A DNA stretch of 64,000 nucleotides from Macrostomum lignano (GCA_002269645.1 NIVC01001269.1:124001-188000), one strand, 5' to 3'; numbered from the stretch's first letter, positions 1 to 64,000 are shown. The notes: generated by a model not told the origin, from the letters alone. Program-made: numbers and translations.

Positions 1-110
1 TGTTTGTCCACAAACTTTCTGAACAACCCTCATATCAGGCCTAGACATAGTTAAAGAGAGAAAAAACAGAGAGCACTAGGCCTATTATAGCTATATTGGT
101 GACATCCATG

Positions 111-459
111 CAGGGTTTTTTGTGAGCAGAGTGTGCATATGCACCTTAAATTTTAAAATTGCACCCTGAAATTAAAAAAGTAGGTGCGGTTTAGGTGCAG
201 TCTTATAACAATTTTTCTTTAAACTTAAAGGCTTAACCATGCTTAAGCTATTTTTCATGCACTGCCTTAAAATATAAAACAGACAAGAGGTCAAGGCATT
301 CTTTGTACAAAGATGTATAGACATAAGACATGTCTAAACATTCCCAGTTGTCTGAAACAAGACTCAAAGAGAAATTGCACTCTGAGCCTTAAAATCGCAC
401 CTTGAAATTTGGCACAAGGTGCGATTTTGCACCTTGTCTCTGGCGAAAAAAAACCCTAG
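111..459. mobile_element. ~350-bp non-autonomous DNA transposon (MITE, hAT-like 8-bp TSD)
   Basis: Termini cagggttttttt ... aaaaaaaaccctag; exact 8-bp TSD catccatg at 103-110 and 460-467; subterminal gcacc(c/t)tg/ggtgc motifs shared with the insertion at 40707-41052. Confidence 0.8.
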
Positions 460-1497
460 CATCCATGACAGGAAGTTTACCCCTAGCACAATTATAATTT
501 ATAGGTCTAATATAAAGTATAATACTAATAGGTTTTGATAAAATATATTTTATCTATAAAAAAAATAGATTATTCATTCTATATATGCATATATACTTAA
601 GTGTAGAAATCATTTATTCTGATTTTGCAGCAATCATTATACTTTCTTATGTTAGGCCTACTTTACTAGGAGCCAGTGTATATCTAAGGTGGCCACATAC
701 TAAGATAAAGATGGCCATAGGCGATAGGCCTAGGCCCTAGCTCTAATTGGCTTGTGAAGATTTCAACCACTCTCAATTACTATTGGCTGTTTCTAGCTCC
801 TAGGGCCGACCTAGGGTGTAGTGTAGGCCCCTAGTAGAGAGGACCATTGCATATGTCCCTCAAGTCTTAGCTATAATTTCCTCATTTGAAACAATTTATT
901 ACTGGTAGAGCCCGGCCTATGTCCTAGCAAATAATGTTTATCATTGCATTAGGGCTAGGCTGCCTAGGCACTATTATTTTTCTTGACCTGGCTGACCTGA
1001 TTGAGATTTTCATGTTCATATTCAACAACTAACAAATTCGGTCATTGGCAGACAGGCCGCTAGTGCTGAGATCATCACTAGCTAGGCCTAGCCGCTTTGG
1101 TCAAGCAAAATTGCCAAAACCCGCTGATTTCTTCAGATTCAAGGAGGACAACTAAGGACAAGATAAGAACAATTGTCCTCCTTCGATTTTCTTCCTGCTG
1201 ATTTACATGAAACATTTGCCTATTTAAACAACATTTGCTTCCTTAAAAGATAGAAGGATTTTAACAAAGCTGCGATTAAACAAAAAAACATAATGCAAGT
1301 AAGTTTCCTGTGTTTGTAAAATTTTAGTAGGCCTAGTGTTTTTTTGCATTGTGGTAACTTGAAAAAAATTGATTAATTTTGTATCTAGGCCGTTTTACTA
1401 AGCTCCTAGGGCTTTCATGAATATAGCTTTCATGAATGAACTAATTTCTATGCACACTCAGCCCAATAGGCAATGTATCACCATTAGCCTTTTACCT

Positions 1498-2099
1498 AGT
1501 CTGGGTGAAGTCCTGCATGTCAATTTTCAGCGACAGAGAGCAAGCAGAACAGAAGTACTCGAAATCGAATATCAATCTAATACATTGTGGAGATAGGAAC
1601 ATCAGTTTTTCTCGAATAGTTCTCGAGCATGAAGCTTTGAGTTCGGTTTGAGTTATGATAATCGCTTAGTGTCTGGGTGAAGTCCTGCATGTCAATTTTC
1701 AGCGACAGAGAGCAAGCAGAAGTACTCGAAATCGAATACCAATCTAATACATTGTGGAGATAGGAACATCAGTTTTTCTCGAATAGTTCTCGAGCATGAA
1801 GCTTTGAGTTCGGTTTGAGTTATGATAATCGCTTAGTGTCTGGGTGAAGTCCTGCATGTCAATTTTCAGCGACAGAGAGCAAGCAGAAGTACTCGAAATC
1901 GAATACCAATCTAATACATTGTGGAGATAGGAACATCAGTTTTTCTCGAATAGTTCTCGAGCATGAAGCTTTGAGTTCGATTTGAGTTATGACAATCGCT
2001 TAGTGTCTGGGTGAAGTCCTGCATGTCAATTTTCAGCGACAGAGAGCAAGCAGAAGTACTCGAAATCGAATATCAATCTAATACACTGTGGAGATAGGG
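1498..2099. repeat. 167-bp tandem repeat, ~3.6 copies
   Basis: ctgggtgaagtcctgcatgtc recurs at 1501, 1673, 1840 and 2007. Confidence 0.95.
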
Positions 2100-4434
2100 A
2101 AGCACCAGTTTTTTGCAAATTGTAAAAAATCCTTTCTATCTGTAGCCGTAATTTTTTTCAAGTCGGTTTATCACGTGAGTGATGTTTTTTCTGTAAAAAA
2201 TCATAGCGGTTGGTGCTTTAAAAGCAAAGATTTTTGTTATTTCCGAATATCGATCTTGAATATCGCTCGGGGAATCCCTGCATATTGTTGTCACCGAAAT
2301 GTCTTGTCACCGAATTGACCTGGGACCGTCCTAAAGCCTGACAATTAAAATGCTTAGGGGTGACGGAGAGGACTAGTCAAGTCTGTCTAGAAGAAAATTT
2401 TTCCATTTTTTAGTTTTCAGTGTTTTCATGATAACTAATGATAATGTCCTGAATTTCTTATTCCTTTTGTAGTAGACATAATTTAGCATAGGTGCCATAG
2501 GCCTATTTGCCTATTATAACTTGTTTTTTGACTAGGCCTAGGCTAGGGACCAACGGCCAAGGAGCATGCATATTCAATTCAAGGACATATAAACTGGGCC
2601 TAGGCCACCTAGGGTGCCTAGCATGTAGGCCTAGGGCCTAACGCCCTAATGCAATTAATTAGCCAAGTTGCTTAGATTTTATTCCAGTATGCACCTACTT
2701 ACCACCTTTTTGACCAAAATATAGATTAGGTAACAAAGCTACCTCATTGCTATAATATAGGTCAAAAGGGCAACAGATAAAAAAGGTGATAGGCCTAATT
2801 CAAAAGGTGATAGGTCTAGTCAAAAGGCCAAAGGCAAAGGGCAATAATAGTTATAAGACATAATATATTTATTAGAATTACAAGTTCACATATATTAGAC
2901 TTTTATTTATTAGGCTTTTATTAATTATAATAATTATTTATTATAATATATTTGTTAAAATGTGCAAGTAGTTAAAATTTTGTCTAGACTTATGCAAATA
3001 TTAATATTTTTTAAATGTATAAATAGCAATAAGCCCTATGGAATATGTGATCTATTTTATAATTCGTAGCTGACTAGGCAACTAGGTCTAGTGAAAAGCT
3101 TTATAAATATCAATTGAGCTAAAAGAAAAGCAGAACAGCAAAAGATAAATAGTAAATCTGCCTTTTATATTAAAAGCAATAAATGAAAACTTACTATTTC
3201 TTTAAGCCTAGTATATTTTTTAGATAACTTGCATCTTGTTTCATTAAAAAATTATAAGAAATGAGGTTTTCCAATTTTAAAAACTTAAACAGTCTTTGGA
3301 GGTTGGTACATTAATTTATGCAATGTATAATGCTTGTATAATATCAATACAAGTCTAGATATATACTAATATACATTTTAATTACTTGTATAATTTGTTT
3401 TATACTAGGCCTTTTTCCTATGCTATACCAAAAAAATCCCACTATTACATTACTAAAACTTTGTTAGCACTAGGCCTAAGTTATATCCTTTGAAATGATC
3501 TTAACCAGGTTTTGCCCAATACTATATCTTGTCTTTCCAAGATTTGGCAAGAAGTTTTTTAGCATTCCAGTGTTGCCATTCTTGCGTAATATTAAACAGC
3601 AACTGTTTAGACATATATAAAGCCGCATTCAAGTCTTAGGACATTTTTTCAAAAGCTTTATATTATTTTGCTACTGGTCAAGCTCTAGTAAACACTTTGC
3701 AATAGAATCTAAATATGCTTTGTATAGCTTTAAGGTAGCAATAGCAACTGCTTTGCTAAGCCATTCATGTAGTTATCGGACAAAAGAAAACTGACCAAGT
3801 ACATTAAAAGAAGCTTTAGCAAAATAGATATGCATGTTGCTACGCATCTCTTGGATTGTCTTGTTTAGCAATAGATATTAGATAGCTTGATAATAATAGT
3901 CTTAAGAAGTCATTAGAAACATTAGTTTGCATGGAGGCTTTTGCTAGCATTTTTCTCTATATATATCTATATATCTATATATCTATATCTATATCTAGTC
4001 ATTGTATATCTTTTTTACCAAGTTAAATTACTCAGAGTACTAGGTATCTTGTGGATCTTAATGCCATTGGTTATCACACAATTGATCTCATTGATAGCTA
4101 TAATCAAGTTAAAACTATGCCTTGTAGCAAAATAGACAGTCCCTTAGTTTTACATAGAACTATAAAATGCAAATGCAGAGTGGAAAAAAGCCAAAAGACT
4201 AAAGGGCACTTAGATTCTGATCTTTTTTGTAATTCAAAACATTTAATAGTTCTATCATGCAACTCTTATTTGCAAATCAAGCAAAAAATTGTCATGTAGC
4301 TCTCAACAAAGCAAGTGGTACAAGAGTGTAAGCAAATGCTTTTTTGTCTTCAAATCTTCATTATCTTCTGCAACCTCTTTAAATGCTTCAGTTTGCTATG
4401 CCAACTTGGAGAAGTGGTTACATGTGTCATTGAT

Positions 4435-5049
4435 AATATAGCATTTTCCAAGCCAATTGAGCCTAGGAGCAAGCAATTGAATCCTTATTAGTAGAACCAA
4501 GCTATTGAAGGCTTGTTTTTCATTGTCTATGGCCCAAAAGAGGGTCTATGGAGCAACCAATTTGAGAATCTAGGCACACAATTAATCCCTTTCATAGTGC
4601 TTATATATCTTTCATAAATAACTTCACTAAAATAACATCTCCAAATAGATAGCATATCAAAAAGCGATTAAAATTAACACTTTGATTTCAGAGAAACCAA
4701 AATAGGCAAAGGCAAAACCATGGCATACAGTGAAAGCCAAGAACAATCATGTTACTCACAATGCTCATCCACTGCATCTTGGGCTATAGCCAAACTTTAC
4801 TCACTGCTCTGCTTGCTGAATTATTTGTCTGGCATATCTATGTTTGTCTAATGAAATCTTTTATTTTTTATGGTCTAAGGCTTGCACAACTGAGGATTAA
4901 TTGCGCACCCAAATTCTCAAATTGGTTGCTCCATAGACCTTCGTTTTGGGCCATAGACAATGAAAAGCAAGTCTTCAATAGCTTTATTTTTTCAACAAAG
5001 TATTAAATTGCTTGCTCCTAGGCTCAATTGGCTTGAAAAATGCTATATT
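4435..5049. mobile_element. Long-TIR foldback/MITE-like element (~155-bp imperfect inverted arms)
   Basis: 4435-4588 is the reverse complement of 4894-5049 (e.g. ccaagccaattgagcctaggagcaagcaatt vs aattgcttgctcctaggctcaattggcttg); no clear TSD found. Confidence 0.7.
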
Positions 5050-5575
5050 GTGGGTAGCTTAGAATTCATAGATTGACACTATAGCAAGGTTCAAGCAATG
5101 ACTGCTGCAATAAATGAATATATCATGCTCACATTCTTGTCTAATGAGTGCTAAAAATAAGTTTTCATAGCCATATCTGTAGCTTGGCATAGTTTTTCTA
5201 AAAAGCATGTCCATAACTTTCTGTAGTCAATAGTCATATCTGCTATAAGAAAACTATTACAACTATGAATAATGCTTTTAGCAGTAGCCAGTTGGAATTC
5301 AATAGAAAATAAATATAGCCCAGGGTAGGCCATGACATTTTCTTGTCAAAATATACTTTTACCCACAAAATTAGCTGATTAATTAAATAGATTACTTCAG
5401 CATTGTAATTTTAAATAATGTATGTATACTTATGCCTCTAATTTTTTGTGAAATTCTACTTCAGCGCTTGACAACAGGGCATAAACAGTGCAAGTAAATT
5501 TTTTGCCTCTGCCTTCAGCTCAATTGTTAAGTGCTACAAAGAGTTGGTTGCTAGGCAGACGCAAGAGCAGAGGTC

Positions 5576-8500
5576 ATGACCTCTAGCCTGTTCCACCATG
5601 GCGGCTATCAGTCTCTGGATGGAGACACTGGCCTCGGTGGCGCAGCTGGCATGCCTAGCATCGACTTTCACGAAGAAGAGATTGCATTTTCATCCGAGGA
5701 GACTTCGCTAGATCCCCGAGATCAATCGCACAGATTTGAGCACATTCAAAATCTTGACGACTTTTTCACTAGAGTTTATCGCTATCATCAGCGCGGCGGT
5801 TTTGTGTGCATGGCACTCGAAGAGCTGTTCCAGCTGTTCCAATTGGCTTTTGTTGTCATCTTCTCAACCTTCTTGATGGAGTGCGTTAACTATACAGTGC
5901 TGTTTCGCAATGCTATGACTAATGGAACAAAGACTAGGCTATCCGAGGCCGTTATTAATCCGCAGTATTGCGCCGCCCACCTCAGCGGTTGGGTCGTGTT
6001 CGCTGTAATTGTGTCCATATTTGTCTGGCTGGCTAAGTTTGCCAAAGTGTCTTATAATCTTATCAAGTATTGGGAGACTCGAGGCTTTTATACGCAGGTA
6101 AATTTCATTCTTGCTTTGGGTTTTGAGTGGTTGCTGGTGGCGGCAGTCATATAAAGTCATATACAGGTAGCAGCAGTTCTAATTAGAGGATCCCATTAAG
6201 AGATTACAGGTAGCAGCGGTTCTAATTAGAGGATTTTATTAAGAGATTGAAGTCATCGGCAGTTGTAATTAGAGGATCTCATTAAGAGATTGCAGGTAGC
6301 AGCAGTTCTAATTAGAGGATCCCATTAAAAGATTACAGGTAGCAGCGGTTCTAATTAGAGGATCCCATTAAGAGATTACAGGTAGCAGCGGTTCTAATTA
6401 GATGATCTCATTAAGAGATTGCAGGTAGCAGCAGTTCTAATTAGATGATCTCATTAAGAGATTGCAGGTAGCAGCAGTTCTAATTAGATGATCTCATTAA
6501 GAGATTGCAGGTAGCAGCAGTTCTAATTAGAGAATCTCATTATAGAGATTGAAGTCAGCGGCAGTTGTAATTAGAGGATTTCATTAATTAAGAGATTACA
6601 GGTAGCAGCAGTTCTAATTAGAGGATCTCATTAAGATATTGCAGGTAGCAGCAGTTTTAATTAGAGGATCTTATCAAGAGCTTGTAAATAAAAAAAAACT
6701 TGTGAATCTTTTCTGCTTACAAAATATACTACTAGAATTAAGTAGTAACAGACTGCTAACTTGCACTCATTCGCTTGCCCCAGGCCCTTAAGATATGCGA
6801 CAGCTCGGAGCTGGCCAGTCTGACCTGGGCTGAGGTGCAGTCCAAGCTGCTGGCTATGCAAAAAGAATATCACCTGTGCGTGCACAAGAGCGACTTAACG
6901 GAGCTGGATATCTATAATCGAATATTGCGATTCGAAAACTACACTGTTGCTATGGTGAATAAAGACCTGCTACCGTTAAAGCTTCAGTTGCCGTTCATAG
7001 GCGAGTACGTGTACTTTTCCCGCTGGTTAAAGTACAACATTAAGCTAGCCCTGTTCTACTTTCCCTATTGGGGTCTGTTTGAAAACCGCTGGCACCTGAA
7101 GCCGGAGTACAAGCGACTGGACAATCGTAGCGAGTTAGTGGAAAGATTGCGCAAAATATTCCGCATTTTCGGCCTGTTGAATATTCTTCTATTGCCGCTA
7201 ATTTTCTTGTGGCAGATTCTGCTTTTGTTTTTCAAATACGCCGAACTGGTCAAGCGAGAGCCGTCACTACTGGGCAGCCGGCGTTGGTCTGAGTACGGCC
7301 GGGTCTACCTGCGCCATTTCAACGAATTGGATCACGAACTGGAGGCCAGATTAGTTCGAGCCTACGAGCCGGCAGCTCGCTACATGAATTGTTTCACATC
7401 TCGCGTGCTCACCGTACTCGCTAAGAATGTGATGTTCTTTGCCGGCGCTCTGCTGGTTGTGCTCATTGTGCTGTCCGTTATTGATGAGGATGTGCTGCAC
7501 GTTGAGCACGTGCTCACCGGAATGACGGTGCTGGGCATTGTGGTCACCATTTGTCGGGCTACCATACCGGATGAGAATCAGGTGCGTGTCTGCCTGTTAA
7601 CTGCGATTTCATTAATTAGGGCTTAATTGGAATCTCGGCTTGGCTCTGCTCGTGCAATTAACAACCTCGTGATCCAACTCCCAAGACACAGTGAAAACGT
7701 ACATACCTAACTGAGTCTGCAATAAGAGAGGCCGTCTGTACGGCGTATTTTTTGCGCAAGGGGTTGTAGCCTAGCAGTTTTCGCATATTCGCATAATTGT
7801 AAAAGCGTTGGACTTTGCAATTGAAAGTTCGTGAGTTCGATTCTCGGCCCACTCGGAACAATTTGTGTCATTGAGCAAGACGCTTAACTCTCTGCATTGC
7901 TTCAGTTCACCCAGCTGTAAAATTGGTGCCAGCATTAGCTGGGGTAAATTGAGGGTGTGTGGCGACTCCCCCAGTCCTTGGAATGCACAGCCGTACGCAG
8001 CCTTCAACTGCGTTGCGCAATAGCTGCGGCTGAGCTGTCGGTTGCACATCTGGCCATTAGGGCAGGTGTAATTTATTTTTATTTTAACGATAAATAAGGT
8101 TAGGGCTGCTGTGCACTCCCGTGTGAGTGTGTGCCTGTGCGTATGACTGCGTACGTATCCGCGCGCTTGTGTGCCTGCTCAGGGGAGTCGGCGGAATGGG
8201 CAGTAATGCCTCTCGCCGGTTGTGTGACAATGTCGCTTTAAGTGCGCCAGGGTGCCCCCTGCTTCCTTGGCATGTGCATTCCCCTCAGCAATTTAGATTA
8301 ATTTTTGTGAGGATAGTTTAGTTGACTCGCTATTATGTAGTGTAATATTAAAAGTTTGCTGCTGATTGCAACTGCAAAACCCTCAGGTGTGGTGCCCAGA
8401 GCTGCTGCTGAAGAAGACGCTGTGCCATATTCACTATCTGCCCGACTCTTGGCAGTGGCGCGGTCGTGAGCACAAAACGGTGACTCGGAATAACTTTGCC

Positions 8501-11434
8501 GTGCTGTTTCAGTACAAGGTCACCTTCCTGCTGGAGGAGATGCTGAGTCCAATTGTGACACCTCTGATGCTGCTGTTCGTGTTTCCCGACAGGTCAGCTG
8601 TGACCAGGCTGTGATGGGCCTGAGCTTTTTGGCTACCCTTGATATCGAGTAGCCTTGAACCTTCAGTATCCCTGAACCCTCAGTATCCATGAACCTTCAC
8701 TATCCCTGAACCTTCAGTATCCCTGAACCCTCAGTATCCCTGAACCTTCAGTATCCCTGAACCTTCAGTATCCCTGAACCTTCACTATCCCTGAAACTTC
8801 AGTATCCCTGAACCCTCAGTATCCCTGAACCTTCAGTATCCCTGAACCTTCAGTATCCCTGAACCTTCACTATCCCTGAACCTTCACTATCCCTGAACCT
8901 TCAGTATCCCTGAACCTTCAGTATCCCTGAACCTTCAGTATCCCTGAACCTTCAGTATCCCTGAACCTTCACTATCCCTGAACCTTCACTATCCCTAAAC
9001 CTTCACTATCCCTGAACCTTCAGTATCCCTGGACCTTCAGTATCCCTGAACCTTCAGTATCCCTGAACCTTCACTATCCCTGAACCTTCACTATCCCTGA
9101 ACCTTCAGTATCCCTGAACCTTCACTATCCCTGAACCTTCAGTATCCCTGAACCTTCACTATCCCTGAACCTTCAGTATCCCTGAACCTTCACTATCCCT
9201 GAACCTTCAGTATCCCTGAACCTTCAGTATCCCTGGACCTTCAGTATCCCTGAACATTCAGTATCCCTGAACCTTCTATATCCCTGAACCTTCAGTGTCC
9301 TTGTACATTTAGGTAGCCTTAAGTCTTCAGTATCCCTGAACCTTCAGTATCCCTGAACCTTCAGTATCCCTGAACCTTCAGTATCCCTGAACTTACAGTA
9401 TCCCTGAACCTTCAGTATCCCTAAACCTTCAGTATCCCTGAACCTTCAGTATCCCTGGACCTTCAGTATCCCTGAACCTTCACTATCCCTGAACCTTCAG
9501 TATCCCTGAACCTTCAGTATCCCTGAACCTTCACTATCCCTGAACCTTCAGTATCCCTGAACCTTCAGTATCCCTGGACCTTCAGTATCCCTGAACATTC
9601 AGTATCCCTGAACCTTCAGTATCCCTGAACCTTCAGTATCCCTGAACCTTCTATATCCCTGAACCTTCAGTGTCCTTGTACATTTAGGTAGCCTTAAGTC
9701 TTCAGTATCCCTGAACCTTCAGTATCCCTGAACCTTCAGTATCCCTGAACCTTCAGTATCCCTGAACTTACAGTATCCCTGGACCTTCAGTATCCCTGAA
9801 CATTCAGTATCCCTGAACCTTCTATATCCCTGAACCTTCAGTGTCCTTGTACATTTAGGTAGCCTTAAGTCTTCAGTATCCCTGAACCTTCAGTATCCCT
9901 GAACCTTCAGTATCCCTGAACTTTCAGTATCCCTGAACCTTCAGTATCCCTGAACCTTCAGTATCCCTGAACATTCAGTATCCCTGAACCTTCTATATCC
10001 CTGAACCTTCAGTGTCCTTGTACATTTAGGTAGCCTTAAGTCTTCAGTATCCCTAAACCTTCAGTATCCCTGAACCTTCAATATCCCTGAACCTTCAGTA
10101 TCCCTGAACCTTCTATATCCCTAAACCTTCAGTGTCCTTGTACATTTAGGTAGCCTTAAGTCTTCAGTATCCCTGAACCTTCAGTATCCCTGAACCTTCA
10201 ATATCCCTGAACCTTCAGTATCCCTGAACCTTCAGTATCCCTGAACCTTCTATATCCCTGAACCTTCAGTATCCCTGAACCTTCAGTATCCCTGAACCTT
10301 CAGTATCCCTGAACCTTCAGTATCCCTGAACCTTCAGTATCCCTGAACCTTCAGTATCCCTGAACCTTCAGTATCCCTGAACCTTCAGTATCCCTGAACC
10401 TTCTATATCCCTGAACCTTCAGTGTCCTTGTACATTTAGGTAGCCTTAAGTCTTCAGTAGCCCTGAACCCTTCCAATAACCTAAGCCTCATGTTGACCTC
10501 ATGACCTGCATTCACCTGAGCGCCGCCGCTGCCACTTGAAATTCGCAGATGCGGCCAGCTCATTGATTTCTTCCGCAACTTCACTATCGACATCCAAGGC
10601 GTCGGCGATGTCTGCTCGTTCGCCCAGCTGGACGTCCGCGCCCACGGCAACCCGGAATGGTCAGCTGACGCAGACGCCCCAATGCCGACAATGAGCGGCT
10701 CCGCAGCCGCTGCCACTTCGACATCGTCGGTTCCGCATGACGACCAGCCTGCCGAGCTGGCCCCCAAAGCTGCTGACGGCAAGACTGAACTGTCTCTGCT
10801 GCACTTTCACCTCACCAACCCCGGCTGGCAGCCGCACAATCGCCAGTCCGGACTCTACCTGGACAGCCTGCGGCGACAGGCAATGCAGGCCAGCTGCAGT
10901 GTGCAGCAGTTGCAGTCTCAGCAGCAGCAACAGCAGCAGAATCTTCTTCTAGCAGCTTCATTCCCAAAGCCGGAGGATTCCACCACTGGCGCTCTGCTGA
11001 TGCTGCAGTCGCAGCAGATCTTCGCCGCGCCGCCAAACAGTCTGGAAGCTGCCGCCTCGGCTGGCGCAGCGCAGCCAATGTCTCTGCAGCCTCAGCAGCA
11101 GCGGCTTGTTGGCGGAGTTTGCCGTCTGGACCATCATCAGGGCCAGTCCGCCCAGAGTCTGCAACATCAGCAGCAGCAGCAGCAATCAATGGTTGGCATG
11201 ACAGCATCAGCTGCTCTGTTAGATCCGTATTCTGTAGCTGCTAACTCCGGCCAGCAGTCTCTGGCCGCCCAGATGTCCGTGTCCACTCTGTACCTTCACG
11301 AGCTGCATCACCACCGACTGTTGAGCCGGGCCCCCGGGGCCGCCCTGCTTCTGGCGCCCATGGCCGAGGACGAACCGGACAGAGAAGGCGGCGGAGGAGG
11401 CGGGCAATACGGCGGATCGGCTAGCACGGCTTGA
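5576..11434 (+). CDS. ATG9: Autophagy-related protein 9 (lipid scramblase), 4 coding exons
   Basis: Exons 5576-6097, 6784-7581, 8387-8592, 10549-11434, all GT-AG with compatible phases. Hallmark motifs: HIQNLDDFFTRVY, ELDIYNRILRFENY, YLRHFNELDHEL, LFQYKVTFLLEE, IDFFRNFT..GVGDVCSFAQLD, DGKTELSLLHF..TNPGWQP. Confidence 0.97.
6164..6668. repeat. 43-bp minisatellite in ATG9 intron 1 (~12 copies)
   Basis: Unit caggtagcagcagttctaattagaggatcccattaagagatta. Confidence 0.95.
7619..8285 (+). mobile_element. 5'-truncated SINE family B copy interrupted by a SINE family A insertion
   Basis: 7619-7710 and ~8085-8275 match the reverse complement of 15270-15530 on either side of the inserted block. Confidence 0.8.
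7760..8072 (+). mobile_element. tRNA-derived CORE-like SINE (family A), copy 1
   Basis: Degenerate A/B-box head (gagttcgattc); CORE-like ttgagcaagacgcttaactctctgcattgcttcagttcacccagctgtaaaattgg; shared 3' tail. Confidence 0.8.
8640..10470. repeat. 17-bp minisatellite in ATG9 intron 3 (~100 copies) with recurring 35-bp variant cassette
   Basis: Unit cagtatccctgaacctt; cassette gtgtccttgtacatttaggtagccttaagtctt at ~9295, 9670, 9841, 10012, 10132, 10422. Confidence 0.97.
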
Positions 11435-11570
11435 GCACGGTTGCTATTAGCTACTGCGGAAGCTTGAATAATGCTAGCTGCTACTTTGCTTTTGGTCTAC
11501 TCATATAGTAGCTATTAGTGCCATTTTCGGCTGAGTTGGGAAATTAAAAAAACTTATCACTGTTAGTGAC

Positions 11571-11820
11571 GCTTCTGTATGTCTAATCATGATGCTTCTG
11601 TATGTCTAATCATGATGCTTCTGTATGTCTAATCATGATACTTCTGTATGTCTAATCATGATGCTTCTGTATGTCTAATCATGATGCTTCTGTATGTCTA
11701 ATCATGATTCTTATGTATGTCTAATCATGATGCTTCTGTATGTCTAATCATGATACTTCTGTATGTCTAATCATGCTACTTCTGTATGTCTAATCATGCT
11801 ACTTCTTTATGTCTAATCAT
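11571..11820. repeat. 23-bp minisatellite (~11 copies) in the ATG9 3' region
   Basis: Unit atgcttctgtatgtctaatcatg. Confidence 0.95.
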
Positions 11821-11934
11821 TATTTAGTAACCCCAGGTGAACTTTCAATATTCCACACATGCACCTGTGTTCAGTAACCTGCAAGGGATCCCTTACCTGT
11901 AGATAAAAGTGTAAAGTTAGCCAATAGATGACTA

Positions 11935-13233
11935 CGAGGGGAAGTCAAAAAGTAATGATAATTTTGCTGTCACGCCTAAAATATCAGAGTTATTGAACTG
12001 CAACTGGTTTCATTTGAAAAAACATATTTTGATCTTTATTTGACAGAGTTTTGGTTCTTCTAAAGTGATTGATGCCTGCATGGTGACACTCTAATCACAG
12101 TATACCCTTTCAGCAATGGAAAATTCAAAAATCGAAGCTCGTACTAACGTGACGTTTCTTGTATAGCTTGGTTGGAAGCCAGCCGAAATCATTGACGCTT
12201 TGAAGAAGGTCTATGGGGACACTGCTCCACCAGATCCAACCATTTATTGCTGGATTCGAGCTTTTAAGGAAGGCCGAGAGTCCACGGAGACGCCCAGCGG
12301 TCGGGAAGGCCCACAACATCGTGCACAGGGGAAAATGTGGCAGCTGTGCAGCCAGTGATTGAGCTGGATCGCCGCGTGACCATAGACAATATTGCTGACA
12401 AAGTGGGCATTGCTCATGGCAGTGCTCACTCCATTGTGACGGACTGTCTTGGTCTGAGCAAGCTGAGTGCCCGCTGGGTCCCGAGGCTGTTGCGGCCTGA
12501 ACACTGGTTTCAGCACACTGAGTGTGCCATCAACCTGCTGAACTGCTTGGACGCTAGTTCAGAAAACAGTTACCAGCGCTTAGTGACCGAGGATGAAACA
12601 TGGATATTTCAGTACAATCCCGAGTCCAAGGTCCAATCCAAGGACTGGCTGCCACGAGGTTCAGCAGGCCCCAAGAAGTTCCATGCGGAACAGTCTGCAG
12701 CGAAGGTCTTGGCGACGATTCTCTGGGATGTTGAGAGAGTGGTGATGGTGGACTTCTTGGAAAGCCAGAAGACCATCAATGCCACCTATTATGCGTCGCT
12801 TCTGCAAAAGCTCCGCATCGAACTGGCCAAAAAGCAACCTGGCAAGCTGCACCTTGGGATTCTCTTTCACCACGACAATGCACCAGCCCACACTTCTCGG
12901 CTCTGCCATGAAGCCCTGCAAGATTTCCGCTGGGAAATCCTCCAGCATCCTCCATATAGCCCTGGTTTGGCTCCTTCGGACTTTTTTTGCTTCCCAAGCT
13001 GAAGGAAGCAATCAAAAGGAGACCAAAATGAGGACAAAGAGGCTGCCAAAAAGGCTACTGTACAGTGGCTTGTTGCACAGCCTCCTGAGTTCTATGTGAA
13101 CGGCCTGGAGAGATGGCGACACTGCATGGAGAAGCGTCTGACCCTGAAGGGGGACTATGTAGAAAAGTAGATTTCCATTTGAAGTTTGACACTCGTGACA
13201 ACAAAATTATCATTACTTTTTGACTTCCCCTCG
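11935..13233 (+). mobile_element. Mariner (DD34D, irritans/Hsmar2-like termini) DNA transposon, full length but defective
   Basis: 40-bp TIRs cgaggggaagtcaaaaagtaatgataattttg(c/t)tgtcacg with 1 mismatch; TA TSD on both sides. Confidence 0.95.
12116..13170 (+). pseudogene. Mariner transposase pseudogene
   Basis: WVPRLL, EDETW, HHDNAPAH and YSPGLAPSDF motifs; in-frame TAG at codon 17; frameshifts near 12285 and ~12985; ends DYVEK*. Confidence 0.93.
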
Positions 13234-13727
13234 TATGTTGATTGAGTGGTTGAGAATATCCTTTCTACAGACTTGAGAATTTATCCATATTAAGCTACCT
13301 CTTCCCAATGATCAAATAATTCAGTCTTCAGCCAGTCTGATATATGGGTGTCTCTTTAAGTCCAAGAGTTTAAGCATGGCTTGAACCAATCAATCATTGT
13401 ATTGATTAATAAGTAGGTGAGCCACTTTCAGTTGTCTCCATAATTAGCGCTTAACGTGGATGATGATTTTGATTGTCACGTTTATACTTGTAAAATAGTT
13501 TTGCGGTGTAAATAATGTTTTAGATTTCCGTAGATTTTTTAGCTTGTTCATTTGTTGCTCTCTTGGGTAACCAAAGTTTTCATTTTATTAAGTTACTTCG
13601 GCTTTCCTGTCGCTAAAATAAGTCAGATTAATAATATCATTTCTGCAGTGCTATGCAAATTTATAGAATTATTAACCCAACATTGATTTTCGGTATTAAT
13701 TTGTATTTGTAAATATTTGTAGCCGAA

Positions 13728-13980
13728 GGGGCTGATGTCTAGTGGTAAGAGCGTCGGACTTACGACTTGTAGGTCGGGGGTTCGAATCCCGATCCCACTA
13801 TAGTAATTTATGACCAAGACACTTAACTCTGCATTAGCTGGGGAAATTGAGAGTGTGTGTCGCGTCCCCCCCCCCCCAGTCCTTGGACTGAACAGCCGTG
13901 CGCAGCCTTCAGATGCGCTGCGCAATAGCTGCGGCTGAGCTGTCGGATGCACATCTGCCCATGGACAGGTGTAATCAATT
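13728..13980 (+). mobile_element. SINE family A copy 2
   Basis: A box ctagtggtaagagc, B box ggttcgaatcc, truncated core, 3' acatctgcccatggacaggtgtaatcaatt. Confidence 0.85.
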
Positions 13981-14599
13981 ATTATTGCTATTTCATTGTC
14001 TTGCTTTATGTGCTCTTTCTAATTCAACAAGTTACTTAGGCTTTCCTGTCACTAAGGGACTCAGATTATCTCGTCTCTGCAGTGCTTTGAGAATTTCTAG
14101 AGTCATTAATTCGTTCACTAATAATGCTAAAAAAACAACCATTACATGAATAGCTGCTATCTTCGATTCAACCCCACATTGAATTTCGGTATTAATTGGC
14201 ATTGCATACTACTACTACAAGAAATATCTTATGCACAAAAATTGTTCGCTTCGATGGACAAAACGAAATGTACTACATTTTGTATCTCTGCCTGCTGGCC
14301 TACTTATACTACTTTTGAGTAGATTATCGGAATATTGTATTTGCAATTTCTGTTACATATTTTCTGAGTTTCAGATGCTTTGCTTGTTGCGCGCTTCTGC
14401 AATATTATTTTATTTTTATGCTCTATAGATGGCATTGTAAAATAATAAATGCGAGTTATTTTTCTAACACGTGCGTACCGTTGTCACAAAAATTTTTCAT
14501 TTGGCATGTACGCACATGCTGCTTTGAACCGGGACAGTGCTTACTGTGCTTTGATTCCTTCAACTTTCTTTTGCTATAAAATTGTGATGACCGGAGATT

Positions 14600-14868
14600 G
14601 ACATTGTCGCGAATGTTTTTTGGATTTTTGAAGACTCCGACCATGATGAGGCTGAGAATGTCAGCAACTGCATTGAAGCCCAGGTACAGATTGTTTGAGG
14701 TGAGCGGCCTCAGACGGATCAGCATGACGAAGGCGACGATAATGTTGCCGACGAGTCCGGTGACCACAATCGCAGGCAGCAGGCGCCTACCACGTTGGAC
14801 ACGGCGCAGTAAAGCTTCGGTCGGCATGGCTCACCGCTCATTATCAGGCTGTCCCTGACCATCAGCAT
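14600..14868 (-). pseudogene. Rhodopsin-like (class A, peptide-receptor type) GPCR fragment, TM1-TM2 only, frameshifted
   Basis: LLPAIVVTGLVGNIIVAFVML (TM1 GN motif), NNLYLGFNAVADILSLIM (TM2 AxAD motif); the upstream ATG at 14868 is in another frame; no TM3-7 seen. Confidence 0.6.
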
Positions 14869-15249
14869 GGCGGTTGTCTCCGAATACAACTCGCCTAACT
14901 TTGTCAGTAGCGTTCATCTTTAAAACAACTGTACCTGTCTTACATAACAACCAATCCCATTAAATCCCATTAAATCTATTACTGTGCATAAACTTTGAAG
15001 CATATTTAATAACCTTAATGAGTAGATTTTTATTGGTCCAAACCTGCGATTGGTTCTTCTTCCAGAATTTACCTGCAGTAAAGGGAATTTCCAAGTTTTC
15101 TGGAGCCTGTTGTCTGGTTTGCGTCCCGTGACATCACCATGTACGGTAAATAATGGAACAGTTGTATTGCCAGCCTGACTTGCTAGGGGGTTAAACCTAA
15201 GGCGTAGCGCTTGCAGTCGGGTGATGGGGCCGTTCCTGGGTCACGTGAC

Positions 15250-15612
15250 TTTTTTTTATTAGAGGCAGGGGGGTTGTGTGCACCCTGGCGCACTTTAAGC
15301 GACATAGGCACACAACCGGCGAGAGGCATTACTGCCCATTCCGCCGACTCCCCTGAGCAGGCATACAAGCGCGCGGATACGTACGCAGGCACACACTCAC
15401 ACAGGAGTGTACAGCGGCCCTAACTTTATTTTATCGTTAGGCATGTACACTTCACTGCGCCTTGGGGGGTTGGCTCTCAAGGCCGTTAATTGCACAAGCA
15501 GAGCGAAGCCGAGATTCCAATTCAGCCCCAAATTAATGTGACTGCACTTGGAATCGAGCCTGGGTCGCTGGCACACCAGAGCCTGCGCTACCGCTGGGCT
15601 ACGGCCCCCCTA
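15250..15612 (-). mobile_element. tRNA-derived SINE family B, full length with poly(A) tail and TSD
   Basis: On the - strand: head gtagcccagcggtagcgc...ggctcgattcc, body, aataaaaaaaa tail; TSD ggtcacgtgac (15239-15249) / ggtcacatgac (15613-15623). Confidence 0.85.
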
Positions 15613-15642
15613 GGTCACATGACTGCACCCTTTTATTAGATC

Positions 15643-16330
15643 TGTGACGAATACTAGTGAGGCGGCCTCGAGAATAAGCGAAGGCAAACGAATGCGGCAG
15701 AGGCAAATTTGTAGCGGTAGCACTTGGCCGTTAATATCAGTTAAAGTTAATGCTAAAGCAATCAATCGCTGCAGACTTGGTTTATTGTCAACAGAAATAC
15801 AAGTTGGATTCGTAATAATGCACTGGCGGCTACACAACAACCAAGTTAGATAGCTTAGGTAGTAGAAGTGGCGTGGCTGAGAGTGGCAAAGGCGTGGCTA
15901 AAGCCGTGGCGGAGAGAGAAGACAAGTAAACAAGTAAAGGCGGCAAGAGCCTACAGGCGGGGACGCAAAGCCAGGCGGGACGAGGTTGGCGGCGGAGCAA
16001 AGGAGCGGAGCGGAGTCAAAACAGGGTCTGAACGGGTCTAAACCCCGAGCGCACGGCCAGACAGAACTGATAAGGAGCGGGCTGGGGGTGTGGCGCGCGA
16101 GAGTAATTAATATAATTAATGCGCGGCTTTTCTATTGGCCGGCTGAGAAAAACAGGAATTGAAATTATCGATCGCGCGCTGTACGCAGGGTTTACAATTG
16201 TACGCAGCTGATTAAAATTCTTTGGGCACTACTTTAAGCAGACGTGAGAATACGAAACCAGTAATATTAAAGATTGGTACCGTATGTCAAAACGGCCCTT
16301 GGCGGGGCTACGTAAACTGACAACGTCACA
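15643..16330 (-). mobile_element. Solo LTR (Gypsy-like, 688 bp)
   Basis: Termini tgtgacg...cgtcaca; 4-bp TSD gatc; on the - strand a CCAAT (~16137), an AT-rich TATA-like tract (~16090) and an AATAAA (~15785) in the expected order. Confidence 0.85.
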
Positions 16331-16890
16331 GATCTATTTATTGCTAAGCCTGCGGCTACTGTTTCACCAAGTGGCCGGGCCAAAAGGCAAGCGACTCTAT
16401 TATCAAGTCTCTATATTTTAATTTGCTAATTTTATTCTTAATTGACTGTACTCGATACGAATTGATATACCAAACGGAGGCTTGCTTACACTGTACCTCT
16501 CATTTAGTTTCAGGAGGAACGAACTTTTTGTGGCGGTGATTGGGAGGCCGGGGCCCCCGCCTTCGGTTAACTCTCGAAGCCGCTGTACCCGGGCACAACG
16601 CAAACTTCGGGTTGCTTTCAACGGAAGCTTCAGAAATATGTACATCACTCGTGACTTTATACGCTTCTTAGATGTATTTCCCAAAAAACACTGATTAAGT
16701 GTGTCAATCCATTAAATTTAAACCAACACAAAAACATTTACAAGACAAATTTATTAGTGCAAACACTAGAAGTACTTGTATTGGTCTGGCTTTCTCTGAA
16801 CTACATTATACCTAGCTAGAGTACGTGGAACGGCACCATTGCTTGTGGTGTTGAAAATGCTTTGCATGTACATAAAGGCGGTACGTAGCT

Positions 16891-17147
16891 AATAATAATA
16901 ATAAATTAATTGATTACACCTGTCCATGGGCAGATGTGCAGCTGACAGTTCAGCCGCAGCTATTGCGCGGCGCATCTGAAGGCTGCGTACGGCTGTTCAG
17001 TCCAAGGACTGGGGGGTCGCCACACACACCCTCAATTACCCCAGCTAATGCTGGCACCCTGCATTTTACAGCTGGGACACAAATTTTTCCAGTTGGATCA
17101 GGAAATCGAACCCCCACCGACGCTCTAACCACTAGGCTACAGCCCCC
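16891..17147 (-). mobile_element. SINE family A copy 3 with (TTA)n tail
   Basis: Reverse complement of copies 2 and 5; the tail reads aataataataataa on the + strand. Confidence 0.85.
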
Positions 17148-17368
17148 TAGAATCTGTAGCCAGCAAATGCTGTTTACAAGTAGCATAAGCAGCTACACAC
17201 AATCCGAACAGTCGAAGGTCATTTCAAAGCCTCTATTATCATGTGACTTTCATACAAGTAGCTCACTCTAAGCGCATAGCGCAATTAGTAACGACAGGTT
17301 TTGCAGCACCTCGGCCGCTGGTACGTTCATGCGTGCAAAGCTTAAACACACCCCTGTCAGCGATAATG

Positions 17369-17382
17369 GTTGCCATGGCAAC
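17369..17382. promoter_or_regulatory. Perfect palindromic RFX X-box
   Basis: GTTGCCATGGCAAC, ~205 bp upstream of the GH31 ATG. Confidence 0.6.
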
Positions 17383-17587
17383 TATACATGCATATGAGCT
17401 ACCAAATTTGAAGTCGGAAAGATAAAGAGGGTAACAGAAACCCGGCCTGATTAAGTCGCGATTAATGACACTCGAGTATATCAGCTTTCTGTTTCGCTTC
17501 AAGCGGCTGAAATTGATTTTAAAACTAGAATTTAATTGCAGTAGCAATTATTAAAAATTTTCGACTGACTGGCCATAAATACGAGCC

Positions 17588-20500
17588 ATGAAACCTCGAT
17601 TGAATGTCGTTTTGGTTGCTTCCGCTGGTCTGCTGCTTGCGGCAGCCAGCATCTGCGTGCAGCGGGCTGGCGCCGTGAAAACGAACTGCTTCCCAGAGCT
17701 CAAGCAGAATGAGGATCCTGGAAGAGAGCGCTGCGAACAACGAAAGTAAGACAATGACTGTGCAATCGGATTTTCAACTTTGATATTTGACCTTGTGATC
17801 CCAACTGATTGTGGAGCAGTAAACCCGGGTTCAGTCACATAATTTTGGGATCTGTGGTTGGCGTACATTCTTTACGACGTTTAAGTCGGGGATGCTATAC
17901 TCAGTGGCGGATCCAGAGTTTCATTTGGGGGGGGGGTGGTCCAAGTTTGGGGCGCCAACACGAGTGTAAGGGGCGCCAATTTTTAAGCTAGGGGGCGCAA
18001 AAAATGCACGTAGGGGGCGAAAAATTGGGGGGCGCAATATGTTCGGTTAAGCTATTTTGGGGGGGGAGGGCGGCCGCCCCCCCGCCCCCCCCCCTAAATC
18101 CGCCCCTGGCTATACTGTACACCCTACATACAGCCTAAGCATTTAGCATTTCTTGAAGAATCCATGAGTATGCCATAGCTGGAGCTGACTCATCTTTTTG
18201 ACGCATTTTGACTCGGCAGATGCGAATACGAAGGTCAACAGAGTGATAACTCACCCTCCTGCCTCTGGACAAGAAGCGGCCACATAGTCTCGAGTGTCGC
18301 TGAGAACACCAACACCCAATATTCGGCAGTTGTTACACGTCAACAAGACTACAATGGACCGTTCCCAGGAAGCCGAGATCTTGACGAGCTGCGATTCGCA
18401 GTCAAAGCAATTTCGGACAACGGCTTGAGAATCACGGTTGAGTGTCTTCAATTGTTTCGTTTTTTTCACAAAAATCCTTGTAGAAAGTATATTTTTTTGT
18501 AACTTACCATGCCGTAGAAACTAATTTCTGCGCACATCCTACCGTTATAGATCTAAGAGAATTTAGCCTTTAGCTTTCCTTTACCCTTGGAGTGAATTTT
18601 CTTTGACGATAGCTGGTAGGCTAGACTTAGTATACATTTTACAATAAGTAAGTGGTTTATCGTGCAAAGTTCCTATAGATTTCTTCTCGCTAGAATTACT
18701 ACTCTGAATAATTAAATAAAAGGACTTTTTGGATGAAAAAAAGACTCATGAAAATCCAATTTAAACTTGCGATAGGCCAAGTCTGGTTACTTTGTCAGCT
18801 GGTCTTTACCTCTGAGTCACTTTTCTCCTCTTCTACTCTTCTCTTCAGTAGGAAATCTCTTGAAACTCTGTGGAGTTGAACCGAACGATATAAAATTTTC
18901 CAGCCCAGCAGGTATCAGACCTACATCTAGATGCTTTATTAGTCAACTTTGATGCTTAACCGAATGCTGAGAAAGATTCTCCAATGCCTGTCAATACAGA
19001 TATCTGACTTGGGCGGAGTTCGCTACCAAGTGCCAAAGGAAGCGCTCAACATCCCGGAACCGGGACCAACAAACCCTGATGCCACAGTCTACAGGTGGGA
19101 GGCCAACACCTCATCAAGTTTGCTGGACGTTTACCAAAAGACTCACCCAGACCAAGCCATAATGAGCCTTCTCAAAACTGGTTTTGTCTTTTCCGACCAG
19201 TTCATCCAGCTGTCGCTTGGACTCGACTGTCAAAATATCGTCGGCTTCGGCGAGCACAATCACGAACGTCTGGTTCACGACAGGCGGTACAAGCGGTGGA
19301 GCATCTTTACTAGGGACGCGTCACCTACTGTAAGTAACAGTTTCTTCAGGTCGCGATCTTATTCTATTATTCTATTAGCAATCGTTCAAATCTACAGGGT
19401 CCGGGGAATATCTACGGCGCCCATCCATCCTTATTTCGTCTGCACCGATGCTGGAAAGCACATGAGTGTACTTTTGAAGAATAGCAATGCGATAGGTACG
19501 GTCAGATGGTTAAATTATTGAACATGTATTTATAATAATTATACGCCATCAAGAGCCGAAAGATTACTGAGAAACCCGAACATATTCATCAACACTAACT
19601 AATTTTCATAGCATATGAATATCCTTAATAACACTCTATTGATTCAAGTGACACAGAAACACCTTCGTCTCAAATGACACCATAAGCCACATAGTTACAA
19701 CGACATTTGAACATGCAATGGTTACCAGGACACCTAAACATGCATCTGCATCAACAACTCAATGGTTACCAAGACACCTGAACATCTCTATCAACAACTC
19801 AATGGTTACCAAGACACCTAAACATCTCTATCAACAACTAAATGGTTACCAAGACACCTGAACATCTCTATCAACAACTCAATGGTTACCAAGACACCTA
19901 AACATCTCTATCAACAACTAAATGGTTACCAAGACACCTGAACGTCTATCAACAACTCAATGGTTTCCAGCAGGACACGGCCTAAACATCTCTATCAACT
20001 CAATGGTTACCAAGATACATGAACACGTACTTTTTGCAAATGAGCCCCATTAGTCCTCCATGACATACGAAAGTCTCCCTAAATGTTGCGCCACTTTGCT
20101 TCATTTTGTCTGTCGCAGAGGTCGAACTTACACCTGACGGCATTGTGTATCGCGTTCTGGGCGGTATTCTCGACTTCTATGTATTTATGGCCAGCTCTCC
20201 AGAGTCCCTGGCTCAGACTTACTCAGCCGCCATTGGTCACCCCCTCATGCCGCCGTACTGGAGTCTGGGTTTCCAGCTATGCCGCTGGGGTTACAGAAAC
20301 ATCACGGAGGTACAAAATGTCATCGCTAGGAATCGAGCAATCGGACTGCCATATGTGAGCTCATTCTGCAAGTGTCTTTGCTCACTCTACTATTCAATAC
20401 CTCAAGTTGCATATAAAGCCAATATGGTTTTGGTTTTCAATTTTCAGGATGCCCAATACGGCGACATTGACTACATGCAGAACACTATGGACTTTACAAT

Positions 20501-23500
20501 CGACGCTACTAATTATCCTGGACTAAGTAGCATGGTTGACGACTTGCACTCTCATGGACAAAAGTACTTTGTGATATTGGTAAGATTTACGCCACATCGA
20601 CGAAGTGTGATATCATGAATTGAAATATTCGTTTAAATTATGAGGTCTTTTAAAAATTAATATTGACACTAGATATTGAATGGTATGTAAGCTCGTACAT
20701 TGATAGTGAGGCTGGCTGGACATCTGTACATTGTAGAGATCTGTACATTGGTAGTGAGGCTGGCTGGACATCTGTACATTGTAGAGATCTGTACATTGGT
20801 AGTGAGGCTGGCTGGACATCTGTACATTGTAGAGATCTGTACATTGGTAGTGAGGCTGGCTGGACATCTGTACATTGTAGAGATCTGTACATTGGTAGTG
20901 AGGCTGGCTGGACATCTGTACATTGTAGAGATCTGTACATTGGTAGTGGGGCTGGCTGGACATCTGTACATTGTAGAGATCTGTACATTGGTAGTGAGGC
21001 CGGCTGTTCATCTGTACATTGTCCTTAAGCTCGTGCTTGAAACTGGGAAAGATCGTTTGTACTCGTACCTTAGAAAAGAGGCTAAATAGTGACATTCGAT
21101 TGATGAAAGGTCTGCGTGAGTTACATTTGTTATGCATTTGCTGACGTATTTTAACACAAATTTAAACTATTTGAGGACCCGGCCATCAGCAGTGACGAAG
21201 AGATGCACAAGCAAGTGTTACCCAGCCAGCGCTACGAACCCTATCACGACGGACTCGCACGTGGCGTTTACGTGAAGAATTTAGACGACACTGTTCACGA
21301 GGGCGAGGTGTGGCCCGGCAGGACGGTGTTCCCGGACTACACGCTGAGCGCCACACAGGCCTGGTGGGAGCGGTGGGTGTCGGACTTCTATTATAACCAG
21401 AGCATTCGCGTTGATGGACTGTGGATTGTGAGAGTTCATTGCGTTTTTGTTTTACTGAGCAAATGCATGGTGGCCTTTATGATCAGATTTACCGGTGTAT
21501 TGGTGCTACCCTTTCATACATACCGCCTTACTATGCCCCCAAAACACTTTTCTAGTACACAACTAGCAATCTTCGCCCCCCGATGGGGGACATCTGGATA
21601 GAATCTCTGTTCTCTACAATTAACAAAAAGACAGCCAAAAAATCCTTCACAAAGACAACAGACAAACTGCTCAAATGAAGTGAATTGCAATAAGAAATCT
21701 TCCCAAGACCACAAGCATCCCCCAGATAGCAAGCATCCTCCAGATAGCAAGCATTCTCCCAGATAGCAAGCATTTCCCAGATAGCAAGCATCCCCAAGAT
21801 AGCAAGCATCCTCCAGATAGCAAGCATCCCCCAGATAGCAAGCATCCCCCAGATAGCAAGCATCCCCCAGATAGCAAACATCCCCCAGATAGCAAGCATT
21901 CCCCAGATAGCAAGCATTCCGCAGATAGCAAGCATCCCCCAGATAGCAAGCATCCCCAAGATAGCAAGCATCCCTCAGATAGCAAGCATACCCCAAGATA
22001 GCAAGCATCCCTCAGATAGCAAGCATACCCCAGATAGCAAGCATCCCCCAGATAGCAAGCATCACTCAGATAGCAAGCATCCCTCAGATAGCAAGCATCC
22101 ACCAGATAGCAAGCATCCCCAGATAGCAAACATCCCCCAGATAGCAAGCATCCCCCAGATAGCAAGCATTCCCCAGATAGCAAGCATTCCCCAGATAGCA
22201 AGCATCCCCCAGAAAGCAAGCATCCTCCAAATAGCAAGCATCCCCAAGATAGATAGCATCCCCAAATAGCAACCATCCACCAGACAATAAGTAGCTAGAG
22301 CGACAATTTCCTTAGCTTTATAGTGGCTCCTTTAAATTGGCATGGCGCTTTATACCTTTACATTTGAAATTGGATATCTTGAATGTTTGACATGGTGGCT
22401 CTTTTATGTTTGACATAGTGGCTCTTCTATGTTTGACATGGTGGCTCTTTTATGTTTGACATAGTGGCTCTTTTATGTTCGACATGGTGGCTCTTCTATG
22501 TTTGACATGGTGGCTTTTTTAGGTTTGACATGGTGGCTCTTTTATGTTTGACATGTTGACTTTTTTATGTTCGACACGGTGGCTTTTTAATGTTCGACAT
22601 GGTGGCTCTTTTAGGTTTGAACCGGTGGCTCTTTAATGTTTGACATGGTGGCTCTTTAATGTTCGACATGGTGGCTCTTTTATGTTCGACATGGTGGCTC
22701 TTTAATGTTTGACATGGTGGCCCTTTAATGGTTAACATGGCGGCTCTTTAATTTTCGAAATGGTGGCTCCTTAATTTTCGAAATGGTGGCTGTTTTATGT
22801 TTGACATGGTGGCTCTTTAATGTTCGACATGGTGGCTCTTTAATGTTTGACATGGTGTCTGTTTTATGTTTGATATGGTGGCTCTTTAATGTTCGACATG
22901 GTGGCTCTTTAATGTTTGACATGGTAACTCTTTTATGTTTGATATGGTGGCTCTTTAATGTTCGACATGGTGGCTCTTTAATGTTCGACATGGTGGCTCT
23001 TTAATGTTCGACATGGTGGCTCTTTAATTTTTAACATGGTGACTCTTTTATGTTCGACATGGTGGCTCTTTTATGTTTGACATAGTGGCTCTTCTATGTT
23101 TGACATGGTGGCTCTTTAATGTTTGACATGGTGGCTCTATTATGTTTGACATGGTGGCTCTTCTATGTTTGACATGGTGGCTTTTTTAGGTTTGACATGG
23201 TGGCTCTTTTATGTTTGACATGTTGGCTTTTTAATGTTCGACATGGTGGCTTTTTAATGTTCGACATGGTGGCTCCTTTAGGTTTGAAATGGTGGCTCTT
23301 TAATATTTGACAAGGTGGCTCTTTAATGTTCGACATGGTGGCTCTTTTAGGTTTGAACCGGTGGCTCTTTAATGTTTGACATGGTGTCTGTTTTATGTTT
23401 GACATGGTGGCTCTTTAATGTTCGACATGGTGGCTCTTTAATGTTCGACATGGTGGCTCTTTAATTTTTAACATGGTGACTCTTTTATGTTCGACATGGT

Positions 23501-26500
23501 GGCTCCTTAAGGTTTGAAATATTGGCTCTTTAATGTTTAACATGGTGGCTTTTCTATGTTCGACATGGTGGCTTTTCTATGTTCGACATGGTGGCTCTTG
23601 TATGTTCGACATGGTGGCTCTTTTAATGGTCGACATGGTGGCTCTTTAATGTTCTTCATGTTGGCTCTTTTATGTTTGACATGGTGGCTTTTTTATGTTT
23701 GACATGGTGGCTCTTTTATGTTCTACATAGCTGCTCTTTTATGTTCTACATAGCTGCTCTTTTATGTTCGACATTGTGGCTCTTGTATGTTCGACAGGGT
23801 CGCTCTTTTAGGTTTGAAATGGTGGCTCTTTAATATTTGACAAGGTGGCCCTTTAATGTTTAACATGGCGGCTCTTAAATTTTCGAAATGGTGGCTGTTT
23901 TATATTTGACATGGTGGCTCTTTAATGTTCGACATGGTGGCTCTTTAATGTTCTTAATGGTGTCTGTTTTATGTTTGACATGGTTGCTCTTTTATGTTCG
24001 ACATGGTGGCTCTTTAATTTTTAACATGGTAACTCTTTTATGTTTGATATGGTGGCTCTTTTATGTTCGACATGGTGGCTCTTGTATGTTCGACATGGTG
24101 GCTTCTTTAGGTTTGAAATGGTGGCTCTTTAATATTTGACAAGGTGGCTCTTTAATGTTCGACATGGTGGCTCTTTTAGGTTTGAAATGGTGGCTCTTTA
24201 ATATTTGACAAGGTGGCTCTTTAATGTTTGACATGGTGGCTCTTTAATGTTCGACATGGTGGCTCTTTAATGTTTGACATGGTAACTCTTTTATGTTTGA
24301 TATGGTGGCTCTTTTATATTCGACATGGTGGCTCTTTAATGTTTGACATGGTGGCTCTTTAATGTTTGACATGGTAACTCTTTTATGTTTGATATGGTGG
24401 CTCTTTAATGTTCGACATGGTGGCTCTTGTATGTTCGACATGGTGGCTTCTTTAGGTTTGAAATGGTGGCTCTTTAATATTTGACAAGGTGGCTCTTTAA
24501 TGTTTGACATGGTGGCTCTTTAATGTTTGACATGGTGGCTCTTTTAGGTTTGAAATGGTGGCTTTTTAATGTTTGACAATGTGGCTCTTTAATGTTTGAC
24601 ATGGTGGCTTTTTAATGTTCGACATGGTGGCTCTTTTAGGTTTGAACCGGTGGCTCTTTAATGTTTGACATGGTGGCTCTTTAATGTTTGACATGGTGTC
24701 TGTTTTATGTTTGACATGGTGGCTCTTTAATGTTCGACATGGTGGCTCTTTTAGGTTTGAACCGGTGGCTCTTTAATGTTTGACATGGTGGCTCTTTAAT
24801 GTTTGAAATGGTGGCTCTTTAATGTTCGACATGGTGGCTCTTTAATTTTTAACATGGTGACTCTTTTATGTTCGACATGGTGGCTCCTTTAGGTTTGAAA
24901 TATTGGCTCTTTAATGTTTAACATGGTGGCTTTTCTATGTTCGACATGGTGGCTTTTCTATGTTCGACATGGTGGCTCTTGTATGTTCGACATGGTGGCT
25001 CTTTTATGTTCGACATGGTGGCTCTTGTATGTTCGACAGGGTCGCTCTTTTAGGTTTGAAATGGTGGCTCTTTAATATTTGACAAGGTGGCCCTTTAATG
25101 TTTAACATAGCGGCTCTTAAATTTTTGAAATGGTGGCTCCTTAATTTTCGAAATGGTGGCTGTTTTATATTTGACATGGTGGCTCTTTAATGTTCTTAAT
25201 GGTGTCTGTTTTATGTTTGACATGGTGGCTCTTTAATTTTTAACATGGTGGCTCTTTTAGGTTTGAAACGGTGGCTCTTTAATGTTTGACATGGTGACTC
25301 TTTAATGTTTGACATGGTGGCTTTTCTATGTTCGACATGGTGGCTCTTGTATGTTCGACATGGTGGCTTCTTTAGGTTTGAAATGGTGGCTCTTTAATAT
25401 TTGACAAGGTGGCTCTTTAATGTTCGACATGGTGGCTCTTTAATGTTTGACATGGTGGCTCTTTTAGGTTTGAAATGGTGGGTCTTTAATGCTTGACAAT
25501 GTGGCTCTTTAATGTTTGACATGGTGGCTCTTTAATGTTCGACATGGTGGCTCTTTAATGTTTGACATGGTAACTCTTTTATGTTTAATATGGTGGCTCT
25601 TTTATGTTCGACATGGTGGCTCTTTAATGTTTGACATGGTGGCTATTGAATGTTTGACATGGTAACTATTTTAGGTTTGAAATGGTAGGTCTTTAATGCT
25701 TGACAATGTGGCTCTTTAATGTTTGACATGGTAACTCTTTTATGTTTGATATGGTGGCTCTTTTATGTTCGACATGGTGGCTCTTTAATATTTGACAAGG
25801 TGGCTCTTTAATGTTTGACATGGTGGCTCTTTAATGTTCGACATGGTGGCTCTTTAATGTTTGACATGGTAACTCTTTTATGTTTGATATGGTGGCTCTT
25901 TTATGTTCGACATGGTGGCTCTTTAATGTTTGACATGGTGGCTCTTTAATGTTTGACATGGTAACTCTTTTATGTTTGATATGGTGGCTCTTTAATGTTC
26001 GACATGGTGGCTCTTGTATGTTCGACATGGTGGCTTCTTTAGGTTTGAAATGGTGGCTCTTTAATATTTGACAAGGTGGCTCTTTAATGTTTGACATGGT
26101 GGCTCTTTAATGTTTGACATGGTGGCTCTTTTAGGTTTGAAATGGTGGCTTTTTAATGTTTGACAATGTGGCTCTTTAATGTTTGACATGGTGGCTTTTT
26201 AATGTTCGACATGGTGGCTCTTTTAGGTTTGAACCGGTGGCTCTTTAATGTTTGACATGGTGGCTCTTTAATGTTTGACATGGTGTCTGTTTTATGTTTG
26301 ACATGGTGGCTCTTTAATGTTCGACATGGTGGCTCTTTTAGGTTTGAACCGGTGGCTCTTTAATGTTTGACATGGTGGCTCTTTAATGTTTGAAATGGTG
26401 GCTCTTTAATGTTCGACATGGTGGCTCTTTAATTTTTAACATGGTGACTCTTTTATGTTCGACATGGTGGCTCCTTTAGGTTTGAAATATTGGCTCTTTA

Positions 26501-29500
26501 ATGTTTAACATGGTGGCTTTTCTATGTTCGACATGGTGGCTTTTCTATGTTCGACATGGTGGCTCTTGTATGTTCGACATGGTGGCTCTTTTATGTTCGA
26601 CATGGTGGCTCTTGTATGTTCGACAGGGTCGCTCTTTTAGGTTTGAAATGGTGGCTCTTTAATATTTGACAAGGTGGCCCTTTAATGTTTAACATAGCGG
26701 CTCTTAAATTTTTGAAATGGTGGCTCCTTAATTTTCGAAATGGTGGCTGTTTTATATTTGACATGGTGGCTCTTTAATGTTCTTAATGGTGTCTGTTTTA
26801 TGTTTGACATGATGGCTCTTTAATTTTTAACATGGTGGCTCTTTTAGGTTTGAAACGGTGGCTCTTTAATGTTTGACATGGTGACTCTTTAATGTTTGAC
26901 ATGGTGGCTTTTCTATGTTCGACATGGTGGCTCTTGTATGTTCGACATGGTGGCTTCTTTAGGTTTGAAATGGTGGCTCTTTAATATTTGACAAGGTGGC
27001 TCTTTAATGTTCGACATGGTGGCTCTTTAATGTTTGACATGGTGGCTCTTTTAGGTTTGAAATGGTGGGTCTTTAATGCTTGACAATGTGGCTCTTTAAT
27101 GTTTGACATGGTGGCTCTTTAATGTTCGACATGGTGGCTCTTTAATGTTTGACATGGTAACTCTTTTATGTTTAATATGGTGGCTCTTTTATGTTCGACA
27201 TGGTGGCTCTTTAATGTTTGACATGGTGGCTATTGAATGTTTGACATGGTAACTATTTTAGGTTTGAAATGGTAGGTCTTTAATGCTTGACAATGTGGCT
27301 CTTTAATGTTTGACATGGTAACTCTTTTATGTTTGATATGGTGGCTCTTTTATGTTCGACATGGTGGCTCTTTAATATTTGACAAGGTGGCTCTTTAATG
27401 TTTGACATGGTGGCTCTTTAATGTTCGACATGGTGGCTCTTTAATGTTTGACATGGTAACTCTTTTATGTTTGATATGGTGGCTCTTTTATGTTCGACAT
27501 GGTGGCTCTTTAATGTTTGACATGGTGGCTCTTTAATGTTTGACATGGTAACTCTTTTATGTTTGATATGGTGGCTCTTTAATGTTCGACATGGTGGCTC
27601 TTGTATGTTCGACATGGTGGCTTCTTTAGGTTTGAAATGGTGGCTCTTTAATATTTGACAAGGTGGCTCTTTAATGTTTGACATGGTGGCTCTTTAATGT
27701 TTGACATGGTGGCTCTTTTAGGTTTGAAATGGTGGCTTTTTAATGTTTGACAATGTGGCTCTTTAATGTTTGACATGGTGGCTTTTTAATGTTCGACATG
27801 GTGGCTCTTTTAGGTTTGAACCGGTGGCTCTTTAATGTTTGACATGGTGGCTCTTTAATGTTTGACATGGTGTCTGTTTTATGTTTGACATGGTGGCTCT
27901 TTAATGTTCGACATGGTGGCTCTTTTAGGTTTGAACCGGTGGCTCTTTAATGTTTGACATGGTGGCTCTTTAATGTTTGAAATGGTGGCTCTTTAATGTT
28001 CGACATGGTGGCTCTTTAATTTTTAACATGGTGACTCTTTTATGTTCGACATGGTGGCTCCTTTAGGTTTGAAATATTGGCTCTTTAATGTTTAACATGG
28101 TGGCTTTTCTATGTTCGACATGGTGGCTTTTCTATGTTCGACATGGTGGCTCTTGTATGTTCGACATGGTGGCTCTTTTATGTTCGACATGGTGGCTCTT
28201 GTATGTTCGACAGGGTCGCTCTTTTAGGTTTGAAATGGTGGCTCTTTAATATTTGACAAGGTGGCCCTTTAATGTTTAACATAGCGGCTCTTAAATTTTT
28301 GAAATGGTGGCTCCTTAATTTTCGAAATGGTGGCTGTTTTATATTTGACATGGTGGCTCTTTAATGTTCTTAATGGTGTCTGTTTTATGTTTGACATGAT
28401 GGCTCTTTAATTTTTAACATGGTGGCTCTTTTAGGTTTGAAACGGTGGCTCTTTAATGTTTGACATGGTGACTCTTTAATGTTTGACATGGTGGCTTTTC
28501 TATGTTCGACATGGTGGCTCTTGTATGTTCGACATGGTGGCTTCTTTAGGTTTGAAATGGTGGCTCTTTAATATTTGACAAGGTGGCTCTTTAATGTTCG
28601 ACATGGTGGCTCTTTAATGTTTGACATGGTGGCTCTTTTAGGTTTGAAATGGTGGGTCTTTAATGCTTGACAATGTGGCTCTTTAATGTTTGACATGGTG
28701 GCTCTTTAATGTTCGACATGGTGGCTCTTTAATGTTTGACATGGTAACTCTTTTATGTTTAATATGGTGGCTCTTTTATGTTCGACATGGTGGCTCTTTA
28801 ATGTTTGACATGGTGGCTATTGAATGTTTGACATGGTAACTATTTTAGGTTTGAAATGGTGGGTCTTTAATGCTTGACAATGTGGCTCTTTAATGTTTGA
28901 CATGGTAACTCTTTTATGTTTGATATGGTGGCTCTTTTATGTTCGACATGGTGGCTCTTTAATTTTCGACATGGTGGCTCCTTTAGGTTTGAAATGGTGG
29001 CTCTTTAATGTTTGACATGGTGGCTCTTCTATGTTCGACATGGTGGCTCTTCTATGTTCGACATGGTGGCTCTTTAATTTTTAACATGGTAACTCTTTTA
29101 TGTTCGATATGGTGGCTCTTTTATGTTCGACATGGTGGTTCTTTAATGTTCGACATGGTGGCTCCTTTAGGTTTGACATGGTGGCTCTTCTATTGCGCTT
29201 TTTTTATGTTTAGCAGTTTTTTAGTTTTTAAGGTGTTTTAATAAAAAAATTATTTTGCGCTTCTAAGACTCGAACCCAGGTCGCTACATTAGCATTCCAG
29301 TCTGTTCGCATCAGGGCTATCTCTTTTCAATTGGAGAACATGAATTGTGGCCCTTATAATTCAATTCTTACAGCAAGTCAATTGGAGTAAAAAGTTATGA
29401 CATAATCAATTTCTCAGTCAGCCAGTATCAGTCTCACTTCGAGTTAGCAATATGGTTACGCAATTTCAATCAAGTCGTGTGTGCATTTCTTCGGCACTGT

Positions 29501-32500
29501 TTTCAACTTGTTGTGATGCAATCTTTATCAGAATTGAAATTCAGTCAGTCAGTTTTTTCTCTAGCATTCTTACAATGCATTTCAAGTCGAAAATTTTGCT
29601 TGACCTTTGCAAAAAAGCGTGTTTTTCGAATATTTAATCCCTTTAACATTGAGCAATTTCTTAGCCAAGATGCATGTACTGTGCCAGGAAAATTTCTGAT
29701 CGAATGATGCAAGTTTGAAGAAAATCGGTTGAGCCGTTTTTTCTGAAATCAATCGCATACCCATATACATACATACATACAGACAACTCATTTTTAGTAT
29801 ATAGGAATTCAAATTCGACCCTTTCTTGACTCGCAAAAAAATGATGTAATTTGTCAAATCCATCTTTGATCTGCACGGCAGTGTCTCGGTAAATTCCATA
29901 TCGCCTGAAATTCAGACTATTTTTCTTGCACACCTATACCCTTCCTGACACCTCTCATGTACCTGTACTAGTACAATCCATCTCTCAGCTGATGAATATA
30001 AAAATTTGCCTAAAAGGAACTATACAGCTTTCAATCTTGGTACTTATCTATGTGTATAATTAGGTGATACGATCTAGTAGAGCTTATGCCCTAGTGGTTA
30101 GAGCGTCGGCCTTACGACTGAAAGGTCGGGGTTCGATTCTTGACCCACTCGGAACAATTTGTGTCCTTGAGCAAGACAATTAATTCTCAAGGTTCAAGTC
30201 AGGCTGTAAATCGGTGCCAGCATTAGCTGAGGTAATTGATGGTGTGTGTGGCGTCACCCCATTGCCTGGACTGTACAGCCGTACGCATTGGTATCAATTC
30301 TTAAATATTCAAAACAATTCTGTTTCTTCATCAAACATGCAGACCAGGAGATGATAGTTAGTAGTTGAATTTTCGTTTAATTCTTCTTAAGCTGTCCTTG
30401 TTCACCTGCAGGACATGAACGAACCGGCCAGCTTCACGTACGAGCCGCACAAACCGCAGAATTTTTGCCCGAACAACACGTGGAATTATCCGCCGTACAT
30501 CCCTACCAGTACGAACTGCGCCTGGCGGATTAAGCATTTTATTTTCTAGCAAACAATTTTACTTTTTGTCTTAATATTGACGATAATTTTTTCAGGCTTC
30601 ATTGGCGATCGATTCTACGAGAAGACAATCTGCATGGAGACTAAGCACAATTGGGGCAGGCACTACGATGTGCACAGCTTATATGGCCACTCCATGGGGA
30701 TGCAGAGCTATCAGTGAGTTCATTAATTATGCCAACTTGGTCAGAATTGTAGTTTGCAAAGGAAATTGTCAGTTGAGTCTCAAAAAGGAGAGTGTCACTT
30801 GCGTCACCGATAGGAAAGTGACGTCCACAGCTTGGGTACCCAGCACCGAAGTGCCAGTTGGGTCCTCAGTAGGATAGTGTCAGTTGGGTCCTCAGTAGGA
30901 AAGTGTCAGTTGGGTCCTCAGTAGGATAGTGTCAGTTGGGTCCTCAGTAGGATAGTGTCAGTTGGGTCCTCAGTAGGATAGTGTCAGTTGGGTCCTCAGT
31001 AGGATAGTGTCAGTTGGGTCCTCAGTAGGATAGTGTCAGTTGAGTCCTCAGTAGGATAGTGTCAGTTGGGTCCTCAGTAGGATAGTGTCAGTTGGGTCCT
31101 CAGTAGGATAGTGTCAGTTGAGTCCTCAGTAGGATAGTGTCAGTTGAGTCCTCAGTAGGATAGTGTCAGTTGAGTCCTCAGTAGGATAGTGTCAGTTGAG
31201 TCCTCAGTAGGATAGTGTCAGTTGTTGGGTCCTCAGTAGGATAGTGTCAGTTGGGTCCTCAGTAGGATAGTGTCAGTTGGGTCCTCAGTATAGGATAGTG
31301 TCAGTTGGGTCCTCAGTATAGGATAGTGTCAGTTGGGTCCTCAGTATAGGATAGTGTCAGTTGGGTCCTCAGTATAGGATAGTGTCAGTTGGGTCCTCAG
31401 TATAGGATAGTGTCAGTTGGGTCCTCAGTATAGGATAGTGTCAGTTGGATCCTCAGTATAGGATAGTGTCAGTTGGGTCCTCAGTATAGGATAGTGTCAG
31501 TTGGATCCTCAGTATAGGATCGTGTCAGTTGGATCCTCAGTAGGATAGTGTCAGTTGGATCCTCAGTATAGGATAGTGTCAGTTGGGTCCTCAGTATAGG
31601 ATAGTGTCAGTTGGATCCTCAGTATAGGATCGTGTCAGTTAGATCCTCAGTAGGATAGTGTCAGTTGGTCCTCAATAGGAAAGTGTCAGTTGGGTCCTCA
31701 TGAGTTTGGAACGCTACAAATCTCAACTCCTACAGGACACTGCGCAACCTTTTCCCCGAGAAGCGACCCATTGTGTTCAGCCGATCCACCTTCGTTGGCT
31801 CGGGCCGCTACGCTCAGCACTGGCTGGGGGACAACCACAGCAGGTGGCCCGATCTGCACTGGTCCATCATCACCATGCTGGAGTTCAACCTGTTCGGCTT
31901 TCCCTACAACGGCGCCGATATTTGCGGCTTCGTGTACGACGCCACGAGAGAGATGTGCATCAGGTGGACTCAGCTCGGCGCCTTCTATCCGTTTAGCCGG
32001 AATCATAACATCAAGGAAGCGGATGGAGTCAGGACTAGGGTGCGTGCTGGCACTGCTGCTTCGTCCACTATTTATAATATGTCTAAATATCGATTCCCCG
32101 ACTCTTAACTAACTTAACTATAGGATCAAGATCCAGCCTCTTGGGACGCAGAAGCCCAGAAGATAATGAAGGACGCGCTGTTTTTCCGCTACAAATACCT
32201 GCCCTACTTGTACACGCTGTTTCACTACGCTCATACCAATGGTGCCACGGTTGTACGAAGTCTGGCACACGAGTGAGATCTTTTTACCGGCTTACGTTTA
32301 TTAAAAAATATTTATTGATTGCAGTCAATTAAAGAGTATGGGCAATCGAGATCATAGGCCTATTCAATTCAAAGATAAGTTTGGCCATAGATGATTTACA
32401 AGTCAAACTGGGCCTTTTAAAATCTTGACCATGGAGAACTTTTTCTTGGAAAATCCTGACCATAGACAATCTGGATATAGTAAAATCCTGACCATAGACA

Positions 32501-35500
32501 ATCTGGGCTTAGTAAAATCCTGACCATAGACAGTCTGGGCTTAGTAAAATCCTGACCATAGACAGTCTGGGCTTAGTAAAATCCTGACCATAGACAATCT
32601 GGGCTTAGTAAAATCCTGACCATAGACAATCTGGATATAGTAAAATCCTGACCATAGACAATCTGGGCTTAGTAAAATCCTGATGACCATAGACAATCTG
32701 GGCTTAGTAAAATCCTGACCATAGACAATCTGGATATAGTAAAATCCTGACCATAGACAATCTGGGCTTAGTAAAATCCTGATGACCATAGACAATCTGG
32801 GCTTAGTAAATCCTGACCATAGACAATCTGGATATAGTAAAATCCTGACCATAGACAATCTGGGCTTAGTAAAATCCTGATGACCATAGACAATCTGGGC
32901 TTAGTAAAATCCTGACCATAGACAATCTGGATATAGTAAAATCCTGACCATAGACAATCTGGGCTTAGTAAAATCCTGATGACCATAGACAATCTGGGCT
33001 TAGTAAAATCCTGACCATAGACAATCTGGATATAGTAAAATCCTGACCATAGACAATCTGTGTCTAGTAAAATCCTTACCATAAACAATCTGGATCTAGT
33101 AAAATCGTGTTCACATCGTGATCGTATGTTATCTGAAATTAGTAAAATTTTAGCCATCAGACAATCGGGGTCAAAGCTATATAGTTGGGATATATTAGAA
33201 CATTATAGGTACAGTAACTCTAGAGTGGTTCGTACACTGGACACTGGACAGTACATTGAATTATGGAAAAAAATTACTAAAGAACCATTCGAACTTTTCA
33301 GATTTCCTAACGACACCGCAGCTGTACGCATTGATGAGCAATTTTTATGGGGCAGCGCTATGCTCATCTCACCCGTACTGTCGCCCGCAAAACTCAGTAT
33401 CCAAGCCTATCTGCCTCCCGAAGACGGTTGGTACGACGCTTACACTGTGAGTATTGAATTTTTGTGGCTTGTTACGACTTTTTCAGTAGAAAACCTACTA
33501 TGGGTCCTCAGTAGGAAAGTGTCAGTTGGGTCCTCATGGGGTTAATCATGGGGTTAATGTAGCCTAGTGGTTAGAGCATCTGACTCACGACTTGAAGGTC
33601 GAGGGTTCAACTCCCTAATCCCACTGGAATAATTTGCATCCTTGAGTAAGACAATTAACTCCTCTGCATTAATTTGCTTAAGTTCACCCAGCCGTAAAAT
33701 GGGTGCCAGCATTAGCTGGGGTAATTGAGGGTGTGTGGGGCGACCCCCAGTCCTTGGACTGAACAGCCGTACGCAGCCTTCAGATGCACCGCGCTATAGC
33801 TGCGGCTGAGCTGTGGGTTGCACATCTGGCCCAATTATTTATAAACGAGGCTTTAGGACATTTTTTCCAAAGTTCTACTATAAGTAAAGTACAAAAACTT
33901 TAGTTTGCATTTTTAAAAAAAAACCTAAATATATTGTGACGTATTTTTGCAAAAAAACATATTCATGCAGGGCGAAGAAGTTCAAGAAACCGGCTTTGTG
34001 ATGTTGGACGCCCCGCTGGAGCATATCAACGTTCACATTAGGAAGGGATTTATTTTGCCTTGGCAGACTCCTAGCACCACGACTGTTAGCAGGTTAGGAA
34101 TTGGCCCAAATTATTTGATCTGAACTGCTCTTAACTGCGCTGAATGCCATGTAGATTATCGTTGTATTACAGTCTGTGTCATTCACTCTAGATCATAGCT
34201 GAAGGCTTTGGTAGTACACAATATAGGTACAATGTGATAATGCAACAATGATAAACATATAGTTATAAACAGCTTTTAGGCCTATAAAAACAGCTTTGGT
34301 CATCGGAAAGACTATATAGATCTAGCTGGAGATCATAGATCACAGACGAGGTCATACATGAAGGTCATAGTATTTGTGGACAGTATAGGTCATAGAAAAA
34401 GCTTTGGTCATAGATGGTATAGGTAATAAAAATTGCTTTGATCACAGACAGCGTAAGTCATAGAAAAAGATTTGGTCATTAGATTCATGTTGTCACAACA
34501 GCCTTGTTCATTATAATAATATGTCGCTGGCAGTCTGTAGGCATTGTCAAAAAGGCCCATTTACATTTCAGCCGCCAGAATGGCCTGGGTCTCCTAGTCG
34601 CTGCCAAGCAATTGCCCAGCTCAAACCTAAAAGCTACCGGCAGCCTCTTCTGGGACGATGGAGAGAGCTTTGGTGAGTGGCCGTGAATATCCCTATTCCT
34701 GTCGAGTGTTCTATCGACAAAAAGTACTATTTACACTATTTTCATTACAGAAACCTACACTGCTAAGAAATTTATTTTGCACGAATTTGAGCTGAGCACC
34801 GATGAGGTATGTTTGATTCAATAATCTACATGTACACTTAAAATTAAAAATTATTATCAGAACGCTTTCGTTATAATTAGGAATTAAATAGGACAAGTCG
34901 CGCGAGATAGGAATCAGGATTTTCTCTGATGCAAATCGAATGATTAATCCGGTCTGGATCAGGATTTTTCTCTGAACAGGACCGCGGAGACTTTGAATTT
35001 TGAGCGCAGCAGCCTTTGAGCAGAGCTGATGTCCATGACGTCCTGCGGGCGGCGGACACTAAAATGAACTAGAGTTCGTAGAGTACAAGCTAAACCACAT
35101 ACATGTAGCTGCTGGTCTCAGCCAAGAATTCTAAATATCTGAGATACATATCGAGATACATAAAATATTTCATGAGGTCACGTGATTGAAGGGGCCAGCC
35201 TTTGTAAACTTACTAAGTGTGTTCACTGTGTGCTATTGTGCTTCACTTTGAGTTTATAAACTCTTATCGTAATGTACATGTGAATGTGCATCGTATATAC
35301 AGGCTATACTACATTGATTTGTTCGTCTGTTTTCAGACTAGCGGTAACCACGTGCTGGTCATTCGGACACCTTTCAATGGCTACAAAGATCCGAACTCTT
35401 TGAAGTTTGAAAATATCACAATACTTGGCTTTGACACGTCGAAGGACTGGTCGGTCAGCGTCAACTCTGAGCAGCATAGCGGGGTAATAAAAATTTATTC

Positions 35501-35982
35501 CTTTCTATGTTGCCTCCCCGACGGGGGCGCAAATTGCTAGTCCATATACTAAAAAGGAATTTCAGCTTTGTTCTAATTGTGTGATTCACACGATTTTTTC
35601 TCGTACATGTACTTCAAACCAATACATGTGCAATGTATGTAATACCAGCGTCACACCGTTATCAAACGATTTCTGTGCGATCGCTTCTGTGGGTCAAAAA
35701 AGGTTCAAAATTGAACTTCAAGTATAGTATAACTGATGATTTGAATATAACAAATCAATTCAAGAATTTTATGAATTTGCCTTGCAGATTCGAGTTAATC
35801 CCAATCGGAAGACGTTGATCCTTGATTCTCTGTCGCTGCCGCTCGGCCAGAGTCACAGCATCACTTTTGCCGTCCGTTCTGCCGGCACTGCCGTTGCCTC
35901 GGTCATTGCGGTGGCTATTTGTGCTCTTCTGAGCACCGCCGTCACTGGAAACAATCGCTGGTCTTTGGCTATTTTAAATTAA
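17588..35982 (+). CDS. GH31 alpha-glucosidase (lysosomal alpha-glucosidase / maltase-glucoamylase-like), 17 exons; signal peptide, trefoil-like domain, C-terminal hydrophobic tail; two frame lesions as written
   Basis: Exons 17588-17744, 18220-18436, 19000-19329, 19398-19495, 20119-20354, 20448-20579, 21176-21427, 30412-30508, 30596-30713, 31736-32039, 32124-32272, 33302-33446, 33971-34092, 34572-34672, 34751-34806, 35337-35483, 35788-35982. Motifs: [35 protein letters not shown]|DMNEP (nucleophile), HWLGDN (acid/base), [27 protein letters not shown]. Confidence 0.93.
17902..18108. mobile_element. 207-bp hAT-type MITE in GH31 intron 1
   Basis: TIR cagtggcggat / atccgcccctg; exact 8-bp TSD gctatact (17894-17901, 18109-18116). 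Confidence 0.9.
19715..20030. repeat. 40-bp minisatellite (~7 copies), GH31 intron 4
   Basis: Unit aacaactcaatggttaccaagacacctaaacatctctatc. Confidence 0.9.
20693..21020. repeat. 48-bp minisatellite (~7 copies), GH31 intron 6
   Basis: Unit gtacattggtagtgaggctggctggacatctgtacattgtagagatct; 16-aa period in the ORF track. Confidence 0.95.
21712..22275. repeat. 18-bp minisatellite (~31 copies), GH31 intron 7
   Basis: Unit agatagcaagcatcccc(c/a); 6-aa period in the ORF track. Confidence 0.95.
22380..29190. repeat. 23-bp satellite, ~295 monomers, containing a 1587-bp higher-order repeat x3
   Basis: Unit tgtt(t/c)gacatggtggctcttt(a/t)a; near-identical ORFs at 24244, 25831 and 27418 (spacing 1587 = 69 x 23). 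Confidence 0.97.
29240..29804 (+). mobile_element. Possible non-autonomous Helitron/Helentron-like element 3' end
   Basis: caagtttgaagaaaatcggttgagccgtttttt, (acat)n, then tttttagtatatag; internal tRNA-like gactcgaacccagg. The resemblance is from memory only. Confidence 0.4.
30080..30287 (+). mobile_element. SINE family A copy 4 (3'-truncated)
   Basis: A box ctagtggttagagc, B box ggttcgattct, ccttgagcaagac core. Confidence 0.85.
30845..31700. repeat. 26/28-bp minisatellite (~31 copies), GH31 intron 9
   Basis: Unit gtgtcagttgggtcctcagt(at)aggata; the 28-bp variant is confined to the distal half; a short copy also lies at ~33500-33538. Confidence 0.95.
32440..33105. repeat. 32/35-bp minisatellite (~20 copies), GH31 intron 11
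   Basis: Unit aaaatcctgaccatagacaatctgg(gct/ata)tagt with alternating variants. Confidence 0.95.
33550..33835 (+). mobile_element. SINE family A copy 5
   Basis: gtagcctagtggttagagc ... gggttcaactcc ... ccttgagtaagac ... cccagccgtaaaatgggtgccagc. Confidence 0.85.
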
Positions 35983-36479
35983 ATCGACTGCTGCTGATAG
36001 AATTGACTCGCGATTTCGTGTCATGATCGAATGAAAGCACCAAGGAATCATACATGTATTCTCTTAGTTCATAGAATTGACAAGGTATGGTGATCAATGG
36101 TAACGATGGCTATATACGATGATTCTAAATCAATTTTTACTATTTAAAATTTCGAATGCATATCATACAGAAATTGATTAATTTCAAACTTAAATATACA
36201 TTAATAAAGAAGAAGCCTAGCGTTGTTTTCGTTTATTAATTGATTTGCCATCTCAAAAAACTTTATGAAATAACTTTTTTATGATAGTGGTGCCAATGCC
36301 ATGTAGGCTAGTGGCGTAAATGTTGTTTAGACAAAATTTTAAGTTCAGTGGTTGATGACCAAATTCGTCCTTACAGAACATTTTTAGATGCAAATTTTAC
36401 CGGTACATGAGAAGCGATATGTTGAGAGCGCGCGTCGAGGAATAGCAAAAAGAAAAATCAACCGAATATTTTGACTTGT

Positions 36480-37283
36480 TGTCACGATTATTGATGTAGT
36501 GGCTAGCTATGGCTATGACCCTTAAAAGGGCCGTTTTGACGAGAGTTGCAGTAAGTCTTAGTTCCAAAATAAATCAAAGTCAATTCTTGCAAGCGGATTG
36601 TGTAGCGGAGCACTTGGCGATAAAGGCAGGAAACTGCCGTAGTTGTTTTTATTGTTGAGATCAATATTAGGATTGGTTATTACTGTCAATACACAAACTA
36701 TAGCTTTCTGGGCACTGGCGGCTGCAACAATGGTTTTTTGAAGATAATTAGAATATGAAGTCGAGTGGCAGACGAATGATGCAATGGCGACGCAACGTGA
36801 TGAGCAATGGCGATGAGCACGGTGAAGGTAGTGAGTAGCAGTAGGCAGGCAGATGAGTAGTGGCGAGATTGGCGTTAGCCGTGGCAGTACACAGTGAAGT
36901 AGTGTGTAAACAGGCTGGCCCAGACAGAGGGGCCGTGGCGAGAGATAAGGAGGCTCGAGGCAGCCAGACAAGAGAAGAACGCGAGAACCAGACAAGTGGA
37001 GGCCCCAGCCCGCCAGGCGAGGGTTAATAAAGGAGCGCAGAGGGGGGGGGGTAGCGCGAAGCACGAGTGGTTTCATTGGCTGGCTAAAGAACTTAAAATT
37101 ATCGATCGTGCAAGTTTTCTACGGTCGCATGAAAGGATAGCAAAGTACGCAGTGAATTAGCAACAGGCACAGATTCGTTGGGCACTACTACAAGTAAACG
37201 TTAAAATAAACGATTGGAGAAATTGTAGAGGAGCTACAGTCCAACGGCCCTTTTCGGGACCACTTTAAACTGGCAACGTCACA
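36480..37283 (-). mobile_element. Solo LTR (804 bp), related to 15643-16330
   Basis: Termini tgtcacg...cgtcaca; 4-bp TSD ttgt; shares aaattatcgatcg, ttgggcactact, aacggccctt and taaactg.caacgtcaca with the first LTR. Confidence 0.85.
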
Positions 37284-38688
37284 TTGTTTTCTCGCTGCTG
37301 CGACGTCACAGGATCAATTTAATATACGGGGAGCGGGCCGCAACCCCAGGAAACGACAGTATAATGTACGTACATGTATAGATGTTCGCGCTCAGCTCGT
37401 ATACATGTTTTCAACAGATGCCATGAGGAGCCCAAAAAGGTAATTTTTCTCATAATATGACTGATCTACCCCCTATATATTGTGGCGGCCCGACAAGTGG
37501 CCCTCTGGAGAGCAGGGCCCTCTTGTACGCAGGCGCGCTGTACGCCTGCATGTGAACTGGGTGATCGAGTTTTGGCCATTCAGCCAGGACAGCTCTCGAT
37601 CTGACTCGATCACTCCTCCTTATTCTTTGGCGCTTATAAAGAACTATGCCTAACAAATATACTCGAAAAATCTAGTTTTTTGCTCACTTGCAACATTTCA
37701 ACTGCCAATCGCAAGTCTCTTCTAATTGTTTTTAAACATTTAGCCAAATCGTAAAAATATATTATGCATCGACATACATGTAGCTTTTGCTTTTGGCACA
37801 ATAAAGCAAACCATACATATGTATAGGTATGTACTATGCACGAAATCGAAATGTTTACATTGCACATAGGCCTATCATAAACCTGAAATATCACAAATCC
37901 GAAAAATCGACCATAACTCTAAAAACCAAAATAGACCGTTTGGGTGTTGCTAGCTAGCACTTTTGAACTTATTGATATTTCAGCTAGGTTTTGTGATATT
38001 TTGCGTTTGGGATGGGAAGTGCTATCTCGGTGCTTTGATTTTTCGAGTTTGTGAGCCCCTCCGCCACAAGGATTGGTGTACATAGAAACCGGGTTTTTTT
38101 AAGAATAAAAGCACATATTTAAACAAATCTTATTAAGTAACAAAGCATCTGTCACAGTGTAGTTTACAAATGGAAAACTAGTTAATAGAAATAAATTATT
38201 TAAAAGCGAGGTACTAGTAAATTAAGTAACTATAAGAAACATAATTTGTAATATTTTCATAGAACTCGTTCATAATTTTGTTTGTTGTTGAGGGGTTGAG
38301 GCTGACTAACTGTCAGTATCAGATCAGTAGAGGTGACTGTTAGCTGTTCATATTACTGGATTACCATTTAGAGTTTAATAAAACATTGCATATTTCCTTA
38401 TGGGGCATCTTCTCCATAGAGGGTACTCTTCAATCTTAAAGTACAAAGGCTAGCTGCCTAGCTAGCCTAGCTATAGGCCTAGGCGCATAGGCGGCCTAGG
38501 CTAGGCCTAAGGTCAAGGGGATGCAAAGAGGTGAAGTGGGATCTGGATGCAGGAAGAGGCCCATGTTGTGAAAGTAAAATAAAGTTTAAGTATTCTAGTT
38601 GTATTCTAGAACTAAATCATAAACCCTCAATATTTCTGTTTTTTAATTTTACGTCAAATCTAGTAGGGGGGGGGGCTATGCCTTAGTA

Positions 38689-38993
38689 CATACATGCGCA
38701 ACAGTCGGCCGAGTCGGCCGATCCGGCCGACTGATTTGGTGACCAACCAAGGAAGTCGCAAAAATGCCCACCCGAAAAAATACCGAAGTAGTAGTACTAA
38801 GTAGCTGACGAGGCATTTTGGGTTAATAAGACAGTCATAGTTACTCCTGCCGTTTACCCAAAGTTGCGTTAATTTTGCTTTAGGGTTTTTTTACATGTAA
38901 GTCGCATTTCTGGCCAAAAACTATGTCGCATTTTTGTTAAAACTAAGTCGCACGGCCGACCGAATTTTGGAGGTTGCGCAATGCGCATGTATG
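38689..38993 (+). mobile_element. hAT-type MITE family C, copy 1
   Basis: TIR catacatgcgca / tgcgcatgtatg; exact 8-bp TSD ccttagta. Confidence 0.9.
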
Positions 38994-39256
38994 CCTTAGT
39001 ATTAGACAAATTATGCAAATTAACCTAGGAATATTTCAGTATTTCACCAATTAATATACTATCTTTGTATTATTGATTCAAGTTTAATGCTAGGCCCTAA
39101 AAATGCTATTTAATCAATATAAATCTGTCATTATTTATCTATTCATCTATGTATTATTATCATATCAGTATTACTATTAGTTATAAAATAATAAAATATT
39201 AATTATAAATTTGTTTTTCATTGCATTAACTAGGCCAGGGCCTATAGCAAAAAGCC

Positions 39257-39549
39257 CATGCATATGCAACCTCCAAAATTTGGTCAGCCGTGCGACTTAG
39301 TTTTAACAATGACAACAAGAATGCGACATAGTTTTTGGCCAAAAATGCAACTTACATGTAAAAAACCCTGAAGCAAAATTAACACAACTTTGGTTAAACA
39401 ACAGGAGTAACTATGACTGTCTTATTAAGCCAAAATGCCTCATCAGCTACTTAGGGTATTTTTTGGGTGGGCATTTTTGCGACTTCCTTGGTTAGCCGTC
39501 AAATTGGTCGGCCAGATCGGCCAACTTGGCCAACTGTTGCGCATGTATG
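39257..39549 (-). mobile_element. hAT-type MITE family C, copy 2 (inverted)
   Basis: Diverged reverse complement of copy 1; TSD aaaaagcc / agaaagcc (7/8). Confidence 0.85.
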
Positions 39550-39766
39550 AGAAAGCCCATAGTCCAAAAGCAAAAGGTAGCCTTCATCTCAAATAGCTAA
39601 GTTCAGGCTTAATCCTATAGTTTGGATCATGTATTAATATATGCTACCCCCGGCCTGTTTGTCTGTGGCCCAAACTCCAGTAAACCACCTCAGTCTTTGT
39701 CTCTCTCTCCTCAGTAATCCCTCTCTCCTTTCAATGCCTTTTTTGTCTATGGCCCCACTGAAATTC

Positions 39767-39889
39767 GACAATGCGGTTATTCATAAGTGAGACTTTAGGA
39801 TAATAGATCGGCTCATGAGTGCGCACAGCGTACGAGTGAGCATAGGACTATTATCCTAAAGTCTCACTTACAAATAACCAACCATTGTC
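39767..39889. repeat. ~125-bp palindromic element
   Basis: Perfect 23-bp arms taagtgagactttaggataatag (39784-39806) and ctattatcctaaagtctcactta (39848-39870), with imperfect outer extensions. Confidence 0.8.
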
Positions 39890-40325
39890 AGGAAGGTGTC
39901 TAGGGCCTAGTGGTTGCTAGGGCCTAAAATTTTTGGGCCAAAGTTATAAAATTTATAAAAGTATGCAAAAAATTGGAAATTTGACTTTGTTATATATGCC
40001 AAAATTTCAAAATGATGCCACTTTACTTTTGTGCTGCAATAATAGAACCCTTTTTACATTATGATATAAAGGATTTTTTTCTATTGTTATATTTGATATA
40101 TACATATATATATTATAATAAAATAAGTTTCATGACTATTCCTCCTTTACGTCAACAACTTATAATTATACAAACTTCTTATACCTAAATCTCTAAAATA
40201 CCGGGTGTCCGGATTGAACGGAAACGAAACTGATTTTTTGAATATTTTTTACAATTTCTCAGCAAGACAAGCAGCTGTACCATTTATTTTTGACAACAGT
40301 AAACAGGAAGGTGTCAGCATTGTTC

Positions 40326-41708
40326 TCATTCAAAATGGCCACCATTGGCCGCGATCACGCGCTCCAGCCTCTTCCTGAACTGCTGGCACACCTTCCTCAC
40401 ATAGTTGGTGTCCATTCTCTCCCATGCCAGCCGAACAGCAGCCTGCAGCGCTTTCACACTGCTGTGGCAAGATCTGCAGGCCTCGCTCTCCACACGCTGC
40501 CAGATAGAGAAGTCCAGCGGATTCAGGTCCTGACTGGAGGGCGGCCACATTGTCTTCGGCCAGAAGTTCGCCATGTTGTCCGCCAAGAACTGCTGGGTTG
40601 TGGCCGCTGTGTGAGCCGGAGCACCATCCTGCTGCCACACGTACTGTCTATCAGGGTACTGCTGACATAGCCAAGGCAGCACGTGCTGCTGCTGCAGCTG
40701 CTGGTACTGGGGTTTTTTTTGTCCATAACTTGGGTGCAATTTCGCACCCTGTGCTAGATTTCAGGGTGCGATTTTCAAGACCAGGATGCGCTGCACTGCT
40801 GCAGACAAAAACTGGTCTAATACTAATAGTGTTTCAAAGTTTTTGTCCATCCAAACCATCCAATGATGATCCAAATTCCAAATTCCAAACGCATATCCAT
40901 AACAGTCCATAACAGTAAAACACTAAATTGTAAAACCCGCATCACATCCTTGCAAAAATTTAGGTGCGCTTTTCGCACCCTGAGTCAAATTTTAGGGTGC
41001 GATTTTTAAGACCAGGATGCTATTCGCACCCATTCGCACAAAAAAAACCCAGTGCTGGTAGCATGCAGCATTCACTTTGGTGCCTGGGTTGATGAAAATG
41101 GGGGGACACCTCCGTCCATCGCTCGCAACAACGCCCAGCATCATGATGGAGGCCGGGTGCTTAGACTTCATACTGTACTTCACGTGGGCAGGTGTGTCCG
41201 CGCTGCTGGCGGCGCTGATGTAGCGAGTGTTGCGCCTGTTCATGGCTTGGTCACAGGTGAACAGTTTCTCGTCGCTGAACACGCGCACCAGCGAGCCGTG
41301 GTTCTTCACCCACGTGAGCAACTGCCTGCACCGCTTGAGACACAACACCTGCTTCGAAGTGATGAGGTTCTTCAGCACCACCGCCCTGGACACCATGCCG
41401 AGGTCTTCTTTGACGAGCTCCGACATTGTCGTCTTGCTCATGTCATGCTCACGTGCCAGTCCGCGAATCGACCTTCGGGGATTTCGGTTGACCTTTGCCC
41501 GGACGGCTGCGACGGTCTTCTTTGTCCTTTTTGTCCTCGGATGACCACCCCCATGTCTTTTGGTGACATCTCCTGTGTCGTTCAGCAGCTTCCTCACAGT
41601 GAAAATCCTCTTTCTGCTCACATTGAGCACTTCTCTGATGTTGCTAGTTGACTTTCCAGCGCAAAGTAATTCAGCAATTGCTCGTCTTTGAGCCTCGTGC
41701 TCAGCCAT
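40326..41708 (-). pseudogene. DD37D transposase interrupted by a MITE
   Basis: Removing 40707-41052 plus one 8-bp TSD joins ...KVNAAC to YQQLQQQHVLPW in frame, giving 343 codons (MAEHEAQ...GGHFE*). Confidence 0.9.
40707..41052. mobile_element. 346-bp MITE nested in the maT transposase; same terminal family as 111-459
   Basis: Exact TSD tgctggta (40699-40706, 41053-41060); termini ctggggtttttttt / aaaaaaaacccag. Confidence 0.9.
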
Positions 41709-42225
41709 GGTTAGGAATAAAGCTGCAAGAGTGGATGTATTAAATTCTGTAATTTCTGCTGGTTCTGACACCCGTGCAAAATTTTGAATTTTGCGAAAGA
41801 TTACGTAATTAACAACGTTTTAAGCAGCGTTTCCGTTCAATCCAGACACCCGGTAGACATTATCACATTCCAGTAACACTCTTTTATTTGCAAAACAAAA
41901 TTATCTCTTAGGCTAACCACTACCTTTTCTTTGATTTGAATTATTCTATATTTTATTATAAAATTTATTATAGAATTTGGAGGCATGGGGACCATATCCA
42001 TATATTAATATCCCTTTTGGCTTTTACTCCTATATTGGACTTGATAGTAATGAAAATAATAATAGAGACATTAGAAAAAAACAAATGAATATTTATCAAA
42101 TAGACTAGATAGTAAATTAAAAATTCTAGAATTAAGACTCCAATTTTAGGCCAATGTTAATAAACTAATACAAAGCCGGCTTTTTCTTTGAGAAATTAGT
42201 TTTGTTTTGTATGACTAGTGATGAT

Positions 42226-42483
42226 CATACATGCGCAACCCCTCTGATTTACACTGGCCATGCTACTTACTTTTTGGCCAACAATGCAACTTACCTTTAA
42301 AATTAACCTAAGCAAAATTAATGTAATTTTGGTTAGACGGCAGGAGTAACTATAAGTGTATTATTAAGGTTAAATGCCTTGCCAGCTAATTTGTACTACA
42401 TAAATCTCTGTGGGCATCTTTGTGACTTTCTTGACAGGGCCCCTCGCAGACAGGCTGTATTGGCCAGGTGTTGCGCTTGTATT
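42226..42483 (-). mobile_element. hAT-type MITE family C, degenerate copy 3
   Basis: catacatgcgcaac ... gttgcgcttgtat; internal tttttggccaa, gcaacttac, agcaaaattaa and caggagtaacta match copy 2; no TSD recognised. Confidence 0.65.
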
Positions 42484-42782
42484 CTTAGTATGTAATGAGT
42501 TATGCAAGCTGCACAAAGTGTATTACTACTGTTAGTATTGTAAAAGCATTTCTGCTTCACCAACCTGCCCTATTGAATCGGCACTATCATTCATTTCTTC
42601 ACATTGTTTTATTCAGCAATTGGCATCTCTAATGCTTGGCAGAGCTGCTCTGTAAATCTGTAGAGCTGCAGATCTACAAGCCTTACATAAGCAGAAGACC
42701 GTTGAATAGAAAAAGAGAGGATAAAAAAGCAGAAAGCAGGCAACAATCGGCGGCTGTGGCAGGCCGCCAAGGCCCCAATTTT

Positions 42783-45700
42783 ATGACAGTAGCAGCCGAG
42801 GCAGGCCAGCCTCGCCAAACTCTGCCTGTTGACCAATTAAATAGCAAAACTTATCGCGGCTCTGGCAGCATCATGATGCCCGGAGGTCAAGCTGCTCAGA
42901 ATCGGTCGCCGCAGCAACCGTTAGACCAGCCACCGCAGCAGCCGCAGCCATCGAAAACAGTTCGCCGTCATCCCAATGCTGCCGAGCCAACCCGAGCCGA
43001 GCTGTTGAAGTACCTGGCCTGTCTCGAAGGCGAGTTAGCCGCCAGAGACGCTGCCATTGACAGCTTGCGTCAGCAGAGACAGGAGCAGCTGTTGCAGCAG
43101 GCTCGCAATGGTCGCTACGGCCTGGCCGATCCATACGCTGCTTTGCAACGGGATAGCGAGATCAACTCCACGCCCGGCTTAGTGACGTCATTCGGAGCAT
43201 TCTGCGAATCCGACATTGACGAAGCGGCTTTGAAATCGATGTATGACAGCGAATTGGCTGCTCTGGAGAATCTTATCGATATGCAGAGTCGAGCTCAGCA
43301 ACGGATGCGCGAGCAGATCAATCAGGTTGAACGGCGGTACAGGCGAGTCTGCTCGGAGCTCGAGACCGAACGGCGCAAGCACGAGAAGGACGCCGCGGAG
43401 GGGGACGACGTGCTGGCTGGGCTGGAGAAGGAGCGGGAGCGGTTGCGGTGTGAGGTGAGCAGTTTGGATTAACGGATTTGGGTTAGTGGGTTAGATTGTG
43501 AACTGAATGGTATTCTGGCTACCGTTCAGGCTACGATATGAAGGGATGAGATGCAGGCTACGTTATGAATGAAAGGATGAGATGCAGGCCACGATATGAA
43601 GGGATGAGATGCAGGCTACCGTATGAAGGGATGAGATGCAGGCTACGTTATGAATGAAAGGATGAGATGCAGGCCACGATATGAAGGGATGAGATGCAGG
43701 CTACCGTATGAAGGGATGAGATGCAGGCTACCGTATGAAGGGATGAGATGCAGGCGACAATATGAATGGAGGGATGAGATGCAGGCTACAATATGAATGA
43801 AGAGATGAGATGCAGGCCACGATATGAAATGATGACATGCAGGCTACCGTATGAAGGGATGAGATGCAGGCTACGTTATGAATGAAGGGATGAGATGCAG
43901 GCTACGATATGAATGGATAGATGAGATGCAGGCTACGATAAGAAAGGATGAGATGCAGGCTACGGTATGAAGAGGTGAGATGCAGGCTACGATATGAATG
44001 AAAAGATGAGAAGCAGGCTACGATATGAAGGGATGAGATGCAGGCTACGGAATCAAGGGATGAGATGCAGGCTACGGAATCAAGGGATGAGATGCAGGCT
44101 ACGGAATCAAGGGATGAGATGCAGGCGATAATGGGATAACACAGTTTCAATTACAACAAGTCTGCAAACGGATCAAAAGCCCAACCCAACGCCGCGCCAT
44201 ACCAGCTGGAGTTCGAGCGCCAGCAGAGCCGCAAGCTGGACCGCGAAGTCGCCCGGGTCAGCCAGGCCCTCGCCGACGAGCGCGCCCTGTCAGATCGGCA
44301 GCGCCGCGTGGCGCTCTCTCTGATCCGCGACCGGCGCGCCCTGACCAGCCGGTTGAGCGCCCTGCAGTCGCGCTGCCAGCAGCTCGAACGCGAAGCCGCC
44401 GCTGCCGAGGCCGCAGCCGCCGCCGAACTAGAAGCCGCCGCGTTGGCGAATCGAGTCGACGCCGAGCAGCGTCGAGCTCGGGACCTCGCCGCCGAGGTTG
44501 AACGACTGCGAGCCCTGCTAGCGGCGGCCAGCCACCCAGCCAGTCAGCCCGGCGGCCTGTTAAAGGTCAAGCCGGAGCCTCCGGTCCGACGGACGCCCGG
44601 CCCGACTGTGACAGCGGCGGCGGCGGCGGCGGCGGCTTCCTCGAAGCAGCAACAGCCGGCAGGCGCGAAATCTTCGACAAAGCATTCTCAGCAGCAGCAG
44701 CAGCAGCAGCAGCAGGTTTGTGCAGTGAATGGGAAGTGACTCTAATTTGCGTATGTGTTTAATCTCTACAAAGAGTTTGTATAGATTATTTTTTAGACTA
44801 GACAGTCTAATTGAAGTGTCGGTTGAATTTTTGTCAGTAAAGTGTGACAGTGACTAAAATGTGACAGTAGAATGAGGCTCAAGTGTCAGTAAGTTGGGGC
44901 TAAATGTGTCAGTAATATGTGACTAAAATTTGTCAGTAGAATGAGACTTGTGTGTCAGTTAATTGGAGCAAAAATGTGTCAGTAAATTGAAGCTGAAATG
45001 TGTCAGTAAATTGTGGCTAAAATGTGTCAGTAAATTTGGGCTAAAATGTGTCAGTAGAATGAGGCTTGAGTGTGTCAGTAAAGTGCGGCTAAAATGTGTC
45101 AGTTAATTGGGGCTAAAATGTGTCAGTAAATTGGGGCTGAAATGTGTCAGTAAATTGGGGCTAAAATGTGTCAGTAAATTGGGGCTAAAATGTGTCAGTA
45201 AATTGGGGCTGAAATGTGTCAGTAAATTGGGGCTAAAATGTGTCAGTAAATTGGGGCTAAAATGTGTCAGTAAATTGGGGCTGAAATGTGTCAGTAAATT
45301 GGGGCTAAAATGTGTCAGTAAATTGGGGCTAAAATGTGTCAGTAAATTGGGGCTGAAATGTGTCAGTAAATTGGGGCTAAAATGTGTCAGTAAATTGGGG
45401 CTAAAATGTGTCAGTAAATTGGGGCTAAAATGTGTCAGTAAATTGGGACTAAAATGTGTCAGTAAATTGGGGCTAAAATGTGTCAGTAAATTGGGGCTGA
45501 AATTTGTCAGTAATATGGGGCTGAAATGTGTCAGTTTGTAAACAAAATTGAGTGTTCGGTGGCAAAATAACACATTTATTATTAATAAATCATATTTACT
45601 TTGCTAATCGTTGCCTCTAAATTTCGACGCTTAATTTTGTTTAAAGAAATCTATCTAATATTCTAACATGCCGCTTGTGATGAGTTGTTAACACGACGAT

Positions 45701-48700
45701 TTAATATTTCGCTTCGGATAACGAGTCATAATAACTGTTAATGTTTTTCTAAACTCATATTTATGTTATCTTAATTGTTTTGCTATCAAGTGCTTTGAGT
45801 GCTTTAGCTGAAATCAGATATTCACTCTTTGTCTGATTATTAATCAGTTTTTTATTTCCTTAATTGTTTTAAAAGCTCGCCTTGATATCTAGTCAGACCT
45901 GTTTCTTATGCCCAAGGACGTCAAGGAAAAATTAGACGTCTGGATTGGAAGTAGGCGATTTAATAACATCACAGCTACAATTGCTTACCCAAGAGCACAA
46001 ATTGTCAATAATGTCGCATTATTTAATATTTAGTAACCCCGGTTTCTTTGTTAATAAAAATTTGTTATAATGAATACAATCTATGGGAAAAATCGATTAT
46101 TTTATTGCAAAACTTTTTTATTTTTATGATTTTTTAATCCAAATCCATTATTGGTTGTAGATTTCTTTCTTAGAAATCTGCCTCACCTCGCGTTCCTGTT
46201 ATGGCAATCGAAAATCACAGAATACAGACAGAATATGATCAATAAATAACCATATTGCGTTGTGAACTTTTACCTGATTGTTTAATCACTGATGCCACAT
46301 TGTACTTATATATAAATATTATTGCAGTGTTTTGTATCTGTGCAAACGTAATGCTTAGGGCCTTCAAATATTGATTTTCAATAATTTTATTGTGTTTTAT
46401 GCGACCAAAATCCTGTTTTTAAAAATTTATGTTGTATATTTTTTAATTAAAGCAAACATGTACTCCATGTCCCTTCTATTGTGTGCATGTACTCAGTAGT
46501 AGCATGTATAGTAAATTATTATTTACATGTACATTATAAACCAATGTTAAAAAATTGAATATTAAAGATTCAGATTGAGTATAAAAAGTAATGGGTAAAA
46601 TTATTAACTAAGTGTGAAGACTGCCTACATTTTTGATGCTTTTCTCTCTGGTAAATAATTGCGCAAGCTTTTTTCTATTCAAACGATGCACTTTCATGCA
46701 CACAGCAATCTGTATATTGTAACTATTTTGCTCGTTTTGACGGTCATTTGTGTTTATATCTGTTTATAGTATATATCTATATATATATCTATCTATAGAA
46801 GCTCTAACTTTTATACCTTAACAATGGTTATAACAGTAACACTGTGCATATAGATATGCTTAATAATCCTCATTATAACAAAGCAACATGTTTGCTTGGC
46901 TTTTCTCTGTCTTTTTTGGCGTGTAACACATTGCTAAATAATAATAACAACAACAACTAATTTAACAATTAACAGCGTTTGCAGTTCAAATTATTTATAA
47001 TCTGATGCTTAACTTGTTGGCCTGTTTTAGTCTCTATTAGCTTTGGACATAGACATTTTGCCTAAGCTACACTTTGAGAGCGAGGGGAGGCTATTTGTGG
47101 GGTCGAAGCCCCAACCACCACTCACTACCATAGACTATTAATTTGTTTTTCTAATAAATAAGCTTCATAAATTCCCGCGCAGTCAATAGAGTTTTGGCCA
47201 TAGACATTTAAGTTACACTTTGAGAGCGAAAGGAGGGGGTGTTGGGGCGGAGCGCCGGAGTCCCACTCACTACCATAGACTATATAGTTTTGGCCAGAAA
47301 CCACCACCACCAGGCTCTAGTCAACATTGAAAATTCCATTATTAATTTTTAAAAATCTAAAACAAAAGTAAACGGAACTGACTAACGGTTAATCGTATGT
47401 ACTTGGGATGTACTTTATATTACACATATATTACCGTTTTTGCCAGTAGATATAGATGAGACCTGCGAAATCCTTTATACATACTCGTACTGCTATAATG
47501 TGAGGATTAATTGCACTTGCTTTTCCGGCAGTTTAGCAGAATAATTTTATTGCCCGTTGATCTGTCGGGGGGATCTCTGGCTCTCTGCGTGGCACTTCTT
47601 GGGATCTTGGGATTTTAAAAAAAGTATTTTTGTTGGTTAAGCGTGTGTTATTGCATAGCCAGTTGTAGTGTAGCATATGAAGTATGAAGTTTATGTATTG
47701 TATAATTTACAAAGCTTTTTACCAATTTTCAACCGGTAGACTAACTGCCATTATGAGGCAATTGAAGATTCGAAGACTTCTGCTGACTGTTACTCAGACC
47801 TGTCTGCTTCGATCGGATCAGGCAATGGTGAGTCGGTAGTGAGATGATTGAATATATAGTAATTTAACTTACTGAAGTACTTTTTTACGAGCGTAGTGTG
47901 CTGTATTTGCAGACTGTAGCTCGTACTATAGCCTGTATTATAAAGCCTGTACTGTAAACTTTAATATACAGATTGTACTGTAGCCTGTAGTATACAGTCT
48001 GTACTGTAGTATACAGTCTACTGTAGTATACAGTCTGTACTGTAGTATACAGTCTGTACTGTAGTATACAGTCTGTACTGTAGTATACAGTCTGTACTGT
48101 AGTATACAGTCTGTACTGTAGCCTGTAGTATACAGTCTGTACTGTAGCCTGTAGTATACAGTCTGTACTGTAGCCTGTAGTATACAGTCTGTACTGTATG
48201 TAGTCTGTATAAGACTCGTACAACACTAGCAGTTGTACATTGATGTCACCGCCAATCAATCCAGACAGAAGCAGCGGCTCGATCTCCTGCAATATCCGTG
48301 TGTCTGTTCGTTTGCCCCGCCTTGGCAGTCTGCCAATCGTCTGTCTGGCAGGTGTCAGACGCCTAGCATTGGGGTCGCTTAGCAACAGACAGGACGCTGT
48401 CGATCGAATTCGATTATCGATTGACGATTGCGCCAATCAACTGCTGGTGGAGTGCCTGGGTGCTGATGAGGCTGATTTGGAGATGCTTCAGGTAAGCTTT
48501 TGTGAATTTGTAAGATTTTAAGATTGTAAGATTTTGTGGTCTGTGTACAGCCTGCTGTATTGTCTGTGTACAGCCTGTGTTATTGTCTGTGTACAGCCTG
48601 TGGTATTGTTTGTGTACAGCCTGCTGTATTGTCTGTGTACAGCCTGTGTTATTGTCTGTGTACAGCCTGTGGTATTGTTTGTGTACAGCCTGCTGTATTG

Positions 48701-49781
48701 TCTGTGTACAGCCTGTGTTATTGTCTGTGTACAGCCTGTGGTATTGTTTGTGTACAGCCTGCTGTATTGTCTGTGTACAGCCTGTGTTATTGTCTGTGTA
48801 CAGCCTGTAGTATTGTTTGTGTACAGCCTGCTGTATTGTCTGTGTACAGCCAGCTGTATTGTCTGTGTACAGCCTGCTGTATTGTCTGTGTACAGCCTGC
48901 TGTATTGTCTGTGTACAGCCAGCTGTATTGTCTGTGTACAGCCTGCTGTATTGTCTGTGTACAGCCTGTGGTACTGCCTGTGTACAGCCTGTGTTATGAT
49001 ATGTGTACAGCCTGTATTATAGATCGTGTACAACGTGTTGCATTCTGTGTACAGCCTGTTGTAGTGTCTGTATACAGCCTGTTGTAGTTTCTGTGTACAG
49101 CCTGTTGTAGTGTCTGTGTACAGCCTGTATTATGGACCGTGTACATCGTGTGGTATATTCTGTGTACAGCCTGTACCAACTGTCCCCAATGGTCAAAGCC
49201 CATGGGGGTGCTTCAGCGCTCTGCAGGTACATTGGGTACTTGCTCATCAGCTGAGATCATTTGTGAATTTAAACCCCGCAGTCCCGCTGCTACGAACTGT
49301 CTGGGCCAACAGCTGTGCCGGCATCACCGTCGCCTGTGATTCAAGGCACAGTCGGCATTGAAGATCCCGCCGAGGCCAGCGGCTGCAGTCTGGCCAGCGC
49401 TGTGGCCACCGGATTTCCGCCCGGCTGGATTCGCCGCTGCCAGCTGACGCTGTGGCGCCACTCTTGCCTGATCCTGGCCGGGCCGCTGCACTGCAGCAAG
49501 CGGCACGCTGCCCGGCACCTGGCGGAGGCGATGCAGCGACGGGCACAGCTGGACGGCCTGTCAATGCGGCAGCTGAGCCACGACTGCCTGGACTGGGAGG
49601 CCTTCGATGCCTGGCTGGCCGCGGCGGGACTGGGCGACGACTCCGATGCTGATGATGATGCTGATGCTGATGATGCCAATGATGCTGGCCGTGATTCTGC
49701 GGCTACTGATGGCGGTGAAGATAGCCCGGCGCTATGGTGAGGGAGGCAGGCAGACAGACAGACAGACAGACACTAAGATAA

Positions 49782-49813
<32 letters not shown>

Positions 49814-49877
49814 GCACAGACAGACAGACAGAAAGACTGACAGACAGACATAAAGACTGACAGACAGACAGACAGGC

Positions 49878-49910
<33 letters not shown>

Positions 49911-50018
49911 GGCAGGCAGGCAGGCAGGCACAGGCAGACAGACAGACTGACAGACAGACAGACAGATAGACAGGCACAGACAGACAGACAGAAAGACTGA
50001 CAGACAGACATAAAGACT

Positions 50019-50074
<56 letters not shown>

Positions 50075-53000
50075 GGCAGGCACAGGCAGACATACAGACA
50101 GACAGGCAGGCACAGGCAGACAGACAGGCAGGCACAGGCAGACAGACAGGCAGACACTAAGACACTAAGACAGACAGACACTAAGACAGACAGACAGGCC
50201 AGCAGACCATATGAGCAATGGCTTTAACCAATTCCAGGCAAATGAACGCATCGCAGCAGCGCAACCAGCCGCAGGTTCTGCTGCTGCAGCTGCACAGACT
50301 GGAGTTCGTGCTGGACAGCCCATCGTTGGCCAGCTTGCTGCACCGCTGTCGGCGCAGTAATCGACAACAATCTAGCCGACGTCTTGGTGGTCGTCAAAAA
50401 GGTCGGTATCGTCGGCGGCTGATACTTTTAGGCAGTCTGGGCGCCAGCGACCTGACCGGGGTGCCGCAGTCTCTGCTGCTGGACGCTGTGCCCTATGCCG
50501 GCTGGTGAGGCTTTGTGGGGTATTAACTGTTAAGTTGAAGTGACACCTAATTTTAAAGGGCATTCTGAAAACTGATGAAATGTGTCAGTAGTCAGGTGTC
50601 GATAGGATGTGTCAGTAGGTCAGGTGTCGATAAGATGTGTCAGTAGTCAGGTGTCGATAGGATGTGTCAGTAGGTCAGGTGTCGATAAGATGTGTCAGTA
50701 GTCAGGTGTCGATAGGATGTGTCAGTAGGTCAGGTGTCGATAAGATCTGTCTATAGGTCAGGTGTCGATAAGATTTGTCTATAGGTCAGGTGTCGATAAG
50801 ATTTGTCTATAGGTCAGGTGTCGATAAGATCTGTCTATAGGTCAGGCGTCGATAAAATCTGTCTATAGGTCAGGTGTCGATAAGATGTGTCAGTAGTCAG
50901 GTGTCGATAGGATGTGTCAGTAGGTCAGGTGTCGATAAGATCTGTCAGTAGGTCAGGTGTCGATAAGATGTGTCAGTAGGTCAGGTGTCGATAAGATGTG
51001 TCAGTAGGTCAGGTGTCGATAAGATGTGTCAGTAGGTCAGGTGTCGATAAGATGTGTCAGTAGGTCAGGTGTCGATAAGATCTGTCTATAGGTCAGGTGT
51101 CGATAAGATTTGTCTATAGGTCAGGTGTCGATAAGATTTGTCTATAGGTCAGGTGTCGATAAGATCTGTCTATAGGTCAGGCGTCGATAAAATCTGTCTA
51201 TAGGTCAGGTGTCGATAAGATGTGTCAGTAGGTCAGGTGTCGATAAGATGTGTCAGTAGGTCAGGTGTCGATAAGATGTGTTAGTAGGTCTGGTGTCGAT
51301 AATATGTGTCAGTAGGTCAGGTGTCGATAAGATGTGTTAGTAGGTCAGGTGTCGATAAGATGTGTCAGTTGGTCAGGTGTAATCTGCTCACCATTCTCAC
51401 TCCATAATCTGCTCACCCTAGCTGGACTCTACTCTCAGTCCTGGAGCAGCCGGTCTCTGGTTTGGCATATCGATGTCTTAAACTTCGATGGCGGCAAATC
51501 CTTGCTGAGTCTGTCTCAACATCGACACGATTCTCCAGCTTCGCTGACTCGATGCCGCCAATTCTGAGTTGGATTGGAAACCTGCCGGAGCAGTGCAACA
51601 GATGCTTGATGAAGATGCTCAGTTCGTTGGACAGGCAGAGAAGTCTGGACCATCCAGTCGGGCCGTCAATGTTTTTGTCGTGTCCGGTGACTTTGGATTC
51701 GGATCTGCTAGAGGAGCAGGTAATATACTGTTACTGTTTTGTATATCTAGTTCATATTATTGCTCGTAGAGTAGGACATGGTCCAATGAACCAACCTACT
51801 GACATATCGGCCCTGAACCTACTGAGAAATCGTCCTGAACCTACTGAGAAATCGGCCCTGAACCTACTGAGAAATCGGCCCTGAACCTACTGAGAAATCG
51901 GCCCTGAACCTACTGAGAAATCGCCTCTGAACTTTCTGAGAAATCGCCCTGAACTTTCTGAGAAATCGCTCTGAACCTACTGAGAAATCGCCCTGAACTT
52001 TCTGAGAAATCGCTCTGAACCTACTGAGAAATCAGCCCTGAACCTACTGAGAAATCGCCCTGAACCTACTGAGAAATCGCCCTGAACCTACTGAGAAATC
52101 AGCCCTGAACCTACTGAGAAATCGGCCCTGAACCTACTGAGAAATCGTCCCTGAACCTACTGACATATCGGCCCTGAACCTACTGAGAAATCGTCCTGAA
52201 CCTACTGAGAAATCGGCCCTGAACCTACTGAGAAATCGGCCCTGAACCTACTGAGAAATCGGCCCTGAACCTACTGAGAAATCGCCTCTGAACTTTCTGA
52301 GAAATCGCCCTGAACTTTCTGAGAAATCGCTCTGAACCTACTGAGAAATCGCCCTGAACTTTCTGAGAAATCGCTCTGAACCTACTGAGAAATCAGCCCT
52401 GAACCTACTGAGAAATCGCCCTGAACCTACTGAGAAATCGCCCTGAACCTACTGAGAAATCAGCCCTGAACCTACTGAGAAATCGGCCCTGAACCTACTG
52501 AGAAATCAGCCCTGAACCTACTGAGAAATCAGCCCTGAACCTACTGAGAAATCAGCCCTGAACCTACTGAGAAATCGTCCCTGAACCTACTGAGAAATCG
52601 TCCTTGAACCTACTGAGAAATCGTCCCTGAACCTACTGAGAAATCGTCCCTGAGCCTACTGAGAAATCGTCCCTGAGCCTACTGAGAAATCGTCCCTGAA
52701 CCTACTGAGAAGTCGTCCCTGAACCTACTGAGAAATCAGTCCTGAACCTACTGAGAAATCAGCCCTGAACCTACTGAGAAATCGGCCCTGAACCTACTGA
52801 GAAATCGGCCCTGAGCCTACTGAAATCAGTCCTGAACCTACTGAGAAATCAGCCCTGAACCTACTGAGAAATCGTCCCTGAACCTACTGAGAAATCGTCC
52901 CTGAACCTACTGAAAAATCAGTCCTGAACCTACTGAGAAATCAGTCCTGAACCTACTGAGAAATCAGAACTGAACCTACTGAGAAATCGGCCCTGAACCT

Positions 53001-56000
53001 ACTGAGAAATCAGCACTGAACCTACTGAGAAATCAGTCCTGAACCTACTGAGAAATCGGCCCTGAACCTACTGAGAAATCAGCACTGAACCTACTGAGAA
53101 ATCAGTCCTGAACCTACTGAGAAATCGGCCCTGAACCTACTGAGAAATCGTCCCTGAACCTACTGAGAAATCGTCCCTGAACCTACTGAGAAATCGGCCC
53201 TGAACCTACTGAGAAATCAGCCCTGAACCTACTGAGAAATCGTCCCTGAACCTACTGAGAAATCGTCCCTGAACCTACTGAAAAATCAGTCCTGAACCTA
53301 CTGAGAAATCAGTCCTGAACCTACTGAGAAATCAGAACTGAACCTACTGAGAAATCGGCCCTGAACCTACTGAGAAATCAGCACTGAACCTACTGAGAAA
53401 TCAGTCCTGAACCTACTGAGAAATCGGCCCTGAACCTACTGAGAAATCAGCACTGAACCTACTGAGAAATCAGTCCTGAACCTACTGAGAAATCGGCCCT
53501 GAACCTACTGAGAAATCGTCCCTGAACCTACTGAGAAATCGTCCCTGAACCTACTGAGAAATCGTCCCTGAACCTACTGAGAAATCGTCCCTGAACCTAC
53601 TGAGAAATCGTCCCTGAACCTACTGAGAAGTCGTCCCTGAACCTACTGAGAAATCAGTCCTGAACCTACTGAGAAATCAGCCCTGAACCTACTGAGAAAT
53701 CGGCCCTGAACCTACTGAGAAATCGGCCCTGAGCCTACTGAAATCAGTCCTGAGCCTTCTGAGAAATCGTCCCTGAACCTACTGAGAAATCGTCCCTGAA
53801 CCCACTGAGAAGTCGTCCCTGAACCTACTGAGAAATCAGTCCTGAACCTACTGAGAAATCAGCCCTGAACCTACTGAGAAATCGGCCCTGAACCTACTGA
53901 GAAATCAGCCCTGAACCTACTGAGAAATCGTCCCTGAACCTACTGAGAAATCAGCCCTGAACCTACTGAGAAATCGTCCCTGAACCTACTGAGAAATCGT
54001 CCCTGAACCTACTGAAAAATCAGTCCTGAACCTACTGAGAAATCAGTCCTGAACCTACTGAGAAATCAGAACTGAACCTACTGAGAAATCGGCCCTGAAC
54101 CTACTGAGAAATCAGCACTGAACCTACTGAGAAATCAGTCCTGAACCTACTGAGAAATCGGCCCTGAACCTACTGAGAAATCAGCACTGAACCTACTGAG
54201 AAATCAGTCCTGAACCTACTGAGAAATCGGCCCTGAACCTACTGAGAAATCGTCCCTGAACCTACTGAGAAATCGTCCCTGAACCTACTGAGAAATCGTC
54301 CCTGAACCTACTGAGAAATCGTCCCTGAACCTACTGAGAAATCGTCCCTGAACCTACTGAGAAGTCGTCCCTGAACCTACTGAAAAATCAGTCCTGAACC
54401 TACTGAGAAATCAGCCCTGAACCTACTGAGAAATCGGCCCTGAACCTACTGAGAAATCGTCCCTGAACCTACTGAGAAATCGTCCCTGAACCTACTGAAA
54501 AATCAGTCCTGAACCTACTGAGAAATCAGTCCTGAACCTACTAAGAAATCAGAACTGAACCTACTGAGAAATCGGCCCTGAACCTACTGAGAAATCAGCA
54601 CTGAACCTACTGAGAAATCAGTCCTGAACCTACTGAGAAATCGGCCCTGAACCTACTGAGAAATCAGTCCTGAACCTACTGAGAAATCAGCACTGAACCT
54701 ACTGAGAAATCAGTCCTGAACCTACTGAGAAATCGGCCCTGAACCTACTGCAAAACTAAGCTGTATATATTGAGTAATCGCAACTCAACCTTGCAATCAA
54801 CAATCTATCAATGCCAATCACCGCAGATACCAGTCTGGCTGGCTAATCTCTGGAATAGCCGTCTGGTGAACATAGTTGCCAGGAGTCTGGGCTCGCCATC
54901 AGCCTCAGCAGACAATGCGCAGCCCTGCCTACTTGCTAAATTCATTCGCTGCGCGATTGCGTCACAATGTCCACTGAGACCAGGGCTGGTGGAAGCATTT
55001 CTTTCTGGCTTGATCGGCTACCAGCCTGAGCCGCTGCAACAATTGCAACCGGATACAGAACAATTGCAACTGGATCAGCCACAATTGCAACCGGATCAGC
55101 CACAATTGCAACCGGACCAAGAGAAACTGCAATTGGATCCAGAGAAACTACAATTGGATCCAGAGAAACTGCAATCGGATCCAGAGAAACTGCAATTGGA
55201 TCCAGAGAAACTGCAATCGGATCCAGAGAAACTGCAATTGGATCCAGAGAAACTGCAATTGGATCCAGAGAAACTGCAATCGGATCCAGAGAAACTGCAA
55301 TTGGATCCAGAGAAACTGCAATTGGATCCAGAGAAACTGCAATCGGATCAAGAGAAATTGCAATCGCATCCAGAGAAACTGCAATCAGATCAAGAGGAAC
55401 TGCCATCGGATCAAGAGAAACTGCAACCGGAACAGCAGAAACTGCAACCGGAACAGCAGAAACTGCAATCGGAAGAGCAGTCACTGCAATCGGAACAGCA
55501 GTCACTGCAATCAGAACAGCAGTCACTGCAACCGGAACAGCAGAAACTGCAATCGGAACAGCAGTCACTGCAACCGGAACAGCAGAAACTGCAACCGGAA
55601 CAGCAGTCACTGCAATCGGAACAGCAGTCACTGCAATCGGAACAGCAGAAACTGCAACCGGAACAGCAGAAACTGCAATCGGAACAGCAGTCACTGCAAC
55701 CGGAACAGCAGAAACTGCAACCGGAACAGCAGTCACTGCAAGCAGACTCAACACCGAGCGCATCAGACGCTGACCAGCTGGGCCAACTCGGACTCAGCCG
55801 CAACAACAGGAAGCGGCCGAAGCTGCCGCAGCCGCTGCAGTTGTTCGCCGAATCCAATTCTGACTCGGCTATCGCAGTGGCGGCGGAGTCTCCGCTGTCG
55901 AAGCGCAGCTTGTCGGCCAGCGCGCCCGGGTCGTCGCTGCCGCTGGTCACGGAGGTCAGCGAAGGCCTGGAGTCGCTGCGCCAGCTGTCGCAGCAGCTGC

Positions 56001-57653
56001 TGGGCGAACCGCCGGCCGACCCCGGGCGCGGTGCCGCCGCAAGCTTCGCCGGTGGCGGCACTCAGGTCAGCGCCGAGATTTGTTGAGTATAGCGCCACCT
56101 CAGTTAGGCGCTATGAGCCAGCACTCCAGCACTTCTGTTTAATCCAGTTTATTGAATCACCTTACTAATCTACTGACAAATGCGTCTGAATTTCTGGAAC
56201 TTCCTACTGATCCGGCCTTCTAATACGCTATCACAAATCCTTTCTTAGAAATCACGCTGGGGTCTTCTGAGAAATCGCCTCGTTGACTTTCTGAGAAATC
56301 GCCTCGTTAACTTTCTAAGAAATCGCCTCAGCGACTCCTTAGAAATCGCCTCTAGGCCTTCTAAGAAATCGCCTCTAGGCCTTCTAAGAAATCGCCTCTA
56401 GGCCTCCTAAGAAATCGCCTCTAGGCCTTCTAAGAAATCGCCTCTAGGCCTCCTAAGAAATCGCCTCTAGGCCTCCTAAGAAATCGCCTCTAGGCCTCCT
56501 AAGAAATCGCCTCTAGGCCTTCTAAGAAATCGCCTCTAGGCCTCCTAAGAAATCGCCTCTAGGCCTCCTAAGAAATCGCCTCTAGGCCTCCTAGGAAATC
56601 GCCTCTAGGCCTTCCTAAAAATCGCCTCTAGGCCTTCTAAGAAATCGCCTCTAGGCCTTCTTAGAAATCGCTTCTAGGCCTTTTAAGAAATCGCCTCTAA
56701 GCCTCCTGAGAAATCGCCTCGGGACCTCCTGAGAAATCGCATCGAAGGGCCACCCGACAAATCGCCTGAGGTCTCCTGAGAAATCGCCTCGGGGACTTCC
56801 TGAGAAATCGCATCGAAGGGCCACCCGACAAATCGCCTGAGGTCTCCTGAGAAATCGCCTCGGGGACTTCCTGAGAAATCGCATCGAAGGGCCACCCGAC
56901 AAATCGCCTGAGGTCTCCTGAGAAATCGCCTCGGGGACTTCCTGAGAAATCGCATCGAAGGGCCACCCGACAAATCGCCTGAGGTCTCCTGAGAAATCGC
57001 CTCGGGGACTTCCTGAGAAATCGCATCGAAGGGCCACCCGACAAATCGCCTGAGGTCTCCTGAGAAATCGCCTCGGGGACTTCCTGAGAAATCGCATCGA
57101 AGGGCCACCCGACAAATCGCCTGAGGTCTCCTGAGAAATCGCCTCGGGGACTTCCTGAGAAATCGCATCGAAGGGCCACCCGACAAATCGCCTGAGGTCT
57201 CCTGAGAAATCGCCTCGGGGACTTCCTGAGAAATCGCATCGAAGGGCCACCCGACAAATCGCCTGAGGTCTCCTGAGAAATCGCCTCTAGGCCTCCTGAG
57301 AAATCGCCACGGGGTACCTTAGAAATCGCATGAATCGCTAAAAAGGCATTTTTCAAGTCACGAATTCATTAGGGATTCATTAATAATCTTTCCAGACTCT
57401 GTTCCGGCGTAGAAGGAATCTGGCCGCTTCATCTTCGCTGTCGGAGACTACGAACTCGTCAGCTTCGTCCCTGCTGCCGCCTTCCACCGGGTTCTCGCTG
57501 TCCTCATTGACTAGCTCGGCTTCTTCTGGCTCGCTGCTCAACGCCGCGGTTGTCAACCGGCGAAGGCAGTTATTCGGCGGCGGCGGCGGCGGCTCCTCTT
57601 CTTCAGCTTCGTCAACGTCGTTACGTCGACATCGGCATCAGAGCTACAATTAG
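42783..57653 (+). CDS. CTTNBP2: Cortactin-binding protein 2-like (CortBP2 coiled-coil N-terminus plus NAV/CTTNBP2-type degenerate P-loop domain)
   Basis: Exons 42783-43454, 44206-44715, 47740-47827, 48214-48491, 49282-49736, 50238-50504, 51422-51719, 54827-56065, 57396-57653 with compatible phases. N-terminal ELLKYLACLEGELAARD, DPYAALQRD, AEGDDV..GLEKERERL|LEFE; C-terminal LILAGP, VGPSMFLSCPV, WLANLWN. The start codon, the join across 44716-47739 and the last exon (alternative stop at 56086) are less certain. Confidence 0.78.
43520..44125. repeat. 27-31-bp minisatellite, CTTNBP2 intron 1
   Basis: Unit gatatgaa(tgaa)gggatgagatgcaggctac. Confidence 0.92.
44870..45540. repeat. 24-bp minisatellite, CTTNBP2 intron 2
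   Basis: Unit aaatgtgtcagtaaattggggct(a/g); 8-aa period in the ORF track. Confidence 0.95.
47975..48200. repeat. 19-bp minisatellite, CTTNBP2 intron 3
   Basis: Unit gtagtatacagtctgtact. Confidence 0.92.
48538..49180. repeat. 23-bp minisatellite with 69-bp trimer organisation, CTTNBP2 intron 4
   Basis: Alternating cctgctgtattgtctgtgtacag / cctgtgttattgtctgtgtacag / cctgtggtattgtttgtgtacag. Confidence 0.92.
49745..50200. repeat. (GACA)n compound microsatellite, CTTNBP2 intron 5
   Basis: gacagacagaca with ggca variants. Confidence 0.97.
50578..51380. repeat. 27/28-bp minisatellite, CTTNBP2 intron 6
   Basis: Unit tgtgtcagtaggtcaggtgtcgataaga. Confidence 0.95.
51795..54752. repeat. 23-bp minisatellite (~128 copies), CTTNBP2 intron 7
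   Basis: Unit gaacctactgagaaatc(gg/ag/gt)ccct. Confidence 0.97.
55036..55742 (+). repeat. Coding 21-bp tandem repeat (7-aa period, ~33 units) in the CTTNBP2 exon
   Basis: QLQPDQP / KLQLDPE / KLQSDPE / KLQPEQQ / SLQSEQQ; stop-free and in frame with the non-repetitive flanks. Confidence 0.9.
56265..57330. repeat. Compound array: 22/23-bp unit (56265-56700), then a 71-bp trimeric unit x~8
   Basis: ctaagaaatcgcctctaggcct, then ctcctgagaaatcgcctcggggacttcctgagaaatcgcatcgaagggccacccgacaaatcgcctgaggt; 71-aa period in the ORF track. Confidence 0.95.
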
Positions 57654-57669
57654 CATGCTAGGACTGGAT

Positions 57670-57703
<34 letters not shown>

Positions 57704-57887
57704 CCTTTTTCTCTGTGTGTTTACTGTTTACTACTTATAGTAGTTTTATTATTTTAATTAGATACTTAAAATCCCGACAATTTGCCAAGGCATCATTAAA
57801 TGAGAATTCTGAAAGTGAAACGCTATTTTCAAACAAATGACATTACTTCCGATTGAAAGTAAGCCAGTCGTGGAACAGGAGTCAAAT

Positions 57888-58018
57888 AATCCCCATAGGA
57901 AATAGATAATCCCCATAGGAAATAGATAATCCCCATAGGAAATAGATAATCCCCATAGGAAATAGATAATCCCCATAGGAAATAGATAATCCCCATAGGA
58001 AATAGATAATCCCCATAA
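57888..58018. repeat. 20-bp minisatellite (~6 copies)
   Basis: Unit ataatccccataggaaatag. Confidence 0.93.
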
Positions 58019-58554
58019 ATCTCTAAGTTAATTAAGATAACTCAAGTCAGGTGACATGACAATGAAAACGAGTGAGTCTGAATCAGAAGTTATGTTTCAA
58101 AATGTGCTACTGCTAAGCTACCGTGTGTGCTTTATTTATTTACTATCCACATATTTTAGATAAATTCAAAATCAAGGCGTGCTTTTTCTGTATTTTTTAT
58201 TCTTCCAGCTCACAATATACCATAATTTTTCTTTCGCTCTACTTGCTCTACTAGGTGTAAGTAGCATATAATTTAGCTTTTATCTAGATATCATTTTTTA
58301 TTTCGACGCAGTTTACAGGGCATACTATGAAGGCGCCAGGTTTTCTAAATCGCTTAAATTACAGATAGAAAATGTTCTGCTTGCAATTCGGTTTAGAATA
58401 TACATATCTTATTGCCTGATTGGCCATGTTAATACCTTTTGTTGTACTTGATTGTTGCCTTGGTATATTTTTTTAAATTTTGGTAGTTATTAATTGAATG
58501 TAAGTTCAACATAATCCGCCCTGTCCTTCCTAAAAATCGCTCCTGCATAAAAAA

Positions 58555-59465
58555 ACACCCTCTCCTTCATAAGAATTCTCCTCTCCTTCATAAGAATTCT
58601 CCTCTCCTTCATTAAAACTGTCCTCTCCTTCATTAGAATTGTCCTCTCCTTCATTAGAATTGTCCTCTCCTTCATAAGAATTCTCCTCTCCTTCATAAGA
58701 ATTGTCCTCTCCTTCATTAAAACTGTCCTCTCCTTCATTAGAATTGTCCTCTCCTTCATTAGAATTGTCCTCTCCTTCATAAGAATTGTCCTCTCCTTCA
58801 TAAGAATTGTCCTCTCCTTCATAAGAATTGTCCCCTCCTTCATTAGAATTGTCCTCTCCTTCATTAGAATTGTCCTCTCCTTCATTAGAATTGTCCTCTC
58901 CTTCATAAGAATTGTCCTCTCCTTCATAAGAATTGTCCTCTCCTTCATAAGAATTGTCCTCTCCTTCATAAGAATTGTCCTCTCCTTCATTAGAATTGTC
59001 CTCTCCTTCATTAGAATTGTCCTCTCCTTCATAAGAATTGTCCTCTCCTTCATTAGAATTGTCCTCTCCTTCATAAGAATTGTCCTCTCCTTTATAAGAA
59101 TTGTCCTCTCGTTCATAAAAATCACCCTCTCCTTCATAGGAATCGTTCCTAAATCGTAAGAATCCTCCTTCACAAGTATCGCTTCTTCTTCATAAGAATC
59201 GCCCTCTCCTTCAAAGGATCGCTCCTTGTTCATTAGAATCGCCCTCTCCTTCATTAGAATCTCTCCTTCTTCATAAGAACCGCCCTCTCCTTCATAGAAA
59301 TCGCCCTCTCCTTCATAGAAATCTCTCCTTCATAAGAATCTCTCCTTCTTCATAAGAACCGCCCTCTCCTTCATAGAAATCGCTCCTTCTTCATAAGAAT
59401 CGCCCTCTCCTTCATAAGAATCTCTCCTTCATTAGAATCAGCACTCTTTCATAAAAATCCCCCTG
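58555..59465. repeat. 21-bp minisatellite directly upstream of PDCD10
   Basis: Unit ttcat(a/t)agaattgtcctctcc; gives a spurious (MKERTIL)n ORF on the - strand. Confidence 0.95.
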
Positions 59466-59616
59466 TCCGTCATGAGAATCGCCCTGTTCTCCCTACGAAA
59501 TCGCTCTCACGGTGCAGCTAACCTTCGCCCTCAGCCAGCGCACAAGGTCCTGAATTGCCGGTGCGAACTCAAAGAAGACACAGCCAGCAATAGAAAGCAG
59601 CCCAGCTGTCAAAGCA

Positions 59617-60330
59617 ATGTCGGCCTACAACAGAGGCGGAATGGCTGTGCCCGGCAACTCGGAGGACGACCTGTCATCAGCTGGCCAGTCCGCGGCCCCC
59701 AGCCCGGCAGTGAGGGAGAGCATGGTGCTGCAGTACCTCATCCAGCCAGTCATCGCCAGCCTGGAGCCGATGTCCGCCTCTCATGCCACCACACTGCGGC
59801 AGGCGTTCAACAGAGTGGAGCAGCACAACCCCGGCTTCTGCTGCGCATTCGTTGAGAACCTGCTGAGGCGCGGCGATCTGGACGTGAATAACGACATTAA
59901 CTTTCACGAGACTCTGCTCAGGCTGGCCTATGAAGAGGAGCGGCAGGCCCCCGCCGCTGGCCCTTATAATCCTGCCGCCAACCCGCACCTGCTGCAGCTG
60001 GAGAAGCGGGCCAAGATGCTCAAAGAGATTCTCAGCGGCATACCTCAGCTCATTGGAGACCGGAAACGGTTCCTGGAAGCCATCAAAGACATCGCCAACG
60101 CCATCAAGGAGATGCTGGACACGGTCAGTTTGGTCACCGCGTCAATCGGCAACGCCCAGCGCAAGCAGTCGCTCGACCAGCAGAAGAAAGATTTCATTAA
60201 ATACTCGAAAACTTTCTCCAATAAATTGAAAACATTTTTCAAAGACAATTCCAAAACTGATGTGTACATCAGCGCCAATCAGCTGATCTACCAGACCAAC
60301 CTCATTCTCAAGGCTGTTCGAGACTACTGA
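59617..60330 (+). CDS. PDCD10: Programmed cell death protein 10 / CCM3, single coding exon
   Basis: TLRQAFNRVEQHNPG, INFHETLLRLA, LKEILSGIP..IGDRKRFLEAIKDIANAIKEMLDTV, QKKDFIKYSKTFSNKLKTFFKD, SANQLIYQTNLIL match the PDCD10 dimerisation and FAT-homology domains. Confidence 0.96.
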   Translation: MSAYNRGGMAVPGNSEDDLSSAGQSAAPSPAVRESMVLQYLIQPVIASLEPMSASHATTLRQAFNRVEQHNPGFCCAFVENLLRRGDLDVNNDINFHETLLRLAYEEERQAPAAGPYNPAANPHLLQLEKRAKMLKEILSGIPQLIGDRKRFLEAIKDIANAIKEMLDTVSLVTASIGNAQRKQSLDQQKKDFIKYSKTFSNKLKTFFKDNSKTDVYISANQLIYQTNLILKAVRDY

Positions 60331-60887
60331 TAATCGATTTATTGAACTTCACTGCTGCACAGAGGCTCCAAAATCGTAAACAAATTATGGTTTTTCTAGA
60401 AATCAGCAAACTTCAAAATATTTGGTTAATAAATAAACAAAATGCAAAATGTTTAACATGGTTTCGTGATGTTATGCTGTTTCGTATTTCCATTTTTTAT
60501 GTTACGTTTTATCCAGTCTAATGTTTAATCATGTTTTCTAAGCGCTCCCCATTTGTTAATTAAATACGGATATTTTTAAACAAAAATTGCAACAAATGCT
60601 GCCCGCCTCATTCACACTACTTATAGTAAGTAGAACGCGTATCGGTAAAGATCAAAATGGTTGATAATTTGTTTTGTAAAACGTTTGCTTCAATCAGAAT
60701 TAATAAACCAGGTATTTAAATATTTTGAGGATCTGAAATCGGCCTTATTTATTATTTCTGTTATATAAATATTTATTATATATTATTCAATGCTTAACTT
60801 TATAGCAAAGCTTATTGTCTTGTTTATCAATAATATTTTAGCCACTAGGTATGTTGATTAGCACTATATATTTGATGCTATACTTCT

Positions 60888-61532
60888 TCAGGCTAGATTA
60901 GCAATCCATTAGATTCCTTATTAACTCGGACTAGATTAGCAATCCATTAGATCCCTTATTAGCTCGGACTAGATTAGCAATCCATTAGATTCCTAATTAT
61001 CTCAGGCTAGATTAGCAACCCATTAGATTCCTTATTAACTCGGACTAGATTAGCAATCCATTAGATTCCTAATTATCTCAGGCTAGATTAGCAACCCATT
61101 AGATTCCTAATTATCTCAGGCTAGATTAGCAATCCATTAGATCCCTTATTAACTCGGACTAGATTAGCAATCCATTAGATCCCTTATTAACTCGGACTAG
61201 ATTAGCAATCCATTAGATCCCTTATTAACTCGGGCTAGATTAGCAATCCATTAGATTCCCTATTAACTCGGACTAGATTAGCAATCCATTAGATTCTTTA
61301 TTATCTCAGGCTAGATTAGCAATCCATTAGATTCATTATTATCTCAGGCTAGATTAGCAATCCATTAGATTCCTTATTATCTCAAGCTAGATTAGCAATC
61401 CATTAGATTCCTTAATATCTCAGGCTAGATTAGCAATCCATTAGATTCCTTATTATCTCAAACCAGATTAGCAATCCATTAGATTCCTTATCCTTATTAA
61501 CTCGAGCTAGATTAGCAATCCATTAGATTCCG
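60888..61532. repeat. 38-bp minisatellite (~17 copies) between PDCD10 and ARMH3
   Basis: Unit ctagattagcaatccattagattccttatt(atctcagg/aactcgga). Confidence 0.95.
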
Positions 61533-61568
61533 TATTCATCACTGGTTTATAACTGCACTTCAGGCGCA

Positions 61569-64000
61569 ATGCATTTTGAAGCAAATGACGATCTGCTCAA
61601 AGGCAAGCAACGTGCTCAGTCGCTTAAAGTCGGGATGAAAGAGAAAGTTGTGCAACTCTACGATAGGCATTTCTCTGTGAGTTAGTTGCATTATAGTTTT
61701 CAGTAATTAAGTAAGTATGCTGGCTTTATGAGAATTTCTCTAATAAAAGAATACTTCAGTACTTTGTTTTTTAATAAAATTGTATATGCTATACTACTTT
61801 TTTTACTAACAGTAGAGTAGTTAGAATGTTTTGCGTATTCTTGTGTATTTGAAAGAAAATGTCGCAATTAAACAGGGCGAAGACATCTCTGGCGGATCGG
61901 ACAGTTTCTGGAACGAATTCTTTCTTTTGCGTGCCAACGTGCGCTACCTTCAGGCGCATTTCGAACGATGCGCCTGGGACGAATTGGCCTGCCAGAAGCC
62001 CGCAATCCGGCGCTTATTTGGCCACTGCACAGCGCCGCTGCAAAATCATCCAGCCATGGGCCAGGACGCCATTCGCCAGGCCAACGCATTGCAAACTCTC
62101 GCCTCTCTGATTCGAGGAGCTTTCAGCTGTCCGCCGACTGCTGTGGCCGCGGCCGAGGCGGCTGCAGTCGTCGGCGGCGGCGGCGTCAGCGTCAACGTCG
62201 GGGACGTCGACGAGCAGCAAATGGACAGTCAGCGCCCGAATCATCCGAATCTGGATTTGCTGATGCCGCCTAACGATGCGGAGTCTATTATGCAGGTATG
62301 TGCCGATATGTTGTATAGACAGTTTTATTGGCTTGTTTAAACAGGAATCTTGCTGATCAGTGATCAATACTAATCAACATTCTAGCCGATATGTTGTGTA
62401 GACATCTTTATTGGCTTGTTTAAACAGTAATCTTACTGATCAATACGAGTGCTAATCATCACGCTAGCCGATATGTTGTGTAGACAACTTTATTTGATTG
62501 TTTAGATAGCATTTTTACTGATCAATACTAATCAACATGCTAGCCGATATGTTGTGTAGACAACTTTATTGGGTTGTTTAGATAGCAATTTCACTGATCA
62601 ATACTAATCAGCATGATAGCCGATATGTTGTGTAGACAATTTTATTGGCTTGTTTAAACAGTAATTTCACTGATCAATACTAATCAACATGCTAGGCGAT
62701 ATGTTGTGTAGACAACTTTATTGGGTTGTTTAGATAGCATTTTCACTGATCAATACTAGTCAGCATGATAGCCGATATGTTGTGTAGACAACTTTATAAT
62801 GATCAAACCTAATTGCTTTTTCTGAAATTTAGGTTCGAAAAATAGCTTACCAATATGTTTCGTATTTAACTTTTTGAAGTACAAAATATTTACCATAATT
62901 AGCCAGAAAAAAACACTTGCTGAGATTTTTCAACTATTGGGAATTTCAAACTGCTAACTGTAAAACTCGCATTTACGAGCCGTGAAAGCGATTAATCTTG
63001 AATTTTTATTATAATTCGATCTTGCTACTTGCAGTAAGATGAGAGTAAATTGTTGGAAATTTAAATAAAAACAATTGCAGGATCTTCTTCACCGCCTCGC
63101 CTGTTGTTTATCCGACGATGTAGTCCAGCTTCCAATTAAAGCGCTGGCTATTAACCTGCTAGTTACTATGGCAACTGCCTGCGATCTACAATACAACCCC
63201 ATGCTGAGCTACCTGGTCTCCAGTCGGGTGTTCGACTGCTGCCTGCAGCTTTTCGCCTCCACTGAGCTGCGGCGAGAGTTTGGCGACTCCGTTTGCACCC
63301 TGCTGGCCATCATGCTGCAGGCGCACCGGCACAATGTACGTGTCTGTGTGTGTGTGTGTGTGTGTCTGCTTGTCCTGTCTGTCTGTCTGTCTGTCTGTCT
63401 GTCTTTCTGTCTGTATTTGTGACTGTCTGTCCGTCTGTCTGTCTGTCTGTCTGTATTTGTGACTGTCTGTCCGTCTGTCTGTCTGTCTGTCTGTATTTGT
63501 GACTGTCTGTCTGTCTGTATTTGTGACTGTCTGTCCGTCTGTATTTGTGACTGTCTGTCTGTCTCTATTTGTGACTGTCTGTCTGTCTGTCTGTCTGACT
63601 GTGTGTCTGTCTTTGTGTGTGTGTGTGTGTGTTTGTGTGTCTGCTTGTTTGTGTGTGTGTGTGTGTGTGTGTGTCTGTGTCTGTGTGTCTGTCTGTCTTA
63701 GTGTCTGTCTGTCTGTCTCTCTGTCTGTCTCTCTGTTAGTCCGTATTTTCACCGATGTATCTGTCTATTAATGTATCTTAAGAATTAAAAAGCTGCCGTA
63801 ATCTTTCAGATGGTGAACCCTTGCCTAGTTAAGCTTGCGGTTTTGGACGACAATCTCGTGCTCAATGTGAGCTGAGTGTAAAAATCAACAATCTGTACAC
63901 GTATGTGTAATATGTATGCGTATTCGTTAATGTGGAATATTTTTAATACTATTTCAGGGCTTTTCCTACGTGTTGTCACTCTCACTAGCGCAGTATAATG
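61569..64000 (+). CDS. ARMH3: Armadillo-like helical domain-containing protein 3 (C10orf76/UPF0668), 5' part; continues past the window end
   Basis: Exons 61569-61676, 61876-62295, 63081-63335, 63810-63866, 63958->64000, all phase 0. KEKVVQLYD, FWNEFFLLRAN, NALQTLASLIRG, INLLVTMAT, VNPCLVKLAVLDD match human ARMH3 motifs. Confidence 0.92.
62300..62800. repeat. ~76-bp tandem repeat (~6 copies), ARMH3 intron 2
   Basis: Unit tagccgatatgttgtgtagacaactttattggcttgtttaaacagtaatttcactgatcaatactaatcaacatgc. Confidence 0.9.
63340..63735. repeat. (GT)n/(GTCT)n compound microsatellite, ARMH3 intron 3
   Basis: Seen directly in the sequence. Confidence 0.95.

What the first reader, a model, noticed from the sequence alone, without database searches (positions are those of the whole stretch)
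42783..64000. Two STRIPAK-subunit genes (CTTNBP2-like and PDCD10/CCM3) adjacent, with ARMH3, in a tight co-oriented cluster: candidate trans-spliced operon
Seen: three genes in tandem on the + strand with gaps of only ~2.0 kb (57653 to 59617) and ~1.2 kb (60330 to 61569), mostly filled by minisatellite. A strong splice acceptor (actgcacttcag, ending 61563) sits 5 nt before the ARMH3 ATG, with no upstream exon evident. Known: CTTNBP2/CTTNBP2NL and PDCD10 are both subunits of the striatin-PP2A STRIPAK complex and are unlinked in human; flatworms use spliced-leader trans-splicing, and operons are reported there. Inference: this may be a polycistronic unit co-expressing subunits of one complex, which is uncommon in animals.
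Basis: partly seen in the sequence, partly recalled or inferred. Interest (0 to 1): 0.72.

Follow-up and report, generated by a model that had tools for sequence, protein, structure and literature searches.

The report
Ordinary flatworm spliced-leader operon cluster
This stretch of the flatworm Macrostomum lignano genome holds four same-strand genes that the published transcript-based annotation already groups into two multi-gene transcription units resolved by spliced-leader trans-splicing, a layout that about 15% of this worm's genes share, so it is a routine case, and the neighbouring STRIPAK genes are probably a coincidence.

Summary
The window is M. lignano Mlig_3_7 contig NIVC01001269.1. 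The coordinates, gaps (1,963 and 1,233 bp, each about 52% tandem repeat) and the CAG acceptor ending at 61563 are correct.

- g1 (42783-44739) is a complete CTTNBP2NL-type protein. It ends in the conserved tail QVC(A)VNGK*.
- g2 (47740-57653) is a fast-evolving protein with a NAV1/CTTNBP2-type AAA+ lid. Its reading frame opens directly after an AG, in frame with the 3' ATG of the spliced leader (SL).

So there are four genes, and g2 separates the two STRIPAK genes.

GenBank locus tags follow transcription-unit names. g1 and g2 share one prefix. PDCD10 and ARMH3 share another in a sister copy of the locus. Two ARMH3 copies are annotated 5'-partial, starting 2 nt after the predicted acceptor. 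The third copy has that acceptor mutated and is annotated differently.

This supports trans-spliced polycistronic units for g1+g2 and PDCD10+ARMH3. Nothing links g2 to PDCD10, so a single four-gene operon is unproven.

Operons with repeat-inflated spacers are already described as common in this species. PDCD10 has different neighbours in the nemertean Lineus. The find is a new member of a known kind, of low to moderate interest.

The parts
42783..44739 (+). g1: CTTNBP2NL-type gene (GenBank BOX15_Mlig009869g1, 401 aa). Exons 42783-43454 and 44206-44736, stop codon 44737-44739.
   Evidence: Pfam CortBP2 6e-45. The exon model reproduces P0129 exactly. The C-terminal QVCAVNGK* matches the C-terminal ends of Octopus, Schistosoma and other lophotrochozoan CTTNBP2NL-type proteins.
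44740..47739 (+). g1-g2 spacer, 3,000 bp. It includes a 24-mer minisatellite (44854-45535) and AATAAA signals at 45584, 46053, 46241 and 47153.
   Evidence: 2,285 bp remain after subtracting tandem repeats.
47726..47739 (+). Acceptor TTTTCAACCGGTAG in front of g2. It is the inferred SL trans-splice site and is also usable as a cis acceptor.
   Evidence: The deposited 5'-partial CDS of Mlig009869g2 starts at 47740, the first base after the AG. SL ...TTGCATG joined to ACT AAC TGC is in frame.
47740..57653 (+). g2: 943-aa protein (Mlig009869g2, 'partial') with a degenerate P-loop region and a NAV1-type AAA+ lid. Exons 47740-47827, 48265-48491, 49282-49736, 50238-50504, 51422-51719, 54827-56065 and 57396-57650, stop codon 57651-57653.
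   Evidence: Exact exon model. Pfam AAA_lid_NAV1 scores 28.9 bits against a cut-off of 27. The first Met is at residue 103. No homologue outside M. lignano was found among 1.84 billion representatives.
57654..59616 (+). g2-PDCD10 spacer, 1,963 bp. It holds (TG)n at 57673-57701, a 20-mer array at 57886-58017, a 21-mer array at 58559-59421, and a unique AT-rich stretch at 58018-58558.
   Evidence: 939 bp remain after tandem repeats are removed. Array length differs between the three copies of the locus.
59506..59517 (+). Best candidate SL acceptor for PDCD10 (ctcacggtgcag|CTAACC), preceded by a pyrimidine-rich run. This is an inference only.
   Evidence: The deposited CDS is 'complete', so the transcript model includes the in-frame stop at 59548-59550, or else it starts within 2 nt of the ATG. 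Joining the SL at 59518 would give a 12-codon upstream ORF that ends before the ATG.
59617..60330 (+). PDCD10/CCM3 gene, intronless, 237 aa.
   Evidence: Pfam PDCD10_N 3e-13 and PDC10_C 2e-20. Exact product found on contigs NIVC01001269.1 and NIVC01000006.1.
60331..61563 (+). PDCD10-ARMH3 spacer, 1,233 bp. It includes AATAAA at 60428, 60432 and 60702, possible cis donors at 60626 (GTAAGT) and 60849 (TAG|GTATGT), and a 38-mer minisatellite at 60888-61536.
61552..61563 (+). Acceptor actgcacttcag in front of ARMH3.
   Evidence: It matches YTNCAG (PMC8629364). The deposited ARMH3 CDS in the window copy and the L002 copy begins 'AMHFE', at 61566. The nearest in-frame stop is at 61524, so the transcript model starts at 61564-61566. 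The acceptor is mutated to TCATGG in the third copy, L003, whose ARMH3 is annotated 'complete' under a different unit name.
61569..64000 (+). ARMH3 gene (Mlig017614g1, 715 aa, 'partial'). Exons 61569-61676, 61876-62295, 63081-63335, 63810-63866 and 63958 onward. The gene continues beyond the end of the window.
   Evidence: Pfam ARMH3_C 1e-60.

Best explanation
The region is a run of four co-oriented Macrostomum lignano genes: a CTTNBP2NL-type gene (g1), a degenerate NAV/CTTNBP2-type AAA+ gene (g2), PDCD10 and ARMH3. They are expressed in the way already described for this species, as multi-gene primary transcripts whose downstream cistrons are released by 3' processing and capped by trans-splicing of the 35-nt spliced leader (SL) at an AG acceptor. 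Minisatellites inflate the spacers.

Shown indirectly, through the deposited transcript-based annotation:
- g1+g2 form one transcription unit.
- PDCD10+ARMH3 form one transcription unit in a sister copy of the locus.
- The 5' ends of g2 and ARMH3 lie at AG acceptors.

Inferred:
- g2, which has no ATG of its own for 102 codons, takes its start codon from the 3' AUG of the SL.
- PDCD10 is also trans-spliced, probably near 59517.
- The two units may be read from one promoter just upstream of 42630.
- The proximity of two STRIPAK-type genes is most likely incidental.
For: Operons are common in this species: 30% of genes are SL-spliced and 15% lie in operons, repeats inflate operon spacers, and the published operon rule is a repeat-adjusted distance of at most 1 kb (PMC8629364). 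Transcription units clustered at 95% identity share a name prefix, and TBONE cuts units into genes at SL and poly(A) signals (PMC5730564).

Locus tags: Mlig009869g1 is the CortBP2 gene and Mlig009869g2 is the 943-aa gene, both on the window's contig. Mlig005486g1 is PDCD10 (contig 700485) and Mlig005486g3 is ARMH3 (contig 1110054).

The ARMH3 CDS is 5'-partial and starts 2 nt after the CAG in two copies. The copy with a mutated acceptor is annotated differently. The g2 CDS starts at the first base after an AG, in frame with the SL ATG, and its first Met is at residue 103. The 3' ATG of flatworm SLs can act as initiator (Cheng et al. 2006, as cited in PMC12582326).

Repeat-adjusted spacers are at most 939 bp and at most 584 bp. 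No gene is called on the opposite strand inside the cluster.
Against: No SL-bearing read or spanning read could be inspected here. All transcript evidence is second-hand, through locus tags and CDS start coordinates. No unit name links g2 to PDCD10. In the window's own copy ARMH3 carries a different prefix (Mlig017614) from the PDCD10 cluster. In two of the three copies the g2 model starts about 20 nt after the AG rather than at it. The g1-g2 spacer is still 2,285 bp after removing tandem repeats, above the published 1-kb rule. The three copies are 97-99% identical, so they are not independent evidence. The spacers contain unique AT-rich DNA that could hold promoters.
Confidence: 0.6

Rival explanations
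1. The genes are separate, closely spaced transcription units. PDCD10, and possibly ARMH3, have their own promoters in the unique AT-rich parts of the spacers (58018-58558 and 60450-60887). Where SL trans-splicing occurs, it only trims a monocistronic outron made largely of minisatellite.
For: Most SL-spliced genes in M. lignano (about 60%) are not in operons (PMC8629364). No shared unit name bridges g2 and PDCD10. The window's ARMH3 has its own unit name. Promoters in this species usually lie within 2 kb upstream (PMC5730564).
Against: PDCD10 and ARMH3 share a unit prefix in the L002 copy. Only 27 nt separate the 38-mer array from the ARMH3 acceptor. At most 584 non-repeat bp lie between the PDCD10 stop and the ARMH3 acceptor, and part of that is the PDCD10 3' UTR.
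Confidence: 0.25
2. ARMH3 is not trans-spliced. The acceptor at 61563 is the 3' end of a conventional 5'-UTR intron that starts at the donor TAG|GTATGT (60849) or ATA|GTAAGT (60626) and contains the 38-mer minisatellite.
For: Both donors are present in the spacer on the right strand.
Against: The deposited models in two copies end exactly at the acceptor, with a 5'-partial CDS and no upstream exon. TBONE sets such ends from SL-trimmed reads.
Confidence: 0.07
3. g1 and g2 are one CTTNBP2 gene. A long isoform joins the phase-0 donor CAG|GTTTGT (44715/44716) to the phase-0 acceptor at 47739/47740. This gives a CortBP2 coiled coil plus a degenerate AAA+ domain. The short isoform reads through the donor into VCAVNGK*. 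On this view the annotated split reflects isoforms or an internal SL site, not two cistrons.
For: The join is in frame. Full-length animal CTTNBP2 belongs to the McrB-derived CTTNBP2/NAV AAA+ lineage and has a degenerate NTPase (PMC10602043). g2 carries the NAV1-type lid. An unrelated lophotrochozoan transcript has the same CAG GTT TGT at the start of the conserved tail. Parasitic flatworms share 3' splice sites between cis- and trans-splicing extensively (PMC12582326).
Against: GTTTGT is unlike the other donors at this locus (GTGAG, GTAAG, GTAAT, GTCAG). The in-frame join has a 1 in 3 chance expectation. The tail-terminated form is the conserved full-length protein in other phyla. The older paralogue Mlig019445g4 has no AAA+ gene within 10 kb downstream.
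Confidence: 0.2
4. The adjacency is functional: selection keeps CTTNBP2NL-type and PDCD10/CCM3 genes together so that STRIPAK subunits are made in step.
For: Both families are STRIPAK components in mammals (PMC6323126). They lie 14.9 kb apart on one strand.
Against: g2 lies between them and no transcript link crosses into PDCD10. The older CTTNBP2NL paralogue has no PDCD10 nearby. In Lineus, PDCD10 sits among unrelated genes and on a different chromosome from ARMH3. With about 20 STRIPAK loci among roughly 30,000 genes, a pair within two genes of each other is expected in a few percent of genomes (my rough estimate).
Confidence: 0.1

Closest known systems
Macrostomum lignano SL operons (Wudarski et al. 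2017; Ustyantsev and Berezikov 2021)
   Same: Same species, same 35-nt SL, same acceptor motif YTNCAG. Same-strand neighbours, with spacers that shrink below 1 kb once repeats are removed. Multi-gene transcription units are cut at SL sites. Most such operons have 2 or 3 genes.
   Different: This locus is not singled out in any paper I could search. The g1-g2 spacer exceeds the 1-kb rule when only tandem repeats are subtracted. The four-gene reading lacks a transcript link in the middle.
C. elegans and Ciona operons
   Same: Polycistronic precursors are resolved by SL trans-splicing, and the genes in one operon are usually functionally unrelated.
   Different: The spacers here are 1-3 kb of minisatellite-rich DNA rather than about 100 bp. 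A single SL type is reported for this species, with no SL2-like specialisation known (PMC8629364; PMC12582326).
Flatworm SL 3'-terminal AUG used as initiator (Cheng et al. 2006, cited in PMC12582326)
   Same: The g2 reading frame is open from the first base after the acceptor and is in frame with the SL ATG.
   Different: Use of the SL AUG is inferred from coordinates only. For ARMH3 the SL AUG is out of frame and would give a 25-codon overlapping upstream ORF.
Vertebrate CTTNBP2 and CTTNBP2NL
   Same: g1 has the CortBP2 coiled coil, and its closest named relatives are CTTNBP2NL proteins. Together g1 and g2 hold the two domain types of full-length CTTNBP2.
   Different: Here the two parts are separate reading frames, with a stop codon and 3 kb between them. 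No ankyrin repeats were detected. g2 is too divergent to align with anything outside M. lignano.

Membership tests
SL trans-spliced operon (M. lignano rule, PMC8629364) | Immediately adjacent genes on the same strand, with no gene on the opposite strand between them | tested here: met
   The called genes in L001 and L004 are all on the + strand in the order g1, g2, PDCD10, ARMH3, with consecutive accessions PAA70057, 70058 and 70060.
SL trans-spliced operon (M. lignano rule, PMC8629364) | The downstream gene carries the SL at its 5' end | tested here: inconclusive
   No reads were available. Indirect evidence: the ARMH3 and g2 models start at or within 2 nt of an AG, with a 5'-partial CDS. The status of PDCD10 is unknown.
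SL trans-spliced operon (M. lignano rule, PMC8629364) | Repeat-adjusted intergenic distance of at most 1 kb | tested here: inconclusive
   The upper bound is 939 bp for g2 to PDCD10 and 584 bp for PDCD10 to ARMH3, both within the rule. For g1 to g2 it is 2,285 bp with tandem repeats only subtracted. No RepeatMasker track or UTR ends were at hand.
SL trans-spliced operon (M. lignano rule, PMC8629364) | A primary transcript that spans both genes | tested here: inconclusive
   A shared transcription-unit prefix exists for g1/g2 (all copies) and for PDCD10/ARMH3 (L002 copy). None exists for g2/PDCD10. This is second-hand evidence.
PDCD10/CCM3 | N-terminal dimerisation domain plus C-terminal FAT-homology domain | tested here: met
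   PF20929 scores 49.5 bits and PF06840 scores 72.9 bits, both above their cut-offs. The protein is 47% identical to Lineus PDCD10.
CTTNBP2 / CTTNBP2NL | N-terminal CortBP2 coiled-coil domain | tested here: met
   PF09727 scores 154 bits over profile positions 4-185 of 187. The best named hits are CTTNBP2NL proteins.
CTTNBP2 / CTTNBP2NL | Physical membership of a striatin-PP2A (STRIPAK) complex | not testable with these tools
   Known for the mammalian proteins only (PMC6323126).
ARMH3 (C10orf76) | ARMH3_C domain and full-length similarity to animal ARMH3 | tested here: met
   PF08427 scores 205.7 bits. There are 160 homologues at 95-98% query coverage.
CTTNBP2/NAV (McrB-derived) AAA+ proteins, for g2 | NAV1-type AAA+ lid domain | tested here: met
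   PF25408 scores 28.9 bits against a cut-off of 27, a marginal pass, at residues 388-465.
CTTNBP2/NAV (McrB-derived) AAA+ proteins, for g2 | Recognisable P-loop NTPase core, or homology to NAV/CTTNBP2 outside the lid | tested here: not met
   The only candidate is the degenerate stretch LILAGPLHCSKRHAA. phmmer found no relative outside M. lignano. There were no PDB hits. The AlphaFold model had mean pLDDT 40.6 and was unusable.

The most novel reading that the evidence does not exclude
An ancestral full-length CTTNBP2 (CortBP2 coiled coil plus degenerate McrB-type AAA+ domain) survives in M. lignano as two cistrons of one transcription unit. The downstream half has lost any start codon of its own and is translated from the AUG donated by the spliced leader. 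The same promoter also drives PDCD10 and ARMH3, so two STRIPAK components are co-transcribed. This would be an example of SL trans-splicing permitting gene fission and holding subunits of one complex together.
Probability: 0.12. Interest if true: 0.55.

Novelty: new member of a known kind. Interest (0 to 1): 0.27.

Why it matters
If the cluster is one operon, it would be a rare animal case of two subunits of one signalling complex sharing a promoter. It would also be a convenient test locus in the only flatworm with stable transgenesis. The evidence points instead to routine M. lignano operon architecture, already catalogued genome-wide, with no conserved linkage. Its main value is as a worked example. 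The g2 frame that depends on the SL AUG, and the natural acceptor mutation in one of the three copies, are small, testable points about how trans-splicing shapes coding sequence.

Tried and rejected
- Direct read evidence. Exact-protein look-ups found only the GenBank genome, with no RNA-seq assemblies of M. lignano.
- Logan transcripts of CTTNBP2NL-type and PDCD10 homologues come from unidentified other species. They carry no M. lignano SL.
- Supplements of PMC5816591, PMC5730564 and PMC12582326 held no entry for these genes. A full-text search for Mlig005486 found nothing.
- Synteny in Schistosoma and Octopus could not be tested, because those products are not on record for look-up.
- The SL sequence itself does not occur in the window.
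- Rfam and tRNA scans found nothing.
- The spacers have no similarity to the other loci in hand.
- The promoter/terminator scan uses bacterial consensus sequences, so it says nothing about this animal genome.
- Structure prediction of g2 gave mean pLDDT 40.6, so I ran no fold search.
- Comparing the three copies of the locus for constraint was uninformative, because they are 97-99% identical.
- P0002, the '80% identical' PDCD10 hit, is a mis-predicted version of the same gene and not a paralogue.


Full report
**Origin of the window.** The PDCD10 product encoded at 59617-60330 is found, residue for residue, on two contigs of GCA_002269645.1. One of them, NIVC01001269.1, matches window 49617-64000 at 100% identity. 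GCA_002269645.1 is the Macrostomum lignano Mlig_3_7 assembly (Wudarski et al. 2017, PMC5730564). The same locus occurs three times in that assembly: on this contig, on NIVC01000006.1 (L002) and on NIVC01000166.1 (L003). Unique sequence is 97-99% identical between the copies. The assembly is known to carry such duplicates, so the copies are not independent evolutionary evidence.

**Checking the observation.** Most of it holds.
- PDCD10 is an intronless ORF carrying both Pfam PDCD10 domains.
- ARMH3 starts at ATG 61569. The exons I read from the sequence reproduce the deposited 715-aa protein, which has ARMH3_C at 1e-60.
- The two gaps are 1,963 bp and 1,233 bp, of which 1,024 bp and 649 bp are tandem repeat, about 52% each.
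- The acceptor CTTCAG ends at 61563, five bases before the ATG.
- It fits the motif [T/C]TNCAG reported for M. lignano SL acceptors (PMC8629364). That hexamer occurs 373 times in the window against 326 expected by chance, so on its own it says little.

**The first gene is two genes.** The 'CTTNBP2-like' gene is wrong as drawn.
- GenBank has a 401-aa gene, Mlig009869g1 (exons 42783-43454 and 44206-44736, stop at 44737-44739).
- It also has a separate 943-aa gene, Mlig009869g2 (seven exons, 47740-57653).
- I rebuilt both models from the window and they translate exactly to the deposited proteins.
- g1 is a complete protein and not a fragment. Its last residues, QVCAVNGK, match the extreme C-termini of CTTNBP2NL-type proteins from Octopus (QVCVNGK), Schistosoma (HVCVNGK) and unidentified lophotrochozoan transcripts (QVCVNAK), and of the older M. 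lignano paralogue (TANGK).
- g2 has a NAV1-type AAA+ lid just above the Pfam threshold (28.9 against 27 bits) and a degenerate P-loop-like stretch.
- g2 has no detectable relative outside M. lignano among 1.84 billion representative proteins, and no PDB match.

The cluster therefore holds four genes, and g2 separates the two STRIPAK-type genes.

**What is known about the species.**
- In M. lignano 30% of genes receive one 35-nt spliced leader (SL), CGGTCTCTTACTGCGAAGACTCAATTTATTGCATG. About 15% of genes are assigned to operons, and 75% of those operons have two genes.
- Repeats are reported to inflate operon spacers. After subtracting repeats, the spacer lengths peak near 100 bp.
- The authors call an operon when the downstream gene is SL-spliced and the adjusted distance is at most 1 kb (PMC8629364).
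- The genome annotation was built from RNA-seq. Assembled 'transcriptional units' were clustered at 95% identity and given a shared name prefix. The TBONE pipeline then cut them into genes at mapped SL and poly(A) signals. Almost 7% of units were precursors with several SL sites (PMC5730564).

**Evidence from the deposited annotation.**
- The locus tags carry those unit names. g1 and g2 on the window's contig are Mlig009869g1 and Mlig009869g2, and the L003 copy has Mlig021373g1 and Mlig021373g2. These two different genes therefore come from one assembled unit.
- PDCD10 on the L003 contig is Mlig005486g1, and ARMH3 on the L002 contig is Mlig005486g3. Units are clustered by sequence, so a unit holding ARMH3 can share a prefix with a PDCD10 unit only if it also contains PDCD10 sequence. 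At least in the L002 copy, then, one assembled transcript spans both genes. This is my inference from the naming rule.
- The deposited ARMH3 proteins of the window copy and the L002 copy are flagged partial and begin 'AMHFE'. The CDS therefore starts at 61566. The nearest in-frame stop lies only 45 nt upstream of the ATG, at 61524, so a partial call means the transcript model starts at 61564-61566, directly after the CAG.
- In the L003 copy the acceptor reads ACTCATGG where the other two copies read ACTTCAGG. There ARMH3 is annotated as complete, under yet another unit name. This is a suggestive natural control. Multi-mapping of reads among near-identical copies limits its weight.
- The g2 CDS in the window copy starts at 47740, the first base after GGTAG. 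It is open for 102 codons before the first Met and is in frame with the terminal ATG of the SL. Flatworm SLs end in AUG, and that AUG can serve as initiator (Cheng et al. 2006, as cited in PMC12582326).
- In the other two copies the g2 model starts about 20 nt further in, not at an AG. The exact boundary is therefore less certain than for ARMH3.

**What remains open.**
- No unit name links g2 to PDCD10 in any copy. Whether PDCD10 is trans-spliced cannot be read from the deposited data.
- The PDCD10 CDS is 'complete'. That places the 5' end of its transcript model at or upstream of the in-frame stop at 59548-59550, or else within 2 nt of the ATG. The best-looking acceptor is GGTGCAG ending at 59517, behind a pyrimidine-rich run. 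An SL joined there would give only a 12-codon upstream ORF.
- The repeat-adjusted spacers are at most 939 bp and at most 584 bp. These are within the published rule.
- The g1-g2 spacer is still 2,285 bp with tandem repeats alone removed.
- The authors themselves note that assembled units tend to break in repeat-rich operon spacers. The missing link is thus weak evidence in either direction.
- g1 itself seems to have a conventional start. Its model 5' ends differ between copies (at or before 42630, against 42640-42642) and do not abut an AG. A mariner-type transposase remnant lies just upstream on the other strand.

**One gene or two for g1 and g2.**
- Animal CTTNBP2 belongs with the neuron navigators to a McrB-derived AAA+ lineage and has a degenerate NTPase domain (PMC10602043; PMC9877351). 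g1 plus g2 therefore together hold the two domain types of full-length CTTNBP2.
- A phase-0 donor, CAG|GTTTGT at 44715/44716, and the phase-0 acceptor at 47739/47740 would join them in frame. The same CAG GTT TGT opens the conserved tail in an unrelated species.
- Against this, that donor is unlike the other donors at the locus, and the in-frame join has a 1 in 3 chance expectation. The stop-terminated form is the conserved protein in other phyla.
- I keep a long cis-spliced isoform as a live alternative. It is not exclusive of trans-splicing at the same acceptor.

**The STRIPAK angle.**
- CTTNBP2/CTTNBP2NL and CCM3/PDCD10 are indeed STRIPAK components in mammals (PMC6323126).
- Nothing here shows that the linkage is selected. 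The older CTTNBP2NL paralogue has no PDCD10 or AAA+ gene within 10 kb.
- In the nemertean Lineus longissimus, PDCD10 lies among an acyl-CoA dehydrogenase, a WD40 gene and a B-box gene. It is on a different chromosome from ARMH3.
- Other Macrostomum genomes could not be reached with these tools.
- Given the number of STRIPAK loci and the after-the-fact nature of the observation, chance is the better explanation. This is my inference.

**Verdict.** This is a real cluster, correctly located, and a reasonable operon candidate. It is the kind of arrangement already described for about 10,000 genes in this species, and its transcription units are already in GenBank. Support is good for PDCD10+ARMH3 and for g1+g2 as trans-spliced units. 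A single four-gene operon is unproven, and functional coupling of STRIPAK subunits has weak support.

Noticed in passing
window 5576-7626 and 18949-35982: The genes upstream of the cluster are also on the + strand: an ATG9 homologue (Pfam ATG9 1e-90) and a family-31 glycoside hydrolase (alpha-glucosidase type). Every gene identified in the 64 kb (four annotated, ATG9 by Pfam) points the same way.
   Followed up: partly
window 12337-13002 (+) and 40326-41771 (-): There are two mariner/Tc1-type transposase remnants (Transposase_1, DDE_3 and HTH_29 hits). The second sits about 1 kb upstream of the g1 start and could bound its promoter region.
   Followed up: partly
L003 11942-11950 (equivalent to window 61558-61566): One of the three near-identical copies of the locus has the ARMH3 acceptor changed from TTCAGG to TCATGG. 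The change also creates an out-of-frame upstream ATG. That copy's ARMH3 is annotated differently. It is a natural splice-acceptor mutant that could be checked in RNA-seq.
   Followed up: partly
window 55039-55741, within g2 exon 6: A 21-nt tandem repeat lies inside coding sequence and encodes PEKLQLD/EQQSLQS-type heptads. Its copy number differs between copies of the locus (943-aa against 983-aa products). Pfam's FAZ1_C hit here is a repeat-driven match.
   Followed up: partly
window 43527-63736: Almost every intron and spacer holds its own minisatellite with a different unit: 27-, 24-, 26-, 23-, 28-, 23-, 20-, 21-, 38- and 76-mers, plus (CAGA)n and (TGTC)n runs. The largest is a 23-mer repeated 129 times at 51793-54750, inside g2 intron 5.
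   Followed up: no
window 59617-60330; L015 10001-12095: PDCD10 is intronless here. The Lineus orthologue of 211 aa spans 2.1 kb and so must have introns, and the neighbouring M. lignano genes have 1 to more than 6 introns. Retroposition into an existing transcription unit is one possible origin.
   Followed up: no
window 44713-44739; L007 1813-1836: The conserved C-terminal tail (Q)VCVNGK/VCVNAK of CTTNBP2NL-type proteins begins with CAG|GTTTGT in both M. lignano and an unrelated lophotrochozoan transcript. The tail may be encoded by read-through of an old splice donor.
   Followed up: partly
window 22001-30000: There is a strong composition bias, with AT skew down to -0.40 and GC skew up to +0.31. 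It lies in the region of the glycoside hydrolase gene and is presumably a long strand-biased repeat array.
   Followed up: no
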